Positions 1 through 64,000 of a stretch of 64,000 bases of DNA are shown piece after piece. The DNA comes from a virus (taxonomy: Duplodnaviria; Caudoviricetes). How positions within the stretch are numbered: position 1 is the stretch's first letter; every line of letters starts with the position of its first letter. Made by a program: the position numbers and the translations under genes. The stretch spans positions 7,344-71,343 of IMG/VR virus record IMGVR_UViG_3300043173_000386. One strand, given 5' to 3'. The notes below the pieces were generated by a model, which worked only from the letters and a program-made list of their open reading frames with translations, ran no database searches and had not been told where the DNA came from.

Positions 1-2
1 TT

Positions 3-3000
3 GCCAATATCAACCAAGGCGATCAGGTATTGGAGCCCTCTGCAGGAACAGGATCGCTCGTCGTACAAGCACAAGCGCAAGGCGCATCGGTCATTGCAAA
101 CGAACTCAGTCTCCGTCGCCAAACGCTGCTCGCACAGCTCGGCGTGAACCCGCGCTCTGAGGACGCTGAATTTATTAACTCTCACATCAAGGGCGACGAA
201 GCTCCGTCAGTGGTGTTAATGAATCCACCGTTCTCTGCTGCACCCCCATCAAGGGGTGGGGTAAAGAACAAGACAAGGCGTGGCGCACAACACGTTGAAG
301 CGGCGTTGAAATCACTGCGCCCAGGTGGCCGCCTCGTTGCCATTGTTGGCAAGGGTATGGAGATCGGCAAGCCTACGTTCCGCAAGTGGTGGGAGCGTAT
401 TGGAAACCAGTACACCGTCCGAGCTGCAATAAGAATCTCCGGTCGTGAGTACAGGAAGTTCGGGACCACCTTCGACAACGTACTAATCGTGATCGACAAG
501 GTTGCACCGGGCGGCGATGGCATATCCGGTCAAGTGACAACCGTGGAAACGGTAGCCGAGCTCGTTCCACTATTGCAGGAGATACGAAATGGCAGGCCTA
601 CGCTCGATAAACCAACACCCCGTCAATCGTCTATCGAAAGCGGCGATCTTGAAATTACGGATCCCGGTCGAGGCCGAAATGATCCACGCGATACAACTGA
701 TCGACCTGATGTTGGACAACGGGCAACACGGGCTAGTGACTCAGGATCAGGTGATCAAGCTACGTCAGAAACTCGACCTTCTACTCGCGGCGGCGACACC
801 AAAGCAACTGATGACGTACCTGGGGCTACAAGGAAGCGAGCAAACGATCAGTCCGACAACGCTGAGAAGAATAAAGGATCCGATAGAGAGGGGCCAAGTG
901 TTGATGAGGACGTTCCACCTACAGACAGCGGAGTTGGACGAGACATATCCGTAAGCGATCTTGCCAAAGCTATCGCCAAGGATGGCGTGAGCATGGCCGA
1001 TGAAACGCTCAAGGGATTAGTCGAGCTGTTCGGTGGCAACAAACTAAAGTCGTTCCCCGCCGGCTTCGATGAGGACTCCTACCAGAAGTCAAAGAAGCAC
1101 TTTAAGCAGGCAGCGGAGGACTACAGGAATGTAGTCGGTGGCATCAAGCAGCTCATCCGGCGCTTGGCTGAAGTCTTTGGTGATGGTGGCAAGCCAATCA
1201 TCGACCGTTTCCTGAATGACTTGAAAGAAGAACAAGGCTTAGAGGTTCGCGTTACTCAGCCCGTTGCTGATCCGAACACTGCCGATGGCATGGTCAACAG
1301 TCCAACCAAAGAGGAAACGAAAAACGTCGAGCCCACGAAGCCCGACGAGCTGACCGATGATAAATACACGGTATGGGAGCCGACCAACTCCATGCCGAAT
1401 GCCAAGCCTCATCCAGCAGAGATTGTTGAAACAGCTTCAATGTCTGCGATTGAGCTACCGGAAACTGACTACAGGCCGGTCGGTCTGGACAAACTGATCG
1501 AGGAAGGTGTGATTTCTGACGTTCAGTTGGAACCAATCATCCACGCCGGCGACGCGCACAGACAGTTGATGCCTGCAGAAAACCGTGAGGATCCTGATAT
1601 CCGTCGCGGCATACTCATTGGCGATGGCACCGGCTTGGGTAAGACGCGCGAGCTGCTTGGAATCATCCTCGATAACTTCAACCAGGGGCGAACCAAGGCG
1701 CTCTACATTACTAAGAACACAGGCCTGATAGAAAAACTGCTAGAAGATATGGAAGTCATGGGCATGGATAAAAAACTCCTGCTCAGGGCCAAGCACTTTG
1801 TTGTCAAGGATCCCATCGTCGCACAGAACGGCATCCTTGCTACGACCTACAGCACAATCGGTAACTCATTGCTTGACTCCGAACGCGGCGGCGCAACGGA
1901 ATTTAATAAAGGCCGAGAGGTTGTCGAGAAAACGACCGGCAAGCGCGGCGTGGTTACGTCACCGCCGACAGCAAAAAAAGCCTTCGTGAATGTAAAGTTT
2001 GAGGACGAGGCAACGGTTCGCAAGGATATGAGCCCCACTGCTTTGCAACCCATCGGAGAGAAAGTAGAACAGCGAACCAAGAACGAACAGATTATCGAGT
2101 GGCTCGGCCGAGACTTTGATGGCGTGATCGTTCTTGATGAAGCGCACTTAATGGGCAACTCGATCGAGGTTCAAAGCGGTCGGGGCATGACCAGCATTAG
2201 CGGCATGGCGCGGGCCGGAATGGATCTGGCAATGCAGCTTCCGAACGCCAGAGTTGTTTACGCTACCGCCACTGTTGCCAGCGAAGTACGGCAGATGGCT
2301 TACCTTGATCGGCTCGGCCTGTGGGGTCGCGGCACACCATACGCCGACAAGGCAAAGTTCATTGACGATTACATCACCCAAGGCCTGTCCTCGATGGAGC
2401 AGCTCGCTCGGGATATGAAGGGTCTTGGCGTGGGTTTGGCACGACGCATTAGTTTTAAGGGCGTGACCAACGAGCGACTTGTGCATGTGTTGACTGATGA
2501 GCAACGAGAGATCTACAACGAGATCGTGCGCGCATGGCAGTCGGTCCTGAATAATTTCAACAAGGCAAAATCGGAAGAAGTCACCGGCGCCGGCAAGAAT
2601 AAGAACGCCAACAGGAATATCCAAACGGTAATTTGGGGCTTCCAGAGTAGGTTCTTTAACAACATCGTAACCACGATGAAGATGCCGAGCGTCCTTGCTC
2701 ATGCTGATCAAAAGCTGGCAGACGGTGAGGCTGTCGTGTTTCAGCTCGTCAACACGGACGAGTCTCCACAAGGAAAGAACATCGCCGCCGGTCTAGCCGC
2801 GGGCATTGACTTCGTTGACATTGACCTGACCCACAAGCAACAGCTCATCACGTTGGTCGAGAAATATTTCCCGACGCAGCAGTACGTCGAAACGATTGAC
2901 GCCCAAGGCAAGAGCCAATGGTCGCCGGTGCAGGACTCAGAGGGTCGCCCGGTTGAGAATCCAGAGGCCGTCGCCATGCGCGAGCAGCTCATCCAAAACC

Positions 3001-6000
3001 TACGCGATATGCGTGTCCCGCCCGGCGCGTTGGATATGATCGTTCAGCATTTCGGTCACGAAAATGTGTCCGAGATTACGGGCCGAACAAAACAGAACAT
3101 CATCAACGATCAGGGTGAGCAAGCACAAATTAAAAAGCCATCGAACCCGGTGGCGGTGCAGAAGTTCCACGATGATGAGAAAAGGATTCTCGTTTTCTCC
3201 GGCGCCGGCGCCGTTGGTGCTGACTATCACGCTGATCTGAAATTCAAAAACCAGCGCAAGCGAAACCATTATGTTGCACAGCCTGGGTGGGAAGCCAAGG
3301 CGACGATGCAAGGCTTTGGCCGAACGCACCGCTCCAACCAGAAGCAACCGCCGCATGAGATTTTAGCCTCATCAAACATCAAGGCCGAGGCCCGGTTTAT
3401 GTCGTCCATTGCTAAACGATTGGATCAGCTCGGCTCACTCTCAGCCGGGTCGCGTGAATCGGGAGGGCAAGGGCTGTTTTCAGCAGAGGACAATCTTGAG
3501 AACGAGTACGGCGAGGCCGCAGTCAGAGACTTGTTCCGCGCGATCCTGAGTGGACGCATTGAAGGCATCACCGAGGAAAATCTTCAACTAGAAATGGGGC
3601 TTGAGAATCTTACCGATGATCTCAACCAGATTATCGAGAGCAAGCTGCCCGATGTGAAGCGGTTCCTGAATCGTTTGCTGTCAACCACACTGGAACGTCA
3701 AGACCTTTATTTTGATCACTTCTTTGAAATGTTGACCGCCAACGTCGAGGCTGCCATCGCCGCCGGCGACTATGACCAAGGCCTGCAAAATCTTCTCGCA
3801 GAATCCTTGGAGATTGTGCATGAGGAAGTCGTCTTTACTGACGAGCGCACCGGTGCCGAAACCAAGTACATGAAGCTGGAACTGACTGACCCCGTTACTT
3901 TTACGACCTTCCAAGAGATTGTGGATCTTGGTGTTACCAGTGGCCGGCAAATAATTAAGTTCGCCAAAAACATTCGCAGCGGCAAGCTGTATGCGTTTTA
4001 TGAGGCGCTCGATTTTGCAGACACTAAGACTGGCAACATCAAACAACGCTTCCGCCGGGTTGGCATCAACGGTCCCGGTGCGCTCGTACAAGCCGAGGAA
4101 ATTAGAACCTCGGACACTCAGTTCGGACGCAAGGCTAACTATGAAGCTCTCGATGTGCTTGCAGCGAAAGAGGAATGGCAAAAGCAAATTGACGAGGCGC
4201 CGACGCACCGGACTTGGCAGGAAAATATCATCAGTGGTCTGATGCACCCAATCAATGACAGGGTGGTTGGCAAGGCGCGCATCGTGCGTATGCTGACCAA
4301 CAGTGGTGAGCTCTTGATCGGTCGCATGATCGCGCAAAAAGATCTGGTTCAAACGCTTGGTAATCTGGAAGCCGCCGGCGCCAAGGTTAAGGCCGACAAC
4401 CAGCAGATTCTTGACCGTGTACTCAAGTCAAACTTTCGATACAAACTATCGAATGGCTGGTTCCTGCAGCGCGATGTGATCAACGGAGAGAGTCGCGTTT
4501 GGCTCAAGGGGCCATCCGGGTTTGGTGCCGAGGGCAACCAGCTCAAGAGCGATGGTGTCTTTACCGAAGTCGTCAACGGACAGACCCGGTTCTATATTCC
4601 AACGAAAAAAACGCTGGCCTCTCAAGTGCTGGAACGAGTGCTTGAAAGTCGCGATGTTGTGGACGAAATTCCACCGGACGTTGATCCACTCGGGGAGCGT
4701 GAAATTCCATACGATATGCGTCCGGATGCCACTGCTGGTACGCGCACGGCGGGCGCGGAACTGTTAAAGATCAGCGCCGACCGAGCTCGGGCAGCAGACC
4801 AACGGCCCGGCGAGATCACGACGCTGGCGACAGCCATCAACACTGAGCTGATTCAGGATCACAAGACCACGCTGATCGGTAAGACGGTCAAGACAGGCGA
4901 GGACTTGGCAACGCTCGCCCAGGTGTACCGGGATCCTCGATACGAAACGCTGCGTTATTTTGTGACCGACAAGGATGGCACGATCATCTATCAAACAGGC
5001 GTCAGCGCAAGGCTGCCCGGTTCAACCGCAGCATTCGCCGCCGGCAAAAACGTACTCGATCTCGCTATCGACATTAAAAAGGCTGTCGGCAGAGCCGGCC
5101 AACACCTGTGGATCATGCACAACCATCCATCGGGTGACTCAGCCCCATCGGCTGCTGATTTAGATATGACTCGCCAAATTTCAGAGGCATTGACCGGGCT
5201 TCGCCAGAGATTGACGGTCGATCATCTTGTTATCGACTCCAACGAATACTCCCACATTCAGGCTGTCATTCAGGAGAACGGCAGAGCGCAGATGAAAGTG
5301 CGCCCGAACATCAAACGTAACTTCGGTCGCGACCGGCTACTAGAGCCGGCGTTGCCTCACCCGTTGCTCAACACACAAGCGACCAGCGTGGGGGCGGTCG
5401 CAGACATTGGTGCTGCACTGCAACATGGTTCGGGGTGGGTCACTGTTGTTGGCGTCACGGCGCGCGGTGAAGTGCGGGCTTTAGGTGAAGTACATGAAAC
5501 GGAGCTCACCAAAACCGGCTCGTTGGCAAAACAGTTACGGAAATTTGGTCAGTCCACCGGCTCGGATAAGATCTACCTGGCTGGCGTCAATCCAGAAATG
5601 ATGTTCACGCGAAATATTTTTAAGAAGGCAGCGAAGTGGACAAAGGATCTCATCGAGCTCGGCTTCATCGAGGACGTTGTAGGCACGGACGGTATCTCTC
5701 TCCGGGTGTCAGATAGCGGCGTCGTGCCGTCAATCGACTTTGAGCTAGGCGTGAACGTAAAAGACCAGACTTTCGTTGTGCGAGAGCAAGGTGATGGCAA
5801 ATATGAATCTAACATAACGCAGAAGCAAACAGAGATCGTAGAAAAAACCCGAAAGGGCCAACCGCTCGACCGATTGCTGCGTTTCATGTTTACCGGCTTC
5901 GGCCTGTTTGAAGATCAATTTCTCAACAGCAAGGGCGAGTTCAAACTCGGCATCATCGCCCTTGAGCGAGTGAAAAGGCTGCTGACAACGGCTAAGTTCA

Positions 6001-8573
6001 GTGACACCGGCGCATTCCGCTGGATGAACGGATACATGGAACATGCGCGAGCTGGCCTGATTGATCGCTATGGCGTACCCGAGGAACTTATTCAGCGCGG
6101 CTTTGAGGCCACGGCACAGCAACGCGCGCTGCTGCGTGAAGGCTTGGAGTTCTTGAACCGGCTGTTTGAGGCCGGCGTAAGTTCACTGCAGGAGGCGGTT
6201 ATTATTCAGAAGATGCTGACCGGCGTTGATCTGGATGGCAACGAGGCGCTTATCACCAAAGCCGAATGGGCAGGCATAGCGGGAGAAATACGGGCCGCGG
6301 TTGATTCATTGGGTCTGGAAGCGGTCAGCTTGGGGCTAATCTCACGCGAGTCCTACGAGCGCAACCACGGCACCTATCTTCATCGCGTTTATGCAGAGCA
6401 TGAACTCGGCAAGGATCAAACGCTGTCACGCTTCATGGGGCGGCTGATGGCTGGCCGCAAACACGCGATCAAGGGCGATGCCTTGAAGGGCAGAGGTATT
6501 TTTCAGGAAGTGAGTCAGGAACGCTTGCTGAAAGATATTTCCAAAGCGGATCGCGAGACGTTTGAGCTTGGCCTTAAAAAGCGAAAGAGCCGCAAGCCTG
6601 ACGAATCACTGCTGACCAAGAAGTTCCGGATACTCGATCTGTTTGACGAGGGATCGTCACCGGACAATCAGACTCTCCGTGGCGTCGAAAACGTGGACAA
6701 CCCCAAGCGGCTCAAGAAGCGACTCATCATACCGGCCGACAAAGATATCCCGGCCCGACTGGCTAATTTCGAGGACCGCGGTGTTTACGAAGTCCGCAGA
6801 ATCAGCGGCAACAAGCTCGTTCTGTGGCGTGATTTCACCAAGGCCGAGCGTGTGCAGATGGGTGAGATTCTCGATGCGCGTTACACCATCGCCAAGACCT
6901 ATCACGTTCTCGCGCAAGACTTGGTTTCCGCTCGGTTCTTCAAGGACATTTCCGAAAATAAAGAATGGACTTGGCAAGGCACGACTGCCCCGCCTAACGA
7001 GATCGTTGCGCCAAAGAACACGGCCTTGCGCCACTATGTCGGCTTTGAATGGGTCTTGGTTCCGGGTGACACCATCGGCCCGAAAAGTAAAGTAAAAAAA
7101 TGGGGCGCTCTCGCCGGCAAGTACATTCGTGCTGAGATCTGGAAAGACCTCAACGAACTGGACGCGATGAATCAAAAGGGACCGTGGCAATTCCTCTTGA
7201 AACAGTGGAAGCTGAACAAGACCGCCCGGCATCCCGTTGTTCACATGAACAATGTAATTTCCAACCTGACGCTCATGGATATCATTGATGTCAGAGCGCG
7301 CGATCTCTGGCGCGGCATAAAGGAATACAACGATCGCGGCGAGCTGTACGAGTTGGCTAGACTTCATGGGGCTTTCGGTGCCTCTTATATTGATCAGGAA
7401 ATCAAGGATCAGATCTTGGAGCCGGTGCTTCGGGATATGTCAAAAGAAGCCAAAAAGGGCATGTACGAAGAAGGCTCGTTCCTGAAAAAACTACGATTTG
7501 TTGACCAGTATAGCCGAATGGCATCCGAGGGCATTCAGCGGCTTGGCAAGGCCATCGGGGACTTCGACCGCGCCAGCATCGAGTGGTATCGCACCGAGGA
7601 TGAGGTTTTCCGCATGGCGACCTTTATCCGCAAACTGGAACAGGGTGAGAGCCCACATGACGCGGCAGCCTTAGCCCGCGAACAGTTCCTAAATTACGAT
7701 ATCCGGGCTCCGTGGGTGAATACCGCGCGTAGATCGGTGCTGCCGTTCATTGCCTACACCTACCGGGCGGTGCCGGCGATTATCGACGCAATGGCTCGCA
7801 GGCCGTGGAAGTTCGCCAAATACGCACTGCTGGCCGAGCTGGCGAACGCCTTTGCCTACGCCGTTACGGATGCCGACGAGGAATGGGAGCGGGCGTCTCT
7901 GAGGCCCGAGGTACGGGGCTCAGTGTGGGTAGGCGGCGCTCCGCGAATGATGCGTCTGCCGGTCAACGACAAGCAGGGCAACCCCATATTCCTCGATATC
8001 CGGCGCTGGATCCCGGCCGGCGACGTATTCGATGTGGCACCCAATAATCCGCTGCCGATACCCGCCTGGTTGCACTTCGGCGGGCCGATAATGATTGCCG
8101 CTGAGTTTATGTTGAACAAACAGGCCTTTACCGGCGGCCAGATCGTTGACCCGTTGGTTGATACCTTGGGTGATAAAACACAGAAATACGGCGCATGGGC
8201 CTACCGCTCGTTCATGCCTTCCGCGCCGTGGATCTACGAATCATGGTATTGGCAGAAGATTGCTCGCGCCGCCACAGGCGGCCGGGACGCTCTCGGGCGG
8301 GACATTTCCGTACCGGGCGCATTGCTCTCGGCTACTGGTATCAAGGCCACCGGCCACGATGTTGAGCTCAATTTCGAGTATCGACGCCGGGAATTTGACA
8401 GAACCGAGCGCGCACTCCGCTATGCCATACGCCTGAATATCCGAGATCTGTCGCGCGGCCTCATAAACGCAAAAGAGCATGGCAAAATAGAGACTGATTT
8501 ACTCGACAAGCTACTCAAGCTCAACCAAAATCGCGCGCAGACCTTCGCTCCGTTGCTCAGGAGGCGTCAGTGA
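3..8573 (+). CDS. Giant polyvalent DarB-like virion/ejection protein (5'-truncated): N6-adenine MTase + Strawberry-notch-type SF2 helicase + RadC-like JAB domain + C-terminal large-polyvalent-protein-type region
   Basis: Frame is open from base 3 (ANINQGDQVLEPSAGTG), so the true start is upstream of the window. MTase motif I VLEPSAGTG and motif IV MNPPF; Sno motifs GDGTGLGKT, DEAH, QGFGRTHRSNQ; JAMM motif HNHPSGDSAPSAAD; directly followed by lysis genes. Confidence 0.9.
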   Translation, partial: ANINQGDQVLEPSAGTGSLVVQAQAQGASVIANELSLRRQTLLAQLGVNPRSEDAEFINSHIKGDEAPSVVLMNPPFSAAPPSRGGVKNKTRRGAQHVEAALKSLRPGGRLVAIVGKGMEIGKPTFRKWWERIGNQYTVRAAIRISGREYRKFGTTFDNVLIVIDKVAPGGDGISGQVTTVETVAELVPLLQEIRNGRPTLDKPTPRQSSIESGDLEITDPGRGRNDPRDTTDRPDVGQRATRASDSGSGDQATSETRPSTRGGDTKATDDVPGATRKRANDQSDNAEKNKGSDREGPSVDEDVPPTDSGVGRDISVSDLAKAIAKDGVSMADETLKGLVELFGGNKLKSFPAGFDEDSYQKSKKHFKQAAEDYRNVVGGIKQLIRRLAEVFGDGGKPIIDRFLNDLKEEQGLEVRVTQPVADPNTADGMVNSPTKEETKNVEPTKPDELTDDKYTVWEPTNSMPNAKPHPAEIVETASMSAIELPETDYRPVGLDKLIEEGVISDVQLEPIIHAGDAHRQLMPAENREDPDIRRGILIGDGTGLGKTRELLGIILDNFNQGRTKALYITKNTGLIEKLLEDMEVMGMDKKLLLRAKHFVVKDPIVAQNGILATTYSTIGNSLLDSERGGATEFNKGREVVEKTTGKRGVVTSPPTAKKAFVNVKFEDEATVRKDMSPTALQPIGEKVEQRTKNEQIIEWLGRDFDGVIVLDEAHLMGNSIEVQSGRGMTSISGMARAGMDLAMQLPNARVVYATATVASEVRQMAYLDRLGLWGRGTPYADKAKFIDDYITQGLSSMEQLARDMKGLGVGLARRISFKGVTNERLVHVLTDEQREIYNEIVRAWQSVLNNFNKAKSEEVTGAGKNKNANRNIQTVIWGFQSRFFNNIVTTMKMPSVLAHADQKLADGEAVVFQLVNTDESPQGKNIAAGLAAGIDFVDIDLTHKQQLITLVEKYFPTQQYVETIDAQGKSQWSPVQDSEGRPVENPEAVAMREQLIQNLRDMRVPPGALDMIVQHFGHENVSEITGRTKQNIINDQGEQAQIKKPSNPVAVQKFHDDEKRILVFSGAGAVGADYHADLKFKNQRKRNHYVAQPGWEAKATMQGFGRTHRSNQKQPPHEILASSNIKAEARFMSSIAKRLDQLGSLSAGSRESGGQGLFSAEDNLENEYGEAAVRDLFRAILSGRIEGITEENLQLEMGLENLTDDLNQIIESKLPDVKRFLNRLLSTTLERQDLYFDHFFEMLTANVEAAIAAGDYDQGLQNLLAESLEIVHEEVVFTDERTGAETKYMKLELTDPVTFTTFQEIVDLGVTSGRQIIKFAKNIRSGKLYAFYEALDFADTKTGNIKQRFRRVGINGPGALVQAEEIRTSDTQFGRKANYEALDVLAAKEEWQKQIDEAPTHRTWQENIISGLMHPINDRVVGKARIVRMLTNSGELLIGRMIAQKDLVQTLGNLEAAGAKVKADNQQILDRVLKSNFRYKLSNGWFLQRDVINGESRVWLKGPSGFGAEGNQLKSDGVFTEVVNGQTRFYIPTKKTLASQVLERVLESRDVVDEIPPDVDPLGEREIPYDMRPDATAGTRTAGAELLKISADRARAADQRPGEITTLATAINTELIQDHKTTLIGKTVKTGEDLATLAQVYRDPRYETLRYFVTDKDGTIIYQTGVSARLPGSTAAFAAGKNVLDLAIDIKKAVGRAGQHLWIMHNHPSGDSAPSAADLDMTRQISEALTGLRQRLTVDHLVIDSNEYSHIQAVIQENGRAQMKVRPNIKRNFGRDRLLEPALPHPLLNTQATSVGAVADIGAALQHGSGWVTVVGVTARGEVRALGEVHETELTKTGSLAKQLRKFGQSTGSDKIYLAGVNPEMMFTRNIFKKAAKWTKDLIELGFIEDVVGTDGISLRVSDSGVVPSIDFELGVNVKDQTFVVREQGDGKYESNITQKQTEIVEKTRKGQPLDRLLRFMFTGFGLFEDQFLNSKGEFKLGIIALERVKRLLTTAKFSDTGAFRWMNGYMEHARAGLIDRYGVPEELIQRGFEATAQQRALLREGLEFLNRLFEAGVSSLQEAVIIQKMLTGVDLDGNEALITKAEWAGIAGEIRAAVDSLGLEAVSLGLISRESYERNHGTYLHRVYAEHELGKDQTLSRFMGRLMAGRKHAIKGDALKGRGIFQEVSQERLLKDISKADRETFELGLKKRKSRKPDESLLTKKFRILDLFDEGSSPDNQTLRGVENVDNPKRLKKRLIIPADKDIPARLANFEDRGVYEVRRISGNKLVLWRDFTKAERVQMGEILDARYTIAKTYHVLAQDLVSARFFKDISENKEWTWQGTTAPPNEIVAPKNTALRHYVGFEWVLVPGDTIGPKSKVKKWGALAGKYIRAEIWKDLNELDAMNQKGPWQFLLKQWKLNKTARHPVVHMNNVISNLTLMDIIDVRARDLWRGIKEYNDRGELYELARLHGAFGASYIDQEIKDQILEPVLRDMSKEAKKGMYEEGSFLKKLRFVDQYSRMASEGIQRLGKAIGDFDRASIEWYRTEDEVFRMATFIRKLEQGESPHDAAALAREQFLNYDIRAPWVNTARRSVLPFIAYTYRAVPAIIDAMARRPWKFAKYALLAELANAFAYAVTDADEEWERASLRPEVRGSVWVGGAPRMMRLPVNDKQGNPIFLDIRRWIPAGDVFDVAPNNPLPIPAWLHFGGPIMIAAEFMLNKQAFTGGQIVDPLVDTLGDKTQKYGAWAYRSFMPSAPWIYESWYWQKIARAATGGRDALGRDISVPGALLSATGIKATGHDVELNFEYRRREFDRTERALRYAIRLNIRDLSRGLINAKEHGKIETDLLDKLLKLNQNRAQTFAPLLRRRQ

Positions 8574-8884
8574 ATGAAGGTAATCGTAAAAGTAGGGATG
8601 AGCTGATGGATTGGTTACTGCAATACCTTTGGGCGCCACTGGTGTTGGTTTGCGGATATTTCTGGCGAATGCTACACCGGCATGACAAAGAGATTGCCGA
8701 AGTCTCCGCTGCACACGAATCGACCGTTGCTGCTATAAACGACGCAAAGACCGGCCGCAAAGAGATCTACGATAAGATCGAAACCGTGCGAAAAGACCTC
8801 ACGGAGCAACACAACCAGCTCCGGAAAGACCAACGGGAAGATTTCAAAGATCTCCACAAAGCCATTGCAGGGATAGGTAAATGA
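8570..8884 (+). CDS. Membrane-anchored coiled-coil protein, putative holin/antiholin-type lysis protein
   Basis: One N-terminal hydrophobic segment (WLLQYLWAPLVLVCGYFW) then a charged coiled coil; GTGA overlap with the giant gene; immediately upstream of the endolysin. Confidence 0.6.
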   Translation: MNEGNRKSRDELMDWLLQYLWAPLVLVCGYFWRMLHRHDKEIAEVSAAHESTVAAINDAKTGRKEIYDKIETVRKDLTEQHNQLRKDQREDFKDLHKAIAGIGK

Positions 8885-9327
8885 GAGAAATTACCGATAT
8901 CATCGTCCATTGCAGCTTCACGAAGCCGAGGGAGAACCAAAGCCCGCGCATTGGGGTCGCGGAAATCAGACGATGGCACACAGATCCAAAGCCCAAGGGG
9001 CGTGGCTGGCGGGACATTGGCTATCATTATGTGATCAAACGCGATGGCACGTTGCAGCTCGGGCGGCCAATATCTCAGACCGGCGCCCATGTGAGGGGAC
9101 ACAATCTCACTTCCATCGGCATCTGCCTTGTTGGGGGGATGGACAAGCGTACCGGCAAAGCGGTCGATGATTACACCGACGAACAATGGCAGACGCTAAC
9201 TATGGTTGTTGGCGGACTGACCAATCAGTTTCATGGCTCCAAGGTGTCCGGTCACAACGACTGGACGAACGCGAAAACCTGTCCGAATTTCGATGTGAAA
9301 TTATGGTGGAAAACCATAGGAGGTTAG
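8881..9327 (+). CDS. Endolysin, N-acetylmuramoyl-L-alanine amidase (Amidase_2, T7-lysozyme-like)
   Basis: IIVHCS, GWRDIGYHYVIKRDG, GAHVRGHN, SIGICLVGG, GHND and KTCPNF zinc-amidase motifs. Confidence 0.95.
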   Translation: MREITDIIVHCSFTKPRENQSPRIGVAEIRRWHTDPKPKGRGWRDIGYHYVIKRDGTLQLGRPISQTGAHVRGHNLTSIGICLVGGMDKRTGKAVDDYTDEQWQTLTMVVGGLTNQFHGSKVSGHNDWTNAKTCPNFDVKLWWKTIGG

Positions 9328-9329
9328 CA

Positions 9330-9542
9330 ATGAACGGATCGACAAACGTGCAAATGAGCGCCTTGGCAACTTTTGCCTCGGTCACGCTTATATGGCTGGC
9401 GCGGTATTTTGCGCCGGATCTCATGGCAAGCGCACCTGAAATGTTTGGTGAGCTATTTACTGGCGCTCTGATTGTCCTAGCCGGCTTGTACTTCGCGCCG
9501 ACTGCTGGCATCAAGCAGCTACCAGGCACCGGGGGAGAATGA
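9330..9542 (+). CDS. Putative holin (two TM segments, 70 aa)
   Basis: ATG at 9330 after GGAGG; two hydrophobic helices; sits between endolysin and lipoprotein genes. Confidence 0.65.
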   Translation: MNGSTNVQMSALATFASVTLIWLARYFAPDLMASAPEMFGELFTGALIVLAGLYFAPTAGIKQLPGTGGE

Positions 9543-9919
9543 TGTTGCGAGCCCAACGAAATACGATTTATCTGCTGCTGTTCAGCTTGCTAATGATGCT
9601 GAGTGTCATTGGGGTTGTGTCCTGTTCGACGCTCGGCTACGAGAATGTTGACACCACGCGCAAGACCATTCTGGTCGCCAATGCCGAGGTACGTGCCGCC
9701 AATCTTCTGCTGCAGGATCTAGTGCAGCGGCGAGCGATCAGTCAGTCCGACGCGGCGGTGGCACTCAACTCATTGCAGACAGCCAAGAACCACTTGCAAA
9801 CGGCGCTCTCTGCAATCGACACGGCGGGCGATCCGGTGACAGCGGGCAGTAGCTTGAATAGGGCCAAGGTGTCAATATCTGTGGCAATGGCCTTACTCGC
9901 GCCATTAGTGGAGAACTGA
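9539..9919 (+). CDS. Lipoprotein, possible spanin component
   Basis: Signal peptide ending in lipobox VVSC, helical Ala/Leu-rich body, lysis-cassette position. Confidence 0.6.
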   Translation: MMLRAQRNTIYLLLFSLLMMLSVIGVVSCSTLGYENVDTTRKTILVANAEVRAANLLLQDLVQRRAISQSDAAVALNSLQTAKNHLQTALSAIDTAGDPVTAGSSLNRAKVSISVAMALLAPLVEN

Positions 9920-9920
9920 T

Positions 9921-10154
9921 ATGGAAGCCGTACTCATCCTGAAAATTATGAACATGGTGCAGGCCGGATTCGGTTGGCTTGCTGAACGTGGCATCCAAAA
10001 GGACAGGGTGCAATTCCTGATCGACCGGGCGGTACTCGAAAATCGCGATGTGACAACGGCCGAGGTACAGGTGGAACTTGACGCCACTCAGAAGGAGCTC
10101 GACGCGACCGCCGACGCTATCGCTGGCATGGAAGGTGGAGAGGAACCAACATGA
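9921..10154 (+). CDS. Hypothetical protein (77 aa), possible lysis accessory
   Basis: Tightly packed between neighbours; amphipathic N-terminus and acidic coiled C-terminus. Confidence 0.6.
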   Translation: MEAVLILKIMNMVQAGFGWLAERGIQKDRVQFLIDRAVLENRDVTTAEVQVELDATQKELDATADAIAGMEGGEEPT

Positions 10155-10531
10155 AATATCTGCTTCGCATATTTGCGCTGTTAGCCGTATCGACGCTGGT
10201 TTTTGCAGCCGGATCCAAGACGTTCACATGGATACCGCCAACCGAACGAGAGCCGGATCCGGACTCGGGGTTTGTGGCACCACTGCCGCAAGCCGAGATC
10301 GCTGAGTATCGGATCTACTGCGACGGTTCCGTAACACCCGTTCATGTGCAGCCCAACGAGCCGTTAAACACGGACACCTGGGAAGCGCCAAGCGGGACGT
10401 TTGCAACCGGCGTACATGATTGTGTGGCTACGACTGTTGATACGGAGGGGCAGGAATCCGATGTGTCGAATAGCGTAAATTTTATTGTCTCCCCGGAGCG
10501 CCCCAAAGCGCCTATTTTTGCGGTCCAGTAG
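10151..10531 (+). CDS. Secreted fibronectin-type-III-like protein
   Basis: Signal peptide MKYLLRIFALLAVSTLVFAA; FN3-like pattern TFTWIPP...EYRIYC...VATTVDTEGQESDVSNSV. Confidence 0.65.
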   Translation: MKYLLRIFALLAVSTLVFAAGSKTFTWIPPTEREPDPDSGFVAPLPQAEIAEYRIYCDGSVTPVHVQPNEPLNTDTWEAPSGTFATGVHDCVATTVDTEGQESDVSNSVNFIVSPERPKAPIFAVQ

Positions 10532-10560
10532 ATCCCGGCCCACCGGGCGGGCCACCGGGG

Positions 10561-10781
10561 AGGCCGCGTGGTAGCGGCTGTGCGATATTTAGATAAATTT
10601 GTTCCGGGGCCACAACCGGTAGCGGTAAGCTGCATCCGATGAGGTTGCGTGACTCTCCGTTTCGGTAATTCATCGGCGGTTGTTGAGGTCTAAATAAACT
10701 CGGCCGGGCAGGGTATTACACTTCGCTTGGATCGGAGTTTTGCGAAATTGCCTTTTCTAGTTGGCCCGGCCTCGGAACAAT
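10561..10781 (+). ncRNA. Candidate structured non-coding RNA (multi-branch with pseudoknot)
   Basis: Hand-derived helices: 10599-611/10768-780 (13 bp), 10612-618/10677-683, 10619-623/10629-633, 10636-642/10670-676, 10586-593/10689-696, 10706-709/10764-767, 10722-726/10742-746. G:U pairs favour the + strand. Confidence 0.5.
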
Positions 10782-10783
10782 CT

Positions 10784-11077
10784 TTACGGTTCAACCTTCT
10801 CGGTTGACATAGGATCACGCGGAACGCCTGTGATTCGCATGACCTCTCGGCACTTATCGAAGGCATCAAGTAGTTTCAGCAATCGTTCGACGCCATCACG
10901 CTTATCCTTGTCGGATATATCGGTTGCGGTGATTTTCTGAATCCACCGCTTGACCTCTTTCACTTCGATCAGGCGCAGCCCATGACTGAGCTGCACCAGC
11001 GCCCGGTACGCCGCCTCAAACTGTGGCCTGTCGTACTTGATCTCGGGGGTGTCTTTGTTGAATTGGGGTGTGTTCAC
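10784..11077 (-). CDS. Hypothetical protein
   Basis: Last gene of the leftward operon; 4-bp overlap with the SMC-like gene. Confidence 0.7.
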   Translation of the reverse strand: MNTPQFNKDTPEIKYDRPQFEAAYRALVQLSHGLRLIEVKEVKRWIQKITATDISDKDKRDGVERLLKLLDAFDKCREVMRITGVPRDPMSTEKVEP

Positions 11078-12480
11078 GTTACTTCCTCTCCGTTTTCAAG
11101 CCAATGCACCTTCACTGAATCCGGCAGTTTTGGCGGCTCTTTGAGTGTGCCAATCAACAGAATGTTGTTGTGTTCCTTGGCTACGCTGATCAACCATTTA
11201 ATCAGCTTGCCGCGGTTCGACAGATCGAGTACGTCCAGCCTGTCGAGTACCAGCAGACCGACCTCGGAAATGACGCTGATCGCTTCGGCAATGGTCGCTT
11301 GCGCCCGCCACTGGCTCGATTCAGACTGTAGGCCGAATGGGCGGTTATCCACCAATATATCCATCGTCGGTGTAACCACCGTCTGCGGCCATTGCGTCAG
11401 CATGGCGGTATTGCGGAGTCGGTCGTTCAGTGGTTTCAGCCTGTCGGCTACGATTTCACCGGGAATACCATCGGGCGCCAATGCCTCGGCAGCAGCAGCC
11501 CACGACGCCACAGAATGAGCGAAACCGGCCGCACGGTTGGCTACCGTGTCGGCGTGTTCGTTCCACTCCTGCTGGCGCTCAAGCAACTTCATGGCCTCTC
11601 CCGAGTTGTCGAAGGCCTCTTTGGCGTCAGTTACGGCCTGAGTCAGCTTTATCCGTTTCTTCTCGTCCTGCAGCGGGTGATCCTTGGTATCTTCCTCGCT
11701 GACCACGCGCACTGCGTTCTGCGTGTAATTCAGCCTGGCGCCGCAGCTCGGGCAATCGAATGATGTACCCATAGGCGAGCCCTTGAACGCCCCCATCGCC
11801 TGTTGTGCGGCAGCGTAGGCATCCTCGGCATCGTGACTCTCCTGTGTGACAGTCTTGAGCGTTTCCTCATCGACCTCTTTGTACTCGGGTTTCCAATCCT
11901 TTGCCTTCTCCGCGCCGTAGCGTTCGCCGGTCACGCCGGCCCACTCGCCTCTGGCTTCGGTCGCTTTCGACTTGGCCTCAGTGTGGGCGGCATCGAAGCC
12001 AGCGCGAAGGCTCGGCATGATCTTGTCGATCACAGGCTCAGGAATCTCCCGGTCCAACATTCGCTCTTTGACCAGCTCACGGTTCACGGTGATACCCAAC
12101 AGCCCGAACATGAACTTCCGGCGCTTCTTGGCATCCATCCAGCCATAACGGGTGGCATCGAGTAAATACTCGAGACTCACTGGCGGCTCAAGGCTCTCTG
12201 CCGTGCCTTTGGCAGTCGCCACATCACGCGCGTACATGCCAGTATCCATCACCACCTTGACCTGACCCTCTTTGGCGCCATCGGTAATCATCAGCTTGTA
12301 GTCACGCTTCATGCTGATCCGCTCAGTCTCACCCAACAGGCAATACCTCAAGGCTTCCTGCAGGGACGTTTTACCGGCCTCGTTGTGTCCAGCGAACAAG
12401 TGAACAATCGGCTCTTTCAGATCGACCTTTAATCGTCGCAGCCGCAGGAAGTTTGTTATTTCTATTCTTGTGATTTTCAA
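11074..12480 (-). CDS. SMC/Rad50-like ABC ATPase (recombination-associated)
   Basis: MKITRIEITNF start, Walker A AGHNEAGKTS, coiled coil with CPSCG hook, degenerate signature LQSESSQWR, Walker B LLVLDRLDVLD. Confidence 0.85.
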   Translation of the reverse strand: MKITRIEITNFLRLRRLKVDLKEPIVHLFAGHNEAGKTSLQEALRYCLLGETERISMKRDYKLMITDGAKEGQVKVVMDTGMYARDVATAKGTAESLEPPVSLEYLLDATRYGWMDAKKRRKFMFGLLGITVNRELVKERMLDREIPEPVIDKIMPSLRAGFDAAHTEAKSKATEARGEWAGVTGERYGAEKAKDWKPEYKEVDEETLKTVTQESHDAEDAYAAAQQAMGAFKGSPMGTSFDCPSCGARLNYTQNAVRVVSEEDTKDHPLQDEKKRIKLTQAVTDAKEAFDNSGEAMKLLERQQEWNEHADTVANRAAGFAHSVASWAAAAEALAPDGIPGEIVADRLKPLNDRLRNTAMLTQWPQTVVTPTMDILVDNRPFGLQSESSQWRAQATIAEAISVISEVGLLVLDRLDVLDLSNRGKLIKWLISVAKEHNNILLIGTLKEPPKLPDSVKVHWLENGEEVT

Positions 12481-12665
12481 GTTTGATCCTCGTAAAGTTC
12501 GTGGCGAAGAATGTCGATATCATCGTCTGCGTCAAAGCCAAGCCTGACCTCTTTCCCATGACCGGTATCCGGCAGGAACGCCAGCACGGAAATCCTGACC
12601 GGGTGCTTTCTTCCAGGCACGACGATATAAACTTCCTGACCGGGTTTTCTCCGTAGCGTCAGCAT
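12477..12665 (-). CDS. csrA: CsrA/RsmA-family translational regulator
   Basis: MLTLRRKPGQEVYI...VRISVL...EVRLGFDADDDIDILRHELY aligns with CsrA, retaining equivalents of L2, L4, R6, G9, R31, G33, A36, R44, E46, Y48. Confidence 0.85.
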   Translation of the reverse strand: MLTLRRKPGQEVYIVVPGRKHPVRISVLAFLPDTGHGKEVRLGFDADDDIDILRHELYEDQT

Positions 12666-12668
12666 TCC

Positions 12669-13760
12669 TTACTCCATTGAGAACTCGTTGTCCGTTGGGC
12701 CGGGATCACCGTCCGGTGGTGGAGGCGGGGAAGCAGAGGACTCTTTTTCCGACGCCGCTTGTGTGTCCTGGGCTGGCGCCGGCTGCTTGGGCTCGGACTC
12801 CGCTCCCCCACCAGTTGACTCTTTCTTGGCAGCGGTGCCACGCTTCTTTCGGAACGTGCCATCGTTGTTGAATACCGGGCCGTTCTCATTGGAAACGTGC
12901 GACTCCGGATCGTACTGCACTCCATTGGCATCGCGGATTACATCGGTAGAACCACCGCGGACCTCGGGTATGGCATCGTCAGTGTCCAGCACTTCGTAGT
13001 CGCCGGCGATAGCACGATCAAGCGATTGATCGGCACCACTGGCACCACGCTCGTCCAGATTGATACCGCGCGCCAGATCGACAGAGATTGGACAGTATTT
13101 TGCCAGCCGGCGCCATGCAGTCTTGCGTCCCATTTCGACAAAGTGATCTTTCCAAGGCCCGTACTCGCCCTTGGACTGCGACCGCTTCATGGTCAGCTCG
13201 ACAGCTTCGCGCGTCATTACCTCAAAGGCGTGGCCGCCATCTTTCATGTGTGCAACAGCGTAGAAGTGCGTTACCGGGCCTCGATCTCCGTCTGCCGGCT
13301 TGTGTTCCAACCGCTCGACCAATCCATACATATAATCGAAGTGATCGTTCTGGCAGACCTCATGCGCCGCGATGCTCACTATCTGACCGGAACGCCGCGC
13401 CAGATCAATCAGGCCTTTGTAGCCAATAATTACCTGAACGTCCGTGCGGTTCTTCTGCTTGTTGCGGAACGGAATCAGATAGGCGTGGCCGAGTACCGTG
13501 TTCGGCTCAAGTCCCATCATGGTGCATTGCATGATGCCGCCAATCAGAGAAGGCACGTAGCAGTTCTTCAATCCGGGCGTTGTGATTGCTACTTGGGTAG
13601 CCACTTGCAGCAGCCGTTCGGCTGACAAGTGTTTCGGCAACGCCGCCATGATCGCGTCTTTGTTTTGCTCAAGCAGATATTTCACCTGATCCTTGTGGTT
13701 CATTTGCGTGAGATCCTTCTTTCCCTCGGTTTTCTGTAGGTCTTTAATGTTTGTAGCCAT
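12669..13760 (-). CDS. recT: RecT-family single-strand annealing protein
   Basis: LPKHLSAERL, GLEPNTVLGHAYLIPF, QVIIGYKGLIDLARRSGQI, MGRKTAWRRLAKY; acidic disordered C-tail. Confidence 0.95.
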   Translation of the reverse strand: MATNIKDLQKTEGKKDLTQMNHKDQVKYLLEQNKDAIMAALPKHLSAERLLQVATQVAITTPGLKNCYVPSLIGGIMQCTMMGLEPNTVLGHAYLIPFRNKQKNRTDVQVIIGYKGLIDLARRSGQIVSIAAHEVCQNDHFDYMYGLVERLEHKPADGDRGPVTHFYAVAHMKDGGHAFEVMTREAVELTMKRSQSKGEYGPWKDHFVEMGRKTAWRRLAKYCPISVDLARGINLDERGASGADQSLDRAIAGDYEVLDTDDAIPEVRGGSTDVIRDANGVQYDPESHVSNENGPVFNNDGTFRKKRGTAAKKESTGGGAESEPKQPAPAQDTQAASEKESSASPPPPPDGDPGPTDNEFSME

Positions 13761-13771
13761 GACTTACTCCG

Positions 13772-14353
13772 TCAAAATGGAACGATGAAATTATCTGAAT
13801 CTGCTTCAACAGCTTCAATGATCGGTGCTTGCTTTTTCGTGCTGTGGTGACGCGCGTAAAGCGCATCGAGGTCGTGGTTAATGTATTCCTGTGGAACCCA
13901 AAACGCGGGCCGACCAGTTTTCTTTCTTACCGGTGGCGGTCTGTCGCTCCACCATTCCTCACGCCGGCCCTCTTTGCAGAGCATGTATCCTTGGATGCGC
14001 CATGTTGGCCCGATGCCTGTAACGAGGACGTAAATTCGATCACCCTTATCGACGCCTTCCGGGTGCAATCGCAACGGGTAGTTGTGGCCGGGCGTCGTTC
14101 GCACTTCCAACACACCAACATCGCTGGCGGTCACGATACCTACAGTTCCGTCCCACGGAATGCCGAGCCAGTTAGCGACACACTTCTCGCCGGATGCCCC
14201 GTTGATGTTCCAGAAAAACCCGACCTCAATCTTTTGTTCGCTGCCCAATCCGCGAGGATCAAAGCGTTTCTTCATTATTCCGTCCACATGACGCCGAGCG
14301 CCCTTTGCAGCGGCGAATGCCCAATCATCTTGGTCGAGTGTTATTTTTATCAT
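13772..14353 (-). CDS. Hypothetical protein, probable PD-(D/E)XK nuclease fold
   Basis: GASGEKCVANWLG...DVG.LEVRTT pattern; start taken at ATG 14353. Confidence 0.5.
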   Translation of the reverse strand: MIKITLDQDDWAFAAAKGARRHVDGIMKKRFDPRGLGSEQKIEVGFFWNINGASGEKCVANWLGIPWDGTVGIVTASDVGVLEVRTTPGHNYPLRLHPEGVDKGDRIYVLVTGIGPTWRIQGYMLCKEGRREEWWSDRPPPVRKKTGRPAFWVPQEYINHDLDALYARHHSTKKQAPIIEAVEADSDNFIVPF

Positions 14354-15195
14354 CGGAACAGACACCACTCATGCGCCGGGCAGTATTTCTCCGTACACAT
14401 GAAAGAGTTTGCGTTGCCGTAGAAGTCGCCGCTGGCGAGCATCGAGGCGATGTGATGCAGCAGTCCCTTTTGATGTTCGTTGCCAACCAGGGCGGCCGAA
14501 CAGTTCTCTACCTCTTTGACCGCGGCCTCGTAGTTGGAGCTCGTCTGCAGGGCGAGGATCTGGCCCGGCAGGGACAGCTTGATATCGAGCGTGTTGGTGG
14601 CGAGCAGCTCGTACACGCCCAACTGCGCTTTGTGCCGGCTGGCGGGCTGTGACACCGCTCTGGCGCCTGTTTTAACGTCAGATATGCCGTAGGCGACGTT
14701 GAACTGTGGCGTACCATCGGGCGCTTCGTATTCCTCTGCGATCTCGCGGATCCTGTCGAGCGTCCCGGTAAGCCTGATCGTGACCATCCGGCCATCGGCC
14801 AGCTCAATCTCGATTGGCATTTCGGTCAAGGTTTCTTCAACATGCGTATAGAATTGAAGCGGGGCAACGTCGAAGCAATAACGCGAGTGACAACCTATCC
14901 CGATTGCCTTTGCTTTCTCTTTCGTTACCCCGCCCCAATTCACTTCTTCTTGTTGGTCCCTTAGCACTTCTTCCACAATCTCCGCTGTGTCGTCGCAGGA
15001 CAGCCACCTTGCTTCGTTCTTGTCGAGGCGTGAGCGGTCAAACTCTGCTGTCGAGGCGTGTACCGCTGTGCCAATCACCGCCGGCGGCGTTGATGGCAAA
15101 CGGTTGCCCTCTATCTGCTTGATGAAAGCGCGTTGGGGACAATCAGCCCATTCCCAAAGGCCACTGGCCCTAATATGAAAATCAAGGTCAGTCAT
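14350..15195 (-). CDS. PD-(D/E)XK exonuclease, AddB/RecB-like (RecT partner)
   Basis: IRASGL..DCP, GTAVH, GTLDR, ISDVKTG, QLGVY, and C-terminal CTEKYCPAHEWC giving a 1+3 Cys Fe-S staple pattern. Confidence 0.85.
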   Translation of the reverse strand: MTDLDFHIRASGLWEWADCPQRAFIKQIEGNRLPSTPPAVIGTAVHASTAEFDRSRLDKNEARWLSCDDTAEIVEEVLRDQQEEVNWGGVTKEKAKAIGIGCHSRYCFDVAPLQFYTHVEETLTEMPIEIELADGRMVTIRLTGTLDRIREIAEEYEAPDGTPQFNVAYGISDVKTGARAVSQPASRHKAQLGVYELLATNTLDIKLSLPGQILALQTSSNYEAAVKEVENCSAALVGNEHQKGLLHHIASMLASGDFYGNANSFMCTEKYCPAHEWCLFR

Positions 15196-15548
15196 TCCCA
15201 CGGCATTCTCTTTGTGGTGTTCGCGGTGTTGTCCACCCAATAGCGGCGCAGCGTGACAGGCGGCATGTTTTTAACGAGACGCCACTGTTTAATATCTAGT
15301 TGCGACCCTGGCAACCGTTTCTGAATAATCTCGTACAATGAGTCGTCGCCATTACGCCGGTTCAGCTCGGCACAGGCCATCATGCGAATCAGGGAAGTGG
15401 CGGCATGACCACCACCCTTGGCGCCCTTCGTCGCGTAGTTCCAAAACCGTCGCCGGCCATGCCAATTCTGATACCACTTCGGCATCGCCATCTTGGTGTG
15501 CGCCCACCAGCGCGTGTACCACGGCAGCGCATCGAATACGGCGCTCAT
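15192..15548 (-). CDS. Hypothetical protein
   Basis: Coupled ORF in the leftward operon. Confidence 0.65.
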   Translation of the reverse strand: MSAVFDALPWYTRWWAHTKMAMPKWYQNWHGRRRFWNYATKGAKGGGHAATSLIRMMACAELNRRNGDDSLYEIIQKRLPGSQLDIKQWRLVKNMPPVTLRRYWVDNTANTTKRMPWE

Positions 15549-15549
15549 A

Positions 15550-15747
15550 TCACGCTACGTCCTCATCCTTCTTGCCGGGTGCCATCAGGAACGCGCCAAC
15601 AAGGAATATGCCGGCGCCTGGGTGAACCCAAAATGCGCCAACGGCCATCAGCACAACGCCAAAGCTCCGCATAATGAGGATGTGCTTGGCCTCTCTGCCG
15701 AGCTGGCCGCCCTTGTACCAGTTGTAGAGTTCACCTTTAAGTCCCAT
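15550..15747 (-). CDS. Small two-TM membrane protein
   Basis: ATG 15747 after AAGGAG; hydrophobic hairpin FGVVLMAVGAFWVHPGAGIFLVGAFLMA. Confidence 0.65.
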   Translation of the reverse strand: MGLKGELYNWYKGGQLGREAKHILIMRSFGVVLMAVGAFWVHPGAGIFLVGAFLMAPGKKDEDVA

Positions 15748-15907
15748 CGAATATCTCCTTAAATGCTGCCACTGCTGGCAATGATTTCCGCATACCCTCG
15801 CCCATGTGTTCAGAGCACCACCACGCGCCATTGACACCGCAAACAGATTGCTCGTCGCAACCTTCCCACTCGCAGATATGAGCCTCTGGCGTGTTTTCGA
15901 GGCTCAC
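15737..15907 (-). CDS. Small Cys/His zinc-binding-type protein
   Basis: GTG 15907 overlapping the upstream TGA; CEWEGC...C...CSEH. Confidence 0.55.
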   Translation of the reverse strand: MSLENTPEAHICEWEGCDEQSVCGVNGAWWCSEHMGEGMRKSLPAVAAFKEIFDGT

Positions 15908-15999
15908 GACAGCTCTGAAAAAAGTACGTAAAGCGTTACGAACAATCCCACCCAAAGCAGGATAAAAAAGACCTTCACGCCCCAACTCAGTCGCCTCAT
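15904..15999 (-). CDS. 31-aa single-TM peptide (not in ORF track)
   Basis: MRRLSWGVKVFFILLWVGLFVTLYVLFSELS; ATGA and GTGA overlaps with both neighbours. Confidence 0.6.
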   Translation of the reverse strand: MRRLSWGVKVFFILLWVGLFVTLYVLFSELS

Positions 16000-16466
16000 G
16001 TTAAATGCTCAAGCAGCGTCGGCATTTCGCCGCTCTCGTAGGCAATGGCAATCTGCGGCTTGGCGATCTGCCCCATCGTCTGCCCACCTGGCAGGACAAT
16101 GTGTGCGAGGAACTCATCCTCGAAATCGGTAATCTCACTCTCAACGGCTTCCAGCTTGGCCTTGATAACCAGCGCCAGCGCCCGCCATTTCTGCCGTATT
16201 GCTTGCTCGTACATTTTGCCGGCTGCCTCGGGGGTGCGCTCCCAACAACTACTGCCGCGCATGTACTCCGTGAACTCAGTGCTGTTGCGATCGGGCAGCG
16301 GTAAATTGAAGCGGATATTGCGGCCCATCATCTTGAAAGCGACGATGGCGCAGTCCGGACGCACACCGTATAGAAATTCCTCGGCACCGTAGCGAGTGAG
16401 AATCCGCTCGATCTCCTGCTTGGACTTCTCACTGCTAACCGTTGTTTTGCTGGCGAACTTAGCCAT
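15996..16466 (-). CDS. Conserved phage hypothetical protein
   Basis: Familiar prophage pattern EIERILTRYGA...WRALALVIKAKLEAVES...EFLAHIVLP. Confidence 0.75.
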   Translation of the reverse strand: MAKFASKTTVSSEKSKQEIERILTRYGAEEFLYGVRPDCAIVAFKMMGRNIRFNLPLPDRNSTEFTEYMRGSSCWERTPEAAGKMYEQAIRQKWRALALVIKAKLEAVESEITDFEDEFLAHIVLPGGQTMGQIAKPQIAIAYESGEMPTLLEHLT

Positions 16467-16638
16467 CGTCGGCATCCGGTGTCTGCAACTGCCGACGAAA
16501 CATATCGAACGTGTTCAGCACACCCGGCTCAAGCGCAATCTCATTGGTGACTTGCTCGCCGTTACTGGTTCTCAGCCAAATGTGGAAGCCATCAAAGCTG
16601 GCGTACACGGCATCGCCCAAATACATTTCAGTGACCAT
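16459..16638 (-). CDS. Conserved small phage protein
   Basis: YLGDAVYASFDG...IALEP pattern; TGATG coupling to the upstream gene. Confidence 0.65.
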   Translation of the reverse strand: MVTEMYLGDAVYASFDGFHIWLRTSNGEQVTNEIALEPGVLNTFDMFRRQLQTPDADDG

Positions 16639-17051
16639 CAGTTTGTTTTCCGGTGGTCGTCGGCGTTCGGACACGTAGCGAAGTGGCTGATGTGTCCGAG
16701 TTCAGGATCGAATAGGTGCGGATCTCCCTGCGTCCACGTATCGGCATCCACCGGCATGTTCTTGCCGGTCTTGGTCTTGACCCAAACAATTCCTGCTTGG
16801 CATGAGCGGCACTTGGTCAGTTGCAGCGGCTTGTGACCTTTATCGCCCTCGATCTTGGCTTCGTGCATTCGCATCAACGCCAGATAGGCGACACAGATGC
16901 GACGAAGGTTCGGCATTTCTACCGCCAGATCGGGCGGCAACGTCATTATGCCGCCGACAATGTATCGGTCGATGATCGGTAGGACTTGCTCGGCATCGTC
17001 GCCCGAAGGCATGGCCTCGGTTTTGTCGATAATGTTAATTCTTGAATCCAT
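16638..17051 (-). CDS. Hypothetical protein with C-terminal zinc-finger-like domain
   Basis: CRSCQAGIVWVKT..GKNMPVD...SHFATCP. Confidence 0.7.
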   Translation of the reverse strand: MDSRINIIDKTEAMPSGDDAEQVLPIIDRYIVGGIMTLPPDLAVEMPNLRRICVAYLALMRMHEAKIEGDKGHKPLQLTKCRSCQAGIVWVKTKTGKNMPVDADTWTQGDPHLFDPELGHISHFATCPNADDHRKTN

Positions 17052-17644
17052 CACTTACTCTCTTGGCAAGCCTCGAAAACACGGTTATTTGATTCGGTGC
17101 AGTCCAGCTTGGTCTTTTGAATTTGCTGGCGCAGTCGGTCGTTCTCTGCTGTGAGCTGCGTCACCATATCGGTCGCAGTGACCATGCCGGCACACAGCTC
17201 GCCAATGGCGTTAATGGCAGCTTCGGTCTGACAAGCGACAACCATCGCCATCCCTGTGTATCCGAAACCGTGAATCATCCGGGCCAGCTCGCGCTTATCA
17301 CATTCCTCATCGCGCGCGGCCTTGCCGCCACCGATGTTGAAGCCAGCACCGCCGACGCCGCCCGACCATGAATAAAAACACGGCGCAGTCGCAACCAGGT
17401 TAGGCACCCGCGCCGACACGGTATTCCTTACGGTTATGTCGTCGGGGCTGGTGAAGGTGACGTTCTGAGCGTTTGCTTGGCTTAGATCCGTTTGGACGTT
17501 CTGATCCTGATATTGGCCTTGATACTGCTCTTGATCCTGATACTGCCGCTGATCCTGTTCCTGCGTCGGATCGGGCTCGGTGGTGCCAGTGGCAAGGGCG
17601 ATGCTCGATAAACTCAAAATGATCGTGCCGATGATAATTTTCAT
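17051..17644 (-). CDS. Exported protein with Gln-rich repeats and Cys-containing domain
   Basis: Signal peptide MKIIIGTIILSLSSIALA; QEQDQRQYQDQEQYQGQYQDQ; PCF...GGGKAARDEECDKRELAR; C-terminal coiled coil. Confidence 0.75.
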   Translation of the reverse strand: MKIIIGTIILSLSSIALATGTTEPDPTQEQDQRQYQDQEQYQGQYQDQNVQTDLSQANAQNVTFTSPDDITVRNTVSARVPNLVATAPCFYSWSGGVGGAGFNIGGGKAARDEECDKRELARMIHGFGYTGMAMVVACQTEAAINAIGELCAGMVTATDMVTQLTAENDRLRQQIQKTKLDCTESNNRVFEACQESK

Positions 17645-18003
17645 GGTTCTTTCCCCGTAAAGTCGCTCTTAATCCAAGCGTTGTACTGCTCGCGAAAGAC
17701 CTCGATTGACTGTTTCGCCAGCATCGAGGCCGCTATTTCAGCCGGGAAGCGTTCGGGCGGGTCCATTCTGGAAATCCACTCGTTCTTGCCGGCATCGCGG
17801 ACAGGATATGCCCCTTTGCCTTCCATTAGTTCCCACTTGATCCACGCAAGCCACTTGTCGGTGTCCTCGTCTTGCAGGGTGATGAAGTCAAGTTTGAGCC
17901 AGGGGCGCCATTTGCCGGGCGCTGACATTGCTTTGAGCCGCGTCAGCTTGCCGTGAAACGCGGGTATCTGTTCGATCATTTCGTCCAACTTAAATCGGAT
18001 CAT
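17641..18003 (-). CDS. Hypothetical protein
   Basis: Coupled ORF, Trp-rich. Confidence 0.65.
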   Translation of the reverse strand: MIRFKLDEMIEQIPAFHGKLTRLKAMSAPGKWRPWLKLDFITLQDEDTDKWLAWIKWELMEGKGAYPVRDAGKNEWISRMDPPERFPAEIAASMLAKQSIEVFREQYNAWIKSDFTGKEP

Positions 18004-18154
18004 CTTCTTTCCCCGTTGCTGGTAACAGCCCGGCGACCATCATCACGACGCCGGCGAACATTACGATCCCGTAGCTTAAAAACAGACCCACTCCCAAAAA
18101 AGCCATGCCGAATGCAATTAAGCCCGCGCTTTCCTTATTTCTTTTTTTTGCCAT
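17990..18154 (-). CDS. 54-aa two-TM membrane protein (not in ORF track)
   Basis: MAKKRNKESAGLIAFGMAFLGVGLFLSYGIVMFAGVVMMVAGLLPATGKEDDPI fills the gap between neighbours. Confidence 0.6.
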   Translation of the reverse strand: MAKKRNKESAGLIAFGMAFLGVGLFLSYGIVMFAGVVMMVAGLLPATGKEDDPI

Positions 18155-18374
18155 CGAACCATCCTGTGTTGAGTAGCCAGCGCGTGAAGGGTCGAAACGC
18201 CGGGGTAATTTGGAAAACCTTGTCGTCGGCTCGCTGCACGATCATTTCATCGGGTGTACTTGGGTTGACGATATCGACCTTGAATACCGGGATGCGGAAC
18301 GAGTCGTCGCTGTTCTCGATCACCTTGCCGGCGCCATCGGTGCGGTGTCGTGCCATGAGCCGGGTGCGCTTCAT
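18135..18374 (-). CDS. Hypothetical protein
   Basis: ATG 18374 in ATGA overlap with the upstream stop. Confidence 0.6.
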   Translation of the reverse strand: MKRTRLMARHRTDGAGKVIENSDDSFRIPVFKVDIVNPSTPDEMIVQRADDKVFQITPAFRPFTRWLLNTGWFDGKKKK

Positions 18375-18592
18375 TCTCGATCTTCCATCGACTTGACCGC
18401 GTGGCCGGCGTCGTTCCGCTCGTAATATCCGACCGGCTCTATGGTTTGTGAATAGCTCCAATTTATGAGTTCAATCAGCGGCATTTGCAGAAATTCCGTT
18501 TGATCCTTGTGGTGCCGCATGTAATCGGCAAATAGCTCATCCAGCGACCTGTGCAGCTCGATGTGGCGTTGTTTGTGTTCGTCAGGCGTCAC
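18371..18592 (-). CDS. Hypothetical protein
   Basis: HKQRHIELHRSLDELFADY small helical phage protein; coupled. Confidence 0.65.
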   Translation of the reverse strand: MTPDEHKQRHIELHRSLDELFADYMRHHKDQTEFLQMPLIELINWSYSQTIEPVGYYERNDAGHAVKSMEDRE

Positions 18593-19004
18593 GGTTCAAT
18601 CCTTCGCTGGCGATCTCACGCACACCCTCGACCACATGGCGCATATTGCTGGCACTGATCGCCGTGAGGCTCAGGCCGGCAGCTTTCAGCACTTCCTCGG
18701 CCTTCTTGAAGTCGGGCTCAGGAAATACCGTCAGCGGATAGGCGTCGGCCCATTGCACGATGCGATAAAGCGCAGCCTGGTACTGTTCGATCTCATCGTC
18801 GGTGCTGCGGTGGTACGGCCCGGTAATGGTGCGGGACTCAAGCCAGCGCATCGGGTCAAGCTCTGTGTCGAACTTCACGCTGTACAGGCAGCCATTCATC
18901 GAGACAATGGGGATCGTGGCGTCCTCGTCCTTCTCGTCGCCGCAGAGGTACATTCCGGGGTTATCGAGCATGGCCTGAATATCGGGCGGTATCTGGTCAG
19001 TCAT
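18582..19004 (-). CDS. Hypothetical protein
   Basis: ATG 19004 in ATGA overlap; C-terminal WADAYPLTVFPEPD...ISASNMRHV pattern typical of phage early proteins. Confidence 0.65.
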   Translation of the reverse strand: MTDQIPPDIQAMLDNPGMYLCGDEKDEDATIPIVSMNGCLYSVKFDTELDPMRWLESRTITGPYHRSTDDEIEQYQAALYRIVQWADAYPLTVFPEPDFKKAEEVLKAAGLSLTAISASNMRHVVEGVREIASEGLNRDA

Positions 19005-19255
19005 TTGCCGTAATCCTCGACCTTCATTTCCAGCGCCTCGTCCAGCTTCTTCTCCCAATTTCGCTGACTCTTGATATCGTGGAGCAAATAGCGGGCGCAG
19101 GACTCGATCTGTCGCAGCCGGGACAGCTCACGGTAAAGCTCGGTTCTTATTTCGTTTCGCACCCCGCCGATTATGATTAGCAGCTCGACCTTATCATCCA
19201 GCCCGAGGCCTTCAACCAGCGCAAATAGCTGTTTGGTGTACTTGTCGTCGCTCAT
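19001..19255 (-). CDS. Hypothetical protein
   Basis: ATG 19255 in ATGA overlap. Confidence 0.6.
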   Translation of the reverse strand: MSDDKYTKQLFALVEGLGLDDKVELLIIIGGVRNEIRTELYRELSRLRQIESCARYLLHDIKSQRNWEKKLDEALEMKVEDYGK

Positions 19256-19566
19256 AGCTCGGCCCTTATTTTGCACACGCGCCACATCAGCTTGTCTTGG
19301 ATTTCCAGCTTGGCGACCTCAAGCCGCATGTAGTAGCAGGGCAGACCGTCAGCGGCATCAATCGGGTTGCCGGGGCTGAACTCGATCTGCGCCTGGTAGT
19401 GGCCGCGGTCGCAATAACTCGGCCGTGGATTGATCCACGCCAGCATGGTGTCGTCAATGTAGAGTTCCAGCAGACCGGGATAGGCCTCGTTCTCGCGCCA
19501 CTCGGCCCGCTCGATGTTGTCGCGCAGCCACGCCTCGGCGGCTAATCGCTCGATTGTCTCAGTCAC
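19252..19566 (-). CDS. Hypothetical protein
   Basis: Contains RPSYCDRGHY pattern; coupled. Confidence 0.65.
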   Translation of the reverse strand: MTETIERLAAEAWLRDNIERAEWRENEAYPGLLELYIDDTMLAWINPRPSYCDRGHYQAQIEFSPGNPIDAADGLPCYYMRLEVAKLEIQDKLMWRVCKIRAEL

Positions 19567-19987
19567 GCATCACCACCCCTGTTTGCTTGTAGAAGAACTC
19601 ATGCTGTGCCTGTTTCTCGAATTGATCGGCAAGCGCGCGCAGCGCCTCGGCTGGCGTGTGTTTCTGTTCATGGCTGTAGAGTGCGTACTCCTTGAATACG
19701 CCGCCCACTACTGCCGCTGTCCAAGCCCAACCGCTCTGACATTCCAGCGATATCTCAATGCTCGATTCGCCGTAAGTCGCGTATAGAGGCTCCCGGTTCT
19801 CATGCGTGGCGCGTTGGAGTTCTGAAAGCTGGCTGCCCCACCCGGAAAATATAAATAGGTCGTCCTCGCCGGTCAGTTCTTTGTACGCGGCTCGCACGGC
19901 ATCGCGCATGGGCTTATCAGCACCATCCGGCACCAATGCCCGCGCCACTTCGCCAATTTGGCAGTCCCACATTTTTAGTTGAGTCAT
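19559..19987 (-). CDS. Hypothetical protein
   Basis: Start at ATG 19987 (ATGA overlap); DKPMRDAV..AY...FIFSGWG pattern. Confidence 0.65.
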   Translation of the reverse strand: MTQLKMWDCQIGEVARALVPDGADKPMRDAVRAAYKELTGEDDLFIFSGWGSQLSELQRATHENREPLYATYGESSIEISLECQSGWAWTAAVVGGVFKEYALYSHEQKHTPAEALRALADQFEKQAQHEFFYKQTGVVMRD

Positions 19988-20196
19988 TGCAGCTCCAATG
20001 GCAGCCCTGCTCGGCCGCAGTAGCCCTTCGGTCCCGGCTCGGATAGGTAGGAATCCGGCCCCGTTGTGAGTGTCTCGGTCCAGCGCCAGCCCATACACAT
20101 ATTTGTGCAGCAATATCGGACGCCTTCTCTCTCGACGCCGCAGCCCTCGACGCAGCACTGCGTCATTTGGGCCTCTGCTTGGGTCACGGCGCTCAT
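19984..20196 (-). CDS. Small Cys-rich protein
   Basis: ATG 20196 in ATGA overlap; CCVEGC, CCTNMCMGWRW, GYCGRAG. Confidence 0.65.
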   Translation of the reverse strand: MSAVTQAEAQMTQCCVEGCGVEREGVRYCCTNMCMGWRWTETLTTGPDSYLSEPGPKGYCGRAGLPLELQ

Positions 20197-20561
20197 ACAA
20201 ATATCGCCGGCGGCACCGGTATCTCGGTGTCGTGTGGGCGCCAGATATGCAGCACGTTGTCGTGAATGTTGATGTGGCGCTCTGGTGGCAAATGGAGCTG
20301 CATCGCCGTTTCGTCGGCGTTGAAAAACAGCCGTTTGACGTACTCCATTTCCAGCCAAGTCGGAATCCGCTTGGGACAGGACACCGACACATGATCCCAA
20401 CCGGCGTCATTGGCGGCAACAACCTTCAACCGTTGTTTGCTCGGCGGTATCGCCGGCAGCAGGAAGGCGCCGCCATGCGCCGCTTCCTCGACAGTCTCAT
20501 TGACCGCAATCAAGTGTTCTTGGGGATGCCGGTGGTGATTTAGCTCGTTGAGATCGCGCAC
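20193..20561 (-). CDS. Conserved phage hypothetical protein
   Basis: GWDHVSVS...PTWLEM..VK.LFF..DE..MQLH...HIN.H...LHIWRP; GTG 20561 after a triple-GGA leader. Confidence 0.75.
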   Translation of the reverse strand: MRDLNELNHHRHPQEHLIAVNETVEEAAHGGAFLLPAIPPSKQRLKVVAANDAGWDHVSVSCPKRIPTWLEMEYVKRLFFNADETAMQLHLPPERHINIHDNVLHIWRPHDTEIPVPPAIFV

Positions 20562-20584
20562 CTGGTTGTCCTGTCCTGTTCCTG

Positions 20585-20734
20585 TCAAGTCTGTGGCGGG
20601 TCAATTTTAACGAGCCACCACTCGCCGCCACCGTTCAAATACTCGTCTGCGTACTCGGTGGCGGTGTTGCCATCATCAAACGGCCCAATGATACTCAGTC
20701 CGTCGATTGGATTACCGTGCAAAATAACATACAT
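20585..20734 (-). CDS. 49-aa hypothetical protein (not in ORF track)
   Basis: MYVILHGNPIDGLSIIGPFDD...; preceded by GAGGA. Confidence 0.6.
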   Translation of the reverse strand: MYVILHGNPIDGLSIIGPFDDGNTATEYADEYLNGGGEWWLVKIDPPQT

Positions 20735-20755
20735 TTCTTTTGTCCTCTACGTTAA

Positions 20756-21595
20756 TTAGGGGTGACTTGCCCTCTTTGCCTTGGCCTCATCGAGCCAGTT
20801 CAAAACGCTTGGCGCCGTTATAGTCCAAGGCTCGCGGGGCAATCCAGCGATAACCTGAAATTTGTAATCCTGATAAAACTGTTGGGTTTTGTCCTCGTCG
20901 TTCGTCACGTTGAATAAAATGGCATAGGCGAGCTGCGCCGGGCCTGATCCACCGTAGCCCCACGCGAACCCATCGGGGCTGTGATTCACTTTATCGAGGC
21001 ACTTGGGCAGCGGCGCGGTCAGGCGGCCTGTCTCCATCACCAATACGTCGCCCACATGCGGGTAATCGTCGCTTTCCGGGTTGTTGACATAGGTTCGGTC
21101 CATCACCCGCGCAAAGGCCTTGCGCTCTTTGTTTTCAATCGCCTCTTTGATGCGGCCGACCAGCCCATCGTCCAGATGAATCACCGGCAGATCGGACTTG
21201 CTGGCGCTCTCGGCCATTGCGTCGGTGTATTTCTGCGCCTGTTCCAGCGCACCCGCGGCATCGAGCCAGATCACTTTATCCATCACTGAGGTCGTCGTGA
21301 TACCGGCATCGAGGCTGGCGCTCTCGCCATCGACGGTACTGCCAACCATCACCATGCGGCCACAATACAGCGTGGGCGAATCAACCAGGGCGAACCATGC
21401 GTACTGCATCCAGTTGCCATTGTCGTCCAAGTAGCCGGTCGTTCCGCCGCCAAAATTCACGGTGCAGAACAGATCGCAGGGCCGATCGCCCTCGTCATTG
21501 CTAATCAGGCGTTGAATCTCCCGACAGTCGGCCTCGCTCTGTAGCTCGTAAACGCTGCGATCGTAAGGGTCAACTACTATTACTCGGTGTTCCAT
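20756..21595 (-). CDS. Two-domain hypothetical protein (DUF3846-like N-term + DUF6166-like C-term)
   Basis: VIVVDPY...YLDDNG...GRMVMVG; NHSPDGFAWGYGGSGPAQLAYAIL. Confidence 0.7.
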   Translation of the reverse strand: MEHRVIVVDPYDRSVYELQSEADCREIQRLISNDEGDRPCDLFCTVNFGGGTTGYLDDNGNWMQYAWFALVDSPTLYCGRMVMVGSTVDGESASLDAGITTTSVMDKVIWLDAAGALEQAQKYTDAMAESASKSDLPVIHLDDGLVGRIKEAIENKERKAFARVMDRTYVNNPESDDYPHVGDVLVMETGRLTAPLPKCLDKVNHSPDGFAWGYGGSGPAQLAYAILFNVTNDEDKTQQFYQDYKFQVIAGLPREPWTITAPSVLNWLDEAKAKRASHP

Positions 21596-21627
21596 GATTC
21601 CTCTCCTGTGTGTAAGTCGGTACTAAA

Positions 21628-21674
21628 TTGGGGCCAACCCGTAGGCACTCATGCGCCCCACCGGGCAGCCCCAA
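21628..21674 (-). promoter_or_regulatory. CGC-AUGA-GUG RNA hairpin on an extended stem (copy 1)
   Basis: UUGGGGC...GCCCG..GGGCGC AUGA GUGCCU.CGGGU.GCCCCAA on the minus strand, intergenic, upstream of the gene starting at 21595. Confidence 0.65.
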
Positions 21675-21721
21675 CCTGCTAACGACTCGTTGCAGTCTCC
21701 CAATCAGAGATATCGAGCCGT

Positions 21722-22336
21722 TCAACTCGCTTTCCGGTGCATCCGTGAGCGGCCCCGGTAGAAAATGCGCTTGAACTGTCCTTCTGGACTCTCGGCCAGT
21801 TCCAATTCCTGCGCCTTGCAATCAATCTCTTGCAGGGTGTCCATGCTCCAATCGTCGTCCTGTTCCATCGTTTTGAGCGTGAACTCAGCAAACTCAATTA
21901 GTCGCGCTTTCATGGTTGTCATGCCTTTATCCTCGATAGGTGTGGCGCTGATATCGAAATCCTCTAACACCTTGATTGGCACCGTTTCGTGAAAGTAATC
22001 AAGCGCGCTGCCGGGACTCTCGGCCTCAATGTCATACACGCCGACCACCCCTCGATCCAGTCCATGCAAATCCTCGGGCGCTCGGCCGCTTGTCACCTTG
22101 ACTCGATATTTCACGCGCGGCGCGATCTTGACCTCACAATCGGGCTGGTTCTCGACTGTTTCCAGCGGACACCCAACAGCCTCATTCCACTCGTCGCCGG
22201 GTCTGTCGCCTTCGCTTAGGTTGGCGATCCGCTTCAAAATGGCGGCGATCAACTCGGTTGGACTCGCCGGCCATTCGGCCGGTCTGTCCGTATCCAGGCT
22301 AAACGCGAACCCGTACAGGTGGTTGTACTTCTTCAC
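21722..22336 (-). CDS. Multi-domain hypothetical early protein
   Basis: GTG 22336 overlapping the upstream stop. Confidence 0.65.
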   Translation of the reverse strand: MKKYNHLYGFAFSLDTDRPAEWPASPTELIAAILKRIANLSEGDRPGDEWNEAVGCPLETVENQPDCEVKIAPRVKYRVKVTSGRAPEDLHGLDRGVVGVYDIEAESPGSALDYFHETVPIKVLEDFDISATPIEDKGMTTMKARLIEFAEFTLKTMEQDDDWSMDTLQEIDCKAQELELAESPEGQFKRIFYRGRSRMHRKAS

Positions 22337-22722
22337 AGCGCCGCCTCGGCCTTTTGCAAGGATTTGATTGCGTGTTCCGGCAGCTTGTATTTCTTGCCAT
22401 CGTCGCGTGTCGCAATGATCGGGAACTTGCGCGCCTTGGCGCTGATGCCGGCCAGCGTGTAGTGGTGGCCGTTGTAGTTGAAGGCCTCGCCGCGTTGATC
22501 CGCCTTGAGCCGGTAGAGCAAACACATTTGCTCGTATTCTTCCTTCTCCGGATCGTAGCCCTCGACCGCCACTTCCAGCTTGAACTTCACAGCATTGTCG
22601 GAATAGCTGGCGTTACCACAATGGATGGTGACGCCCAACTCCTTAGCCAGCGGCACAAGCGCCGCGTTCAGTTCGTCGCGCAGGGTTTTGCACAGTGCGC
22701 GTGTGATTTTCTCGATCTTCAT
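22333..22722 (-). CDS. Conserved phage early protein
   Basis: ATG 22722 after a triple-GGA leader; LRDELNAAL...FPIIATRDDGKKYK pattern. Confidence 0.75.
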   Translation of the reverse strand: MKIEKITRALCKTLRDELNAALVPLAKELGVTIHCGNASYSDNAVKFKLEVAVEGYDPEKEEYEQMCLLYRLKADQRGEAFNYNGHHYTLAGISAKARKFPIIATRDDGKKYKLPEHAIKSLQKAEAAL

Positions 22723-22787
22723 TCCTGTTCTCCTTTCCTTTGGTGTAAAGCAAGAAGGGCAACACTCGGAAGTGCTGCCCGTTTTGC

Positions 22788-23099
22788 TCACGCCAATTCG
22801 GGCGTGTATTTGAACGTGGCGCGGCTGTGCGGCTTGTTCATGGTCGCGGTCAGTTCGTTGGCCCTGATGCGGGCCTCATCCTCAGTAAACTCGCATTCCT
22901 CACCGTCTGCCTTGAGATAGGCTTGGTTGTAGCCAGTGATGCCGCCGCTTACCTCACACAAAATGCGCCAGTTCCGCACACCGTCGAAAATAGTCTCGCA
23001 TTCGACCACTTCCTCGTATTCGCCAAAGCGCGAAATTGGAACCTGGTGGACGATTTCGCCCGTTGATATGTGTCTGAATTGCTTGCTTGTGAATTGCAT
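22788..23099 (-). CDS. Hypothetical early protein
   Basis: Triple-GGA leader; WRILCEVSGGITG..AYLK pattern. Confidence 0.7.
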   Translation of the reverse strand: MQFTSKQFRHISTGEIVHQVPISRFGEYEEVVECETIFDGVRNWRILCEVSGGITGYNQAYLKADGEECEFTEDEARIRANELTATMNKPHSRATFKYTPELA

Positions 23100-23117
23100 T
23101 CCTGTACTCCTTTCCTG

Positions 23118-23471
23118 TCAGTGCCAATAGAGCGCGATCCACGTATCAGGGGCTAATTCCCTGACATACGCGATCGCTGCCCTGAGTTTGGGGTATTCGG
23201 CCACATAGGTCATGGCGGCAATGTCGCCGGCCTTGTAGATGCGAAACTCGTCGCCGTATGGGTCTGTGGTGCCTTCCATGTGGCCGTAGCCGGGCTCATC
23301 GTTGTCCAGCTTGCTCACATAGCTCGACCAGTTCACCGGCGGGTCATAGCCGCGTAGCTTCCGCAGTTCGTCGTGATATTCGTAATTGCTGCCTACATCA
23401 ATCAGCGTGTGGGCGTAATTGAAGTCCATCGAGCTAGTGCCTAGCACCAGAAATCCGAGGTCAACACTCAT
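23118..23471 (-). CDS. Hypothetical early protein
   Basis: Ends IALYWH; coupled. Confidence 0.7.
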   Translation of the reverse strand: MSVDLGFLVLGTSSMDFNYAHTLIDVGSNYEYHDELRKLRGYDPPVNWSSYVSKLDNDEPGYGHMEGTTDPYGDEFRIYKAGDIAAMTYVAEYPKLRAAIAYVRELAPDTWIALYWH

Positions 23472-23949
23472 GGCTGAAATCCTCGATAAACTTGTCGATT
23501 AACTCGTTGCGCCGGTCTTTGTCTTTCCAATCAGGCGGGCATTCGGGGATCAGGTCGGCAATGCGATCGCGCATGGTTGCGGTCAGCATGTTGTCACCCG
23601 AGGTCGTCGCGGCCAGATAGCCAATGCAGAACTTCACAAACTCCTTGTGATAGTTCCAAAATGTGTCGGTGTCGTCGGGATCGGTCAGCGCCAGATCGGC
23701 CACGCGCGTAATGAGTTGGTGTGCCATGTGGCGCAGTCCCATAGCGCGCTGTGCGTCTTTCCAGATACACGCTGCCGGGTGATTGTTGGCGGCGAAGGCC
23801 TCGACTGCGGCATGTGCGCCGCGGCCTCGCAAATAGACGCCATGATCGTCTGACATATCGGTGTACCAATCGAAGTGGTGTACCGCTAGGCAGAACTCCG
23901 CAAGGTCGCGGGGCGATTGTGGTAAGGCTTTGCTGCTTAATCTGCTCAT
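23461..23949 (-). CDS. Hypothetical early protein
   Basis: Triple-GGA leader; HHFDWYTDMSDDHGVY.RG pattern. Confidence 0.7.
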   Translation of the reverse strand: MSRLSSKALPQSPRDLAEFCLAVHHFDWYTDMSDDHGVYLRGRGAHAAVEAFAANNHPAACIWKDAQRAMGLRHMAHQLITRVADLALTDPDDTDTFWNYHKEFVKFCIGYLAATTSGDNMLTATMRDRIADLIPECPPDWKDKDRRNELIDKFIEDFSHEC

Positions 23950-23971
23950 TTCCTGTTCTCCTGTCCTGTGG

Positions 23972-24181
23972 TCAATCGTCTAGGGTTCGATCCTCAAACT
24001 TTAATTGCGCCTGAGCGTAAACAACTTCGGCCAGTTCCTCGGCCAGATCAGCGTCCCGCTCAGTGCTGAATACCGGGCCGGATGCCACGCTAATCAGCGG
24101 TATGTCTAAAATGGATTCGTCAAGGTCGTACACAACCACCTTGCAGCGCCACTTGCCTGTGATGTGGTCAAGCCGGCTCAT
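23972..24181 (-). CDS. Hypothetical early protein
   Basis: ATGA overlap with the upstream stop. Confidence 0.6.
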   Translation of the reverse strand: MSRLDHITGKWRCKVVVYDLDESILDIPLISVASGPVFSTERDADLAEELAEVVYAQAQLKFEDRTLDD

Positions 24182-24390
24182 TTCCTCGCCTCTTGTTTGA
24201 CCACCTTCGCCAGCACCTTGTAGATGGCGCGCTTGGTGGCCTTGATTGCGAAATCCTCGCCCTGCTCTCGCAGCACGTTATGGGCCGCATGTAGCGCAGT
24301 TGGGCCGGCATCCTCGATCGCCTCGACCAGCAACATCGCGCTGGCGGTGACAATCTGCTCCTGTTCTTTAATCGCTAATTCTCTGCTCAT
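24178..24390 (-). CDS. Hypothetical early protein
   Basis: ATG 24390 directly after the upstream stop. Confidence 0.6.
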   Translation of the reverse strand: MSRELAIKEQEQIVTASAMLLVEAIEDAGPTALHAAHNVLREQGEDFAIKATKRAIYKVLAKVVKQEARK

Positions 24391-24391
24391 A

Positions 24392-24733
24392 TCAGTATCC
24401 CGCGGCTTCGGCCGCATAGTCTCGTTGGCTGGCGTCTTTCACTTGCCAGTTGGGCCAGCCATCGGCGCTGATTTCTTCCAACCTGGCGGTGAGGTCGGTG
24501 TGCTGCGTCAGTCGTCCGTCGCAGTCGGTTCCGTCCGTAGTGATTGCCATGAGTAGCTCGCCGCGATCGAGGCTCCACGTATAGCCGGTGTGCGTCCAAC
24601 CTTCGTCATGGGCCTCGCCAAAACCCCAAGACAGGGATTGGCCCGGTTTGAGCGTTAGCGTTACCTCGCCCTCGTCTGGTCGGAATTTGAAGCGCGCATT
24701 GGGTGTGCCGGCTACCTGAGAAATAAGATTCAT
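24392..24733 (-). CDS. Conserved phage early protein
   Basis: NARF...LTLKPGQSL.W...DEGW...DGTDCDGR...QRDYAAEAAGY; AGGAGA RBS. Confidence 0.75.
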   Translation of the reverse strand: MNLISQVAGTPNARFKFRPDEGEVTLTLKPGQSLSWGFGEAHDEGWTHTGYTWSLDRGELLMAITTDGTDCDGRLTQHTDLTARLEEISADGWPNWQVKDASQRDYAAEAAGY

Positions 24734-24743
24734 TTTGTTTCTC

Positions 24744-25676
24744 CTAGACAAGTGTGAGCTGATGTGCTGTCGCGGCCCGGCCCCATTGATTAGCAAAGGC
24801 GGCGGCGATCCCGAGGTAGGTTCTGGCTCGATCCATCCAACGGGTATCGGATGGGCCTAGCTTGTTGTATCCGTTATCGGTCTGATTGGCCCAACGGGGC
24901 TTACCATCCACATAGCGGGGTTTGACGTATTCGGTGGGCTGTAGCAATGGCAAATTCTCAAGCCACAGGCCTGTGTTCTTGCTGGCATCCTCACCAAACT
25001 CGTTGGGTTGTATCCACTGGTCGGCCGGGCGTATGCGGGTGCCGATAACGCCGCGCGGGTTCTCAAGGCATTTGCGCCTGATCTTGGCGCCTAGCAACTC
25101 GCGCACAAAGTCCAGTGCTTCCTCGCGCGCTGCCCTGCGTTCTGCGCCTATCAGGGTGCCGGCCGCTATCTTCTTGGTCTGTACGTCGCGGTAGCACCAT
25201 TCGGCCGAACTGGTGAGGTAGGTGCAGTCGGGAAAGGCCAGCATGGTGTCCCAACCGTCGTTAATAATGTCGCGAACGTCGCCGCGATAATGGGGGCCGG
25301 GCTGTTCACTCTCCAACAGGTCGCAACTCAGAGCATCATGGCCCAATGCCAAGAACTCGTCGCGTACCCTGCCTGAGAACTCACAGGCGACCAGCACTCG
25401 GGATAAGGCATACTGCGCCACCCTTGCCCGGCCCCACGCTTCTGTGACCGCTGGCTCGATATCCGCCCACGAATCAACGTGTGGCATCTGCTTGTGAACG
25501 GCCGACTCCATCCATGCGTGTGCGTCGTCAAAATCAAATACATGGTCGATTTGAGGATCATGCTCTGCCACGTTCCTCAAATTGATCTGTGTCAGTTGGC
25601 TGCTGGTATGCGCTACCCGAACAGCCGCCGAGAAATCAGCGGCCAGCCGGGTAACGTCGAGCCCATGCGAGTGCAT
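24744..25676 (-). CDS. C5-cytosine-methyltransferase-like protein with N-terminal fused domain
   Basis: RVLVACEFSGRVRD...SCDL...GDV...WD.M.AFPDCTYL...LENPRG...IQP.EFG..ASK.TGLWL..LP.L; extra ~90-aa N-terminal domain. Confidence 0.75.
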   Translation of the reverse strand: MHSHGLDVTRLAADFSAAVRVAHTSSQLTQINLRNVAEHDPQIDHVFDFDDAHAWMESAVHKQMPHVDSWADIEPAVTEAWGRARVAQYALSRVLVACEFSGRVRDEFLALGHDALSCDLLESEQPGPHYRGDVRDIINDGWDTMLAFPDCTYLTSSAEWCYRDVQTKKIAAGTLIGAERRAAREEALDFVRELLGAKIRRKCLENPRGVIGTRIRPADQWIQPNEFGEDASKNTGLWLENLPLLQPTEYVKPRYVDGKPRWANQTDNGYNKLGPSDTRWMDRARTYLGIAAAFANQWGRAATAHQLTLV

Positions 25677-25678
25677 GT

Positions 25679-26032
25679 TCACGCGGCAGCGGCTCTCTTG
25701 TAGCCAGCGGCCCACTTGACCACGGCATCCTTGAGCGCCTTCTGCATGTTGGTCATTGGCCGGTATCCGTACTCGGCCATGCTCAGGTCGTCGCGACCAA
25801 TGGCCTCAAGCGCCGCCGTGACATTCATCAATTTCATTTCGATGCTGCCTTTGGATCGTGCGACCAGTGCGCCAAATTCGCCGCCGGGCTGTTGCAGTTC
25901 CTCGCCTCTGGCGTGTCGGATCATTGCGGCCTTGTTGTAATCCTCGCCGTGGGTGGAGTGCCACCACATGCTGCGATACAGGATTAGCGTGTGTCCGATT
26001 TCGTCGGCAGTCCAAGGGCCGGCGCCTTTCAT
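25679..26032 (-). CDS. Stand-alone domain resembling the N-terminal domain of HNH/restriction-type nucleases
   Basis: WT.DE...Y..M...G..YNK...RSKGSIEMKLMNV.A.L...G...GYRP..N.Q..L; ATG 26032 in ATGA overlap. Confidence 0.55.
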   Translation of the reverse strand: MKGAGPWTADEIGHTLILYRSMWWHSTHGEDYNKAAMIRHARGEELQQPGGEFGALVARSKGSIEMKLMNVTAALEAIGRDDLSMAEYGYRPMTNMQKALKDAVVKWAAGYKRAAAA

Positions 26033-26355
26033 GGGCAACACCCACAACACGGTGCATCTTCGCAACGTGGCCCTGATTTGCCGAGGAACGTGCCATCGGG
26101 TGAATAGGCGCCAGTGGGATCATAGTGGCTGGCGATACGGCCGGGCGACCAGTTCTCGCTTTCCTCTTGGGTGAGGGCTCGGGGGCTGTCATTGCCGTTG
26201 CGCTTGGCATTGGTGTTGACATACGGCTTTTGCTCATGGCACTCAAGGCCATAGATATGTTTCGGCCCGTAGTACCGGGCGCGAGCGCCGGCCGGCAAGG
26301 TGGCGCCACAATCGGCACATACCGCCTCGCGTTTAAGGGTGAGTGTCTTAGCCAT
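26029..26355 (-). CDS. Cys-rich early protein (CEDAPCCGCC family)
   Basis: N-terminal CADCG...CH and C-terminal RCEDAPCCGCC. Confidence 0.75.
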   Translation of the reverse strand: MAKTLTLKREAVCADCGATLPAGARARYYGPKHIYGLECHEQKPYVNTNAKRNGNDSPRALTQEESENWSPGRIASHYDPTGAYSPDGTFLGKSGPRCEDAPCCGCCP

Positions 26356-26386
26356 CGGTTTCTCCTGTCCTGTTGTGAAAGCAATA

Positions 26387-26410
26387 AAGAGCCTCGGCAA
26401 GCGGGGCTCT
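26387..26410 (-). terminator. Possible intrinsic terminator/attenuator inside the early operon
   Basis: Minus strand AGAGCCCCG-CUUGC-CGAGGCUCU (one mismatch) followed by UUAUUGCUUU. Confidence 0.4.
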
Positions 26411-26419
26411 GTGCTGCTC

Positions 26420-26620
26420 TCAGGGGCCGGCAAATATCACCGAATCCTGAGCGTCCAGAACTCGCCAGAACTCCACTGCTGTCCAGCGGCTAAACAAGTC
26501 CTGCGCCGCGGCCTTGGCATCGTCGGCAGTCTCAAAGGTCACGGCGTTGCCGGTAAAGACGCCATCGCGATCGCCATAGGTGTTGACCTGATATCGAAAG
26601 GGTTTGGGTTTGGTGTTCAT
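26420..26620 (-). CDS. Small conserved early protein
   Basis: GNAVTFETADDA..AAQDLFSRW..V..WRV; triple-GGA leader. Confidence 0.7.
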   Translation of the reverse strand: MNTKPKPFRYQVNTYGDRDGVFTGNAVTFETADDAKAAAQDLFSRWTAVEFWRVLDAQDSVIFAGP

Positions 26621-26715
26621 TCCTGTACTCCTGTCCTGTGGTGGTGAATCCGAATCAATATGATGAATAGAAAGTGCGCCAAGAAAAGCAGTTCTGTTGT
26701 CGCCATTACGTCCAT
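26617..26715 (-). CDS. Possible 32-aa hydrophobic peptide
   Basis: MDVMATTELLFLAHFLFIILIRIHHHRTGVQE fills the gap; weak RBS. Confidence 0.3.
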   Translation of the reverse strand: MDVMATTELLFLAHFLFIILIRIHHHRTGVQE

Positions 26716-26719
26716 GCCG

Positions 26720-26974
26720 TTAGTCCTGTGGGTTTGCGTATTCGGGGTCATTGAAGAAGGGATCGTCGGGGCCGTTCTCGTTTTCGTACACTGAACCGCG
26801 GCGCGTGAACGCGGCAACGGCTTCGTCAATCTGACGCAGGGCCGGCGAGGGTACGTGCTGTTTGAGTATGTCGCGGAGTAGCGATTCCAGTACCAGCCAA
26901 TCGAGCTTGCGGTCTGGTCGATCCCATAGAGCGTCGATGCGCTCGTTGATCGTCGGGCGGGGTTCTTCGGCCAC
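26720..26974 (-). CDS. First gene of the leftward early transcript, hypothetical
   Basis: GTG 26974 preceded by ACAGGAUAAGGAGAACAGGAUA. Confidence 0.65.
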   Translation of the reverse strand: MAEEPRPTINERIDALWDRPDRKLDWLVLESLLRDILKQHVPSPALRQIDEAVAAFTRRGSVYENENGPDDPFFNDPEYANPQD

Positions 26975-27019
26975 TATCCTGTTCTCCTTATCCTGTACCT
27001 GAATAATAGGCCCAAACTG

Positions 27020-27048
27020 TTGCAATTACCACACTTTGAGGCTAAATT
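27020..27048 (+). promoter_or_regulatory. Sigma70-type rightward promoter TTGCAA-N17-TAAATT
   Basis: Exact 17-nt spacer; upstream of the Cro-like gene; same architecture recurs at 34161 and 34772. Confidence 0.6.
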
Positions 27049-27072
27049 TCACGGCTCACTTGGGGTTCAATA

Positions 27073-27318
27073 ATGACAAAAAATAGCGGCCCAATTCGCG
27101 AGCTGGCCGACAATCAACTGATTGACGAGGCGGCCGATTTCCTGCGAGACAATAAGGGGACTCTGACAGCTATTTCCGATGATATCGGCATACCTGTACG
27201 GTTCTTCTATGATCTGGTCGCTGGCCGGGTCAAGAATCCCGGCGTCAGGCCGATTGAGAAAATACTGAGGTACAAGCGCCTGACCGGCGAAGAACTCCAA
27301 TCTGGTCTGCTATCGTGA
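27073..27318 (+). CDS. Cro-like helix-turn-helix regulator
   Basis: LTAISDDIGIPVRFFYDLVAGRVKNPGVRPIEKIL HTH pattern; first gene at the divergence point. Confidence 0.75.
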   Translation: MTKNSGPIRELADNQLIDEAADFLRDNKGTLTAISDDIGIPVRFFYDLVAGRVKNPGVRPIEKILRYKRLTGEELQSGLLS

Positions 27319-27866
27319 TTCGCAAGGTCGTGGATCTGGTGCCGACCGGACTCAAGGCCAAGGCCAAAAAGCTAGGCCGACCAACGGTTGATAGATCCAA
27401 GGGCAAATATCCGTGGTTCAAGTTCTACCCTGCTGATTGGCTCTCGGACTCATCCCTGCAATCCTGCTCGTTTATCAGCAAAGGCCTGTGGATTGACACG
27501 CTGGCTCACATTCACAAGGAAAGCGAAGGCGGCAGCATCACGCGATCGGTGGGCCAGTTCGCCCGCCTCTACAATCTCAGCAACAAGGCATTGATCGAGA
27601 TATTTGACGAGCTGGCCGAGACTGGCACGGCCGAGGTCAAGTACACCCGAGTCCACCCTGAAACCGGTGAGTTTCTTGTGGATAAGCCTGTGGACAAATT
27701 CACCGAGGACGTAATTAAATCGAATTTGTCACAAATGTCACAAACGGGCGATCTTAATTCCTTCGCTAATTCCGTATTTGTCACGCTTTTGTCACGGCGC
27801 ATGAAACGGGATCAGGTCAAGCGGGATAGTGACCGGCTGAGAAAAAGAAAGAGCCGCGACCAATAG
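27315..27866 (+). CDS. Replication initiator/replisome-organizer-like protein (N-terminal domain only)
   Basis: PWFKFYPADWLSD...KGLWID.L N-terminal pattern; ends RRMKRD...RKRKSRDQ; followed by iteron-like repeats. Confidence 0.7.
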   Translation: MIRKVVDLVPTGLKAKAKKLGRPTVDRSKGKYPWFKFYPADWLSDSSLQSCSFISKGLWIDTLAHIHKESEGGSITRSVGQFARLYNLSNKALIEIFDELAETGTAEVKYTRVHPETGEFLVDKPVDKFTEDVIKSNLSQMSQTGDLNSFANSVFVTLLSRRMKRDQVKRDSDRLRKRKSRDQ

Positions 27867-28037
27867 CTGAGAACCGCATACCTACGTCAGAATTAGGGGA
27901 TACCAAGGCAAGGGGTATCTATTCTAAATCGCCTGAGCGGCCTGTGAGGCGGTCTGAGAATCATCCAGCGCAATACCTTTGTCACACTTTGTCCGTAAAT
28001 GTCACAGTGGACTCACGCGCTATTTTTCTTTTGTCAC
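27727..28037 (+). repeat. TGTCAC iteron-like repeats, putative replication origin
   Basis: TGTCAC at 27727, 27736, 27779, 27790, 27980, 28000, 28032, mostly preceded by T- or A-runs. Confidence 0.55.
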
Positions 28038-28129
28038 GGGGTAGAGTCAGAAGTCAGAGGTCAGATATCTCTTTTGAGTTCGCTGGTGCCTGTTAGTAAG
28101 TAGGGCGGCAAGCGGATAGAATCGCGCTC

Positions 28130-28285
28130 ATGGCAGACCGGCTTGGAAGGAATCAGTTCGATAGGTTGGTGAAGAAATTCACGCAGCAAGGGTTCACGCC
28201 GGCACAAGCAAGACAAAGAGCCAGAACAGCCACAGCACCCAAGCTGACACCGCCACCGGGCGTCCGACAACAACCTAATGGCTGA
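28130..28285 (+). CDS. 51-aa basic Pro/Arg-rich protein (not in ORF track)
   Basis: MADRLGRNQFDRLVKKFTQQGFTPAQARQRARTATAPKLTPPPGVRQQPNG; 8-bp overlap with the next gene; TAGTAA-N17-TAGAAT upstream. Confidence 0.5.
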   Translation: MADRLGRNQFDRLVKKFTQQGFTPAQARQRARTATAPKLTPPPGVRQQPNG

Positions 28286-28643
28286 GACAATCAGACTGGT
28301 ACTGGCCGGCAACAGGCTTCTCAGTCGCAACCAACTCGATAAGATGAAATGGCCCGCGCGTCACCGACTGTCGAAGCGGCTCAAGCGCGAAGTGGGTCTG
28401 CTTATCCTTTCGTCCAGGCTGAAAAAATCTCTGTATCCCTTACAGCGCGCGGTCGTCAGCATCACAAGCTACCGCAAGGCACTACTTGACCCCGATAACC
28501 TGACCGCCGGCGCAAAGTCCTACATTGATGCGCTTGTGACCAACGGCCTACTGATTGACGACAAGCCCGAGAACATTAAATTAACCGTCAATCAAGTCCG
28601 TGCCGGCAAATATGAGACTGTGATCGAAGTGCAAACTGAATAG
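28278..28643 (+). CDS. rusA: RusA-like Holliday junction resolvase
   Basis: LDPDNL...KSYIDALV.NGLLIDD acidic triad. Confidence 0.75.
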   Translation: MAETIRLVLAGNRLLSRNQLDKMKWPARHRLSKRLKREVGLLILSSRLKKSLYPLQRAVVSITSYRKALLDPDNLTAGAKSYIDALVTNGLLIDDKPENIKLTVNQVRAGKYETVIEVQTE

Positions 28644-28687
28644 CCCTGTTGTACTCTCAGGCCGGCACGGATCAGGGAAATAACCGC

Positions 28688-29332
28688 ATGGCATCGCTAC
28701 CCGTTGGCTGGCAGAACCCGTACCCGGAATTAACGGATAAACAAGGGCGCTTCGTTGTTCTTGTATCCCTTGATAGCAATGCCTCTCAGGCTGCTCGGGA
28801 CGCCGGCTTTAGTGTGAAGTCTGCCGGAACAACGGCTGCAAAACTGCTAAAGAATGGGCGCGTGGTGGCGAGGATTGAAGAACTCCGGGCCGAACTTCGC
28901 GATCGCCACAGTGCCACGGCCGACAATATCATTGAGAGATACCGCCAAATGGCTATGGGTGATCCTGTATCCCTTGTGGTTGTTGACTCTGAGAGTGGGC
29001 TGTCACGCTTCAAGACACCGGATGAGCTGACCCCTGATGAGCGGGGGATGATAGCTGACGTATCCATACGCACGTACACACACAGGCTCATGGATGGCAG
29101 CGAGGTGCAGCGTCAGCAGTTCAGCTACAAGCTGGTCAATGTGAAGGATAGCCTTGACTCATTAAGTAGAACCTTCGGATTGTTCCGAGACAAGATAGAG
29201 CATGAGCACACACACAAAATAACGCAGCTATTTCAGTTCGTGCAGGATAATCCACAAAATAGCGAAACGGTCGCAATGTTGGACGCCAAGCACAAGGGCG
29301 TGACGATCGAAGGAAAGGCCGACCATGTTTGA
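28688..29332 (+). CDS. terS: Terminase small subunit
   Basis: LTDKQGRFV...NASQAARDAGFSVKSA...AAKLLKN.RV.ARIEEL; VKDSLDSLSRTFGLF. Confidence 0.9.
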   Translation: MASLPVGWQNPYPELTDKQGRFVVLVSLDSNASQAARDAGFSVKSAGTTAAKLLKNGRVVARIEELRAELRDRHSATADNIIERYRQMAMGDPVSLVVVDSESGLSRFKTPDELTPDERGMIADVSIRTYTHRLMDGSEVQRQQFSYKLVNVKDSLDSLSRTFGLFRDKIEHEHTHKITQLFQFVQDNPQNSETVAMLDAKHKGVTIEGKADHV

Positions 29333-29402
29333 GGGTGCAGGGGGCCGGGTACGTGGGGGATGCGGGGTATGGATAGGTCGATGGGTGGTCGGGGCGGGCG
29401 GG
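29333..29402 (+). other. G-tract-rich intergenic segment after terS (possible packaging site / G-quadruplex)
   Basis: Nine runs of at least 3 G in 70 bp, followed by an A/T-rich stretch. Confidence 0.4.
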
Positions 29403-29513
29403 CCTATGCCCGATCTGATCGCGCCGGGCGCAGATGATCTTATATACATCACATAGGAATGAGAGCCCCAAAAAGCCTATTTTTTTATTTTCAAGGATTT
29501 GGAGTTAATTAAG

Positions 29514-29900
29514 ATGAAGGCATTCAAGCTATTTATTATTTCGTTATTTTTATTTTCCGCTTTTTCAGTTCAGGCCACTTACCGGTCTTTCGAGCTTCAC
29601 GCATCGTCAGTTGAGACGCTCACAGGGGCCGACACTGCCGGGGTTGTGCATCGGGATGGTGGGGATATCAGGTGTTATCTTGATGTGACCGCAGCCGGCA
29701 CAGGCGACACCCTGGACGTTGATCTGATTGGTGTTGTGCGTGGTGCGCGCTTCGTCATTGCTTCTTTCACTCAAGTCGCCGGGATCACAACCGAATCCGT
29801 CTTATTTACTCAGGCGCCTAATTTACTGAGTTTGGATTGGACGATTGCGGGCGATGGCGGCGAGACATTTACATTCAGCGTGGTCTGCGCTTCTGACTGA
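29514..29900 (+). CDS. Beta-sandwich decoration/spike-like protein with signal-peptide-like N-terminus
   Basis: MKAFKLFIISLFLFSAFSVQA; YLDVTAAG..DTLDV...FTQV...W...G..ETFTFSV. Confidence 0.6.
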   Translation: MKAFKLFIISLFLFSAFSVQATYRSFELHASSVETLTGADTAGVVHRDGGDIRCYLDVTAAGTGDTLDVDLIGVVRGARFVIASFTQVAGITTESVLFTQAPNLLSLDWTIAGDGGETFTFSVVCASD

Positions 29901-30065
29901 TTTTCTTATTTTAAGGGCTATTTTATCGTGGTTTTCCCTTCCGGTTAATGCGTTGGTTCGCTCGTAAAACATCTGCAGCCGGGAGAGTAGCGGACATATT
30001 CTGCAGCCGTGGTGATCACAAAGAGAGCCACGTTCAAATAGTCTTTTCACAGGGGAGAGTTAATT

Positions 30066-30278
30066 ATGGGACAAGTAACAGTTAAATTTAGCGGTAGTTT
30101 CGGGGATTCCGAGGCTTCTTATTCCGCGGAGGAAGGCGGCCACGCTTACGCTATTTCGCGGGCCTTCTATTTTCTGCTGTCGGGCATGGCGAAAGCCATC
30201 AAGGTCGATCACGACTTGCACAGCCAGAACGTCCATCCAGATCGGTCGGCGTTCGGGACTAAAGCGCCGAAGCAATAA
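30066..30278 (+). CDS. Hypothetical protein
   Basis: GGGGAG RBS; TAATG coupling downstream. Confidence 0.6.
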   Translation: MGQVTVKFSGSFGDSEASYSAEEGGHAYAISRAFYFLLSGMAKAIKVDHDLHSQNVHPDRSAFGTKAPKQ

Positions 30279-30406
30279 TGGCTGGTCGCGGTTACAGGCA
30301 GCGCCAGAAGGCCTATAAGCGAGCTCGCAGGAAGGCCGAGCGCGATCAGCTCTTGGAGTTGGCGCGGCGCAGGGCGCAGCAACGCAGCCTCTCGGAGCCG
30401 CTGTGA
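30278..30406 (+). CDS. 42-aa Arg-rich peptide (not in ORF track)
   Basis: MAGRGYRQRQKAYKRARRKAERDQLLELARRRAQQRSLSEPL; coupled at both ends. Confidence 0.55.
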   Translation: MAGRGYRQRQKAYKRARRKAERDQLLELARRRAQQRSLSEPL

Positions 30407-30672
30407 CAGGCAAGGCAAATAGCCATGACGATGATTATTGGGATCGCTTGAAGAAGCAGTTCCGGACCTGTCAGTACGACCATTCCGGCGCCTATGCCGC
30501 TCAGAACCGCACCAAGAGCTCGGATATGAAGAACTTTGAACGGAACCTCGAAAATACTGAGAGAAACGTGCAGAGCGCCAGTTACCAGCATTTGCGAAAA
30601 AGCGGCTATTTTCACCCGCGGCCTTCGGATCGGTTGCTGCCCTTGACCAGATTAAAGGTAAATACCGGCTGA
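30403..30672 (+). CDS. Hypothetical protein
   Basis: GTGA and TGATG overlaps with neighbours. Confidence 0.5.
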   Translation: MTGKANSHDDDYWDRLKKQFRTCQYDHSGAYAAQNRTKSSDMKNFERNLENTERNVQSASYQHLRKSGYFHPRPSDRLLPLTRLKVNTG

Positions 30673-30764
30673 TGGAGTGGGAATCTATTTTATCCGGTAT
30701 TTTTGCCGTGCTGGCGTTCGCCTGGTTGCTGTGGGTTGTGTTCCGCAAGGACGGTGAGGACTGA
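30672..30764 (+). CDS. 30-aa single-TM peptide (not in ORF track)
   Basis: MEWESILSGIFAVLAFAWLLWVVFRKDGED; TGATG coupling at both ends. Confidence 0.6.
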   Translation: MEWESILSGIFAVLAFAWLLWVVFRKDGED

Positions 30765-31291
30765 TGTTCGTATTTATCGCCAGCGTTCACCACACCGGGA
30801 CGCAGTTCGCTCAGAAGCTATTTGAGGACTTGGGTTACATCGGCACCGATAAAACACCGAAAGAGGCCGGAAATAGCGTTAATTACTTCCATCGCAGTCA
30901 TATTGCGCCGTCAATTCTGACCGAATTAAAAATGTGGCTGGAAATAGGCGTTCCGATTGTCGTGCCAATGCGCCATCCCTGGGCGGTGGTGCAGAGCTGG
31001 CTTGCCCGGAAAAAGGCTCTTAAACAGCTCATGGAACAGTACGAGCTGCTATTTCGGCTGGTCGATACCTACCCGGTGCTGTATTTGCCGCTGGATACGA
31101 TGGACCGCGAGGTTTATCTGCATCATTTACGGCTGGAATGCGATCCCCTGCTGACGACCAACTGGCCGGTAATCGGTTCCGACGCGAAATTAGAGCGCGT
31201 ACCGATTGATGATGAAGGCGCCGCGATTCTGGTCGATCTCATTGACGAGCCGCTGATGCAGCGTTTTTACCCCGGAGCATGGACGCTGTGA
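30764..31291 (+). CDS. Sulfotransferase-fold (P-loop) protein
   Basis: FIASVHHTGTQFAQKLF resembles the 5'-phosphosulfate loop; VPMRHPWAVVQSW resembles the 3'-phosphate-binding motif. Confidence 0.55.
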   Translation: MFVFIASVHHTGTQFAQKLFEDLGYIGTDKTPKEAGNSVNYFHRSHIAPSILTELKMWLEIGVPIVVPMRHPWAVVQSWLARKKALKQLMEQYELLFRLVDTYPVLYLPLDTMDREVYLHHLRLECDPLLTTNWPVIGSDAKLERVPIDDEGAAILVDLIDEPLMQRFYPGAWTL

Positions 31292-31321
31292 TGATCGCGC
31301 CGAACTCGGAGGACGTTCCAC

Positions 31322-32911
31322 ATGGAACATAGTGTCGCTCACGACATTTTCTCGGGTGAGATCCCGATTGACCCGGCGATTGCGCGGGCCACCGATCTCG
31401 CGTCCAAGTACCCGAAAGACGTTGAGCAATGGGATAACCAGCTCTGGCGGCTGCACAATATCTACTTCATCGTGGACAAGCGCGGCGACAAAGTGCGCTT
31501 CACGCCGAATTGGGCGCAGATCGAGCTTCTCGATGAGTTCTGGTATCTGAACATCATTTTGAAGGCCCGCCAGCTCGGATTCACGACCTTTATCGACTTG
31601 CTGTTCCTCGACAACTGCGTGTGGCAGGAAAATAAACGCGCCGGCATCATCTGTCACAACCGCGACGACGCCACCACTATTTTCCGCGATAAGGTCAAAT
31701 ACCCGTTCGACCATCTGCCGGATCAGATCAGATCCAGCATGAACCCCAACACCGACTCGGCCCGCGAGCTCCTGTTCCCGAACAACTCATCCATTCGCGT
31801 CGGCACCAGTTTGCGGTCGGGAACCTTGAATTACTTACATATCTCGGAATACGGAAAGCTCTGCGCGCAAACGCCGCTGAAAGCCAAAGAAGTCAAATCT
31901 GGTGCGCTGAACACGGTTGAGGCCGGGCAGATCATCTGCATCGAATCGACCGCAGAAGGTAGGTCCGGTCATTTTTACGATCTCTGTCAGGACTCGCAGA
32001 AGGACGCTCAGGCGCAAAAGACCCTGACGCCGCTGGATTACAAGTTCCACTTCTTCCCCTGGTGGCGTCACCCGCAGTACGCGCTCGATGGGCCTGACTA
32101 CGCCGATATCGTGATCCCGAAGGAGTTTCTCGAGTATTTCGATGAGATCGAGGACACCATTGGCCGCAAGATCAGTCGCGGCCAACGCCTCTGGTATCTG
32201 AAAAAGGCCAAGATTCAGGGCGAGGAAATGAAGCGCGAATACCCCTCGACGCCCGAGGAAGCCTTCTACGCCTCAATCGCCGGCGCCTACTACAAGAAGC
32301 AGATGGCGGCAATTCGGCTCGAAAAGCGCATCCGGATCGTGCCGTATCTGCCCTCGCACCCGGTCAACACGTTTTGGGACTTCGGGCTAAATGACGAAAA
32401 CTGGATCCTATTTCACCAGCAAGTAGGGCTTGAACACCGCTTCATCAACGCCTACGGCAACTCAGGCGAATATCTGCCGCATTACGTTGGCAAGATGCAG
32501 AGCTTCGGCTACGAGCTGTGGGGCCGCCACTATCTGCCGTGGGACGCCGACGCTCACACCCTGCAAGGCGGCGGCAAGAACAATTACGACATTCTGTGGG
32601 ATCTCGGCCTCAGACAAATGACGGTCGTGGATCGCATTGATGCCGAAGCCGATGGCGTCGAGGCAGTGCGACAGATCCTTTCGTCGTGCTGGTTTGACGA
32701 GGAAAACTGCGGCGGGCTCGTTGACGGACTCGACCATTACCGCAAGGAATGGGACGACCGCCACGGCACTTGGAAAGACACCCCCCTACATGATTGGGCT
32801 TCGCATCCGTGCAAGGCAATGGAGTGCTTCGCCCGCGGCTACCGAAAAGCGGTGCGCCAGGGCGTAGGCAAGAAAAGACGCAGGCGTAGCAACAGCTACA
32901 TGACGATGTAA
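31322..32911 (+). CDS. terL: Terminase large subunit
   Basis: ILKARQLGFTT, RSGTLNYLHISEYG, IESTAEG, HFFPWW, REYP..EEAF, FWDFG, HDWASH. Confidence 0.95.
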   Translation: MEHSVAHDIFSGEIPIDPAIARATDLASKYPKDVEQWDNQLWRLHNIYFIVDKRGDKVRFTPNWAQIELLDEFWYLNIILKARQLGFTTFIDLLFLDNCVWQENKRAGIICHNRDDATTIFRDKVKYPFDHLPDQIRSSMNPNTDSARELLFPNNSSIRVGTSLRSGTLNYLHISEYGKLCAQTPLKAKEVKSGALNTVEAGQIICIESTAEGRSGHFYDLCQDSQKDAQAQKTLTPLDYKFHFFPWWRHPQYALDGPDYADIVIPKEFLEYFDEIEDTIGRKISRGQRLWYLKKAKIQGEEMKREYPSTPEEAFYASIAGAYYKKQMAAIRLEKRIRIVPYLPSHPVNTFWDFGLNDENWILFHQQVGLEHRFINAYGNSGEYLPHYVGKMQSFGYELWGRHYLPWDADAHTLQGGGKNNYDILWDLGLRQMTVVDRIDAEADGVEAVRQILSSCWFDEENCGGLVDGLDHYRKEWDDRHGTWKDTPLHDWASHPCKAMECFARGYRKAVRQGVGKKRRRRSNSYMTM

Positions 32912-32921
32912 GGAGAAAACC

Positions 32922-33065
32922 ATGTCCAGCGATAGAAAACACGCGCCGAAAGGTCGCAAACGATCCGCTCCCAAAACCAAGGGCAAGGGTGTTTCACACA
33001 CGGCGAGAAAAAACGCCCGGCCCGGAGGTAAGCCAGCCCGAACTAACCCTCGCAAACGGGGCTGA
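32922..33065 (+). CDS. 47-aa highly basic (protamine-like) peptide (not in ORF track)
   Basis: MSSDRKHAPKGRKRSAPKTKGKGVSHTARKNARPGGKPARTNPRKRG; strong AAGGAG RBS. Confidence 0.65.
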   Translation: MSSDRKHAPKGRKRSAPKTKGKGVSHTARKNARPGGKPARTNPRKRG

Positions 33066-33067
33066 CA

Positions 33068-33259
33068 ATGGCAGTGCTGGAATCCGCGATTCTCGGGATT
33101 CTGGCAGTGCTGCTTACCGGCGTAGTCGCCGTGAAGTCGATTCACTCGGACATAATGCGTACTATCTGCATGGCCGCGACAATGGCGGCGTTTTGGATAC
33201 TGGTGGTGGTCGCCGGCGAACAAATAATTTCGTGGGTGATTGCCGATATCTTTGGATAG
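33068..33259 (+). CDS. Small two-TM membrane protein
   Basis: Two hydrophobic helices in 63 aa. Confidence 0.65.
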   Translation: MAVLESAILGILAVLLTGVVAVKSIHSDIMRTICMAATMAAFWILVVVAGEQIISWVIADIFG

Positions 33260-33269
33260 GGGAGGATTT

Positions 33270-33581
33270 ATGAGTAACGGAAGTGGAGCAGAACGAGTAA
33301 CCGGCAGTGACGCACCGGAGCGCGCGTCGTCTTTTTTCGACAAAACCGAAAACAACTACCGCAATGTGGAAACTCGCGCGTTTGAGGCCAGAGATCGTAT
33401 CGACCGTCTTTGCGACAGTCTCAACGGCGGCCAACCAAGAGAGGCGGCGCTCAACAAGGGCGAACAAGACCGCCATCCGGCGGCGTTCGATCGCTGCAAT
33501 GCCGCCGAAGCAAATATGTACGCCGCCATGAACGCACTTGAGGAATCAATCGTCAGGCTGGAACAGATCGGCCTTACCTAA
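33270..33581 (+). CDS. Hypothetical coiled-coil protein
   Basis: ATG 33270 after GGGGAGGA. Confidence 0.65.
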   Translation: MSNGSGAERVTGSDAPERASSFFDKTENNYRNVETRAFEARDRIDRLCDSLNGGQPREAALNKGEQDRHPAAFDRCNAAEANMYAAMNALEESIVRLEQIGLT

Positions 33582-33594
33582 CGGAGAAATCAGC

Positions 33595-33936
33595 ATGAAG
33601 TGTAAATTTTGCGAAATGCTCAATCAGCAGCCGGAAACTGCGTGTACCCATTGCGGGCGCATGTTGCCGGCATTGCCGGGTCCAATGACCACCACGGAGT
33701 CAGAGAATGACGAGAACGCCGAGTCACAGGCCGAATCGGGACAGGCCGAAACCACCCAGGAAGGCCAAGAAACACCAGAATCCGGGGTCGAGGCCGGTGC
33801 TGAGTCCGGTGACGGTGGCGGTGAAGCGGTCGCTGCCGAGGGCGAAGCGGAAGGCAATGCGGAACAAGTTACGCCGGAAGATGGACACGTTGACAACGTA
33901 GGCGATGAATCAGAAAAGGAAACGGTTCTTCCCTAA
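33595..33936 (+). CDS. Zinc-ribbon protein with acidic disordered tail
   Basis: CKFC...CTHCG then E/A/G-rich tail; GGAGA RBS. Confidence 0.65.
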   Translation: MKCKFCEMLNQQPETACTHCGRMLPALPGPMTTTESENDENAESQAESGQAETTQEGQETPESGVEAGAESGDGGGEAVAAEGEAEGNAEQVTPEDGHVDNVGDESEKETVLP

Positions 33937-34156
33937 CATCATCGTTAAATCGGTGGTCGAGGAAAAGATCGGCCGCTTTGTGTTGACGATCAATGAAATG
34001 GAGAAGGTCGTCTATGTGCGGCATCACGGTAATGGCCCGAGTCCCGAAGAACGGGCCAATATCGAGAAGTTTTTGCGCTACAAGCGCCCGGATATCGTCA
34101 ATCCGGGCGAAGTAACAGGATGGGGGATTCAGTTCGCGCTCGATCTCCCGATGTAG
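33905..34156 (+). CDS. Hypothetical protein
   Basis: Overlaps the upstream gene; ends at the duplicated promoter. Confidence 0.55.
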   Translation: MNQKRKRFFPNIIVKSVVEEKIGRFVLTINEMEKVVYVRHHGNGPSPEERANIEKFLRYKRPDIVNPGEVTGWGIQFALDLPM

Positions 34157-34204
34157 TTCCGTGCAATAACCGTTTCCCCGGTGTAAATTCGGGCAAAATT
34201 TAGG
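34153..34204 (+). promoter_or_regulatory. Duplicated late promoter element, copy A (GTGCAA-N17-TAAATT)
   Basis: gtagttccGTGCAAt-N-cggtgTAAATTcgggcaaaatttagg; matches copy B except within the spacer and one downstream base. Confidence 0.65.
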
Positions 34205-34212
34205 AGTGTTCA

Positions 34213-34506
34213 GTGGCTATTGCAGGCCTAGCGCGTGACTTTAGGAACCAGCAAAATTTTTCCGGGCCAGTAGCATTGCCCGGTAGTGAAAGAGAACACG
34301 CCCGACAATTACAACTGGTGCAGGCTGGCCTTGGTGTGCAGCCCAATAGAACGCCGAGTGCAGGCCTTCGTGGTCGTTTGAACAACCCCATTCCCGGCAG
34401 TCCCGGCGCCGCTGGTGCAGCAGGCCCGAATCCTTTGTCATTTAACCCACCGCCAACCTTGAAAAAGAAGCGGGCCGGGGCAAACCTTCAATCGTTCCTT
34501 GGGTAA
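34213..34506 (+). CDS. Small Gly/Pro/Ala-rich protein, paralog of 35044-35445
   Basis: Shares GVQPNRTPS.GL..RL..PIPGSPGA and terminal L.SFL. Confidence 0.7.
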   Translation: MAIAGLARDFRNQQNFSGPVALPGSEREHARQLQLVQAGLGVQPNRTPSAGLRGRLNNPIPGSPGAAGAAGPNPLSFNPPPTLKKKRAGANLQSFLG

Positions 34507-34512
34507 TTTTTA

Positions 34513-34767
34513 ATGGCCGTAAACGATCCATTTGATTTCAAATTCCGGGCCGATGATTTCCAAGGGGCGCCGATCAGGGCGACACCTACAGCGGACTTTG
34601 GTTCTCCAATTTCCAGTTTCGGCAGTGATCTATTCAAAAATAAGCCGCCACCCAGGCAAGCGACTCGCGGGCAAAAAAACAGAGCCTTGAGCCAAGTCGC
34701 GCGAGCTTTAGTTGCTGAACGGCGAAAGCGATTACAGGAAAGCACCGCAAGGCGCAGGGTCAGGTAG
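34513..34767 (+). CDS. Small basic protein
   Basis: Arg-rich C-terminus. Confidence 0.65.
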   Translation: MAVNDPFDFKFRADDFQGAPIRATPTADFGSPISSFGSDLFKNKPPPRQATRGQKNRALSQVARALVAERRKRLQESTARRRVR

Positions 34768-34815
34768 TTCCGTGCAATCAATACGATCGCGGTGTAAATT
34801 CGGGCGAAATTTAGG
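34764..34815 (+). promoter_or_regulatory. Duplicated late promoter element, copy B
   Basis: gtagttccGTGCAAtcaatacgatcgcggtgTAAATTcgggcgaaatttagg. Confidence 0.65.
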
Positions 34816-34823
34816 GATCATTC

Positions 34824-35033
34824 ATGGCTGATCAAGAGGAAAATGTTAAACGTATATTGGACAATCCCTTGTTCAGTCTCAGGAACAACGCGCCGCCAGC
34901 CGCCCCGCCGGCCAAACTGACAGCGGCGCAACGCGGCGAACAACGCCGCCGGGCCGCCATCAAGCGCGGTGAGGATCGTCGCAAGGCAGCGATAAAACGC
35001 GGCGAGGAAGGCAGGGCGAAAGCCAACAAATAG
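34824..35033 (+). CDS. Small basic protein with three 11-aa repeats
   Basis: AQRGEQRRRAA / IKRGEDRRKAA / IKRGEEGRAKA. Confidence 0.65.
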   Translation: MADQEENVKRILDNPLFSLRNNAPPAAPPAKLTAAQRGEQRRRAAIKRGEDRRKAAIKRGEEGRAKANK

Positions 35034-35043
35034 GAGCAAGGTA

Positions 35044-35445
35044 ATGGCGGTCACTGCAATACATAGCGATTTTGGCCGGCAAGCGTTTATTAACGCCGCC
35101 GGCGCACAACAAGCGCAGCGCAGACACGAAATACAACTGGCGCAGATCAGAGCAGGCGTTCAGCCTAACCGTACCCCGAGTTCAGGCCTGCTGCAGCGTT
35201 TGGGCGAGCCTATTCCCGGCAGCCCCGGAGCTGGCGGTGGTGGTGGTGGTGACTTTACCCCGTTACCGGCGCCACCTGGCGTTCAGCCTCGTTCCGCCGC
35301 TGGTGGGGGAACACCCGTTGCCGCGCAAGGATCCAGTATCGGTACTAACGCACCGCCCACGGCGGCTGTCGCGGCGCCGGGCCGGGCGCGGACAAATTCT
35401 GCCGCGGGTGCATTACGGTCCTTCCTTGACGCACAGAGAGGCTAA
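35044..35445 (+). CDS. Small Gly/Pro/Ala-rich protein, paralog of 34213-34506
   Basis: AGGAG RBS; shared QPNRTPS/PIPGSPG core. Confidence 0.7.
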   Translation: MAVTAIHSDFGRQAFINAAGAQQAQRRHEIQLAQIRAGVQPNRTPSSGLLQRLGEPIPGSPGAGGGGGGDFTPLPAPPGVQPRSAAGGGTPVAAQGSSIGTNAPPTAAVAAPGRARTNSAAGALRSFLDAQRG

Positions 35446-35447
35446 TC

Positions 35448-35699
35448 ATGCCGGCCAAAAGTAAAGATCTTCTACTCGCCAACGCGCCGCCGGACCAAGA
35501 GAGCGTCAGAGGCGTAGATTCCATAGTTGCTCAGAGAACACCGCGGGCCAGAAACAAACCGACACCCCAAGGGGCTGCTGCTGGCGCCGTTGCGAGTGTT
35601 TCTGCGGGTCGTAAATTACGTCAAGCGCGCATCCAAAGATCTATCGCCGGCGCCGCCGACGACCAGATAAACGAGAAGCGCAGACGGAATCGACGCTGA
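35448..35699 (+). CDS. Small basic protein
   Basis: Arg-rich end KRRRNRR. Confidence 0.65.
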   Translation: MPAKSKDLLLANAPPDQESVRGVDSIVAQRTPRARNKPTPQGAAAGAVASVSAGRKLRQARIQRSIAGAADDQINEKRRRNRR

Positions 35700-35869
35700 T
35701 GCCGTGCGCTGGCTGCCAAAGGAGACGGAAAAAGATTGTGGCGGCCATTACCGCTGTCAAACAGGGCATCGCGCAAGTCGGTCACAGTTACCGGATGCAG
35801 ACCGCGCCGCTGCAAAAGAAAGATCCCAAGCGAGCGATACCGCCACAGACCATTGATATCCGACAATGA
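35699..35869 (+). CDS. 56-aa basic protein with CAGC motif (not in ORF track)
   Basis: MPCAGCQRRRKKIVAA...; TGATG and ATGA coupling. Confidence 0.6.
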   Translation: MPCAGCQRRRKKIVAAITAVKQGIAQVGHSYRMQTAPLQKKDPKRAIPPQTIDIRQ

Positions 35870-36279
35870 AAAACACTATTGCCAAAACCCGCGACTACGG
35901 TGAATTTGTCATTCGCCAGCAGTACGTGGACACCAAGGATTCCGAGCTCAGTTCGGATTACCAGCCTGCCCTGGTTATCTGCCGTGCGAAGCGCATACAG
36001 TCGCGTTGCGCGTGGATTATCATGCTGTCGAGCGCATTCAAGTACGTTGACGACCCGCAAAAGGGCGGTCACTCGTACTACATGCAAGCCGCCAGCCTGC
36101 AGATCTGCAAGATGCTAGGACTATCGGAAACGAGAGAGCAAGCGTTCAGAATAGCCGAGGCTATCTTGGGAAATCTCGAGGATTTGATCAACATGCCGCC
36201 GGTGGACTTCCAGCCGGATCCGATCGCGGATATTTCGGCCAATATTGACGGCACACATATCGAGGCGACGATTCACTGA
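35866..36279 (+). CDS. Conserved pre-portal hypothetical protein
   Basis: Coupled to the portal gene; LEDLINMPP pattern. Confidence 0.7.
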   Translation: MKNTIAKTRDYGEFVIRQQYVDTKDSELSSDYQPALVICRAKRIQSRCAWIIMLSSAFKYVDDPQKGGHSYYMQAASLQICKMLGLSETREQAFRIAEAILGNLEDLINMPPVDFQPDPIADISANIDGTHIEATIH

Positions 36280-38543
36280 TGGTAGCTTCTGTAGAAAATA
36301 TGCGGAACTTGAAGCGTGGCGTTCAACCGCTGGATGCCCGCTTTGAACAGTTTGACGACGAGCCCGAGGAATCCACAGTTCACCCGTTGGACACGCCCGA
36401 GAGCGTCACGCTGCTGAAAAAGCTGCAGGAATGGTGGAACGAAGCCCGCACAGCTCATTCTGAAAACCGGTTTCAACAGTCAATCGACGCCGATTTTTAC
36501 GATGGTCTGCAATGGGACGACCGGGACGCCGAGATCTTGCGAGAGCGCGGCCAGGCGCCGCTGGTGTTCAACAAAACCGCGCAGCACATAAACTGGCTGC
36601 TTGGCACCGAACGCCGCACCCGCGTCGATTTCAAGGTACTGCCGCGCAAAGACCACCACGAACAAGTAGCCAAGTCCAAAACCAAGCTGCTGAAATACGT
36701 CTCCGATGTGAATAAATCGCAGTTCTCGCGCTCACGCGCGTTTGCGGATTCGATGAAAGTGGGTGTTGGCTGGCTTGAGGACGGTATTCGCTCGGACCCA
36801 CGCGAGGAACCGTTATTCAGCCGCTACGAGCACTGGCGAAATATGTGGTGGGATGCGCTCGCCAAAGAGCCGCATCTGCAGGACGGTCGCTATATTTTCC
36901 GCGTCAAGTGGACAGATTCGGACGTTGCCGAGGCGATGTTCCCTGAGCGAAAGAACGTACTGCAGCGCACCGCCCGGCATTCAGATCTGAACTTTTTTGA
37001 GGACGACGACGAGTTTATCTTCACTTCGTTGTATCACGATCATCGTGGCAACAACCCGGTCTTTGCCCGAGGCCGGTCTTTCTTGGATACGAGTTTCAAC
37101 ATAGGTAATCGCCGCAGGCGAAATAAGTTAATTGAGTGCTGGTATCGAAAGCCGGTCAGCGGGCAATTTCTTCGCTCCAAACCCCACGCACTGATGCAGC
37201 CTGAGTTGCTTGATCGCCTCGATGCAGTCAACGGACTGCCGTTTGAGGCCGGCGATATCGACCAGAAATTCCTCATGGATCAAAACCTTGTATCGACATT
37301 TGATGCCGTGGATATGCAAGTGTGGGTTGCCATTTGGAGCGGCGATCACTTGCTGCAGAACGTCCAGAGTCCGTACAACCACAACCGTTTTCCGTTCACT
37401 CCGATTTGGGCTTTCCGACGCGACCGGGACGGAATGCCATACGGCCCGATTCGCAACATGCGGGACGCTCAGGAAGATCTGAACAAACGCAAATCCAAAG
37501 CCCTGTTTATCCTCTCCACCAACCAGCTCATCGGTGACGAGGACGCTTTCGAGGATTGGGACGAAGCGATTGACGAAGCCGCGCGCCCTGATGGCGTTCT
37601 CAAACACAAGCGCGGTGCGTCTTTCGAGATCAACCGAAACATCGACTTGGCCGAGGAACACGTTCAACTGATGCGCGACGATATCGCGTTCCTTGAGTCG
37701 GCATCCGGCGTTACCGAGGAAAACCTGGGCGAAGTGACCAACACCAACTCGGGTACGGCGATCAATCTCAGGCAGACACAGGGATCGGTGGTTACTGCCC
37801 TGCTGTTTGACAATCTGCGTGAGTCGATCCAGCTCCAAGGCGAGATCGACCTGTCGCTGGTGGAACAGTTCTACGCCGAGCCCAAGATGGTTCGTATCGT
37901 GGACGATAGCGGTCGCACCGATTTCTTAGAGGTCAACACGGCGCAACGCGACGATGATGGCAACCTGAGCGTGTTGAATGCAATCACCGAGTCACAGGCT
38001 GATTTCATCGTGGATACACAGGATTTCCGCGAAACCATACGCCTCGCCATGTTCGATCAGCTCATGGAAATGACGACCAGGCTGGATCCGGAAATCACCA
38101 TGCAGCTCCTTGACCTGATTATTGATATGTCCGATCTGCCAGAGAAGGATGAGATTGTTCGCCGCATCCGAAAGATCAACGGCATGACAGATCCGGACGA
38201 TCCGAACCGCGACCAGATTGAGGCCGACGCGGCGGCAGAGGATAAAGCCGACAAGGATCGTGTGCGTAGAGGCGAGGATGCCAAGACCGCCAAGGATGAG
38301 GCAATGAGTGATAAAGTCGCCGCCGAGGCGGCCGGCACTCGGGCCGAAACCATCCAGCAAGCTCTGGAAATCGTCGCCGCACTCAAGGGCGATTCAAATT
38401 TAGCAACGGCAGTCGATATTATGATGGCTTCCGTTGAGGAACCGGGGACTGGTTCAGCAGCGCAAGCCTTATTGGCTGGCCCGCCGAGTCAGACCTTGGA
38501 AATTGAAACCCCGTTTGATGTTGAAACGGATACTCAGCAATAG
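36279..38543 (+). CDS. Portal protein (P22-like/podoviral)
   Basis: DADFYDGLQW, ERGQAPLVFN, PYGPIRNMRDAQEDLNKRKSK, SGTAINLRQTQG; position after terL. Confidence 0.9.
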   Translation: MVASVENMRNLKRGVQPLDARFEQFDDEPEESTVHPLDTPESVTLLKKLQEWWNEARTAHSENRFQQSIDADFYDGLQWDDRDAEILRERGQAPLVFNKTAQHINWLLGTERRTRVDFKVLPRKDHHEQVAKSKTKLLKYVSDVNKSQFSRSRAFADSMKVGVGWLEDGIRSDPREEPLFSRYEHWRNMWWDALAKEPHLQDGRYIFRVKWTDSDVAEAMFPERKNVLQRTARHSDLNFFEDDDEFIFTSLYHDHRGNNPVFARGRSFLDTSFNIGNRRRRNKLIECWYRKPVSGQFLRSKPHALMQPELLDRLDAVNGLPFEAGDIDQKFLMDQNLVSTFDAVDMQVWVAIWSGDHLLQNVQSPYNHNRFPFTPIWAFRRDRDGMPYGPIRNMRDAQEDLNKRKSKALFILSTNQLIGDEDAFEDWDEAIDEAARPDGVLKHKRGASFEINRNIDLAEEHVQLMRDDIAFLESASGVTEENLGEVTNTNSGTAINLRQTQGSVVTALLFDNLRESIQLQGEIDLSLVEQFYAEPKMVRIVDDSGRTDFLEVNTAQRDDDGNLSVLNAITESQADFIVDTQDFRETIRLAMFDQLMEMTTRLDPEITMQLLDLIIDMSDLPEKDEIVRRIRKINGMTDPDDPNRDQIEADAAAEDKADKDRVRRGEDAKTAKDEAMSDKVAAEAAGTRAETIQQALEIVAALKGDSNLATAVDIMMASVEEPGTGSAAQALLAGPPSQTLEIETPFDVETDTQQ

Positions 38544-38564
38544 CTTCGCATGAGTGAAGGAGTA
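38531..38564 (+). promoter_or_regulatory. CGC-AUGA-GUG hairpin (copy 2) sequestering the scaffold RBS
   Basis: UACUC...CUUCGC AUGA GUGAAG GAGUA; the AAGGAG SD lies in the 3' strand. Confidence 0.65.
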
Positions 38565-38569
38565 GGAAA

Positions 38570-39508
38570 ATGAGCAAAGACGCCGCTGCGGTAGCAGCAA
38601 CCGATACGCCGACCGACGATGAGCAGGCAGCAGCAAAACCCGGCCTGTCTGACGAGGAAAAGGCCGCTTTAGCCGCCGAAGATGATCAAGCCGGTGGCGG
38701 CACAAAAGACGATAAGGCTGCAGACGCGGCAAATCCTCCCCTGGATGCGGCTGACGCCGATTCAACTGCTGATGCCGCTGCCGGCGCTTCTGACGACAAA
38801 CCAGACGCACCGCCCGAAATACCGCGTGGTGCCGCGGCCAACGTAAATCTGCAACCGTCGCGAGCTGTCGATTTGAACCTTGTCAATGAGCGATTGGGAA
38901 CCCTTACCGACCTACAGGCCGATTTGGACAAGAAGTACGACGATGAGGATTTGACCGCTAAGGACTATCTGGCCCAATCTCGCGATATCACACAGGAAAC
39001 CGCCGATCTCAACGCAGACATACGTGAGGCGCATTTCGTTTCCAGTGCCAACGCAACGCTCGCAGTGACCGATTGGCAGCGGTCGGTCAACGATTTTGTT
39101 GACAGCAACGCCGAGTTCAGCAGCAGCATCATGCAGGGCGCACTGAACGCTGCACTGAATGAGCTGTACACAGAGGAAGCTAATTTCGGCTCGTCGCACA
39201 ACTGGTATTTGCAAACGGCGAAACGTGCCGTGCTTGAACAAATTTCGCCGGCCGACGCGGCTGCCGCTAATCCATCGGACGCGGATCCCAATGCCAAAGC
39301 AGTCGCCGCAGCCAAGGGCGCTGCTGATAAAGCCGCCGACGCCAAGGGCAAGTTGCCGAAAACACTGAGCGACGTACCCGCGGCTGACGACGCCGGCACC
39401 GGCAAGGATAAGTTTGCCGATATCGACAATCTTGAGGGCGTCGAGCTGGAAGCCGCCTTGGCAAATATGACCACCGAGCAAGAACAAGAGTATTTGCGGG
39501 CCGAATGA
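38570..39508 (+). CDS. Putative capsid scaffolding protein
   Basis: Acidic Ala/Asp-rich, coiled, between portal and capsid; C-terminal LEAALANMT.EQ..YL. Confidence 0.75.
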   Translation: MSKDAAAVAATDTPTDDEQAAAKPGLSDEEKAALAAEDDQAGGGTKDDKAADAANPPLDAADADSTADAAAGASDDKPDAPPEIPRGAAANVNLQPSRAVDLNLVNERLGTLTDLQADLDKKYDDEDLTAKDYLAQSRDITQETADLNADIREAHFVSSANATLAVTDWQRSVNDFVDSNAEFSSSIMQGALNAALNELYTEEANFGSSHNWYLQTAKRAVLEQISPADAAAANPSDADPNAKAVAAAKGAADKAADAKGKLPKTLSDVPAADDAGTGKDKFADIDNLEGVELEAALANMTTEQEQEYLRAE

Positions 39509-39726
39509 TGGCTCGCGTTTTTTTAACCGTAAAAACCGGGAAAACGCTCTACATTGACGTAGCCAAGCTATTTCCCGAACTCGTTCTGAATGGTGCGGGG
39601 CAAGTGTCTCTCACCCTAAGAGCAAAGAAAGGAAGATCGGCCCGCTTTGAAGTTGTTGCAGATGAGAGGGTGTTCATAGACTTGCACCCCCAAAGTAGTG
39701 TAAAACTCGCAGCGGATACTCAGTAA
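39505..39726 (+). CDS. Divergent CsrA-fold protein
   Basis: LTVKTGKTLYI...VSLTL..K.GRSARFEVVADERVFI follows the CsrA beta-strand pattern but lacks the HREE (R44) motif. Confidence 0.55.
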   Translation: MMARVFLTVKTGKTLYIDVAKLFPELVLNGAGQVSLTLRAKKGRSARFEVVADERVFIDLHPQSSVKLAADTQ

Positions 39727-39733
39727 AAAAGTA

Positions 39734-39761
39734 GGTTCCGGGTCGCATGAGTGACTGAACT
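39734..39761 (+). promoter_or_regulatory. CGC-AUGA-GUG hairpin (copy 3) in the major capsid leader
   Basis: GGUUC-cg-GGUCGC AUGA GUGACU-GAACU. Confidence 0.65.
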
Positions 39762-39787
39762 CTCCCCACCACCGGAGGTAGTTACTC

Positions 39788-40915
39788 ATGGCGCGCACAA
39801 TCATTGGGTTAAATGATCCCAAGGCCGTAAAAAGATTCAGTGCGTTTCTGGCAGTCGATACCGCTCGAATCAGTTATTTCAATCGCAAGTTCATGGGGGT
39901 CGGTCCCGAGAGCGGGATGCCGATTCAAATGCTACCCGAGCTGGAAAACGACGCGGGCGAGCAAATCACTTTTGATCTGATCATGCAGCTCAGGCAGCAA
40001 CCGATTGAAGGCGACGACGTTCAGGAAGGCACCGAAGAAGATCTCAAGTTCTACACTGATCAGGTTTTTATAGATCAGATGCGCGGCGGCGTAAATGTCG
40101 GCGGTCGCATGACGCGGAAACGTACCATTCACGACTTGCGACGGATCTCTCGTCGCAGACAGTCCGAATGGTGGGGCCGGGTATTCGATGAGTTGTTTTT
40201 CATCTACCTTTCCGGCGAACGCGGCGAGAACACCGAGTTCATCTTCCCCACGACCTACGCCGGGTTCGCAAACAACCCGTTGCAGACTCCCGACGCCGAT
40301 CACAGGCTGTACGGTGGTGACGCCACTTCCAAGGCAACGGTTGACGCTGCCGACATAATGGACACCGATGTTATCGACCGCAGCAAGACGCGGGCGGTGA
40401 TGATGGGTGGCGGTACGCAGGGAACACCGCAGATTCAGCCCATTATGATCGACGGTGAGGAACACTACGTTCTTCTGATGAGCCCCTGGCAGGAGTTCGA
40501 TCTCCGCACCGCGGCCGGCGCGTCCAACTGGCTTGAAATCCAGAAAGCCGCTGCCACCGCCGAAGGCCGTAAGTCCCCGATTTTTAAGGGCGGCCTTGGG
40601 ATGCACAATAATGTCGTACTTCAGAGTCACAAAGGAGTGCTTCGTTTCACAGACTACGGTGCAGGAACCGATGTAGCTGCCGCCAGAGCCTTGTTCATGG
40701 GCGCACAAGCTGGCGTAGTCGCGTTTGGCTCACCCGGCACCGGGCTCCGTTTCGACTGGCACGAAGAAAGCCGCGATAACGGCAACCAGGTGGTAATCTC
40801 CACTTCCTCAATCTACGGATTGAAGAAAACGAGGTTTACCATCGAAGGCACAGCGAAGGACTTTGGCATCTTGGCGGTTGATACCGCGGCTGCTGATCCG
40901 GCGCCTGTCACTTAA
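39788..40915 (+). CDS. Major capsid protein (N4-gp56/DUF4043-like)
   Basis: ELENDAGEQITFDL...EGDD..EG.EE.L..Y.D...IDQ.RGGV..GGRMTRKRT; NPIFKGGLG-like and AARALFMGAQA motifs. Confidence 0.9.
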   Translation: MARTIIGLNDPKAVKRFSAFLAVDTARISYFNRKFMGVGPESGMPIQMLPELENDAGEQITFDLIMQLRQQPIEGDDVQEGTEEDLKFYTDQVFIDQMRGGVNVGGRMTRKRTIHDLRRISRRRQSEWWGRVFDELFFIYLSGERGENTEFIFPTTYAGFANNPLQTPDADHRLYGGDATSKATVDAADIMDTDVIDRSKTRAVMMGGGTQGTPQIQPIMIDGEEHYVLLMSPWQEFDLRTAAGASNWLEIQKAAATAEGRKSPIFKGGLGMHNNVVLQSHKGVLRFTDYGAGTDVAAARALFMGAQAGVVAFGSPGTGLRFDWHEESRDNGNQVVISTSSIYGLKKTRFTIEGTAKDFGILAVDTAAADPAPVT

Positions 40916-40927
40916 TCGGAGGACGAA

Positions 40928-41410
40928 ATGGCTACCAAATCAAGTGTCTTAGGTTCCAATTCCGGCCCTGCGGTTCAAACGTCTCAGGCTGGACAGGTAT
41001 CTGTCGTTCGCGGCAGCTACGATCTACTCGCAACGGATTCGGAAGATTCCACGCTTCAACTGCGAGTTGTCAAACTGCCGGCACAGCACAGGATCATTGA
41101 TCTTGTGCTGGACAATGACGATCTCGACGGTGTTACGGCTGGCGCCATTGATATCGGCCTTGAGGATTCGATTCAGGATCCGGCCGATACCACCGATCTG
41201 CTGTTGTTCGCTACGGCGGTTGATGTGCAGACAGCAGCAAACCGGCAGAATGTAATGTCGTTTGCTGCGGCTCGGCTTGCCGTTCAGAACTACGACAGGT
41301 TCGTTGTCGTGACAATAGAGACAGTATCAACCACCGGTCTTGTCGGTCGGCTTGGTCTGACTCTGACCAGTGTTCCTGAGCTCGGCCCGCAGTTCGACGG
41401 TAACGCTTAA
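40928..41410 (+). CDS. Capsid decoration/cement protein (putative)
   Basis: Follows MCP; beta-rich, VVKLPAQHRIID...DDLD..IDIG pattern. Confidence 0.65.
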   Translation: MATKSSVLGSNSGPAVQTSQAGQVSVVRGSYDLLATDSEDSTLQLRVVKLPAQHRIIDLVLDNDDLDGVTAGAIDIGLEDSIQDPADTTDLLLFATAVDVQTAANRQNVMSFAAARLAVQNYDRFVVVTIETVSTTGLVGRLGLTLTSVPELGPQFDGNA

Positions 41411-41422
41411 AATCCATGAGTG

Positions 41423-41447
41423 GCCCGCCCTTCGGGGCGGGCTCTTA
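41423..41447 (+). terminator. Intrinsic terminator-like hairpin after the capsid genes
   Basis: GCCCGCCC-TTCG-GGGCGGGC then TCTTA. Confidence 0.7.
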
Positions 41448-41469
41448 CAGGCCTGGGGAGGACGACGAA

Positions 41470-42045
41470 ATGCTGATTGAGTGCAGACAGCGCCGCGATG
41501 CGCGGCCAAGTAAACGTGTCGGTCGCAAAGACCTTGATCTTGGCACGAAATCCAAAGTACACGGCAAACGCTACTGGTTCAGACCGCAACCCGATCTGAT
41601 CAGCAATGGCGGTGATCCACTCGCGCATGTGTGCGAGGTTGAAGATCCGAAAGCCATTGAACGCTATTTGTCGATTGCCGAGGCATACAACGAATTTGGC
41701 AAGCCGCCGCGGGTAGCGCCAGAAGGCCGGGAGTTTGCCAGTGGCGGTCAGCCTGAAATCGAAACCTTGTTGCTCGATGCGGACGATGCTCTCGGCAAGC
41801 GCGATTCCAAACCTTTTACCTCGGATCCGCTTGAACGTGCGCGTGAGCTGCAGGGCGAGTGGGTTCAGGATATGCTCGACAAGTCCGTGCATGATATCGT
41901 TAAAACCGTGCCGGGCCTGCAGGACAGTGAGGTTGCTTTACTGCTTAACGGCGAGAATAAAGGCCAGCAACGATCTGAGCTATTACAAGCCTTAGATCCT
42001 GCTTTTGTTGCACCAGGGGAGACAACAGACATTCAGATGGAGTAG
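41470..42045 (+). CDS. Hypothetical head-associated protein
   Basis: ATG 41470 after GGGGAGGA; Y.F.P...HVCEV.D..AIERYLSI.EAY pattern. Confidence 0.7.
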   Translation: MLIECRQRRDARPSKRVGRKDLDLGTKSKVHGKRYWFRPQPDLISNGGDPLAHVCEVEDPKAIERYLSIAEAYNEFGKPPRVAPEGREFASGGQPEIETLLLDADDALGKRDSKPFTSDPLERARELQGEWVQDMLDKSVHDIVKTVPGLQDSEVALLLNGENKGQQRSELLQALDPAFVAPGETTDIQME

Positions 42046-42048
42046 TTG

Positions 42049-42825
42049 ATGGCGGTTACTGGCGAGAACAAACCACCCCTGTCGCTTTTACAACTCGCCA
42101 CGATTTTCCGTGAGAATGTGGATGATCTGCCCGGCGATATCGTTGATACCTCGACGCCGTGGCACAATGACGATACCGGTCTGCTGTGGTCGAACAGCGA
42201 GATTTGTCGATATGCTGACGAAGCTCAACAAGAAGTAGCTCGCCGCATCGGCGGGATTCTCGACCAGCACACCAGCATTGCCATCAATCACATTACCGTC
42301 ACGGCCGGCACTCAAAGCTACGGCTATGACAAGCGAATCCTCAAAATCGAGCGCATCAAATACGTCAAGGACGCATCCAAAGACGAGTTTGTGCTTGACC
42401 GAAAAACGCCGTTTTGGATGGACGCTAATCACCGGGAATGGGAGCTGGAAGGCAACGCTACCGGTGAGGGCGTAGTTCAGCATTACGTCGAGTACACCGA
42501 GGAACGCGAAATCAAATTGTGGCGTGTTCCGGATGCCGCCGGCGTCCTTCATCTAACGACTTATCGCCTACCCCTATCTCGATTGTCGTGGACTCTGCGA
42601 CATAGATTGCTTGAGATACCGGAAGAAAATCAGCTCGATATGGTGGACTGGATGATGTTTCGCGCCTATTTGAAACGCGATGCCGAGACTGAGAACCCCG
42701 ACCTTGCAGCAGTCCACAAAGGTCTATTTGATGAACGCCTGGGTGAGCGGCCTTCCGCTGCCCTTGAAACAGTACGTCGCCGCGAGCACAAGATGGGCCG
42801 GCGCGTCACCGCGCATTTTTTCTAG
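42049..42825 (+). CDS. Putative head-tail adaptor protein
   Basis: LWSNSEICRYADEAQQEV, YRLPL, DWMMFRAYLKRDAET pattern at the usual adaptor position. Confidence 0.7.
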   Translation: MAVTGENKPPLSLLQLATIFRENVDDLPGDIVDTSTPWHNDDTGLLWSNSEICRYADEAQQEVARRIGGILDQHTSIAINHITVTAGTQSYGYDKRILKIERIKYVKDASKDEFVLDRKTPFWMDANHREWELEGNATGEGVVQHYVEYTEEREIKLWRVPDAAGVLHLTTYRLPLSRLSWTLRHRLLEIPEENQLDMVDWMMFRAYLKRDAETENPDLAAVHKGLFDERLGERPSAALETVRRREHKMGRRVTAHFF

Positions 42826-42834
42826 GAGCAAACG

Positions 42835-43125
42835 ATGGCTAACAAACTGAGAGCAACCGTAAACGTCACGCTGGCGAAAACAGTCACCGCCGATCTGGCC
42901 TTGAACGCGACGATCGTTACTGTGACCACCAACGTCGCCGTACCGGGCGCGAAAGCGGGACAGTTCTATCTGGTGGCGATGGCGAACGCCGATCTGACTG
43001 CCAACCTGTTGATGCAGCCTGTGATTTACTGTGAGGCTGACGGTATTCTGATCGTTCGGACAGTGAATCCGACTGCCGGCTCGCTCAATCCGACCGCCGC
43101 GGATATGCACGTTATCGGGCTCTGA
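42835..43125 (+). CDS. Small beta-rich virion protein
   Basis: AGGAG RBS; VAVPGAKAG...NPTAGSLNP. Confidence 0.7.
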   Translation: MANKLRATVNVTLAKTVTADLALNATIVTVTTNVAVPGAKAGQFYLVAMANADLTANLLMQPVIYCEADGILIVRTVNPTAGSLNPTAADMHVIGL

Positions 43126-43135
43126 GATCGTCGGC

Positions 43136-43510
43136 ATGACCAGCAAGGTCACTATTACCGCCGTACTCATCACCATCGGCGCGGTCGCGGGTGCGGCTAC
43201 CGCAACCACAAAGTTTTGGGGCGACTACGGCTGGATCACCCAATCTGACTACCGCGAGGATCATCTGGTGGTCGCCAGTGCGGAGCAAATTCAGGACATT
43301 GCGGATTTGCTAGGCGATCTCAAAGAAGATCAGGACACCAATCACCGGCAATGGGAATGCGACGAGCTGGACGAGGAAATTCCAGAATTGGAACTGTTAC
43401 TCCTTGAGGCACAGACCAACGCCGAGAAGGTTGCGCTTAATCGCACATTGGAGAAAAAACGAGAGCAGTGGGATAAACTCGATTGTTCCGAATTTACCGA
43501 TCTGGATTAG
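43136..43510 (+). CDS. Membrane-anchored coiled-coil protein
   Basis: N-terminal hydrophobic segment; acidic coiled coil bracketed by two Cys. Confidence 0.65.
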   Translation: MTSKVTITAVLITIGAVAGAATATTKFWGDYGWITQSDYREDHLVVASAEQIQDIADLLGDLKEDQDTNHRQWECDELDEEIPELELLLLEAQTNAEKVALNRTLEKKREQWDKLDCSEFTDLD

Positions 43511-43513
43511 CGC

Positions 43514-44548
43514 GTGACGATCCTGTTCACAGAGGGATTTGAGAACTACAACGCCGTTGAAGATATGGCCGGCATGTGGGCTGAAACTGGCGTCAACGCT
43601 TTCCAGCAGCCGGGCAGAGATCCATCCGGATCCTCTATTGCACTATCGACTACAACAAATTCGATAGATCGAGCAATCGTCAATTCCGTCAGTGGTGTTA
43701 TCGGTTTCGCTTTCAAATTCACTTCTACACCAGTCGCAGAGGATTATTTTCTGGATTTGAGGGAAGCCAGCATCGGCCGGCACATGAGCATGTGGCTGAC
43801 TACATCGCATCAATTACAGGTCAGACTCGGCCTGACAGCGCCCAATATCTTGCAAACTTCATCAAGAACTCTCGCCGCGAATGTTTGGCATTACTTAGAG
43901 GTCAAATGGCTGATTGACGACACCACTGGAAGCGTAGAGGTCTTTGTCAATAACAAGAAAGGTGGCTGGATCGACTTTAGCGGTGATACTCAGCAGGGCG
44001 GCAATGCGTATCTTGATTCTCTGATGCTCAGATCCGGCAACAATTTAAGCGGCCAGCCGTTCAATTTTGATGATGTTTACATACTGGATTTACTCGGCGG
44101 TGCGCCGGGCAACGACAGGCTTGGTGATTCGATTGTCGAAACACTCAATCCGAGCGGCGTCGGCGCCGAGGCTCAATGGTTGCCCTCTGCCGGCAGTAAT
44201 TTCCAGAATGTTGACGAGGCAACACCGGATGGCGACACTACTTTCAATTCCTCGGCGGTGGTTGACGACGATGATCGGTTCGCAATGGACAACCTGGTTA
44301 ATGTACCGTCCACTGTGTTCGCGGTTCAGGTGCAGGGCGCGTTCAGGCTCGAAAATTCGGGCAACCGCGATGTGCGTCTGAAAGTTACCGATGGCGTTAC
44401 CGAGGGTCAGAGTGACGACAAACAACCATCTTTCGATCCAGCCTACGTGATGCAGTCTTTCATGTTTGAGGATCACCCAACCGGCGCTGCGCCGTGGTCA
44501 ACCGCCGAGGTTAATGCGATGGAAGCCGGCTACAGGATTCAGGCATGA
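43514..44548 (+). CDS. Lectin (LamG/ConA)-like tail appendage protein, paralog 1
   Basis: EGFENY start, WHYLEVK, D.Y..D...LGD..VETL.P, DP...W...VNA.EAGY. Confidence 0.75.
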   Translation: MTILFTEGFENYNAVEDMAGMWAETGVNAFQQPGRDPSGSSIALSTTTNSIDRAIVNSVSGVIGFAFKFTSTPVAEDYFLDLREASIGRHMSMWLTTSHQLQVRLGLTAPNILQTSSRTLAANVWHYLEVKWLIDDTTGSVEVFVNNKKGGWIDFSGDTQQGGNAYLDSLMLRSGNNLSGQPFNFDDVYILDLLGGAPGNDRLGDSIVETLNPSGVGAEAQWLPSAGSNFQNVDEATPDGDTTFNSSAVVDDDDRFAMDNLVNVPSTVFAVQVQGAFRLENSGNRDVRLKVTDGVTEGQSDDKQPSFDPAYVMQSFMFEDHPTGAAPWSTAEVNAMEAGYRIQA

Positions 44549-45579
44549 CTATCCTATTCATGGAAGGCTTTGAAAATTACAACAAGGATTCCGATGTAGC
44601 CGGCGTTTGGAACAAGGGCGCGCAGACGCCTGTTTATCAGGCGGCCACCCGAGGCAGTCCCGGCGCTGCCATTGAACTTGGCTCAAGCCGAACCCTAAAC
44701 CACGCCATTACAGAAAATCCGGCAACTTGCACGGTTGGGTTTGCGTTCAAACACGACAACGCCATGACCTCAGCATTTGCGTTTTTGCAGTTCAGAGAAG
44801 CCGCTGCGGCTGGTGGCTTCCACATTGAGATCCGCGTTAATACTAGCGGACAGATCGAGGCCCGCCGATTCGTCACAATCGTAGATACATCGAACAAATC
44901 ACTCAGCCAAGGTGTCTGGTACTACATCGAGGCCAAATTATTTGTTAGTGATGGCGCAGGAACGTGTGAGGTTTGGGTCAACGGCAAGAAAGGCGGCTGG
45001 ATAGATTTCAGCGGCGACACACAAAACGGTGGTAACGCATTTGTTGATGCTATTCAATTACAGGGATTGTCTGCTGGTGCTGGTGGGCCTTTTACCTTTG
45101 ACGATCTATATGTCCTCGATGATAGCGGTGGCGCTCCCGGCAACGACAGGCTTGGTGATTCGATTGTCGAAACCCTGAATCCAAGTGGTGCTGGCTTAGA
45201 GGCACAATGGAGTCCTTCTGCCGGCTCCAACTTCCAGAATGTTGACGAGCCTACCCCTGACGACGATACGACCTTCAATTCCTCTCAGGTGGTTGACGAC
45301 GACGACCGGTTCGCTATGGATAATCTTGTCAACGTGCCATCGACCGTGTTTGGTGTTCAGGTCAACGGCATGTTCAGGCTGGAAAACTCAGGCGCGCGAG
45401 ACATTCGTTTGAAGGTTCACGATGGCGTAACCGAAGGCCAGAGCGTTGATAAGACGCCGAGTTTTGATCCTAATTATTCCTACGAATTTGAAGTGTTTGA
45501 GGATCATCCAACCGGTGCTGCGCCGTGGTCAACCGCCGAGGTTAATGCGATGGAAGCCGGCTATCGGATTCAGGCATGA
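44545..45579 (+). CDS. Lectin-like tail appendage protein, paralog 2 (tandem duplicate)
   Basis: Same architecture; C-terminal half nearly identical to paralog 1. Confidence 0.75.
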   Translation: MTILFMEGFENYNKDSDVAGVWNKGAQTPVYQAATRGSPGAAIELGSSRTLNHAITENPATCTVGFAFKHDNAMTSAFAFLQFREAAAAGGFHIEIRVNTSGQIEARRFVTIVDTSNKSLSQGVWYYIEAKLFVSDGAGTCEVWVNGKKGGWIDFSGDTQNGGNAFVDAIQLQGLSAGAGGPFTFDDLYVLDDSGGAPGNDRLGDSIVETLNPSGAGLEAQWSPSAGSNFQNVDEPTPDDDTTFNSSQVVDDDDRFAMDNLVNVPSTVFGVQVNGMFRLENSGARDIRLKVHDGVTEGQSVDKTPSFDPNYSYEFEVFEDHPTGAAPWSTAEVNAMEAGYRIQA

Positions 45580-45953
45580 CCGCGTTCCGGATTTACTACG
45601 GCGACTTTTCGATCTACGAGGGCGAGCCCGAGGGTGCGCCATTTCAAAACGTAATTGCAATCGCGTGGAACGACCCGACGAAGGGCGCCCGCGATCTCGG
45701 CCGCGTGGTGCTGCACGAATGGGATATCTATATTTATTCCGACGACATTGGCTGGCACGGCACGAACAAATACATGGATCTGCTACAGCATCTTGGGCGA
45801 AAGGGTTGCGGCCCAGGTGGTGTGCGCGCGGTGCTGACCGGGCGCTGGATTGACTTCGACAACTACAAGAAAATTCTCGAGCAAGCCAAAACCGAACCGG
45901 GCTTTGACCACAAATCTGCAAGCAGGCCGGTGCTTGAGGATGGGCGCGAATGA
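45576..45953 (+). CDS. Hypothetical protein
   Basis: ATGA coupling both sides. Confidence 0.7.
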   Translation: MTAFRIYYGDFSIYEGEPEGAPFQNVIAIAWNDPTKGARDLGRVVLHEWDIYIYSDDIGWHGTNKYMDLLQHLGRKGCGPGGVRAVLTGRWIDFDNYKKILEQAKTEPGFDHKSASRPVLEDGRE

Positions 45954-46561
45954 GTTCCGCAGCCGCCCCTAGTGTCCGACACTGGCAGATTGTTGGTGGA
46001 TCTGCGTCAGCGGTGCCTATTGACCAAGCCTCGCATGAGCTGTGGACGCTGCTCGGCAGTGAAGATACGACCATCGAGCTTGAACTCGATGAGGACTACG
46101 CGATCATCTTCAAGGTAGGCAATACCGGTGATATGCAGGCTGCCGGTGATATGCAGTTCCAATACGAGGTCAACGGCGCCGGCGGCATGGTCGATGTAAA
46201 CGCGACCAGTTCAAACCTTCGCAGCGCCGCCTCTGGCGATACCGAGGATGCCACCAGCGCCACCGAGCGGCTTGGCACCAGTGCCGAATCATTTACAAGC
46301 TCGGTACTCGATGAAGTCGATGGCTTAATTGCAACAAACATCACCGGCCACGAAGAATTTGAGTTGTATTTCACTTTCAATTTGCGTAGCGCCGAGCTGA
46401 CCGAGGGCGGCGAATCCATTGAGCTGCGCCTTACCACCGGCGGCGCCGACTTTGATCACACGGCGGTCGAGCCTATCCTGATTACCTTACCGAGCTTTGC
46501 CGAGCCGCCACCGGCCTACATTCCGGTTCAACAACTCACACACAGGAACCGCTCGATATGA
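45950..46561 (+). CDS. Beta-sandwich virion protein (putative)
   Basis: Acidic, beta-rich; Pro-containing tail. Confidence 0.65.
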   Translation: MSSAAAPSVRHWQIVGGSASAVPIDQASHELWTLLGSEDTTIELELDEDYAIIFKVGNTGDMQAAGDMQFQYEVNGAGGMVDVNATSSNLRSAASGDTEDATSATERLGTSAESFTSSVLDEVDGLIATNITGHEEFELYFTFNLRSAELTEGGESIELRLTTGGADFDHTAVEPILITLPSFAEPPPAYIPVQQLTHRNRSI

Positions 46562-47034
46562 GTGACTACTACTTCAAGATAGGTGAGATCTCACAGGAGA
46601 CTCGCGCTGAAATAATCGTGATTTGCCGCGGTCTTGATCACGATTGGCAACCGTCCGTAGGGGAAAAACGAAACTACACCGCCAATATGGAGGGCAAAGC
46701 AGCCCTGCAGAAGATTACCGAGCTCACAGATCGGTGGCCTGTGGATATCTGGCAATCAGCTTTTTTTCTTAATATCCCGCCTGGCGGGCAAGTCCACAAG
46801 CACGTTGATGAAGCCCATCCGTGGAACACCTACCATATCGTCCTGCTGACCAACGATCAGTGCATCAATCGGGTTTGGGAAGGTGAGCGCGAGCACGATT
46901 TTCGGCTTCAACCGAACGGAATTTACCGGATCGACCGCAGCATCCCGCATGAATCGTTCAATCATGGTGAGACAGAGCGAATCCACCTACTAATGGAAGT
47001 TCACGAAGGTAAATTCGATCCCGGCCCACAGTAA
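46558..47034 (+). CDS. Fe(II)/2-oxoglutarate dioxygenase (Asp/Asn beta-hydroxylase-like)
   Basis: IPPGGQVHKHVD (HxD), YHIVL.TN, PHESFN.G..ERIHL (distal His and Arg). Confidence 0.85.
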   Translation: MSDYYFKIGEISQETRAEIIVICRGLDHDWQPSVGEKRNYTANMEGKAALQKITELTDRWPVDIWQSAFFLNIPPGGQVHKHVDEAHPWNTYHIVLLTNDQCINRVWEGEREHDFRLQPNGIYRIDRSIPHESFNHGETERIHLLMEVHEGKFDPGPQ

Positions 47035-47046
47035 GGAGCTTAAATT

Positions 47047-47445
47047 ATGAAAACCACTCTCATTTTGTTCGCTCTGCTCGTTTGCCTGCCCGCCGGCGCC
47101 GACACGCTGCGGCTTGATGAGCCTTGCTTTCAGGTCAACATCGAGGTCGATCCGGCCTATGTGGTGGAGCTGCGCGCCTTTCACGAAGGCCAGCTCGTTG
47201 TTGTTGATCGCACTGGCTTTCCGGTGGCGATCTCAGAGAAGTTCTGCGGCTTAGGCGACTGGCTGGTGGAGCTGCGAACCGGCGCCGAGTGCATCGAACT
47301 GCTTGAATATCGGAGCGTTACTGGCGAGCCGTGTTTGTGGTCTGATTGGGAGGAAGCGGTAACGGCCAACGTGCAACACGGTAGCCTGCCGAATCCACCA
47401 ATTTTTCTGGTCCGCATCGACAGAGATACACGATGGAGCCGGTAA
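47047..47445 (+). CDS. Secreted beta-sandwich protein with Cys residues
   Basis: Signal peptide MKTTLILFALLVCLPAGA; AAGGAG RBS; ends PNPPIF like 10151-10531. Confidence 0.65.
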   Translation: MKTTLILFALLVCLPAGADTLRLDEPCFQVNIEVDPAYVVELRAFHEGQLVVVDRTGFPVAISEKFCGLGDWLVELRTGAECIELLEYRSVTGEPCLWSDWEEAVTANVQHGSLPNPPIFLVRIDRDTRWSR

Positions 47446-47846
47446 TCAAGCTGCTTCATCCGGAAGTCGAGGAATCAACCGACAAGCGAGCGATCCGAAC
47501 GTACCCCGCTCCCGACAACACCATGAAAACCTTTTTGAAACGCTACAATCCGAGCGATTCGCCAATGGGTTTTGTGATCGCGGTACGTGCATCCGGACCC
47601 TTGGTTGTGGTATTCATTGACGGCGCCGGATTGCCCTTTTTGACAACTACTGTTCACCCGGTCGGGTTCAAAATGGTCAAGCTGGCGCAGCAAGCCGAAA
47701 AGGGTGACGTAGTTGTTATGAATATCAATGGCACTGATATAGGCTTGCCGCCCAATAACGCACGACAGGTCGGCGCCGCGCTTTTGCGAAAGTCCGACAC
47801 CGCTGATGATTGGCAATTAAAGCACCGCAGGAGAGCAGCACAATGA
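47433..47846 (+). CDS. Hypothetical protein
   Basis: Coupled ORF; ARQVGAALLRKSD.ADDWQL. Confidence 0.6.
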   Translation: MEPVIKLLHPEVEESTDKRAIRTYPAPDNTMKTFLKRYNPSDSPMGFVIAVRASGPLVVVFIDGAGLPFLTTTVHPVGFKMVKLAQQAEKGDVVVMNINGTDIGLPPNNARQVGAALLRKSDTADDWQLKHRRRAAQ

Positions 47847-48310
47847 TGGGACGACTTTACAGCGCATCAATTCCTAATGAAGCGCAGACAACCGCAAAGA
47901 CGCTTGTTGAGATCGCTGCGGCAGCAGACCTGATCGTTACGCTTGAGCGTATGTGGATCAGCCAGAGCGATTTCGATACCTCTGAAAACCTCGGCGTGAA
48001 AGTCGAGGACGAAACCACGACCGGTACGGGTACGACCTTTACCGCGCCATTGCCATTCCCGTTGGTCACAAGTGATACGCCAAGTACCGCTGTGGTCAAG
48101 ACCAACTTCACGATTGAGCCAACGTATTCTGGCGGCATCTATCTAACCCAAGGCTTCAACGTGCTGTCCGGTTGGCTGTGGACGCCGGCGAATGACGATG
48201 AGGTTATCGTTATTTCTCCGTCGCAGCTCGCAGGCATACGCCTCGATGTGGCACCTTCGGGTTCGATGAACTTTAGCTACGGCCTGATCTACCGCGAAAT
48301 CGGCGGTTAA
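47843..48310 (+). CDS. Putative virion structural protein (jelly-roll-like)
   Basis: ATG 47843 after AGGAGA; GFNVLSGWLWTP...IVISP pattern. Confidence 0.7.
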   Translation: MMGRLYSASIPNEAQTTAKTLVEIAAAADLIVTLERMWISQSDFDTSENLGVKVEDETTTGTGTTFTAPLPFPLVTSDTPSTAVVKTNFTIEPTYSGGIYLTQGFNVLSGWLWTPANDDEVIVISPSQLAGIRLDVAPSGSMNFSYGLIYREIGG

Positions 48311-48329
48311 TCAGTTCGTCTGATGCGGG

Positions 48330-50168
48330 GTGGCTTCTCGATTTAGTATTTGGTGGCGCCGTGGCCGCCAATTAGCGAAGCTACCCCCGCTCGACCGTTT
48401 TGCACCACCACCGCCACCGGGGCAACCGGTGTCGGCGTTTACGCCGCATTTCCAGCAGACGCAAAACACCACTCACCGGCGAACGCCGGAAGAAAGCCCG
48501 CACAATCCCGAGCATCCCGCGACTCCTGAGCCGCCGTTTGCGTTCGGTGCGGTAACGCCCGCGACTTCGATCAAGCGCCGCGAGACTCGTCGCCAGCGCA
48601 TACCTGATCCGTTCCATTACGACAAGCCATTAACCACGCGGATCACGCATCTGACCGCGATGGCCTTGTACGGCCAAGGTCCGCCGACTACGCGGATCAC
48701 TCACCTGACCGCAATGGTCTTGTATCGAAATCCAACCTCTCAGGGCCATCCTGAGACGACACCGCCCAAGAAGGGCAAAAAGCGCAAAAACACATTCCCG
48801 TTTGGTACTTCTGCTGGTCGCAGCAGACGCCAGCTACCACGACTTGACACATTCGCGCCGACACCGCCCGGCTTTTTTGCTGGTCAAATTCCGTCATTCG
48901 TACCGTCAGGCTTCTTCAAGAGCTCGTTCACGCGCACCTTGCAGCAGCCGCTTGAGCTCGATCAGCGGCCACCTACGCCGCCACCGCCTGTATCGGTTGT
49001 TGCCGAGACACCAGCACTTAAAGCCAATTTCAGCCGCTTCACGCGCAAGTTACTGACTCCGCTTGAGCTGAATGAACACCCGGCAACGCCGCCCTCAGTA
49101 ATCCCGCCAGCCGCGCTAGATCTGCTGCTTGAGGCCAACCTGGTTGAGTTCAAACGGCAGATCCAGAAGCTACCGCAGCTCGATCAACGACCACCCACGC
49201 CACCACGATTCTTTGAAGGCTTCTGGCCTGCGTCAGATCCATTCCCGACCTTCAAGGTATCGTTTGATCGTAAGCTGCTGACACCGGCAGAGATTGACGA
49301 GTACCCGCCGCCGCCGCCATCGGCTGATCTTTACTCGGCCATTCACAAGTCGCCGGCGGCCATCAGAAGTGAGTTCAAGCGAACGCTGCAAACGCTTGGC
49401 AACCCACACGTTTATCCGGCGACACCGCCCGGCTTTAGGTGGCCGCGTCCACCGATGCCGACGCACAAGGTTGCGTTCGATCGCAAGCTGCAAACGCTGG
49501 CGCATAACGAGGAATACCCGGCGACACCGCCCGGCTTCTTTGAGGGGCAGTGGCCGTCGCACAAGCCACCACCAACGCTAAAGGCATCGTTCGCCCGCCA
49601 GCTCAAGCTGCCGCCAGAACACAACGTCTATCCGCTGCCGCCAGTATCGGCAGACGACTATGCCGGCTATACGCCTGTTCCGAAGTTCACTCAGTCGTTC
49701 ACCAGACAACTGCAGGCGCTTGGTAATCCGCATGTGTATCCGGCAACACCGCCTGGATTCAGATGGCCGCGGCCACCGATGCCAACGCACAAGGTTGCGT
49801 TCGCACGGCATTTGCAGCAATTACCGCAGCTCGATGAGCGTCCGTTGGCGGCGGCAATACAACCACCGCAGCCTGCGGTCGAGTCGTTCAATGTCAGCTT
49901 TACTCGAGATCGACAAGAGCTCGCACACAACTCAGCCTATCCACCGACGCCGCCGAGCATCATCGAGGGCATGGCGCCGTGGGCGGCTCGATCCATCCGG
50001 CGCCGTGAAACACGCCGCAAACTGCAGCCGGTATGGGATCCATCTTCAAACATACCGGAACTGTTTGTACCGGGGCTCACTATTTGCTGGCGAGCTGATC
50101 CTATCAATCTTGTCTGGAAGGCCTGCGCTGACGGTACAACTTGGTTCGCAGATCCACTGTGCGATTAA
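48330..50168 (+). CDS. Proline-rich tandem-repeat protein 1
   Basis: About 10 units of (S/E/A)F.R.LQ...(E/V)YP.TPP.F..WP; variation is mostly synonymous in this frame; C-terminal CW.AD...W.A motif. Confidence 0.75.
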   Translation: MASRFSIWWRRGRQLAKLPPLDRFAPPPPPGQPVSAFTPHFQQTQNTTHRRTPEESPHNPEHPATPEPPFAFGAVTPATSIKRRETRRQRIPDPFHYDKPLTTRITHLTAMALYGQGPPTTRITHLTAMVLYRNPTSQGHPETTPPKKGKKRKNTFPFGTSAGRSRRQLPRLDTFAPTPPGFFAGQIPSFVPSGFFKSSFTRTLQQPLELDQRPPTPPPPVSVVAETPALKANFSRFTRKLLTPLELNEHPATPPSVIPPAALDLLLEANLVEFKRQIQKLPQLDQRPPTPPRFFEGFWPASDPFPTFKVSFDRKLLTPAEIDEYPPPPPSADLYSAIHKSPAAIRSEFKRTLQTLGNPHVYPATPPGFRWPRPPMPTHKVAFDRKLQTLAHNEEYPATPPGFFEGQWPSHKPPPTLKASFARQLKLPPEHNVYPLPPVSADDYAGYTPVPKFTQSFTRQLQALGNPHVYPATPPGFRWPRPPMPTHKVAFARHLQQLPQLDERPLAAAIQPPQPAVESFNVSFTRDRQELAHNSAYPPTPPSIIEGMAPWAARSIRRRETRRKLQPVWDPSSNIPELFVPGLTICWRADPINLVWKACADGTTWFADPLCD

Positions 50169-50179
50169 GAGGATGAACG

Positions 50180-51211
50180 ATGGCACTTTTACTGATCGAA
50201 GGGTTTGAGCAATACACGATAGGCGATTCGCCAGAATTGGCTCGGGGTGGTTGGGCAGCCAACACCACACTCAACAACAGTTTTTACATTTTGAAAGCAG
50301 GGCGACACGCTGGCGGGCAAGGGATTGAACTCGCTCTTAACGGCGGCAATCTGTTTCACCCCATACCGGCAACCGATGTTGTAACGGTTGGCTTTGCTTA
50401 CCGCATGGTCGATGCCGGTCCTTCTGCTCAAACTTTCTTGAATTTGCGAAATGGTCTTATTGATCACTTGGGTTTGGTTGCCACCGTTGGCGGTGAACTT
50501 CGATTGAATCGTGGCGTTACTCAGATCGACATTACGAGCGGCCTGGGTCTGACGCAGAACATTTGGTATTACTTTGAGATTGACGCCACAATCCACAACA
50601 GCACAGGTGCCTACGAAGTTCGTTTAGACGGTGCCACGATATTGAGCGATACCGGTGTTGATACGCAAAATGCCGGTGACGCTGTAGTGGACAATATCGA
50701 GTTTTTGGGCAACTCCGCGACTGATAATGAATTTGACGATATCTATGTCCTCGATGATGCCGGCACTGACAATACTGGCCTACTTGGTGATTGCCGGGTT
50801 GAAACTGTTTTTCCAGATGCGCTTGGCAATGAGAATGACTTCACGGCATCGCCGGCAGTAGATCAACACTTAAACGTCGATGATGGCGTCACGCCTGACG
50901 ACGACACGACCTATAACTGGTCTGCAACAGCGACAGACAGAGAACTCTATGGATTCGCTGCACTGACCGGAAATGTCGGCACTGTCTTTGGTGTTGATGC
51001 AAAAATGCTGTGCAGAAAAGAAGATGCCGGCTTTCGTGAGGTTCGCGTGATTGCCCGCAGCAACATAACCGAAGTCGAGAGCGGCAATCTGACGCTTGGC
51101 GTTGACTATATCTACAAGAACAACATTTACGAAAATGATCCCAACGGTGGAATAAACTGGACTGAAACATCGGTCAACGCGGCGCAGTTCGGAATAGATC
51201 TGCAAACGTGA
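50180..51211 (+). CDS. Lectin-like tail appendage protein, paralog 3
   Basis: EGFEQY, WYYFEI, DDIYVLDD...LGDCRVET.FP, DPNGG.NWT...VNAAQFG. Confidence 0.75.
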   Translation: MALLLIEGFEQYTIGDSPELARGGWAANTTLNNSFYILKAGRHAGGQGIELALNGGNLFHPIPATDVVTVGFAYRMVDAGPSAQTFLNLRNGLIDHLGLVATVGGELRLNRGVTQIDITSGLGLTQNIWYYFEIDATIHNSTGAYEVRLDGATILSDTGVDTQNAGDAVVDNIEFLGNSATDNEFDDIYVLDDAGTDNTGLLGDCRVETVFPDALGNENDFTASPAVDQHLNVDDGVTPDDDTTYNWSATATDRELYGFAALTGNVGTVFGVDAKMLCRKEDAGFREVRVIARSNITEVESGNLTLGVDYIYKNNIYENDPNGGINWTETSVNAAQFGIDLQT

Positions 51212-51219
51212 TGTAGGTC

Positions 51220-54200
51220 GTGACCACCTACACAGAAGATTGGTCTGGTGAAGCAGACGGTGTTTATCCGTCAGGTCTGACAAAACGATGGACAACCACC
51301 AATGAAACAGTCGTTGCGGCCAACTCACTTGCGGAGGCCGAAGATAATTTCACGTTTGAGCAAGAATGGTCGTCCACTTCGGTTCGCAGGCTCAACAGTT
51401 TTAACGCAATAGATGGCGATGCCAACCGCGATGATCTCGACCTCGTAGTACGGTTCCGAATAAACGAAACACCCGGCGATTACCAGTACGGACTTACGGT
51501 TCGTGCATCTGGCACCGCGGGCTCGGAAACCGCGTATGACTTTTGGGTGGTTGAATCAGTCGCCAATACCTTTTTCGTCCAGTTGATCGAGCGCAACTCC
51601 GGCGTAAACGGAGCAGTGGTTTCCGGTGCGGATCAAGTCTCTGATGTAGCCAACGGTGATTGGCTCTACATGCGGGTGCGATGCAATGGCACCACCTTAC
51701 AAGGCAGGCTGTGGAAACCCGATGAAACGGAACCGACGACTTGGAGCCTCGACACGACCGATGCGACGATCACCGCAGCCGGTTGGGGCGGCATCCTCGG
51801 TTTCACGACTGGCTCAAATGCGGAAACAGATTATATAGCCGCCGGTACAGCCGGCGACACCGCACCGATAGATGCGTCAACGAATACCGTTCTTCGGATC
51901 ACTGCCGGTTACGGCGCAGCCCTCGTAACAGATGCCAGCGTTCCGGTGCGCCTCACAGCGGCCTACGCGGCAGCTCTGGTCAAAGACGACACGACGCCGG
52001 TACGGATCACGGCCGCTTACGCGGCAGTCTTATATTCCGGCGCCGTCGATGTGTTGCCAGCGTCAGCCTATATACCGGCGCCACTGCCCTTCAAAACGAG
52101 CTTTGCCCGGAAACTCCAAGTCCCTGCCGAGTTGGATGAACACCCGCCGACACCTATCTCGGTTGCCGCTGAAACGCCAGCCTTGCAGGCGAACCGTGTC
52201 TCATTTGAACGCGATCTCCAACAACCGCTGCAACTGGACACGCGACCGAAAACACCCATACCGCCAGCCGCCTTCATTCCTGTACCCAAGGCGAACCTGA
52301 CTTCGTTCAAGCGCGTTCGCCAGGTAGTCCTCAATCCTCATGTTTACCCGCCAACACCGGCAGGATTTTTCGACGGTTTCTGGCCCGGCTCCAAGCGCGT
52401 CGAGGCGATCCTTGCCGAATTTGAGCGTGAACTGCAGAAGCTACCGCAGCTTGACGAATTTGAGGTAACACCGCCGGGCTTCTTCGCTGGTCAGTTCCCG
52501 GCAGCGGTCAGGCTCAAGCGGATCCCGAGCGCCTATCATCGCGAGGCGAAAGCTCCGCTTGAACTGAACGAGCGCCCGCCGACGCCACCGGGCTTTTTCG
52601 AGGGTCACTGGCCGGCGCCGATCCCTGATCCAACGCATCGAACGTCCTTCAAGCGGACGCTGCAAACCCTTGCAATTCCACCGGTTTACCCGAAAACGCC
52701 GGTATCTGCGGAGGACTACGGCGGCTATACTAAATTTCCGGCTGAAAACCGGATTGAATTTAACCGGCAAATTCAGCCGGTCCTCAATCCGCATGTGTAT
52801 CCAGAGACACCGTTCGGCTTCCAGTGGGGTTTCTACCCCGGATCGAAGGCGGTCGAGTCCTTCAAGGTTGAGTTCAAGCGAACCCGGCGAGATCTCCCGC
52901 ACAACCCTGAATATCCCCCGACGCCAGCCGGTTTCTTTGATGGCTTCTGGCCCGGATCGAAGGCAGTTGAATCGTTCAATGTCTCGTTTACTCGGGTCGC
53001 TCAGAAGCTACCTGAGCTCGATGAGTTTGAGCCCACGCCGCCACGATTCTTTGAGGGCTTCTTCCCCGCGCCATTCAGGATCAAGCGGATCCCGAGCTCA
53101 TACCATCGGCAAGCGCAGCGCGTTCTCGATCCGCATGTGTACCCGACCACTCCTGTCGGATTCTTTGACGGTTTCTACCCCGGATCTAAACGGGTTGAGA
53201 GCTTTGTATCGTCATTCAAGCGGACAGTTCAGAAGTTACCTGAGCTTGATCGTTATAAGCCCACACCGCCGCGGTTCTTTGAGGGCTTCTTCCCGGCTCC
53301 TTTCCGCGTCAAGCGGATCCCGAGCTCCTACCATCGTGAGGCACAGCGCGTTCTCAACCCGCATGTGTATCCGGCTACGCCTGTCGAACACTGGCCGGCT
53401 CACAAGCGCGTCGAGGTCAACCGGACAGCGTTCACACGGCGTTTGCAGACACCACTTGAGATCGACCGCTATCCGGAAACTCCGAAATCCGCGGTTGCCT
53501 ACGCCGGGCATACGCCTGTACCGACGCTCAAGGCCTCGTTCACGCGCCGGCTGCAGAGCCTCGGCAACCCGCATGTGTATCCACCGACGCCAGCAGGCTT
53601 TTTCGATGGCTTCTGGCCTGGATCTAAGCGTGTAGAACCACTGCGTAGTGCATACGAGCGCCGCCTTGCAAAACTGCCGCAGCTCGATGAGCGTCCACCG
53701 CCGCTGCCTGTGGTGCTGGCGCTGCCGCAGCCGGCGAAACGAGTCAAATTTACACGTAGCGTCCAGACGGTAATTCACCCCGAGCTGCCAACGCCAACCC
53801 CGCCGGGCTTCCGTTGGCCGAGGCCGCCGCCACCTGTTCTCAGGAGTGAGTTCACGCGCGAGCTGGCGAAGCTGCCGCAGCACGATCAATGGACGCCGAC
53901 CCCGCCGCGCTTCTTTGAGGGCCAGTATCCGGCTGCCTTCCGGGTAGAGACTCACAAGGTATCGTTCAAGCGAACGCCGCAACCGGTTGTGTTAAGCAGA
54001 TTCCGACCGGTTGCGATAGTGACCGCTTATCGGGCTGTCACTACCATTCGTCGGCGGGCCACCACCTTCAAAGCCTTTGCGCCACCGCTGCTGCAGCTCA
54101 GTCGTATTTTCCCGCCATCGTTCATTATTGGTGACGCCAGATGGCAGATGCGGGCTATTTACCGACGCGACATTCAGCGGGTCATTCAGCCAGTGTGGAA

Positions 54201-54309
54201 CGCATCGCCTATTGTTGCAGAGGGTTTCCGTCCTTCGGATCCGGACTGCATCTGGCTCGCGGATTGTGCGCCTACCGTGTGGTTAGCTCAGGATGAGTCC
54301 TGTATTTGA
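51220..54309 (+). CDS. Lectin-domain + proline-rich tandem-repeat protein 2
   Basis: ConA-like N-terminal domain, three R(I/L)TA motifs, about 18 Pro-rich units of the same type as 48330-50168, C-terminal CIWLADC..VWLA. Confidence 0.8.
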   Translation: MTTYTEDWSGEADGVYPSGLTKRWTTTNETVVAANSLAEAEDNFTFEQEWSSTSVRRLNSFNAIDGDANRDDLDLVVRFRINETPGDYQYGLTVRASGTAGSETAYDFWVVESVANTFFVQLIERNSGVNGAVVSGADQVSDVANGDWLYMRVRCNGTTLQGRLWKPDETEPTTWSLDTTDATITAAGWGGILGFTTGSNAETDYIAAGTAGDTAPIDASTNTVLRITAGYGAALVTDASVPVRLTAAYAAALVKDDTTPVRITAAYAAVLYSGAVDVLPASAYIPAPLPFKTSFARKLQVPAELDEHPPTPISVAAETPALQANRVSFERDLQQPLQLDTRPKTPIPPAAFIPVPKANLTSFKRVRQVVLNPHVYPPTPAGFFDGFWPGSKRVEAILAEFERELQKLPQLDEFEVTPPGFFAGQFPAAVRLKRIPSAYHREAKAPLELNERPPTPPGFFEGHWPAPIPDPTHRTSFKRTLQTLAIPPVYPKTPVSAEDYGGYTKFPAENRIEFNRQIQPVLNPHVYPETPFGFQWGFYPGSKAVESFKVEFKRTRRDLPHNPEYPPTPAGFFDGFWPGSKAVESFNVSFTRVAQKLPELDEFEPTPPRFFEGFFPAPFRIKRIPSSYHRQAQRVLDPHVYPTTPVGFFDGFYPGSKRVESFVSSFKRTVQKLPELDRYKPTPPRFFEGFFPAPFRVKRIPSSYHREAQRVLNPHVYPATPVEHWPAHKRVEVNRTAFTRRLQTPLEIDRYPETPKSAVAYAGHTPVPTLKASFTRRLQSLGNPHVYPPTPAGFFDGFWPGSKRVEPLRSAYERRLAKLPQLDERPPPLPVVLALPQPAKRVKFTRSVQTVIHPELPTPTPPGFRWPRPPPPVLRSEFTRELAKLPQHDQWTPTPPRFFEGQYPAAFRVETHKVSFKRTPQPVVLSRFRPVAIVTAYRAVTTIRRRATTFKAFAPPLLQLSRIFPPSFIIGDARWQMRAIYRRDIQRVIQPVWNASPIVAEGFRPSDPDCIWLADCAPTVWLAQDESCI

Positions 54310-54328
54310 GCGGTGTTTTCGGGTATAA

Positions 54329-54366
54329 GATCGGCATTGGGTCGCATGAGTGACCGCCAACTGATC
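54329..54366 (+). promoter_or_regulatory. CGC-AUGA-GUG hairpin (copy 4) on an extended stem
   Basis: GAUCGG-ca-UUG-GGUCGC AUGA GUGACC-gc-CAA-CUGAUC; 16-nt exact match to copy 3. Confidence 0.65.
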
Positions 54367-54431
54367 AGCGAATCAGGGAGCGTCACCGTGAATCAACTCA
54401 ACCTCACCGACTCGGCCAATTCGATGTCCTG

Positions 54432-54746
54432 ATGGCCGACACGCTCACCAAACAACCGTCCGAGTCCCGACTCTATGATATGGACTTTTCGCCGCGCCTG
54501 GCCGTTGGCGAAAACCTCACTGGCACCCCTACGGTTACGGAAAAGACGGTCGATCAAGAAACCGGCCTCAAAACCGTGAGCACGGACCTGACCTTTGGGA
54601 TTCCAACATCGAGCGGTCAGATTGCTCAGGTGCGGATCTCTGTGGGCCTTGATGGAGTTCTTTACGAGGTTACGTTCGTCAGCAATACGACGCTCGGAAA
54701 CATCGTTGAGGCAGAAGGTCTGATGCTGGTGCTGGATACGGTTTAA
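54432..54746 (+). CDS. Putative fibre-tail adaptor protein
   Basis: KQPSE...Y.MDF...L..GE.L...G.DG..Y.VT.V..T..G...EAEG pattern. Confidence 0.65.
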   Translation: MADTLTKQPSESRLYDMDFSPRLAVGENLTGTPTVTEKTVDQETGLKTVSTDLTFGIPTSSGQIAQVRISVGLDGVLYEVTFVSNTTLGNIVEAEGLMLVLDTV

Positions 54747-56008
54747 TGCCTACGCCAGTCAAAATGGAAGGATGGGCGGAAGGCCTCAACACGATTCTTC
54801 GTGCTGACTCCCTGCCGACCGATGCCTTGCGGCGCTGCGTGAACTTTGACGTTGACGATGCTGGCAAGCTGTCGCTGCGGCAAGGCTCCACAAAGGTCTA
54901 TAGCGGTACGATCACCAAGGGTACGTTGTGGTCGAGCGAAGATTTCTCGCGCACCCTGTTTGTCGAAGCCGGTAGCCTTTTTGAGCTCATCGAATGGCCC
55001 ATCGGCACCTACACCGGGCGCCTAGTTCGCACCGGTGTTGGCTCAAACCGCATGGCCTATCTGGATCTCAACGGCCGCACGTATTACAGCAACGGCGTGA
55101 TTACCGGCCAGATGGAACCCGATGGCAGCGACATTGCTTGGGGGATCCCCGGTCCCGGTACACAACCGAATCTCGCGCAAGCGACTTCCGGCGAGCTCCC
55201 GGCTGGCAGCTATCAGGTTGCGACTACATGGATTTCCGATACTGGCGAGGAATCAGGCACAGGCCTGGCTGCCAACATCGAGGTTGTGAACGATGGCAGC
55301 TCGATCCTGCTGAGTGATTTTGCACCGCCACCTTTGTCCGTGGCGTTTATCCGTGTGTACGTGTCGCATGGCGATGGCGTAGGCCTGTATCGGATTGCCG
55401 ATCTGCACCCGGCAGCGCCGAGCTATGAGATCGACAAGGTTTCAAACACCGCGGCATTCCGCTTGCAAACGCAATTCGGTATGCCACCACCGCCAGCCGA
55501 GATCCTTGAGTACCACAATGGCCGGATCTACATGGTGAACAACAACATTCTCTGGTTCACGGAGCCGCTGCGCTATGGCTTGGTCAAGCCGATGAAGGGC
55601 TGGATACAGTTTCCGAAACGCATAACGATTGTCAAAGCCGTGGACGATGGGATCTACGTTTGCTCTGACCGTACCTATTGGGTTTCAGGTGTCGATACGC
55701 CGCAGTTTCACCAGCGAGAAGTGCTGCCCTACGGCGGCGTCTTTGGCACCGGGATCAATCTTCCAAACTTCGATGCAGTGGCGTGGTTCTCCAACCGCGG
55801 CATCATCTTTGGTGGAGAAAACGGCGAGGTATTGAACATCATGGAGGATCGCGTGGCGGTAGCCGAGCATGGCTACGGCGCGATGCTCTGGCGTGAACAC
55901 AAAGGCTTGCGGCAGATGGTCGCAAACTTGTGGGACGGTGAGCTGAATCTTTATTCAGCAGCCGATTATGTTGCTCTCGAAACCGCTCGGGGCGGCGTAT
56001 TTATTTAA
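54746..56008 (+). CDS. Tail tubular/stabilization protein (putative beta-propeller)
   Basis: GLN...NFDVDDAGKLSLRQG, LNGRTYYSNG, HNGRIY...LWFTEP..YG. Confidence 0.7.
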   Translation: MPTPVKMEGWAEGLNTILRADSLPTDALRRCVNFDVDDAGKLSLRQGSTKVYSGTITKGTLWSSEDFSRTLFVEAGSLFELIEWPIGTYTGRLVRTGVGSNRMAYLDLNGRTYYSNGVITGQMEPDGSDIAWGIPGPGTQPNLAQATSGELPAGSYQVATTWISDTGEESGTGLAANIEVVNDGSSILLSDFAPPPLSVAFIRVYVSHGDGVGLYRIADLHPAAPSYEIDKVSNTAAFRLQTQFGMPPPPAEILEYHNGRIYMVNNNILWFTEPLRYGLVKPMKGWIQFPKRITIVKAVDDGIYVCSDRTYWVSGVDTPQFHQREVLPYGGVFGTGINLPNFDAVAWFSNRGIIFGGENGEVLNIMEDRVAVAEHGYGAMLWREHKGLRQMVANLWDGELNLYSAADYVALETARGGVFI

Positions 56009-56020
56009 CGAGGTAAAGTT

Positions 56021-56803
56021 ATGGCTAATTTGGCTGATTTTTTAGTAAGGCTCTCGGGCGGCGCCGCGCAAACGGACCCGCTTCTGGCGCTTGGTGGTGT
56101 GATGAGCACTGTCACCGGCGGCAAGGTTCTGTCGCAGACGTTCACCGGGTTGACAATCACAGGCGTCACGATTGACGACGCAATGGGCAACACGCCCGGC
56201 TCAGGCTCGCTGTTCTTTGACCAGAGCGCGAACACTCTGCGCTGGACGCCCCCAGGTGGCACCGCCGGTACGCCGGTCGATGTAACCGGCGACGGTGTGT
56301 ATGCCATTCAAGGCGGCGCCGATGGTGGCGTATTGCTGGTGGATATCGTCAACGCTTCGCTGCCGAGCTCGGATGCAACCAACACGATTGCGATTGCCAA
56401 CCGGGTGCTGAACATTTTCGATGATGTGACCAAGGCCGAGGCGAAAGCCGGCGTCTTTGATTACCGTGGGCTTTATTTCGAGAATGCACACGCTTCCGAA
56501 TCCATGACTGACGCACGATTTTGGGTGGAGAACAACACCCCAGGTCAGGACGTAGTGAACATTGCCGATGGTGACGAGGCGGTGAATGTCGCGCTTGAAG
56601 TCATTGGCGATCAGAACACCGCGCCCGCGGGTCCGGATTTTGATACGGCAAACCCGGTGGATTATGCGTCCGGTATCGTACTGCCAACACCCTTGGCCTT
56701 TAGTGACTTCAAAGGCTGGTGGATCAGGCGCACGGTGCCTGCAGATGTTTCGGCAGCAGAGGACAACAACACGTTCCGCGTTGGCTTCCGCATCTTTGTA
56801 TGA
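56021..56803 (+). CDS. Putative tail structural protein
   Basis: LSGGA...DP..ALGG.MS, NIFDDV...EA.AG..DYRGLY, WWIRRTVP. Confidence 0.7.
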   Translation: MANLADFLVRLSGGAAQTDPLLALGGVMSTVTGGKVLSQTFTGLTITGVTIDDAMGNTPGSGSLFFDQSANTLRWTPPGGTAGTPVDVTGDGVYAIQGGADGGVLLVDIVNASLPSSDATNTIAIANRVLNIFDDVTKAEAKAGVFDYRGLYFENAHASESMTDARFWVENNTPGQDVVNIADGDEAVNVALEVIGDQNTAPAGPDFDTANPVDYASGIVLPTPLAFSDFKGWWIRRTVPADVSAAEDNNTFRVGFRIFV

Positions 56804-56815
56804 CGGGGGCGCTCT

Positions 56816-57889
56816 GTGTCGCACATTTGGTCAGATGGCTTTACTGCCTACGAGCTGCTGTCGGACCTCGATAGCCTGTACACCCGCGAGGGCGTGAGTA
56901 GCAATCTGAGGTTGGTACAGGCTGGTGGTCCGAACGAAAACGGCTCGATACGCTTAGGTGGCGTCAATCGAAGTGAGGCCGGGTTTTATCGTGATCTTGG
57001 CACTGCGATAACGACCGGCTTCATCGGCTTCTGGTTCAGGTTTAACGCCTTCGATCCGACCGACGATCTGGACGATATGATCATGTATCTGGCGTCCACC
57101 ACCACTGCGCGGGCGTCAATGCGGATCAGTGAGGATGGCAGTATCCAGATCCGGCGCAGCACCACCGGCACTGAGCATTTCGATTCGTCAGACATTACCG
57201 ACACTGCAGACGGTCAACAGCACTTCCTGTTCCGGGGAACCGAATACAAGATCGAACTCAAAATCGTGGGCGTCAATACCTCGGGCGCTCTTGAATTGCG
57301 AGTCAACGATGAAGTGTGGGGTTTGCTGGACAGTAAGGATTTCGACGGCACTTACAACCGCATCTATTTCAAGACCGGGCAGACCGGCTCGGGTGCGGAT
57401 TTCGAGATCTGCGATCTGTATGTCATGGACGATCAAGGGACGATTGGTGAGAACGCGAGATTCCTTGGGTCAACGTGGAAGATTGAGCTCATCCGGCCCG
57501 ATGCGGAAGCAGCCGGTATTGCGTTCACTCCGGAGAGCGGCGTCGATAACTCGGCAATGGTGGATGATGCGCCGCGCAACAATCAGGACACCGACTGGAA
57601 TGACTCAACCGGTGATGCCCAGGTGGACCGCTTCACCAGCACCGACGCGCTCGATGGTGGTCTGGTTCACAGCGTATCGTTGTTGAATGTCGCGCGACAT
57701 TTGGGCGCGGCTCAGAACTTTCGCGCTGTGATCTTTGAGGGGGCCACTGCCGGCAACGGTGCCGACGAGGCCTTGGCCGAGACATTCGCGGTGTTCATGG
57801 AAGATTTTGAAATCAATCCCGACACCAGCCTGCCGTGGACAGTCACCGAAATTGAGGCCTCTGAGTTCGGCTACGAGTCTAGGGCGTAA
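56816..57889 (+). CDS. Lectin-like tail appendage protein, paralog 4
   Basis: DGFTAY, EYKIELK, ICDLYVMDD...FLG, INPDT..PWT..EI.A.EFGY. Confidence 0.75.
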   Translation: MSHIWSDGFTAYELLSDLDSLYTREGVSSNLRLVQAGGPNENGSIRLGGVNRSEAGFYRDLGTAITTGFIGFWFRFNAFDPTDDLDDMIMYLASTTTARASMRISEDGSIQIRRSTTGTEHFDSSDITDTADGQQHFLFRGTEYKIELKIVGVNTSGALELRVNDEVWGLLDSKDFDGTYNRIYFKTGQTGSGADFEICDLYVMDDQGTIGENARFLGSTWKIELIRPDAEAAGIAFTPESGVDNSAMVDDAPRNNQDTDWNDSTGDAQVDRFTSTDALDGGLVHSVSLLNVARHLGAAQNFRAVIFEGATAGNGADEALAETFAVFMEDFEINPDTSLPWTVTEIEASEFGYESRA

Positions 57890-59277
57890 TGGTCGCTCGC
57901 GTCACACAAACATACCTTGAGGTCTTAACGACCTCGGGTGTCGCCTTGACCGGATATCTGGACGCCGCCTACACGCACGATTATGTGGCGCCGCAAGGCT
58001 GGCTCGACGGCGAATATGAACTGCCTGCGGTTTTCCCGGCCACCGGCTTTATCGACAGTGAAAATTTCCTGCCCGGTACGAGCTCGCCAATCGGCTTCTT
58101 GGATGATCAGTACACCCTTGTCGATGCTGGCGGTTCCACCGGTTACGTCGATGGTGAATATCTCATCGACGTTACGCTGCAGCTTACCGGCTGGCTCGAT
58201 AGCGAATACACGCTCGATGTGTTCGGTTCGCCAACCGGATATGTCGATGGCGAGTATTCGATTGAGATTGAGCTTGCGCTGACCAGCTATGTCGATGGCG
58301 AGTATTCGATACCAGAATCAATTCGTGCGACCGGCTGGCTCGACTCAAACTACATTCTGGAATCCGGCGCAGGCCTGGGTGGCTGGCTGGATAGTGAATA
58401 CCAGCTCGACGCCTTTACACAACTGACCTCGGCCCTCGATGCCGGCTACTTGCTGCCGAAGGGCATCCTCGATCAGTTAAGCGGCTGGCTGGACGGTGAA
58501 TACACGCTCAATGCCCTGTTTGCGCTAAACAGCTTCCTCGACGGTCAGTTCCAGTTACAGGTATTCAAGCAGCTCACCGGCTGGACTGACGAGCAGTACA
58601 ACATTGAGATCGAGACGATCCTCAATGGCTTCCTCGACGCGGAGTTCGTGCTCAATGCGTATCTGCCGGCGACCGGCTATCTCGATGAAGAATATGCGCT
58701 GCAGATTTACGCCTCGCCAATCGGTTATCTGGATGGTCAGTACAACCTCATGCAGTTGGCGCAGCGCACCGGATGGCTGGACGCGATGTATATGCTGGAT
58801 GCCACTGAGGAAGTGACAACCTGGGTATCCAATCAGAACACCGGCGCACCGTCGCGATACGAGGGCCACGACTTCCATTCATTCGCCCGCATTGGCAATG
58901 ATTACATCGGTGCGAAAACTGACGGTATCTATCTGCTGGATGGCGCCGACGACGCCGGCGTGGACATTGACGCCATTGCCACGACCGGTCGGCTGGACTT
59001 CGGTTCATCGAATGCAAAACGGATTCTCGCGGCTTACATCGGCTTGGCATCGAGCGGGCAGTTACACTTGACGCTACGCACAGACGCCGGCCGATCGACC
59101 GGTCCATTCCAGTTACGTGTTGCCAGCACCGGCGCCCAGGTTGAGCGTACCAAGCTGCAGAAGGGTATTCAGTCTCGCTATTGGGAGTTCGACATTGAGA
59201 ATTTCGAGGGCTCTGCTTTGGAGCTGGACGATATCGAGTTTGATGTAGTGGAGTTGGCCCGCCGACTGAAACGCTAA
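57889..59277 (+). CDS. Tail protein with 18 short beta-repeats and conserved C-terminal domain
   Basis: G(W/Y/F)LD.EY.L repeats; C-terminal DFHSFARIG...DGIYLL.G.DD.G...TG..DFGS...KR. Confidence 0.75.
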   Translation: MVARVTQTYLEVLTTSGVALTGYLDAAYTHDYVAPQGWLDGEYELPAVFPATGFIDSENFLPGTSSPIGFLDDQYTLVDAGGSTGYVDGEYLIDVTLQLTGWLDSEYTLDVFGSPTGYVDGEYSIEIELALTSYVDGEYSIPESIRATGWLDSNYILESGAGLGGWLDSEYQLDAFTQLTSALDAGYLLPKGILDQLSGWLDGEYTLNALFALNSFLDGQFQLQVFKQLTGWTDEQYNIEIETILNGFLDAEFVLNAYLPATGYLDEEYALQIYASPIGYLDGQYNLMQLAQRTGWLDAMYMLDATEEVTTWVSNQNTGAPSRYEGHDFHSFARIGNDYIGAKTDGIYLLDGADDAGVDIDAIATTGRLDFGSSNAKRILAAYIGLASSGQLHLTLRTDAGRSTGPFQLRVASTGAQVERTKLQKGIQSRYWEFDIENFEGSALELDDIEFDVVELARRLKR

Positions 59278-61241
59278 TGACGGTTATCGCATCCGGGTCA
59301 GGTGTCCCGTACAACACTTCATATTCGTTTGAAGATCCTCTCCTGCACCCCTATCAGCGCCGCGCTGACAAGCGGCTCAACTTCATTCTCGATCAGCTCG
59401 ACTTAGGCTCTGACGCCAATCTCGGCTACACCAAAGTAACGTGGCTGCCTGACGAGATTGTACGTGTCCGGTATTGGGCGCAGGAAGGCATCACGCAACC
59501 GATCATTGTGGTGCGCGTGGAGTTCCAAGAGGATTTCCGAAACAAATTTCAGCAGGAAAAGCTCGCAGAATTACTCGAGGAAATCGAGGATGAGGACGAC
59601 GACGATGTGCCGCCACCAAGGAAATACATACCGTTCATGTGGGTTGGCATTGCGGCCATTGAGCATAGCTTGGCAGGCGGCTTCCCCGATAATCCGAACT
59701 GTGGATTTTGGGGCTATCCAATAGACCCGCGCTTGTGTGGCTTCGATCCGAGGCAGGCTGGCGCGCAACAGGTAGATTACGATTTTGAGCATAGTTGCGA
59801 AAGTTTTCCGGGCCTCTTGGCTATCGGAGGGAGTTGGGCCTCGCGCGTCGGCAACAACGCAGCCCAACAACGGTTTTTTCGGGTCAATGGCGGGCAGACC
59901 TACGTTTACAACCAGTTCGGCATAGAACAAGGCACCTTTCAGGACACTGATTGGCTGCTGACGGCAAATGGGTTGGTACAGGCCACGCACACCAACATGA
60001 TTGCGCTTGAGCACGTTGATACTCAGGTCACACAGCCGGTCGCCGCACTTGGCACTGGACTTAGCAAACTTCCGGATGGCTATTGGAAACGATCAATTAT
60101 CGTCGCACCGGGAGGCATCGAATTTCCAAATGGATCTTTCGGCTATGTCAACGAGCTCGGCGGTGGCGTTGCGGCAACCATGAGCGCGACCTATAGCGGC
60201 GGCACCATCGTAAGTGAACTGATACCCGGCAAATATGAAATCCAAGCGTTCAGCCAAACCTTCCAGTGCGAATGCACCCAGGCGCGGATACATATTCGAT
60301 TTGTCATGGGCGATGGAGCCGGCGAGGTGACCGTAACGGACTTCTTTCCGGCCAGCATCGGCACCCCACCAATAAATAATCGCATGTTTTACTTGCGGGA
60401 TCTGGTGTTGGGTGGCAATCCACCCTGCGGGGAAGCCAATGAGGAAACAGTGTTTGGGCCTAATGACGGTGGCCTTGGCTGGTGGGAGTTCTCGGTTCAG
60501 GCCGATGTTCAAAACGGCGTCCTCTCGGATGCCGACACAGCGCATCGTGATGCACCGTTTTTTGGGAGCGGCTGCGCGGCCACGCCTAAGAAGGGACCAG
60601 ATTTTCCGGCCTGCAGAAGTTGTTCCGGCGAGACAACTGTGGCGCCCGCTAACAATCTTGACTACCCGAACGGTATTCACTGGCTTACCTTTAACGCGCC
60701 CGGTGGACAGTCCACGTTAGATCTCCGCGGCGGTGTGCTGTGGCACATGGCTCGGGTCGCTCAGGTTGATGGCGATGGTCATATTTGCAGGATTGTTCTG
60801 CTTGGCAATGATGGCGCTGCAGGCGCTTGCGCCTGTACCCCTTTCAGCTATGGGACCAACATGCCGGCGCTTGGCGTGAGTGCGGATATCCCACTCGGCA
60901 GCAATTTGACTGAGTTGTGTGGTGCCGAACAGTGTCAAGTGGCTTTTGGCGTTGGCGAACAGGTCGTCGTCGTCGGCTGGACAAACTTCTTCGGAGTTCC
61001 CTGCGGCGTTCTCGGTGGTGACTGGAAATTGATTGTGACCAAGCCGCATGGTGGACACGGCGAAGATTTTACCTCGTTGTTCTGGTCAGATCTCCGATGC
61101 GGAGAAGCGAAAGCGGTTGAGGAATTTTTTGCTAAGGTCGAGCAAGCGTTCAAGTTACGCTCGGAATGTAGTGGCCCGCCAATCGGTGTGACCTGTGCTG
61201 CCGGTAACGACTGTACCGGTCAGTTGACTTGCACAGAGTAG
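59277..61241 (+). CDS. Cys-rich tail/receptor-binding-type protein
   Basis: About 20 Cys, Gly-rich beta regions, acidic linker EEIEDEDDDD. Confidence 0.7.
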   Translation: MTVIASGSGVPYNTSYSFEDPLLHPYQRRADKRLNFILDQLDLGSDANLGYTKVTWLPDEIVRVRYWAQEGITQPIIVVRVEFQEDFRNKFQQEKLAELLEEIEDEDDDDVPPPRKYIPFMWVGIAAIEHSLAGGFPDNPNCGFWGYPIDPRLCGFDPRQAGAQQVDYDFEHSCESFPGLLAIGGSWASRVGNNAAQQRFFRVNGGQTYVYNQFGIEQGTFQDTDWLLTANGLVQATHTNMIALEHVDTQVTQPVAALGTGLSKLPDGYWKRSIIVAPGGIEFPNGSFGYVNELGGGVAATMSATYSGGTIVSELIPGKYEIQAFSQTFQCECTQARIHIRFVMGDGAGEVTVTDFFPASIGTPPINNRMFYLRDLVLGGNPPCGEANEETVFGPNDGGLGWWEFSVQADVQNGVLSDADTAHRDAPFFGSGCAATPKKGPDFPACRSCSGETTVAPANNLDYPNGIHWLTFNAPGGQSTLDLRGGVLWHMARVAQVDGDGHICRIVLLGNDGAAGACACTPFSYGTNMPALGVSADIPLGSNLTELCGAEQCQVAFGVGEQVVVVGWTNFFGVPCGVLGGDWKLIVTKPHGGHGEDFTSLFWSDLRCGEAKAVEEFFAKVEQAFKLRSECSGPPIGVTCAAGNDCTGQLTCTE

Positions 61242-61290
61242 TTCCTAGCACCGCTACCGGATTTGAGGGTAGAATCGGCCGGAATCTTGG
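61238..61290 (+). promoter_or_regulatory. Possible divergent third copy of the late promoter element
   Basis: gtagttccTAGCAC-N18-TAGAATcggccggaatcttgg resembles copies A/B. Confidence 0.4.
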
Positions 61291-61310
61291 GGAGGGTTTA
61301 GAGGCTTGGT

Positions 61311-63533
61311 ATGGCTGAAACAATCTTCCAATCGAATCTAACCGAAGATTCCCAACCATCGGCAACGATTCTTACGCCTGACAAAATTGGCGATCCCAAT
61401 TTTCTCGTAAATATCAATGAGACTCTCACTCCTGACTCAACCCTGCTGATTTTGGAGACTGCGCTTGCGTCTTTTGAAAGAATCACGGTAGAGACTGAAC
61501 CATTACCGGGCTGCCCGGCCATTCGGGACTTCCCCTTGCCGGTATTTGGTGCGGATCCTGTTCTTATTCCGCTGCCGCCGATCGCTCCGGAGCTCGACCC
61601 GCTACCGCCGCTGGCGGATCTGACAGCCCCGCTATTTACCGGCACCCCCTTCTCTGCTCAGTTATTTGATGGCGTGGCTCCGGTTACACCGGACTTTCCG
61701 ATATCTCCGAATGCGCCGGCGCTCAATACAATCATCCCGTTTGCGTTGGATGGAACGCCGGTATTAGGTGGCAGTGATCCGGATATCGTGTTCCCGCTCG
61801 CCCCGGCTGATTTTGCGGGCGTCATTCCCCTAAGCCCGGTACTTGCTGAACCGTTGATACCGCCCACACCGGACGACACCCTGCCGGCGGCGCCGCTGCT
61901 TGCGGACGTTACTCTGCCGACAGCGCCTACCATCTTCATTCCTTCGTTCTTGGCGACCCTGAGCGATGGGCCTATCGCGCCTACAGATACATTCTCGTAC
62001 AACGAAGTGCCGTACACCGATGATCTGCTTGATGATTTGACAGACAAACTAGAGTTCTTCTTGGGTGCTAACACCACCGGTCTGTCGGCCCTGATCTGGC
62101 AACAGATTTGGGACCGGGCAACCGAGCGTGAGGATTTTCTGGCGATCAAGGCGCGGGACGAGGGCAGCATGGAGTTTGCAGCCCGCGGCTTCTCGCTGCC
62201 GCCGGGCGCCCAGGTGGCCCGCGATCAGGAAATCCTGCAGGGCAATCAAGATATCGCCTCAAGCCTGTCCCGCGAACAGGCCATCGAGGAAGCGCGACTT
62301 GAGGTTGAGAACGTCCGCTTTGCGATCACCAGCACCATCGAGCTGCAAATTGCCCTGATCCGTAATCATTCCGAGATCAACGCGCGAGCTCTGGAAGTAG
62401 CGCGGCTGACCGTCGAGCTGCCAATCACGCTATTCAGGGCAGAGGTTGATGCCCACAACGTCGAAGTACAGGCGTTCCGGGCTCAGGTGGACGTATTTAC
62501 GGCGCTCCTGCAGGCCGAGATCACCAAGATTGAGATATTCAAAGCGGAGATCGACGCACAACGTCTGATCACCGAGATCAATTCAGCGCAGATCGCTAAT
62601 TACCGGGCGCAGATCGACGCCGTGATAGCCACCTTTGACCTGTTCCGGGCGCAGCTTGAGGCCGCGCGCTTTACGCTGGATCAGAACCGGCTACGCATTG
62701 AGGAATTTCAATCGCTTGTGGCTGCTTTCGAGGCCGAGGCGAGGGTACAGGTGGCGACCGCTCAGATATTTGAGTCGAAGATCAACGCCGAACGCCTGAA
62801 AGTCGATGTTCGACGTACCGAAGTCGATGCGTTTGCCGCACAGGTACAGTCTTTCGCGGCAGTAAACAACGCCAAGCAGGCCAGCAAGCAGCAGGAAATT
62901 GACGTTGAGCGATTCAAGATCGAGAATTTCCAAGCCGAGGTTCAGGCAGTAACCGCTCAGATCGCGGCGAAAACGGCAGAACTGACCGCAGACGTTGATG
63001 TATTCAACTCATTCATTGCCAAGTTCGGCTCTCAAACTGACGCCGAATCCCGGCGCGTCACGGCTGATACCGCAGTGTTCTCAGGTGAAATCGAGGCATT
63101 CAGCGCCACATCGAGGCGTGATACTGACCTGGCTTCGGCCAGCGCGTCACGATCACAGGCTGTAGCCACACTGTTTGGTGCCGAAGTACAGGCGTTCGGC
63201 GCCGAGGCGCTTGCAGAATCGGCCCGCTTTGAGGCCGAGGTAGGCAAGTACGGCACGGACGTTACCGGCTACTCCGCTCGCATTACTCGGGATCTCGGTG
63301 AGGCTCGCGTGTGTGTCGATCAGCTCGTCGCGCAGCTTTCTCTGTTGCAGGAGAAAATCATTGCCGAGGCTCGCATTGCCGGTCAGATTGCAGCCGCAAC
63401 CATATCGCAGCAATCATTCAGTACCGTATTTTCCAACACCAACTCCGCTTCGACCAGCCACTCGGTAAGCCTGAACAGCACCGGTGGCGGTCAGGAGTTC
63501 CGTAACTATTCCTTTGCATGTGACTGTCCATAA
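61311..63533 (+). CDS. Putative internal virion/tail protein (Pro-rich N-term, long coiled-coil C-term)
   Basis: QQIWDRATERE, FAARGFSLPPG, EQAIEEARLE...RFAI followed by Ala/Glu heptads. Confidence 0.75.
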   Translation: MAETIFQSNLTEDSQPSATILTPDKIGDPNFLVNINETLTPDSTLLILETALASFERITVETEPLPGCPAIRDFPLPVFGADPVLIPLPPIAPELDPLPPLADLTAPLFTGTPFSAQLFDGVAPVTPDFPISPNAPALNTIIPFALDGTPVLGGSDPDIVFPLAPADFAGVIPLSPVLAEPLIPPTPDDTLPAAPLLADVTLPTAPTIFIPSFLATLSDGPIAPTDTFSYNEVPYTDDLLDDLTDKLEFFLGANTTGLSALIWQQIWDRATEREDFLAIKARDEGSMEFAARGFSLPPGAQVARDQEILQGNQDIASSLSREQAIEEARLEVENVRFAITSTIELQIALIRNHSEINARALEVARLTVELPITLFRAEVDAHNVEVQAFRAQVDVFTALLQAEITKIEIFKAEIDAQRLITEINSAQIANYRAQIDAVIATFDLFRAQLEAARFTLDQNRLRIEEFQSLVAAFEAEARVQVATAQIFESKINAERLKVDVRRTEVDAFAAQVQSFAAVNNAKQASKQQEIDVERFKIENFQAEVQAVTAQIAAKTAELTADVDVFNSFIAKFGSQTDAESRRVTADTAVFSGEIEAFSATSRRDTDLASASASRSQAVATLFGAEVQAFGAEALAESARFEAEVGKYGTDVTGYSARITRDLGEARVCVDQLVAQLSLLQEKIIAEARIAGQIAAATISQQSFSTVFSNTNSASTSHSVSLNSTGGGQEFRNYSFACDCP

Positions 63534-64000
63534 TGGCTGCTGAATTTGAAGAACTGACGGAAGAAGAACGCCTTCGTCAAGAAAGGTTGATTCTTGAGAA
63601 GGCTGGCCCACCGCTTAAACTGGCGCTACCGCCCGAGCTGCGCTTTGAAGGCCAGCCGTTTGCGATACCCGGCGCACCCGATCAGGCCGCAGTAGCCGAG
63701 CATGATCAGATCCGGATTGACGTTGCGCGGGAACAACTCGCTAAACCCTTTGGCGACGAAACACCAGAGGAACTCGCCAAGCTGCGCCGTGAGGCCAAGC
63801 TGGAACCGGAGAATGTGGCAGCGCCGGCGAACAATTTCCCGACCTTCACACCGCCGCCGCAAGTCTCAGGCAACGCCACAGAGCCTTTGTTTACGGCCTT
63901 TGGCACCGAGGAACCGGCGCCAGTGCCGACCGAACAGCCAGAGATTGATCTGGCAACTGTGTCGGATGCGGCCTTCAATGCCCCGTTACAGCCCGGCAGG
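63533..64000 (+). CDS. 3'-truncated protein, probable ejection/internal virion protein (not in ORF track)
   Basis: TAATG coupling; MAAEFEELTEEERLRQER... open to the window end. Confidence 0.7.
   Translation, partial: MAAEFEELTEEERLRQERLILEKAGPPLKLALPPELRFEGQPFAIPGAPDQAAVAEHDQIRIDVAREQLAKPFGDETPEELAKLRREAKLEPENVAAPANNFPTFTPPPQVSGNATEPLFTAFGTEEPAPVPTEQPEIDLATVSDAAFNAPLQPGR

Follow-up and report, generated by a model that had tools for sequence, protein, structure and literature searches.

The convergent junction and its neighbourhood

The window analysed here is a stretch of 64,000 nucleotides, which corresponds to bases 7344-71343 of a 71,343-bp IMG/VR virus record (IMGVR_UViG_3300043173_000386) that is rated complete. 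On its left side, the plus strand carries a late/lysis operon with a giant ORF ending at 8573, an Amidase_2 endolysin (8881-9327, +), four small genes and, in last position, a gene for a 126-aa protein (10151-10531, +) that belongs to no Pfam or PHROG family. The operon that faces it on the minus strand comprises RecT (12669-13760, -), CsrA (12477-12665, -), an AAA/SbcC-like ATPase (11074-12480, -) and, as its last gene, a 97-aa protein (10784-11077, -). Because these operons converge there, the 252-nt spacer (10532-10783) between the gene ends at 10531 (+) and 10784 (-) is the meeting point of the late/lysis and recombination transcription units. This bears out the placement between convergent operons that a preliminary description of this DNA had given to a candidate structured RNA. 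The 97-aa protein itself was considered as an RNA binder of the FinO/ProQ kind and rejected: it has no Pfam or PHROG family, AlphaFold models it (pLDDT 74) as a helical hairpin of generic type, for which the PDB has no match at E <= 0.001, and no RNA-binding lead emerged.

Related loci were gathered through 26 relatives of the 97-aa protein in metagenome protein sets, and the contigs obtained are all syntenic. They share the order RecT, CsrA, AAA, a few small genes, the 97-aa gene and then the convergent lysis cassette. The RecT-CsrA-AAA/SbcC-like block is kept in every syntenic relative whose locus spans it, with a CsrA of 62-74 aa and an ATPase of 467-469 aa that is 70-98% identical to that of the window where aligned; phage csrA is thus a fixed component of the recombination operon. 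The last gene of the late operon varies among otherwise syntenic phages: it encodes 126 aa in the window (10151-10531), 198 aa with a weak fn3 match in L006 (2848-3444), 89 + 383 aa in L008 (2980-4560), 411 aa in L010 (3020-4255) and 256 aa in L017 (1701-2471). These variable genes gave no Pfam match at gathering level and no PHROG family, and the place just upstream of the RNA element looks like a hot spot for accessory genes.

Structure, covariation and distribution of the element

Two covariance models were made, R1 for domain 1 and R2 for the full length, and the R2 match in the window covers 10597-10781 (+) with 178.7 bits and an E of 1.5e-41. The element is closed by P1, a 13-bp helix in which the 5' arm (10599-10611, +) pairs with the 3' arm (10768-10780, +); the arms form a 13-nt inverted repeat, 92% complementary and with one G:U on the plus strand, and 156 nt lie between them. 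Domain 1 (10612-10683, +), which R1 matches, is made of P2 (10612-10618 with 10677-10683, +), the P2a hairpin (10619-10633, +), and P3 (10636-10643 with 10669-10676, +), which carries the variable hairpin P3b (10648-10664, +). Domain 2 is variable and is closed by P4, where GGUC (10687-10690, +) pairs with GGCC (10763-10766). RNAalifold independently predicts P5, which pairs GCAGGG (10708-10713, +) with UUUUGC (10738-10743).

The plus strand of 10561-10781 folds with a minimum free energy (MFE) of -84.6 kcal/mol against -71.65 +/- 4.55 kcal/mol for its shuffles (z -2.85), and this MFE fold contains the closing helix and the three-way junction, while the minus strand reaches -66.5 kcal/mol only. 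Folded alone, the window element gives a z of -3.6; the comparison with shuffles proposed in the preliminary description came out in favour of a structured RNA, but it is above all conservation and covariation in relatives that set the fold apart from chance. Much of the fold drawn there was also recovered: the closing helix with its single G:U is present, lies in the MFE fold and covaries in relatives; Arm A is present with its ACAACCG/CGGUUGU stem, its GUAGC-GGUAA-GCUGC hairpin and its CCGAUGA/UCAUCGG stem, joined in the three-way junction; and the sequence that had been reported to be repeated, GGTAGCGG, is found at 10570 and 10618.

Eight further distinct copies of the element, 160-228 nt long, occupy the same place in syntenic contigs of uncultured phages. 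They are carried by L004/L005, L008/L009, L010-L012, L014, L017, L018 and L058, to which a pattern scan of metagenomes added L031. The R1 model matches domain 1 in all nine members (38.8-89.7 bits), and every member folds by itself into the same architecture, with a z of -2.8 to -7.4 against its own shuffles. The covariation in homologous intergenic regions that had been suggested as a check was found with nine sequences. In a plain MAFFT alignment of seven of them, RNAalifold recovers P1, P2, P2a and P3, and 13 of the 38 pairs show compensatory changes. In the alignment of all nine, which is fitted to R2 and so favours structure, 93.9% of pair cells are standard versus 82.0 +/- 1.1% in shuffles, and compensatory changes occur in 19 of 40 pairs versus 10.5 +/- 1.9, a value reached by 0 of 500 shuffles. 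Sliding the partners by 1-3 columns leaves just 2-6 compensatory pairs. The MAFFT-only alignment and these slid-partner controls argue for a real covariation signal.

The helices contribute to it unequally. P1 has compensatory changes in nine of its 13 pairs and 96.6% of its cells paired, and P2, P2a and P3 also covary in the nine-sequence alignment. In the second domain, P4, a helix that the preliminary description had not drawn, shows compensatory changes in three of its four pairs (86.1% of cells paired), and P5 (GCARRG with YUUUGC) is kept in seven of the nine members (85.7% of cells paired) with one-sided changes only. The Arm B that had been drawn instead does exist in the window, where GGGC/GCCC, AGGGUA/UGCCUU and UUCGC/GCGAA are all found, but across the family it is 50.0% paired versus 51.5% in shuffles, in an alignment where the interior of domain 2 is matched by sequence only. 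As far as this alignment tells, the conserved pairings of the second domain are P4 and P5, which replace Arm B. The two long-range pairings of the preliminary description fared similarly. The 8-nt pairing proposed as a pseudoknot (10586-10593/10689-10696) is present, and it is above chance in the window only; it is not conserved, as the nearest relative, L004 (~95% identical), has two uncompensated changes that break it, and it is absent elsewhere. The helix said to compete with P1, in which GGCCGGGC and GCCCGGCC pair at 10702-10709/10764-10771, is likewise present in the window, but its positions are 62.5% paired across the family versus 64.5% in shuffles.

The paired columns also tell the strands apart, as they contain 42 G:U cells versus 4 A:C, and the sense MFE is 9-29 kcal/mol below the antisense one in every member. 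This asymmetry and the better folding of the sense strand make the window's plus strand, that is, the sense of the late/lysis operon, the functional one. Taken with the compensation inside helices, the same asymmetry argues against a purely double-stranded DNA role. The plus-strand structured RNA of the preliminary description finds its support here. Coding potential was considered and rejected: the members measure 157-225 nt between the P1 ends, they differ by lengths that are not multiples of 3, and the variation lies in hairpin lengths. Comparison of the nine members shows them to be a genuine RNA family, selected for secondary structure, on the strand of the late operon. The earlier failure to assign a known family is borne out by Rfam 15: nowhere in the window does any of its models reach gathering score (0 matches), and when E up to 10 is allowed on 10480-10850, the sole match is SCARNA21, a chance match of 11.8 bits for a cut-off of 60 bits. 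The element is a new one, matched by no Rfam family or described phage RNA.

Conservation is not limited to the helices. Inside P3, the 5' strand of an internal loop, UGAGGUUGC (10640-10648, +), is invariant in the MAFFT alignment of the nine members, and its 3' strand, GGUAAUUC (10664-10671, +), is nearly so: only its second base varies, and columns G69 and T71-C76 are invariant. UGAGGUUGC and G-UAAUUC (10664, 10666-10671) thus face each other unchanged in all nine members. The invariant loop nucleotides number sixteen, next to a domain 2 that can barely be aligned. That domain has a conserved sequence of its own at 10729-10752 (+), with GGAUCGGAG, UUUUGCG and UUGCC, recognisable in seven to eight of the nine members, while the remainder varies in length and sequence between members. 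A duplex-energy search for trans targets of this motif in about 5 kb around each member found no homologously placed site.

The element is single-copy in its own 71-kb phage record and it is missing from several syntenic relatives: R1 finds no match in L006/L007, where the spacer measures 53 nt, or in L057 (102-nt spacer), and one further syntenic contig has a 14-nt gap only. It is therefore dispensable. The L006 spacer (2795-2847) retains a sequence that resembles the P1 3' arm, GGUCUCGGAAUCU in the RNA sense, beside the stop codon of the 97-aa gene, and this remnant suggests that L006 lost the element by deletion rather than never having had it. At the same convergent junction, L015 (3634-3733) has a reduced hairpin of 100 nt with a P1-like closing helix of 13 bp and no domain 1, in which motifs similar to GAUCNGGAG and UUUGCC have exchanged places; this may be a relative of the element that has degenerated or been rearranged. 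Two relatives of the 126-aa gene (L002 and L003) and a distant relative of the AAA gene (L059) have no element, either locally or in their whole records.

Beyond the syntenic contigs, the searches returned little. Cultured phages include no close DNA relative, and the nearest protein matches are only 34-50% identical. Further members were sought in IMG/VR with single flanking proteins, with protein alignments and with core patterns, and none was found. The core pattern has no true copy in 185,579 species genomes, and pattern scans of genome contigs and metagenomes gave one true member, L031. L061 was discarded as a chance match, apparently within coding sequence, and so were L021 (1611-1678), L028 (3979-4046), L036, L038 and L053 (19-29 bits with R1), which meet the pattern by chance in one GC-rich region; this region is highly similar across the five soil-bacterial or metagenome contigs, looks protein-coding and is unrelated. 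The distribution is narrow, with nine sequences in one clade of uncultured, probably proteobacterial phages.

Position at the end of the late operon and possible functions

Whichever gene comes last in the late operon, the element starts 2-65 nt past its stop codon. Where this gene is of the 126-aa type, a spacer of 45-65 nt with a small hairpin precedes the element; where it is of the 256-411-aa types, its stop codon lies 2-5 nt from P1, and in L010, L017 and L018 there is no space for a promoter. Because of this lack of promoter space in relatives, and because a scan for sigma-70-like promoters found none in the window, the RNA is most simply part of the late transcript. The upstream hairpin of the window, P0 (GGCCGC-GUGGUA-GCGGCU; 10562-10579, +), lies in a 65-nt spacer and holds the first copy of GGUAGCGG, which occurs twice in the window and twice in L015. 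P0 is kept in L004 through two pair-preserving changes and similar G-rich hairpins are found in L031, L014 and L015; P0 is missing from members in which the element directly adjoins the stop codon. The G-rich hairpin or repeat GUGGUAGCGGCUGYGCG lies between the 126-aa-type gene and the element (window 10562-10584; L015:3740-3790), and it has two weak look-alikes elsewhere in the window, at 18619 (-) and 60562 (+).

On the other side, P1 is followed by a U-rich tail, UCUUUACG (10781-10788, +), which overlaps the stop codon of the convergent gene. Over the nine members, 41 of the 72 bases in the 8 nt past P1 are U (57%), compared with 37% on the antisense side, and every member has a run of 3-7 U, in three different downstream contexts; the window's own tail (UCUUUA) is weak. 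The tail reaches the convergent gene's stop codon in six members. In the three others, L014, L018 and L031, a conserved ORF of about 100 aa starts 5-8 nt past P1, and its only Shine-Dalgarno-like purines (GAGGGA, GGGAA) lie in the P1 3' arm. This ORF (L014:2792-3094, -; L018:2806-3150, -; L031, about 400-718, -) has an N-terminus of the form M-I/L-I-K-x-E-x-E-L-Q-H and no Pfam, PHROG or Atlas lead, and it is present in one contig from which the RNA element is absent. Near or overlapping its 3' end there is a second short frame, preceded by a Shine-Dalgarno sequence, for a peptide of about 21-29 aa that is very basic (MACRDRMKHRRKKRK...).

From the structure, strand, position, conservation and U-rich tail that we observe, we infer, tentatively, that P1 and its tail would quite possibly act in termination and RNA stability, as a non-canonical intrinsic terminator and 3'-end protector whose invariant loops would bind a specific partner. 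Late/lysis transcription (+) would proceed through the last late gene, and the ~185-nt RNA would be the 3' end of the transcript. The GC-rich P1 would close around two pre-folded domains, that is, domain 1 with its three-way junction and invariant internal loop, and the variable, P4-closed domain 2. P1 and the U-rich tail would then stop or pause transcription at the junction with the convergent early operon, leaving a compact RNA that may resist exonucleases, and the invariant unpaired bases (UGAGGUUGC facing GGUAAUUC; GGAG..UUUGCG..UUGCC) would bind a putative partner, most likely a protein. As in a canonical terminator, a GC-rich stem (P1, 11-13 bp) precedes U residues, with at least 3 U within 8 nt in all nine members; the short loop of about 3-8 nt of such a terminator is replaced by 156 nt between the arms. 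A simple terminator scan found no site at the element, since the arms of P1 enclose 156 nt of structure as their 'loop', which is far from canonical. Weighed against the terminator reading are the weak tail of the window, this long loop, the dispensability of the element and the three members in which the ORF lies just past P1, where at least partial read-through of transcription is required.

The same observations can be read otherwise. If the element acted purely in cis, as a partnerless terminator, insulator or 3'-end stabiliser, a bulky hairpin would prevent the collision of the convergent units and shield the lysis mRNA from 3' exonucleases. Its location exactly where the units converge, with the opposing gene's stop codon 3 nt away, its GC-rich P1 with a U-rich tail and the fact that it can be lost would all suit such a role; a stabiliser, however, needs neither sixteen invariant unpaired nucleotides nor a conserved three-way junction nor a conserved 24-nt motif, and relatives lacking the element cope with a 53-nt spacer, so that we regard this simpler account as doubtful. 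A conditional switch, either a riboswitch or a protein-controlled attenuator, also strikes us as unlikely. Its interior would sense a ligand or a protein and set the stability of P1, which would gate read-through and translation beyond the late operon, with read-through into the ~100-aa gene or, where this gene is missing, antisense into the early operon. The covarying structured domain of a riboswitch or leader is indeed there, with an aptamer-like layout in which P1 closes a multi-helix junction, the internal-loop and junction bases are invariant and the peripheral hairpins vary in length; the U-rich tail behind P1 and the ORF start just past it in L014, L018 and L031, with its only Shine-Dalgarno-like purines inside the 3' arm, fit as well, and an S-box riboswitch reported to govern an antisense RNA at a convergent operon offers a precedent (PMC2566862). 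A position that could be that of a 5' leader is seen in three of the nine members; in the window and five others the next gene is convergent and no gene follows on the same strand. Moreover, the ~100-aa gene exists without the element in one contig, no conserved alternative pairing was found, the competing helix of the preliminary description being at shuffle level, and the neighbouring genes give no clue to a ligand.

The neighbourhood of csrA raises the idea of a decoy or sponge, in which the GGA motifs of domain 2 would titrate the phage CsrA (12477-12665, -) in the manner of CsrB or RsmZ. CsrA is encoded two to five genes away in all syntenic relatives, and domain 2 has GGA(G) in most members, with two adjacent GGA in the window and in L008. 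Yet GGA is not enriched, with 2-5 per RNA versus 2.9-3.7 expected from composition and as many on the antisense strand, and the many GGA in hairpin loops that mark CsrB and RsmZ are not seen; the nearest relative, L004, has GCA for one of the two GGA, L006 has CsrA and no element, and domain 1, the most conserved part, has no loop GGA. We therefore consider a CsrA sponge very unlikely. Still less credible, to the point of being highly improbable, is a role at the DNA level, where the 13-bp inverted repeats would belong to a MITE-like insertion, a recombination or attachment site, or a replication or packaging signal. These terminal repeats do resemble transposon ends, and the element is patchily present among syntenic genomes, with the P1-3'-arm-like remnant in L006. 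Against this, the genome holds a single copy and the core pattern has no true copy in the 185,579 species genomes, whereas MITEs have multiple dispersed copies (the pattern matches in genome contigs are chance or one unrelated coding gene); the 42 G:U versus 4 A:C cells and the compensation within helices indicate selection on one RNA strand; and neither a tyrosine integrase nor a reverse transcriptase was found.

Three more specific identities were tried and rejected. A retron msr-msd or DGR RNA is excluded, as the complete 71-kb record has no PF00078 match (with positive search controls); an attP site was excluded, with no tyrosine integrase; and so was a tRNA- or tmRNA-like RNA, for which ARAGORN finds 0 genes in the window. 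Nor does anything hint at self-cleavage.

To our knowledge, a role is known for few phage structured RNAs, and hardly any has been described for large uncultured proteobacterial phages with a giant polyvalent protein, CsrA and RecT. This one stands out by its clear covariation, by being tied to one strand and to one place at the end of the lysis cassette, and by unpaired bases whose invariance calls for a partner. The motif is new and solid and has a position-specific candidate role, but it is represented by nine sequences only. Even as a terminator-closed 3'-UTR RNA, the reading that we prefer, it would have an unusual architecture, with a terminator stem around a two-domain fold. It could also, though this is improbable, belong to a new class of sensing RNAs placed where the operons of a phage genome converge, or be a released accessory decoy against a host factor or defence system. 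For a sensing RNA, a bound metabolite or a phage or host protein would set the choice between a stop at P1 and run-on, which would activate the accessory gene if present and, if not, direct antisense RNA into the recombination/CsrA operon. Should the element turn out to be a conditional terminator or a decoy, it would reveal a new means by which phages keep early and late transcription apart or link them, or manipulate their host.

Comparison with known systems

The closest known systems are intrinsic (Rho-independent) terminators and the 3'-UTR-derived small RNAs that end in them, such as those of the CpxQ, SroC and DapZ types. Like these RNAs, the element directly follows the last ORF of an operon and has a GC-rich stem then U residues, and it would yield a stable RNA that shares the 3' end of the mRNA. 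In contrast to intrinsic terminators, its stem encloses 156 nt of conserved two-domain structure rather than a loop of 3-8 nt; and in contrast to terminator-ended small RNAs, its U tract is short in several members and no seed or target was found. The lambda sib element (retroregulation) and other 3' stabiliser hairpins also set the fate of an mRNA from its 3' end and, as here, lie beyond the last gene of a phage operon; these are simple extended hairpins, either recognised by RNase III or acting as passive barriers, whereas the element is a multi-domain fold with invariant unpaired bases. The phi29 pRNA (RF00044), too, is a phage RNA of about this size, whose 5' and 3' ends pair and which has a three-way junction. 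The element differs from it in having no Rfam match, in sitting at the end of the lysis cassette and in showing no complementary loop pair, and, since it is absent from the syntenic L006/L007 and L057, it is not essential as the pRNA is.

With riboswitch aptamers, the element shares a P1-closed junction, invariant loop and junction bases and variable peripheral stems, and in three of the nine members its P1 3' arm overlaps the ribosome site of the downstream ORF. Its place at a convergent junction recalls the S-box riboswitch reported to control antisense transcription at the ubiG operon (PMC2566862). Unlike riboswitches, most members have no downstream gene, and no conserved alternative helix, ligand clue or Rfam riboswitch match was found. 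Comparative genomics has also revealed orphan structured RNAs linked to phages or prophages (Weinberg et al. 2017, PMC5737381), among them GOLLD and ROOL (PMC12286853). The element is far smaller than GOLLD and ROOL and does not sit beside tRNA genes, and it has no sequence or structure match to the orphan RNAs held in Rfam 15 (GOLLD, ROOL and the Weinberg motifs). As these RNAs do (PMC5737381, PMC12286853), it combines a phage location and covariation support with dispensability among relatives and no assigned function. As regards function, the element looks like a variation on known kinds, namely a terminator-closed 3'-UTR RNA or else a P1-closed sensing domain.

Follow-up and report, generated by a model that had tools for sequence, protein, structure and literature searches.

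Two CsrA-family genes in a Bcep22-like podophage and a conserved CGC-ANGA-GUG leader hairpin as candidate operator of the late one

The 64,000-nt stretch of viral DNA analysed here (hereafter the window) derives from a 71-kb Bcep22-like podophage that carries two CsrA-type RNA-binding genes, a canonical one (P0001) in an early operon and a diverged one (P0002) in the late structural region, the latter associated across related phages with a short hairpin in the leaders of scaffold and capsid genes. We judge it somewhat better than an even chance (roughly 0.55) that the late protein is a translational regulator of the hairpin-bearing leaders and that the early one is a GGA binder. The late protein and its putative hairpin regulon look undescribed in the literature searched. 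Direct DNA and protein matches in the phage collection were found neither for P0002 nor for the 5-kb late region, and an Rfam search at gathering and E-value thresholds returned no matches.

Catalogues of phage csrA genes go back years, with the genes labelled morons, and Sobrero and Valverde (2020) reportedly surveyed the phage csrA alleles. The CsrA-like regulator of Bcep22-like phages has been reported as being of unknown function, or its gene called a moron (PMC9144972, PMC7366521), and a cognate RNA element for it is described nowhere in the literature that we found. Knock-down of a csrA homologue of phage PTXU04 results in small plaques, and the role of phage csrA in infection was still described as untested in 2025 (PMC11879866). 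A conserved candidate RNA partner, a 16-nt hairpin on scaffold and capsid leaders, makes this role directly testable. If the reading proposed here is true, P0002 would be a naturally occurring CsrA-fold protein with no need of GGA, informative on how the fold reads RNA; proteins of its type would be useful as orthogonal translational switches, and capsid assembly would gain a protein-RNA control step in a phage group that is widespread.

Table 1. Positions of the CsrA-family genes and of the leader and spacer elements in the window.
Feature	Position	Strand	Remarks
P0001, canonical CsrA, 62 aa	12477..12665	minus	Pfam PF02599
P0002, diverged CsrA-fold, 73 aa	39505..39726	plus	between scaffold and major capsid genes
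Scaffold-leader hairpin CUUCGC-AUGA-GUGAAG	38544..38559	plus	covariance match 38538-38565, 27.8 bits
Capsid-leader hairpin GGUCGC-AUGA-GUGACU	39741..39756	plus	covariance match 39735-39762, 26.6 bits
Third late hairpin GGUCGC-AUGA-GUGACC	54340..54355	plus	covariance match 54334-54361, 28.5 bits
Early hairpin GGGCGC-AUGA-GUGCCU	21643..21658	minus	covariance match 21637-21664, 25.3 bits
Triple-GGA leader CACAGGACAGGAGUACAGGA	26621..26640	minus	followed by AUG of 66-aa gene
Triple-GGA leader (fifth copy)	26975..26995	minus	before GTG start
Triple-GGA leader	23951..23970	minus	before 162-aa gene
Triple-GGA leader	23100..23119	minus	before 103-aa gene
Triple-GGA leader	22723..22742	minus	before ATG at 22722
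"10.6-kb RNA", 252-nt spacer between convergent operons	10532..10783		

The early gene was readily assigned to the CsrA family. P0001 matches the Pfam profile with an E-value of 2e-10 and 40.9 bits (cut-off 27) and also matches phrog_9500, "CsrA-like regulator". Its N-terminus, MLTLRRK, satisfies the L-x-L-x-R-R RNA-binding pattern, and it keeps the equivalent of Arg44 (ILRHE aligned with VHREE), a residue essential in CsrA/RsmA. Since its matches to the NCBIfam CsrA equivalog models stay under the cut-offs, we take P0001 as a member of the family and not as an equivalog. The gene occupies the late part of the leftward early operon, immediately after a RecT-like gene, and RecT-CsrA-AAA synteny is common to its close homologues; no relatives were confirmed in IMG/VR. 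Judged from its sequence, P0001 is expected to bind GGA.

P0002 matches none of the Pfam and NCBIfam profiles. It matches phrog_8397, "CsrA-like regulator" (E 0.0019), and Bcep22 gp54 (BLASTP E 2e-8), which is itself Pfam-CsrA positive (32.3 bits vs a cut-off of 27), and an HMM built on the capsid-adjacent family also detects P0001 (E 3e-4). The AlphaFold2 monomer model (pLDDT 78.7) has the order b1-b2-helix-b3-b4-b5, with helix H24-28 between strands E16-18 and E35-42, that is, between b2 and b3. In a Foldseek search with this model the top four PDB matches were RsmF/RsmN (4krw/4k59/4kji; probability 1.0, TM 0.63-0.72), and its Atlas structure neighbours are PF02599 clusters (TM 0.65-0.69). 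Weak PDB sequence matches to ubiquitin and RAF-RBD (E 0.3-1), which had raised a ubiquitin-like fold, were overridden by the structure search. P0002 is, on this model, a CsrA-fold protein with a predicted RsmN/RsmF-like topology. The Pfam match of P0001, together with the BLASTP chain and the Foldseek result for P0002, bears out the two CsrA-fold genes, one early and one late, of a preliminary description of this DNA.

The P0002 model appears to share with RsmN/RsmF of Pseudomonas aeruginosa both strand order and the place of the helix, which follows b2 and precedes b3 and does not close the chain at the C-terminus. Among the differences, RsmN keeps the critical Arg and binds GGA. No significant sequence-level match joins the two proteins, and as shorter members of the family such as Bcep22 gp54 have no insert, the common topology may be convergent. 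The Arg44 equivalent is Leu60 in P0002 (IDLHP), compared with Arg in Bcep22 gp54 (IDRQ) and P0001 (ILRHE); in the family at large the position is taken by K, R, V, L, Q, S and other residues. P0002 is one of a lineage-wide family of small CsrA-fold proteins whose genes stand just before the major capsid gene; Bcep22 gp54 and JC1 gp47 are members and likewise lie directly upstream of it. The phage studied here differs from these Bcep22-like phages in that its early operon encodes a further, canonical CsrA and its late protein has the internal insert.

A covariance model found four strong AUGA hairpin matches within the window (Table 1). In the scaffold leader, where the same site is kept in relatives, the 3' arm of the hairpin overlaps the Shine-Dalgarno sequence AAGGAG, 13 nt before the start at 38570; the capsid-leader copy lies 34 nt upstream of the start at 39788. 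The third late hairpin sits within a 122-nt spacer that is followed by a 104-aa gene and then by a connector/head-closure gene (54746-56008, phrog_8040). The idea that a third late hairpin marks the same gene in relatives was dropped, the downstream genes of G006 and G007 matching none of the window genes tested. In an early intergenic spacer, 50 nt ahead of the start at 21595, the fourth hairpin tops a longer stem; its leader also holds two GGA, and the hairpin is kept in the relative L010 (at 2229). A fifth site, CATGAGTG at 41415, had been counted in the same family and was dropped, as the covariance model does not find it; it forms the first codons of an ORF, or spacer, directly before a terminator-like hairpin.

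Across relatives the element generalises to CGC-ANGA-GUG, in which N is any base (U 32, G 19, A 17 and C 2; AUGA in the loops of this phage), so that GGA is not required. The inner CGC/GUG stem is invariant, including a conserved G-U pair, as are A, G and A of the loop, and the outer stem covaries. Among 70 distinct instances, selected by the 10-nt core alone, the first outer pair is UA in 35 instances and GC in 32, with none unpaired, and the next outer pair takes six pair types; the covariation score was 0.413, against 0.153 in shuffles, and was reached by none of 500. There are 99 copies of the core in sense orientation vs 3 in antisense. Nearly all instances (68 of 73) lie no more than 64 nt upstream of an ORF start, scaffold genes having the hairpin 4-14 nt and capsid genes 21-43 nt before the start, and in some relatives and in the gp51 leader of Pseudomonas phage Epa33 (Hollowayvirus) the loop AGGAG doubles as Shine-Dalgarno sequence.

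The CsrA-like gene lies directly upstream of the capsid gene in 77 of 80 capsid-homologue loci, and 60 of these 77 have the strict hairpin core no more than 140 nt before the capsid start, compared with a background of 0.06% per interval. One genome, G010 (92% complete), which branches within the carriers in the capsid tree, has neither the gene nor the motif; 933W and Vibrio K249 have neither the CsrA-like gene nor the hairpin. In Epa33 the gene is found 2 kb downstream of the capsid gene, and three exact hairpins surround it in the leaders of gp50, gp51 and gp56, with none before the capsid gene. L076 has an insertion between the CsrA-like gene and the capsid gene; its hairpin remains with the capsid leader. 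The pairing of the late gene with the hairpin is well supported by this comparison, and the hairpin is probably the P0002 binding site. Co-occurrence, co-loss in the nested lineage and relocation in Epa33 thereby uphold the association that the preliminary description had drawn between the diverged gene and AUGA hairpins in the scaffold and capsid leaders. The co-loss pattern comprises one nested lineage and one deep clade, and another lineage-specific factor could share it.

We propose that P0002 would act as an RNA-binding translational regulator whose putative operator is the short CGC/GUG-stem hairpin with its A-N-G-A tetraloop, present in the scaffold leader (with the 3' arm over the Shine-Dalgarno sequence), the capsid leader, the third late leader and one early leader. 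The most likely mode would be CsrA-like, with a dimer on the loop that blocks or modulates ribosome access; binding, direction of control and timing are what we infer from the arrangement of gene and leaders. The ATG of P0002 overlaps the scaffold stop (ATGA), with no Shine-Dalgarno sequence of its own, so that any control of scaffold translation would also act back on P0002 itself. The late protein may in this way tune structural stoichiometry, as had been suggested. A chromosomal csrA is missing from the Burkholderia hosts of such phages (PMC7366521), which points to phage targets.

The proposed system resembles CsrA/RsmA/RsmE in the small beta-strand fold of a putative dimer and in a short hairpin operator whose conserved loop bases lie on the Shine-Dalgarno sequence or a little before it, as in the glgC and hcnA leaders; moreover, P0001 falls within the Pfam definition, and the phage hairpin in its AGGA form (CGCAGGAGUG) agrees with the consensus of CsrA sites. 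It differs in its A-N-G-A loop, where the first G of GGA is dispensable, in a protein family often without the Arg44 equivalent (P0002 being below the Pfam threshold), and in its proposed targets, which are structural-gene leaders. In P22, scaffold synthesis is controlled after transcription with the scaffold protein itself as effector. The present phage has a P22-like portal and assembly module, whereas the candidates here are a dedicated CsrA-fold protein and a defined hairpin.

Alternatively, the hairpin could be a cis-acting RNA element independent of the CsrA-like protein, serving as 5' stabiliser, processing signal or Shine-Dalgarno throttle, with the gene a mere neighbour that has another role, as a moron acting on host mRNAs or as a virion or assembly protein. 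The scaffold hairpin lies over the Shine-Dalgarno sequence and could itself limit translation, and the canonical RNA-binding Arg is gone in many family members. An apparent protein-RNA covariation (AUGA with Leu in the clade of the window, AGGA with Lys in L008 and L009), at first taken for a compensatory pair, was withdrawn after the 80-locus survey: loop N varies freely within clades and between both hairpins of one genome and does not track the Arg44-equivalent residue, so that no such covariation exists. The published view also favours a moron, and detection of the JC1 homologue in virions, by one peptide, makes a structural role possible (PMC9144972). We nevertheless consider a protein-independent element unlikely, because G010 lost gene and hairpin together, because both occur together at another site in Epa33, and because the loop bases A, G and A and the G-U pair never vary, which points to sequence-specific recognition and not to a generic stem; a 6-bp stem is, in addition, too short for RNase III. 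Extended beyond the window, regulation by P0002-like proteins might mean that a temperate podophage lineage (Bcep22-like, Lastavirus, Hollowayvirus and many uncultured members) has placed capsid assembly under a CsrA-fold/A-N-G-A regulon of changed specificity, acting on scaffold, capsid and a few other late leaders, to which several members add an early canonical CsrA as a temporally separate tier; this wider scenario is tentative. The relatives of the capsid gene include Stx-converting phages, themselves without the gene-hairpin system.

For P0001 the candidate targets within the phage are five near-identical leaders upstream in the same operon. This 20-nt triple-GGA element occurs in five copies in the early leftward operon, all on the minus strand and directly before start codons; a search with the 20-mer allowing up to 3 mismatches gave 4 matches vs none in 100 shuffles, the fifth copy being found besides, at 26977-26993, before what is probably the first gene of the operon. 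The 20-mer has GGA at positions 4, 9 and 17; the middle one is the Shine-Dalgarno sequence and the last abuts the AUG. By sequence, the leaders agree with the CsrA site rule (at least two GGA 10-63 nt apart, one of them at the translation start), 10-63 nt being the known spacing range of CsrA dimer sites. Early CsrA and triple-GGA leaders are both kept in the close relative L010, and G007 has a double-GGA leader, whereas G006 and Epa33 have an early canonical CsrA and no multi-GGA leaders. We regard the pairing of early CsrA with these leaders as plausible, on mixed evidence.

Another account, which we take seriously while placing it somewhat below even odds, is that the triple-GGA leaders are a duplicated strong ribosome-binding cassette (Shine-Dalgarno sequence plus purine-rich standby sites) spread among small early genes by recombination, and that the early CsrA has the Csr regulon of the host as its target; host mRNAs would be an equally good target set for P0001. 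The central AGGAG stands at normal start spacing, and G007 has another repeated early leader, AAAGGAGAAAGGAAA-AUG, which shows these operons to make a habit of repeated leader cassettes. Host manipulation has also been proposed for phage CsrA (PMC11879866, PMC8450108). Yet the flanking ACAGGA units fit the CsrA site core, the last GGA abuts the start codon and is unusable there as a Shine-Dalgarno sequence, and a canonical CsrA is encoded in the same operon.

The preliminary description, partly confirmed in its observations and partly supported in its interpretation, had joined these elements in a two-tier circuit in which the early CsrA shuts off the triple-GGA genes, the late protein tunes structural genes through AUGA hairpins, and the "10.6-kb RNA" titrates the early CsrA. 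Co-occurrence of genes and motifs across related genomes, set beforehand as the test, favoured the late pair and was mixed for the early one: CsrA site rules, L010 and the double-GGA leader of G007 speak for it, and G006 and Epa33 against. P0001 may shut off early genes. A role of the 10.6-kb spacer as CsrA decoy is not supported: the spacer holds 4 GGA per strand in 252 nt vs 3.4 expected, folds no better than shuffles (z-scores -1.4 and -1.9), has no match in Rfam, and is absent from L010 and L011, which keep the flanking genes. The CsrB/RsmY/RsmZ decoys, in contrast, present GGA in many loops and their conservation goes with that of their CsrA, neither of which holds for the spacer. One hairpin, furthermore, lies within the early operon, and we consider the full circuit improbable. 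In its favour, the two leader elements do largely partition as described, the triple-GGA leaders occurring in the early leftward operon only and three of the four hairpins in late leaders; the spacing from the first GGA to the third is 13 nt, inside the dimer range; the leader of the P0001 csrA gene itself contains three GGA; and the layout of an early canonical and a late diverged CsrA recurs in G006, G007 and Epa33.

The window spans 64 kb of an IMG/VR virus record that is 71.3 kb long and rated complete. Its major capsid protein (39788-40915) shares 54% identity with the capsids of Bcep22-like podophages of Burkholderia, Ralstonia and Pseudomonas, versus about 30% with those of Stx-converting phages. 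From about 27 kb the late genes extend rightward, and an early operon, with methylase, exonuclease, RecT-like and SbcC-like genes among its members, extends leftward as far as 10.8 kb; neither tRNAs nor Rfam matches were found in the window. A giant ORF (3-8573, plus strand; >2856 codons, open at the window start) occupies the position of the DarB-like/polyvalent virion protein in Bcep22-like phages.

The preliminary description had combined two CsrA-fold genes and two repeated leader elements into a two-tier translational circuit, and its sequence observations were largely confirmed, beginning with both genes (see table). The early product, P0001, keeps the N-terminal MLTLRRK and an ILRHE motif with the equivalent of Arg44, a conserved RNA-binding residue of CsrA, and RecT-CsrA-AAA ATPase synteny is common to its close metagenomic homologues. 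The late protein, P0002, had no match in Pfam or NCBIfam; its relative Bcep22 gp54, annotated as a 'CsrA-like regulator', is Pfam-positive and lies in the same place, directly 5' of the capsid gene. An AlphaFold2 model of P0002 (11 homologues, pLDDT 78.7) has the predicted order b1-b2-helix-b3-b4-b5, and RsmF/RsmN of P. aeruginosa, CsrA variants that also have an internal helix, account for its top four PDB matches (TM 0.63-0.72). Its ESM Atlas neighbours are CsrA clusters, and an HMM of the capsid-adjacent CsrA-like family detects P0001 at E 3e-4. On the basis of this homology and predicted structure, P0002 is a CsrA-fold protein. It has Leu at the residue aligned with Arg44, a position that is variable across the capsid-adjacent family.

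CsrA-family genes and hairpins in the window and in Pseudomonas phage Epa33 (L099 and L100, Epa33 loci)
Feature	Position	Strand	Location	Description
P0001 gene	12477-12665	minus		canonical CsrA, Pfam score above cut-off
P0002 gene	39505-39726	plus	between scaffold and capsid genes	matches Bcep22 gp54, E 2e-8
Hairpin	38544-38559	plus	scaffold leader	6-bp stem, AUGA loop
Hairpin	39741-39756	plus	capsid leader	6-bp stem, AUGA loop
Hairpin	54340-54355	plus	spacer	6-bp stem, AUGA loop
Hairpin	21643-21658	minus	early spacer	6-bp stem, AUGA loop
Epa33 gp49 (Hollowayvirus, F116-like)	L100 73-279		late module	diverged CsrA-like gene, 2 kb 3' of capsid gene
Epa33 gp26	L099 4333-4704		early leftward operon	canonical N-terminal CsrA domain, 70-aa tail

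Five copies of the motif CGCAUGAGUG are present in the window, all of them sense, and four form hairpins within intergenic leaders. A covariance model run on the window returned exactly those four (25-28 bits; next match 15 bits). Among 80 IMG/VR loci with capsid homologues 61-99% identical, a CsrA-like ORF lies 5' of the capsid gene in 77, the other three being one lineage, and the hairpin is almost universal in capsid leaders in the generalised form CGC-ANGA-GUG, with rare variants having 5-nt loops or AUAU/AUAG loops. The loop base N is U in 32, G in 19, A in 17 and C in 2 of 70 distinct instances. This strict 10-nt core lies no more than 140 nt upstream of the capsid start in 60/77 loci (background 0.06% per window), and over all loci 99 copies are sense versus 3 antisense. 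Since instances were chosen by the core alone, the outer stem offers an unbiased test of pairing: the first outer position is never unpaired, with UA in 35 instances and GC in 32, the next takes six pair types, and the covariation score is 0.413, versus 0.153 when shuffled (reached in 0/500) and 0.06-0.23 in slid registers. That the G-U pair is invariant and that copies are so biased to one strand favour an RNA element over a DNA site. Upstream of capsid starts the hairpin's end lies 21-43 nt away; upstream of scaffold starts the distance is 4-14 nt, and there it therefore overlaps the Shine-Dalgarno sequence or holds it in the loop as AGGAG.

Two further features of the capsid leaders were noted. 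In three relatives (L032-L034, ~2454-2484) the CsrA-like gene terminates at the UGA within the AUGA loop. In the window (39751-39787) and in L013-L092 the Shine-Dalgarno-AUG spacer (GUUAC/GUCAC or GCAC) complements the hairpin 3' arm (GUGAC or GUGC), and matching forms are associated (10/15 vs 12/26 rows), a pattern confounded by phylogeny; an alternative arm-spacer pairing that would mask the capsid start region is possible.

The co-occurrence of the P0002 family and the hairpin extends to their absences. G010, a 60.7-kb record (92% complete), lacks a CsrA-like gene, and the core motif is absent from both of its strands; four gene-carrying records have 2-4 core copies apiece, all sense. In the capsid tree the G010 lineage is nested among carriers, indicating joint loss of gene and hairpin. 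Phages 933W and K249 (Vibrio), of a deeper capsid clade, are likewise without both; the co-loss is limited to one nested event plus one deep clade. Epa33, like the window phage, has an early and a late CsrA-family gene; its capsid leader has no hairpin, and three exact GCGC-AGGA-GUGC hairpins lie in the leaders of gp50, gp51 and gp56. In locus L076 an inserted gene separates regulator and capsid gene and the hairpin remains with the capsid leader; it thus belongs to the leader and is not appended to the 3' end of the regulator gene. Within the insertion (1330-1894) are an ORF of ~110 aa and a segment bearing a tRNA-like T-arm (GGTTCGAGTCC). Taken together, the joint loss, the double absence, the Epa33 arrangement and the L076 insertion tie the hairpin, on comparative grounds, to the CsrA-like protein. 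We regard it as a putative operator of the late protein (probability about 0.55-0.6), with repression the most likely direction of control at the scaffold gene. Covariation of loop base N with the Arg44-equivalent residue was considered and rejected, as N does not track that position: L024 combines an AGGA loop with Val and L046 an AUGA loop with Lys, and differences between the two hairpins within a genome are frequent.

The repeated triple-GGA early leaders were also recovered. The 20-mer CACAGGACAGGAGUACAGGA recurs at 22723, 23100, 23951 and 26621 (at most 3 mismatches; 0 in 100 shuffles), with a fifth copy at 26977, all on the minus strand and abutting a start codon; the middle GGA is the Shine-Dalgarno sequence and the outer GGAs are 13 nt apart. 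Three GGAs fall within the last 25 nt in 5/30 early genes; the plus-strand genes give 1/51 and random windows 0.3%. The proposed pairing of these leaders with P0001 holds in L010 (CsrA 89% identical), which keeps three of them and the early hairpin. A syntenic canonical CsrA is present in G006 and G007 (capsid 82% identical); the 71-kb G007 (L098 = G007:C1:37000-56500, + strand) carries a different repeated leader, AAAGGAGAAAGGAAA-AUG, at >=5 early-operon genes, the leaders in G006, despite its CsrA, are ordinary ones with a single Shine-Dalgarno sequence, and the Epa33 operon with gp26 has no multi-GGA leaders. Hence the two-CsrA layout recurs among relatives and the early motif-gene pairing is inconsistent; control of multi-GGA leaders by the canonical CsrA would be plausible but rather doubtful.

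The circuit's remaining component was an RNA at 10.6 kb supposed to modulate the early tier. This spacer, 252 nt between convergent operons, contains four GGAs per strand versus 3.4 expected, a background level, has fold z-scores of -1.4 and -1.9 and matches nothing in Rfam; by blastn its flanking genes are conserved in L010 and L011 and the spacer is missing. A decoy role is unsupported and very unlikely. The integrated hypothesis is thus partly supported: the late protein-hairpin pairing is well supported on comparative grounds, the early pairing is tentative and the decoy RNA is very unlikely.

Phage csrA alleles are already known from 30 phages, including F116, DC1 and GP4, and csrA is missing from Burkholderia hosts (PMC7366521). 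The JC1 CsrA-like gene was termed a moron, its product being detected in virions by one peptide (PMC9144972), and knock-down of the csrA homologue of phage PTXU04, whose role was termed previously untested, led to small plaques (PMC11879866). Our literature search found no description of the CGC-ANGA-GUG hairpin, and the late pairing, the strong part of the hypothesis, is apparently new.

Two other late sites were recorded. Just 3' of the third late hairpin, a 14-codon upstream ORF (54388-54434, plus strand; GTG start, good Shine-Dalgarno AGGGAG) terminates in UGAUG, overlapping the ATG (54432) of a 104-aa gene without its own Shine-Dalgarno sequence, which suggests translational coupling. A G+C-rich hairpin, GCCCGCCC-UUCG-GGGCGGGC (41423-41445, plus strand), lies 3' of the 160-aa virion protein gene, at the place of the terminator annotated after gp56 in Bcep22. 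Since the long form of ORF 41416-42045 would have this hairpin within its opening codons, translation more likely begins at the ATG at 41470, which is in frame and has a GGGGAGGA Shine-Dalgarno sequence.

Follow-up and report, generated by a model that had tools for sequence, protein, structure and literature searches.

The window, by which we mean the whole 64,000-nucleotide stretch of DNA analysed, comes from a 71-kb phage in which a divergent intergenic region (26975..27072) separates a minus-strand block of presumed early genes from a plus-strand block of packaging and structural genes. At the start of the presumed early operon, five to six small genes share a near-identical ribosome-site leader of 19-20 bases with three GGA motifs, and every copy lies within the 6.5 kb adjoining the divergent promoter region. 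The consensus, ACAGGA-(C/A)-AGGAG-(A/T)-ACAGGA, is found 0-2 nt 5′ of the start codon in five minus-strand genes (starts 26974, 26620, 23949, 23099 and 22722). The divergent region contains a conserved block (CAAAGUGU..AUUGC.ACAGUUUG) 5′ of the first leader, and a simple scan of it gave no sigma-70-type match. No tRNA genes were found within the window.

A 19-mer query (ACAGGAMAGGAGWACAGGA, up to 3 mismatches allowed) gave five matches against an expectation of 0.03; they span 22723 to 26639, each of them on the minus strand, and none of 100 dinucleotide shuffles reached five. Leader 1 (ACAGGAUAAGGAGAACAGGA, 26977..26996) carries one extra base and was picked up by a GGA-cluster scan, lying 2 nt 5′ of the GUG start (26974) of the first gene beyond the divergent region. 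Leaders 2 (ACAGGACAGGAGUACAGGA, 26621..26639) and 4 (ACAGGAAAGGAGUACAGGA, 23100..23118) match the query exactly and abut the AUG codons of a 66-aa ORF (26620) and a 103-aa ORF (23099) respectively, the first base of leader 4 being overlapped by the upstream UGA stop. Leader 3 (ACAGGACAGGAGAACAGGA, 23951..23969), also without mismatches, starts 2 nt past the upstream stop codon and is separated by a single nucleotide from the AUG (23949) of a 162-aa ORF. Leader 5 (AAAGGAAAGGAGAACAGGA, 22723..22741) has one mismatch and abuts the AUG at 22722 (129-aa ORF); directly 5′ of it on the same strand is a strong intrinsic-terminator-like hairpin (22757..22780; 10 bp with 6 G-C pairs), and the leader starts 8 nt beyond the T-tract that follows. 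Two-GGA versions, both on the minus strand, precede the AUG at 26355 (ACAGGACAGGAG, 26362..26373, 3 mismatches, itself preceded by a hairpin and T-tract) and, by 3 nt, the AUG at 21595 of a DUF6166 protein (ACAGGAGAGGA, 21599..21609). A variant triple (ACAGGAACAGGACAGGA, 20569..20585, minus strand) lies before the GUG at 20561 of a DUF7694 protein; here the third GGA is 7 nt before the start and can serve as a Shine-Dalgarno sequence. No promoter was recognised within the hairpin-plus-leader cassettes. All eight leaders quoted in the initial annotation are thus present at their minus-strand positions.

The leader set is real, non-random and specific to promoter-proximal genes, here defined as the 16 genes of the minus-strand block between 20.5 and 27 kb according to our own gene calls. 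The GGA enrichment anticipated by the initial annotation was clear, with at least three GGA motifs in the 25 nt 5′ of the start in 6/16 promoter-proximal genes versus 1/74 elsewhere (Fisher p = 8e-5). Leaders whose GGA lies at most 2 nt before the start codon were likewise more frequent (6/16 versus 3/74, p = 8e-4), as were those with CAGGA (8/16 versus 4/74), whilst ACAGGA was the most enriched hexamer among all leaders of the genome (9 leaders, p = 2e-7). Plus-strand genes have a mean of 0.79 GGA per leader (three GGA in 1/56), in agreement with the earlier statement that late genes mostly have a single Shine-Dalgarno sequence, and the highly expressed late capsid, portal and terminase genes do not use the leader. 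The middle AGGAG lies 7-9 nt from the start, as befits the Shine-Dalgarno role already proposed for it. The initial annotation had also held that the last GGA, 0-2 nt from the start, cannot play that role; no in-frame alternative start occurs 5-10 nt 3′ of the third GGA, and it is therefore not a working Shine-Dalgarno sequence. The leaders are weakly structured, with G-poor, CA-rich tracts 5′ of them, and folding revealed no common hairpin presenting the GGAs (unpaired probabilities ranged from 0.02 to 1.0). A GGA 2 nt 5′ of the AUG is also seen in one late gene (38570, scaffold-like), which counts against the CsrA-operator reading considered below.

The leader is also present in three related metagenomic phage contigs, often before unrelated genes. 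Across nine triple leaders from three phages, 17/20 columns are invariant, among them every GGA position and the ACA that precedes the third GGA; the copies differ only in spacer columns 7, 8 and 14 and in column 2, where one of them has A instead of C ahead of the first GGA. Judging from this alignment, conservation exceeds what pairing with 16S rRNA would require. In the relatives compared, the sequence is near-identical throughout the intergenic cassette but diverges sharply from the ATG onwards, where the ORFs are unrelated. Contig L002 has the leader 1 word before its first early gene, which differs from the gene at 26974, and L005 keeps the terminator-plus-leader cassette of leader 5 with an unrelated ORF behind it. 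The corresponding junctions of L005 (3535-3548) and L006 (165-178) hold words related to the variant at 20585-20569, again with different genes behind. Moreover, orthologous genes may bear triple, double or plain leaders (23099 versus L005 225, 21595 versus L005 2525, 26355 versus L002): the L002 orthologue of the 26355 gene has ACAGGAGAGGACAC-AUG, and in L005 the upstream element of the 21595 gene leads into a complete triple leader and then an additional 78-aa gene.

On the same strand as the leader genes and 8-14 kb further down lies a gene for a 62-aa protein (12477..12665, minus strand), between RecT and an SbcC-like AAA ATPase. The initial annotation took this protein to be CsrA, and it gives the only PF02599 match in the genome (40.9 bits, cut-off 27). 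In an alignment with the canonical CsrA of a related phage, it retains equivalents of L2, L4, R6, R44 and E46 (N-terminal L-x-L-x-R). It carries about 10 inserted residues. A profile built from it and ten metagenomic homologues (70-92% identity) matched solved RsmE/CsrA structures weakly (E = 0.015-0.5). Judged by sequence, it is a true but divergent CsrA-family protein, whose RNA specificity may differ. No other RNA-binding regulator was recognised in the genome: RegB (PF10715) and RegA (PF01818) gave no homologue when all six frames of the complete sequence were searched, and the other Pfam domains found among the minus-strand genes and the first five on the plus strand either serve recombination and packaging (RecT, PD-(D/E)XK, SMC-like AAA ATPase, small terminase) or have no assigned function, most minus-strand proteins having no Pfam family. 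In the relatives that cover both loci (L005, whose CsrA is 89% identical and which has three triple leaders), CsrA and the leader are present together without exception, and no leader-bearing relative without csrA was found. However, two more distant phages have csrA without any triple-GGA leader, their top leader hexamer being an ordinary UAGGAG: G003 (terminase 55%, capsid 82%) keeps the RecT-CsrA-AAA order, and G005 has a canonical CsrA about 5 kb downstream of RecT. Phage CsrA is therefore independent of the triple-GGA leader, and its conserved role would lie elsewhere, possibly on host mRNAs.

With a CsrA-type RNA-binding protein encoded in the same genome, the leader is perhaps a translational off-switch. 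It is plausible, and we propose tentatively, that it is a start-associated operator of one small phage clade, bound by a CsrA-family dimer. The middle AGGAG would bring in the ribosome, and the (A)CAGGA words on either side, the first some 5 nt 5′ of the Shine-Dalgarno sequence and the second abutting the start codon, would be candidate sites for the dimer, most probably the phage's own CsrA. One dimer could clamp the first and third GGA of a single leader with the Shine-Dalgarno sequence and AUG buried between them, and so stop translation of the first early proteins; with its gene 8-14 kb downstream on the same strand, CsrA would accumulate later. We infer the binding of CsrA to the leaders, repression rather than protection, the timing, and the phage rather than the host protein as ligand. 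The initial annotation had gone as far as an early regulon silenced by CsrA; this is partly supported, what is shown being a real promoter-proximal leader set, conserved in close relatives, and a phage CsrA with its key residues kept. The persistence of the leader while the gene behind is swapped may also be expected of a regulatory tag. Known CsrA leaders (glgC, hcnA, csrA) bound by CsrA, RsmA or RsmE similarly have several GGAs, one on the Shine-Dalgarno sequence and others flanking it, and a CsrA-family gene in the same genome, and a dimer could bridge two sites (PMC7652899). CAGGA, as had been noted initially, is the core of the CsrB repeat CAGGA(U/A/C)G (PMC7652899), and the leader words match published targets in this core and in ACA and GGA, both of them 100% conserved in SELEX ligands (PMC7652899). 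The full SELEX consensus ACA-R-GGA-UGU is unmatched. Known sites overlap the Shine-Dalgarno sequence and a single dimer bridges sites 10 to 63 nt apart (PMC7652899); the 10 nt between the outer GGAs is the published minimum, far under the optimum of >18 nt, with the sites packed in 19-20 nt. High-affinity sites are usually hairpin loops (PMC7652899), whereas folding shows no shared GGA-presenting hairpin here, and this and the leaderless csrA-bearing G003 and G005 count against silencing by CsrA. The phage protein is also divergent and would target the phage's own early mRNAs, for which there is no published case; the role of phage CsrA is given as unknown (PMC7366521, PMC9144972).

The main rivals to a CsrA operator are a site acting only in cis and another trans-acting factor. 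The identity drop exactly at the start codon also fits recent recombination at a shared word with no factor in trans, and the leader could be a ribosome-binding cassette, very strong, free of structure and rich in purines and CA, that gives high early expression, with a central Shine-Dalgarno sequence and flanking SD-like standby sites. Recombination would have spread it across gene junctions, near-identity reflecting copying rather than recognition by a regulator, and RecT and the nuclease of the phage would use the leader as a microhomology joint when swapping early-gene cassettes. The ideal spacing of AGGAG in all copies, the weak structure behind CA-rich tracts, the unrelated ORFs and mixed leader types in relatives, the encoded RecT and PD-(D/E)XK nuclease, and relatives that have CsrA and manage without the leader are all consistent with this. 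There is precedent in the PeSL cassettes and modular shuffling of T4-type phages, where a conserved intergenic cassette (here hairpin plus leader) likewise flanks variable small early ORFs and marks gene-replacement joints between close relatives (PMC2839356, PMC4122927); unlike those, no promoter was recognised here and the conserved word is the ribosome-site leader itself. We nevertheless consider a purely cis-acting site somewhat unlikely. A GGA 0-2 nt from the start is unproductively spaced and would be expected to compete with the genuine Shine-Dalgarno sequence, the ACA ahead of each outer GGA adds no usual anti-SD pairing yet is invariant or nearly so, and the highly expressed capsid, portal and terminase genes lack the leader. 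Variation in the nine copies spares the GGAs, AGGAG and the ACA before the third GGA, which suggests selection on these words rather than mere recent copying.

Recognition by a different factor, whether a RegB-like endoribonuclease, an unrecognised small early RNA-binding protein or a DNA-binding protein on the ACAGGA direct repeat (stoperator-like), seems improbable. The many early proteins without a Pfam family leave room for one, and the motif is asymmetric and in a single orientation, like stoperators and start-associated sequences (PMC3203893). In T4, RegB with S1 targets single-stranded sites of 11 nt in the Shine-Dalgarno regions of early genes, in which an invariant 5′ GGA precedes an A-rich tract (PMC1702504); the present leaders share the early-gene specificity, single-strandedness and GGA(G) before A-rich sequence, and GGAG-AACAGGAA loosely fits the GGAG plus A-rich tract that such an enzyme would cut in early mRNAs. 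However, the flanking CAGGA is not part of the RegB site, the six-frame searches gave neither RegB nor RegA, no candidate protein was identified, and the tight coupling to start codons favours a role in RNA or translation over a DNA site. Least of all do we expect host CsrA to be the ligand, with early mRNA titrating it as a CsrB-like sponge or host physiology gating early translation through it. About 18 GGA words in six leaders, in one direction of transcription and with a CAGGA resembling the CsrB repeat, would suit this reading, but a sponge does not need exact placement on start codons, hairpin-loop display was not seen, and no Rfam Csr/Rsm family matches the leader region; the sponge suggested initially is accordingly unsupported. 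The nearest prophage terminases (up to 54% identity over partial and 47% over full-length matches) are mostly from Rhizobium, with a few from Paraburkholderia and Pararobbsia. Chromosomal csrA is reportedly absent from Sinorhizobium meliloti, a relative of Rhizobium, and from Burkholderia cepacia/cenocepacia (PMC7366521), which also speaks against a host ligand.

Cluster K mycobacteriophages carry the nearest published parallel to this repeat, the start-associated sequence (GGGATAGGAGCCC). It too is a short, asymmetric, multi-copy word with an AGGAG core a few nt from start codons, found in one orientation before non-homologous, exclusively non-structural genes and conserved across related phages; some of its positions are unable to pair with 16S rRNA and its function is not known (PMC3203893). 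It differs in having GGG..CCC arms where the present leader has three GGA words, and about 15-20 copies per genome rather than 5-8; the phage and host groups are unrelated, and here a candidate binding protein, CsrA, is phage-encoded. For the CsrA operator that we favour, the closest functional model is T4 RegA, a small RNA-binding protein that competes with ribosomes for the translation starts of about 30 mRNAs expressed earlier, at unstructured operators that adjoin the AUG or extend over it (PMC3014915). Its fold is unrelated, and its operators are A+U-rich with no clear consensus. Taken together, the repeated leader very likely doubles as a microhomology joint for the exchange of early-gene cassettes, and its proposed regulation would be the logic of T4 RegA executed with a CsrA fold.

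The triple-GGA leaders quoted in the initial annotation were all present on the minus strand when the sequence was read directly. The word ACAGGA-(C/A/UA)-AGGAG-(A/U)-ACAGGA precedes five genes (starts 26974, 26620, 23949, 23099 and 22722, -), and its three GGAs (GGA1, GGA2 and GGA3, in order) are invariant. GGA2 falls within the Shine-Dalgarno sequence and GGA3 ends 0-2 nt before the start. Start codon assignments are secure, since each copy runs directly into an AUG or GUG and there is no in-frame alternative at Shine-Dalgarno distance from GGA3. A variant at 20585-20569 (-) contains three (A)CAGGA words, the last of which is at Shine-Dalgarno distance from a GUG, and the versions with two GGAs at the genes starting at 26355 and 21595 were verified. 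A 19-mer search allowing up to 3 mismatches returned 5 matches against 0.03 expected, and ACAGGA is the top enriched hexamer of the leaders of this genome. The enrichment in GGA counts was also borne out. Counted on our own gene calls, at least three GGAs occur in 6/16 promoter-proximal leaders compared with 1/74 elsewhere (p = 8e-5), a GGA lies 0-2 nt from the start in 6/16 promoter-proximal genes compared with 3/74 others, and CAGGA is found in 8/16 compared with 4/74 leaders. Outside the early-proximal block, three or more GGAs occur in a single leader (10127-10150, +, GGAAGGUGGAGAGGA, before the gene at 10151), which has no CAGGA word. Exact-pattern scans of IMG/VR and metagenome contigs gave more than 100 single, unrelated matches, with the metagenomic relative L002 the sole relative among the matches listed; judged from these matches, the word is not widespread. 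The triple-GGA leader is real, specific and conserved.

The virus record is complete at 71,343 bp (the window being its bases 7344-71343), and its portal is ~41% identical to portals of Bcep22-like podophages (Itty13, PEp14, PBC5, GP4). The leaders belong to a minus-strand block running from ~27.0 to 10.8 kb, in which small genes of no assigned function are followed by a PD-(D/E)XK nuclease, RecT, CsrA and an SbcC-like ATPase; we label this block early by its position and gene content alone. From 27,073 a plus-strand block carries small genes, both terminase subunits (small and large) and genes for the portal, capsid and tail. A giant ORF of 4827 aa (genome 1433-15916; window 1-8573, +) precedes lysis-type genes (Amidase_2 homologue, 8881-9327); it is larger than the virion protein of 4602 aa that Bcep22 reportedly carries. 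The two ends of the record (window 63887-64000 and genome 1-120) encode near-identical sequence with at least one mismatch, which points to a terminal repeat or to circular permutation of the assembly. Host inference failed: the 64-kb window lacks tRNA genes, and prophage terminases from alpha-, beta-, gamma- and deltaproteobacteria are at most 54% identical (partial matches) or 47% identical (full-length). A methyltransferase fragment was the sole match in a DNA search of cultured phages, and two early proteins, each searched singly, retrieved no viral relatives.

The leader at 26974 directly follows a 98-nt divergent intergenic region, whereas those at 23949 and 23099 begin at the upstream stop codon or 2 nt beyond it, and are therefore pure intercistronic junctions. 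The leader at 22722 is 8 nt 3′ of a strong terminator-like hairpin, the two-GGA version at 26355 comes after a hairpin and T-tract, and that at 21595 after a long conserved structured element. Terminator-like hairpins are about twofold enriched in the leader-bearing 20.0-27.4 kb (15 compared with 7.0 ± 2.8 in shuffles), but not in the remaining minus-strand block at 10.5-20.6 kb (11 compared with 11.5). A role of the leader as a promoter was rejected, because it overlaps upstream stops, contains a central Shine-Dalgarno sequence and gave nothing in a sigma-70 scan. Nine leaders were folded (minimum free energy and pairing probabilities) and revealed no shared hairpin showing the GGAs; their pairing varies between copies, and the sole conceivable pairing around GGA3 is a 2-bp CA/UG closure. 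Rfam searches of the leader region up to E = 1 gave no match except three chance matches to unrelated families.

The leader recurs in close metagenomic relatives. L005, a 14.6-kb JGI contig with syntenic gene order and a CsrA 89% identical to that of the window phage, carries triple leaders at three genes (starts 512, 1287 and 2292), versions with two GGAs at 2525 and 4836, and a variant of the 20585 type at 3535. L002/L177, an IMG/VR contig with a terminase 82% identical, has the triple leader on a first early gene that is not homologous to the first gene of the window, and its orthologue of the gene at 26355 has a version with two GGAs. A third relative, L006, has the variant word and CsrA. 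Across nine aligned triple leaders 17/20 columns are invariant, with variation confined to column 2 (in one copy) and spacer columns 7, 8 and 14. Moreover, pairwise alignments of the relatives show near-identical intergenic cassettes (promoter block and leader, terminator and leader, or structured element and leader) whose identity collapses at the start codon before unrelated ORFs. Such terminator or promoter-block cassettes with unrelated ORFs behind them lie at 22700-22830 and 26955-27090 in the window, 1190-1310 in L005 and 1515-1650 in L002. The structured element of ~95 nt (GGGGC..GCAUGAGUGC..GCCCC, then AAUUUAGUACCGA; window 21575-21740, -; L005 2170-2320) lies upstream of a DUF6166 gene; the window phage and L005 share it at ~97% identity, while the leader and gene behind it differ. 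As judged from these alignments, the pattern is apparently PeSL-like modular swapping of early genes, and the phage has both RecT and a PD-(D/E)XK nuclease. Whatever reads it, the leader evidently marks the joints of this early-gene cassette exchange.

The candidate trans factor is the 62-aa product of 12477-12665 (-), which matches Pfam PF02599 at 40.9 bits (cut-off 27, E = 2e-10); in a six-frame search the same locus scored 38.4 bits and was the sole CsrA match in the genome. The protein is divergent. Aligned with the canonical CsrA of the distant relative G005, it has ~10 inserted residues in the beta1-beta3 region, with MLTLRR pairing with MLILTR and ILRHELY with VHREEIY. Equivalents of the RNA-binding residues are kept, namely L2/L4/R6 (L-x-L-x-R), R54 (= R44) and E56 (= E46), and the R44A mutation of CsrA has been reported to abolish binding (PMC7652899). 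No solved structure matched the single sequence at E = 0.001, and its profile reached RsmE and CsrA structures only at E = 0.015-0.5. Ten metagenomic homologues share 70-92% identity with it, while tblastn against cultured phages at E = 1e-3 found nothing. When the minus-strand genes and the first five on the plus strand were scanned against Pfam, the matches besides CsrA were recombination or packaging domains and DUFs only, so no other recognisable RNA-binding domain was seen among these genes. The leader of csrA itself (12666-12682, -; GGAGUAAGGA-AUG) contains the RecT stop codon and has a GGA abutting the AUG; autoregulation through it is doubtful, as L005 and L006 lack the second GGA. An ORF at 39505-39726 (+) was rejected as a second gene of the CsrA fold (no Pfam match at E = 0.1; hhalign probability of 2% against a CsrA profile). 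It lies between the scaffold-like and capsid genes, the site where Bcep22-like phages carry CsrA, and a homologue is likewise placed in G005. In L006 a Tad6-domain gene (5790-6389; PF25188, an anti-defence family) is inserted right after csrA, which hints at a counter-defence or accessory slot around csrA.

CsrA is also found in more distant relatives. G003 (71,247 bp; terminase 55% and capsid 82% identical) keeps the RecT-CsrA-AAA order with a CsrA of 43.9 bits, and that of G005 (47.6 kb) scores 86.7 bits. However, both lack the triple-GGA leader, their early leaders having an ordinary single Shine-Dalgarno sequence with UAGGAG as the top leader hexamer, and neither has homologues of the leader-bearing genes. 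The leader is therefore a younger feature of one sub-clade, and the conserved function of this CsrA must be independent of it. A genome that has the leader and lacks csrA was not encountered among the relatives examined.

Three features speak for a reader of the flanking words other than 16S rRNA: the distance of GGA3 from the start is non-productive, the ACA preceding GGA1 and GGA3 is (near-)invariant yet does not extend anti-Shine-Dalgarno pairing, and variation spares the GGAs, AGGAG and the ACA before GGA3. The initial annotation had proposed a regulon silenced by phage or host CsrA, and the words do fit published targets. CsrB repeats are CAGGA(U/A/C)G, ACA and GGA are invariant in SELEX ligands of CsrA, and CsrA sites overlap the Shine-Dalgarno sequence (PMC7652899). 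The phage would supply CsrA from a gene that lies downstream of the leader genes on their own strand, and its binding at the leaders would shut off the first early genes in a RegA-like manner. Because the words match and the phage encodes CsrA downstream, we tentatively regard this shut-off as the best single mechanism. Against an operator stand the missing hairpin presentation, the partial match to the consensus and the tight spacing of GGA1 and GGA3: dual-site bridging by CsrA spans 10-63 nt with an optimum of >18 nt (PMC7652899), and their gap of 10 nt (13 nt centre to centre) just reaches the published minimum. The CsrA-positive relatives without the leader also count against it, as does the late scaffold-like gene, which likewise has a GGA close to its AUG. 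In a fuller form of the proposal, which is somewhat unlikely, CsrA made late in the early operon would act as a private translational timer, silencing the first early proteins via an operator at their start sites, possibly in a CsrA-less host.

Alternatively, the leader may act only in cis, as a strong ribosome site doubling as a PeSL-like recombination joint (PMC2839356, PMC4122927). The collapse of identity at the ATG between relatives fits recombination at a shared word, and such sharp junctions would also be expected without an operator. We consider a purely cis-acting leader possible but on the improbable side, and on the evolutionary side it and the CsrA operator are not mutually exclusive. 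Another trans factor, such as one causing RegB-like cleavage, is unlikely: the RegB target is a GGA followed by an A-rich tract (PMC1702504), but the RegA and RegB families are absent from the genome. It is very improbable that host CsrA is titrated or sensed by these leaders. The early mRNA had also been proposed as a sponge for host CsrA, an idea that found no support, given that the GGAs sit in leaders of coding genes and no Csr/Rsm family of Rfam was matched.

Phage csrA genes have been reported in 30/2517 phages (~1%), including Bcep22-like phages that infect csrA-less Burkholderia (PMC7366521), and the CsrA of phage JC1 may be virion-associated (PMC9144972). Their role is stated as unknown, and no cognate target set is described in this literature (PMC7366521, PMC9144972). 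As a repeat class, the leader is closest to the start-associated sequence (SAS) of Cluster K mycobacteriophages, also an asymmetric multi-copy word near starts, in one orientation, on non-structural genes only, before non-homologous genes, conserved in relatives and likewise of unknown function (PMC3203893). However, its sequence is unrelated to the SAS, making it the same kind of element but not the same family. The leader combines known kinds, start-associated leader repeats and a proposed, partly supported regulation by CsrA. A well-defined leader set and csrA in one phage provide a directly testable hypothesis for the function of phage CsrA. If the timer were real, a phage-encoded CsrA would for the first time have a defined cognate regulon, and the leader would serve as a compact operator for studying closure of a ribosome site by one CsrA dimer. 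Regardless of CsrA, the leader is a second clear example of a start-associated sequence, outside the mycobacteriophages, in which regulatory cassettes are seen acting as joints of early-gene exchange.
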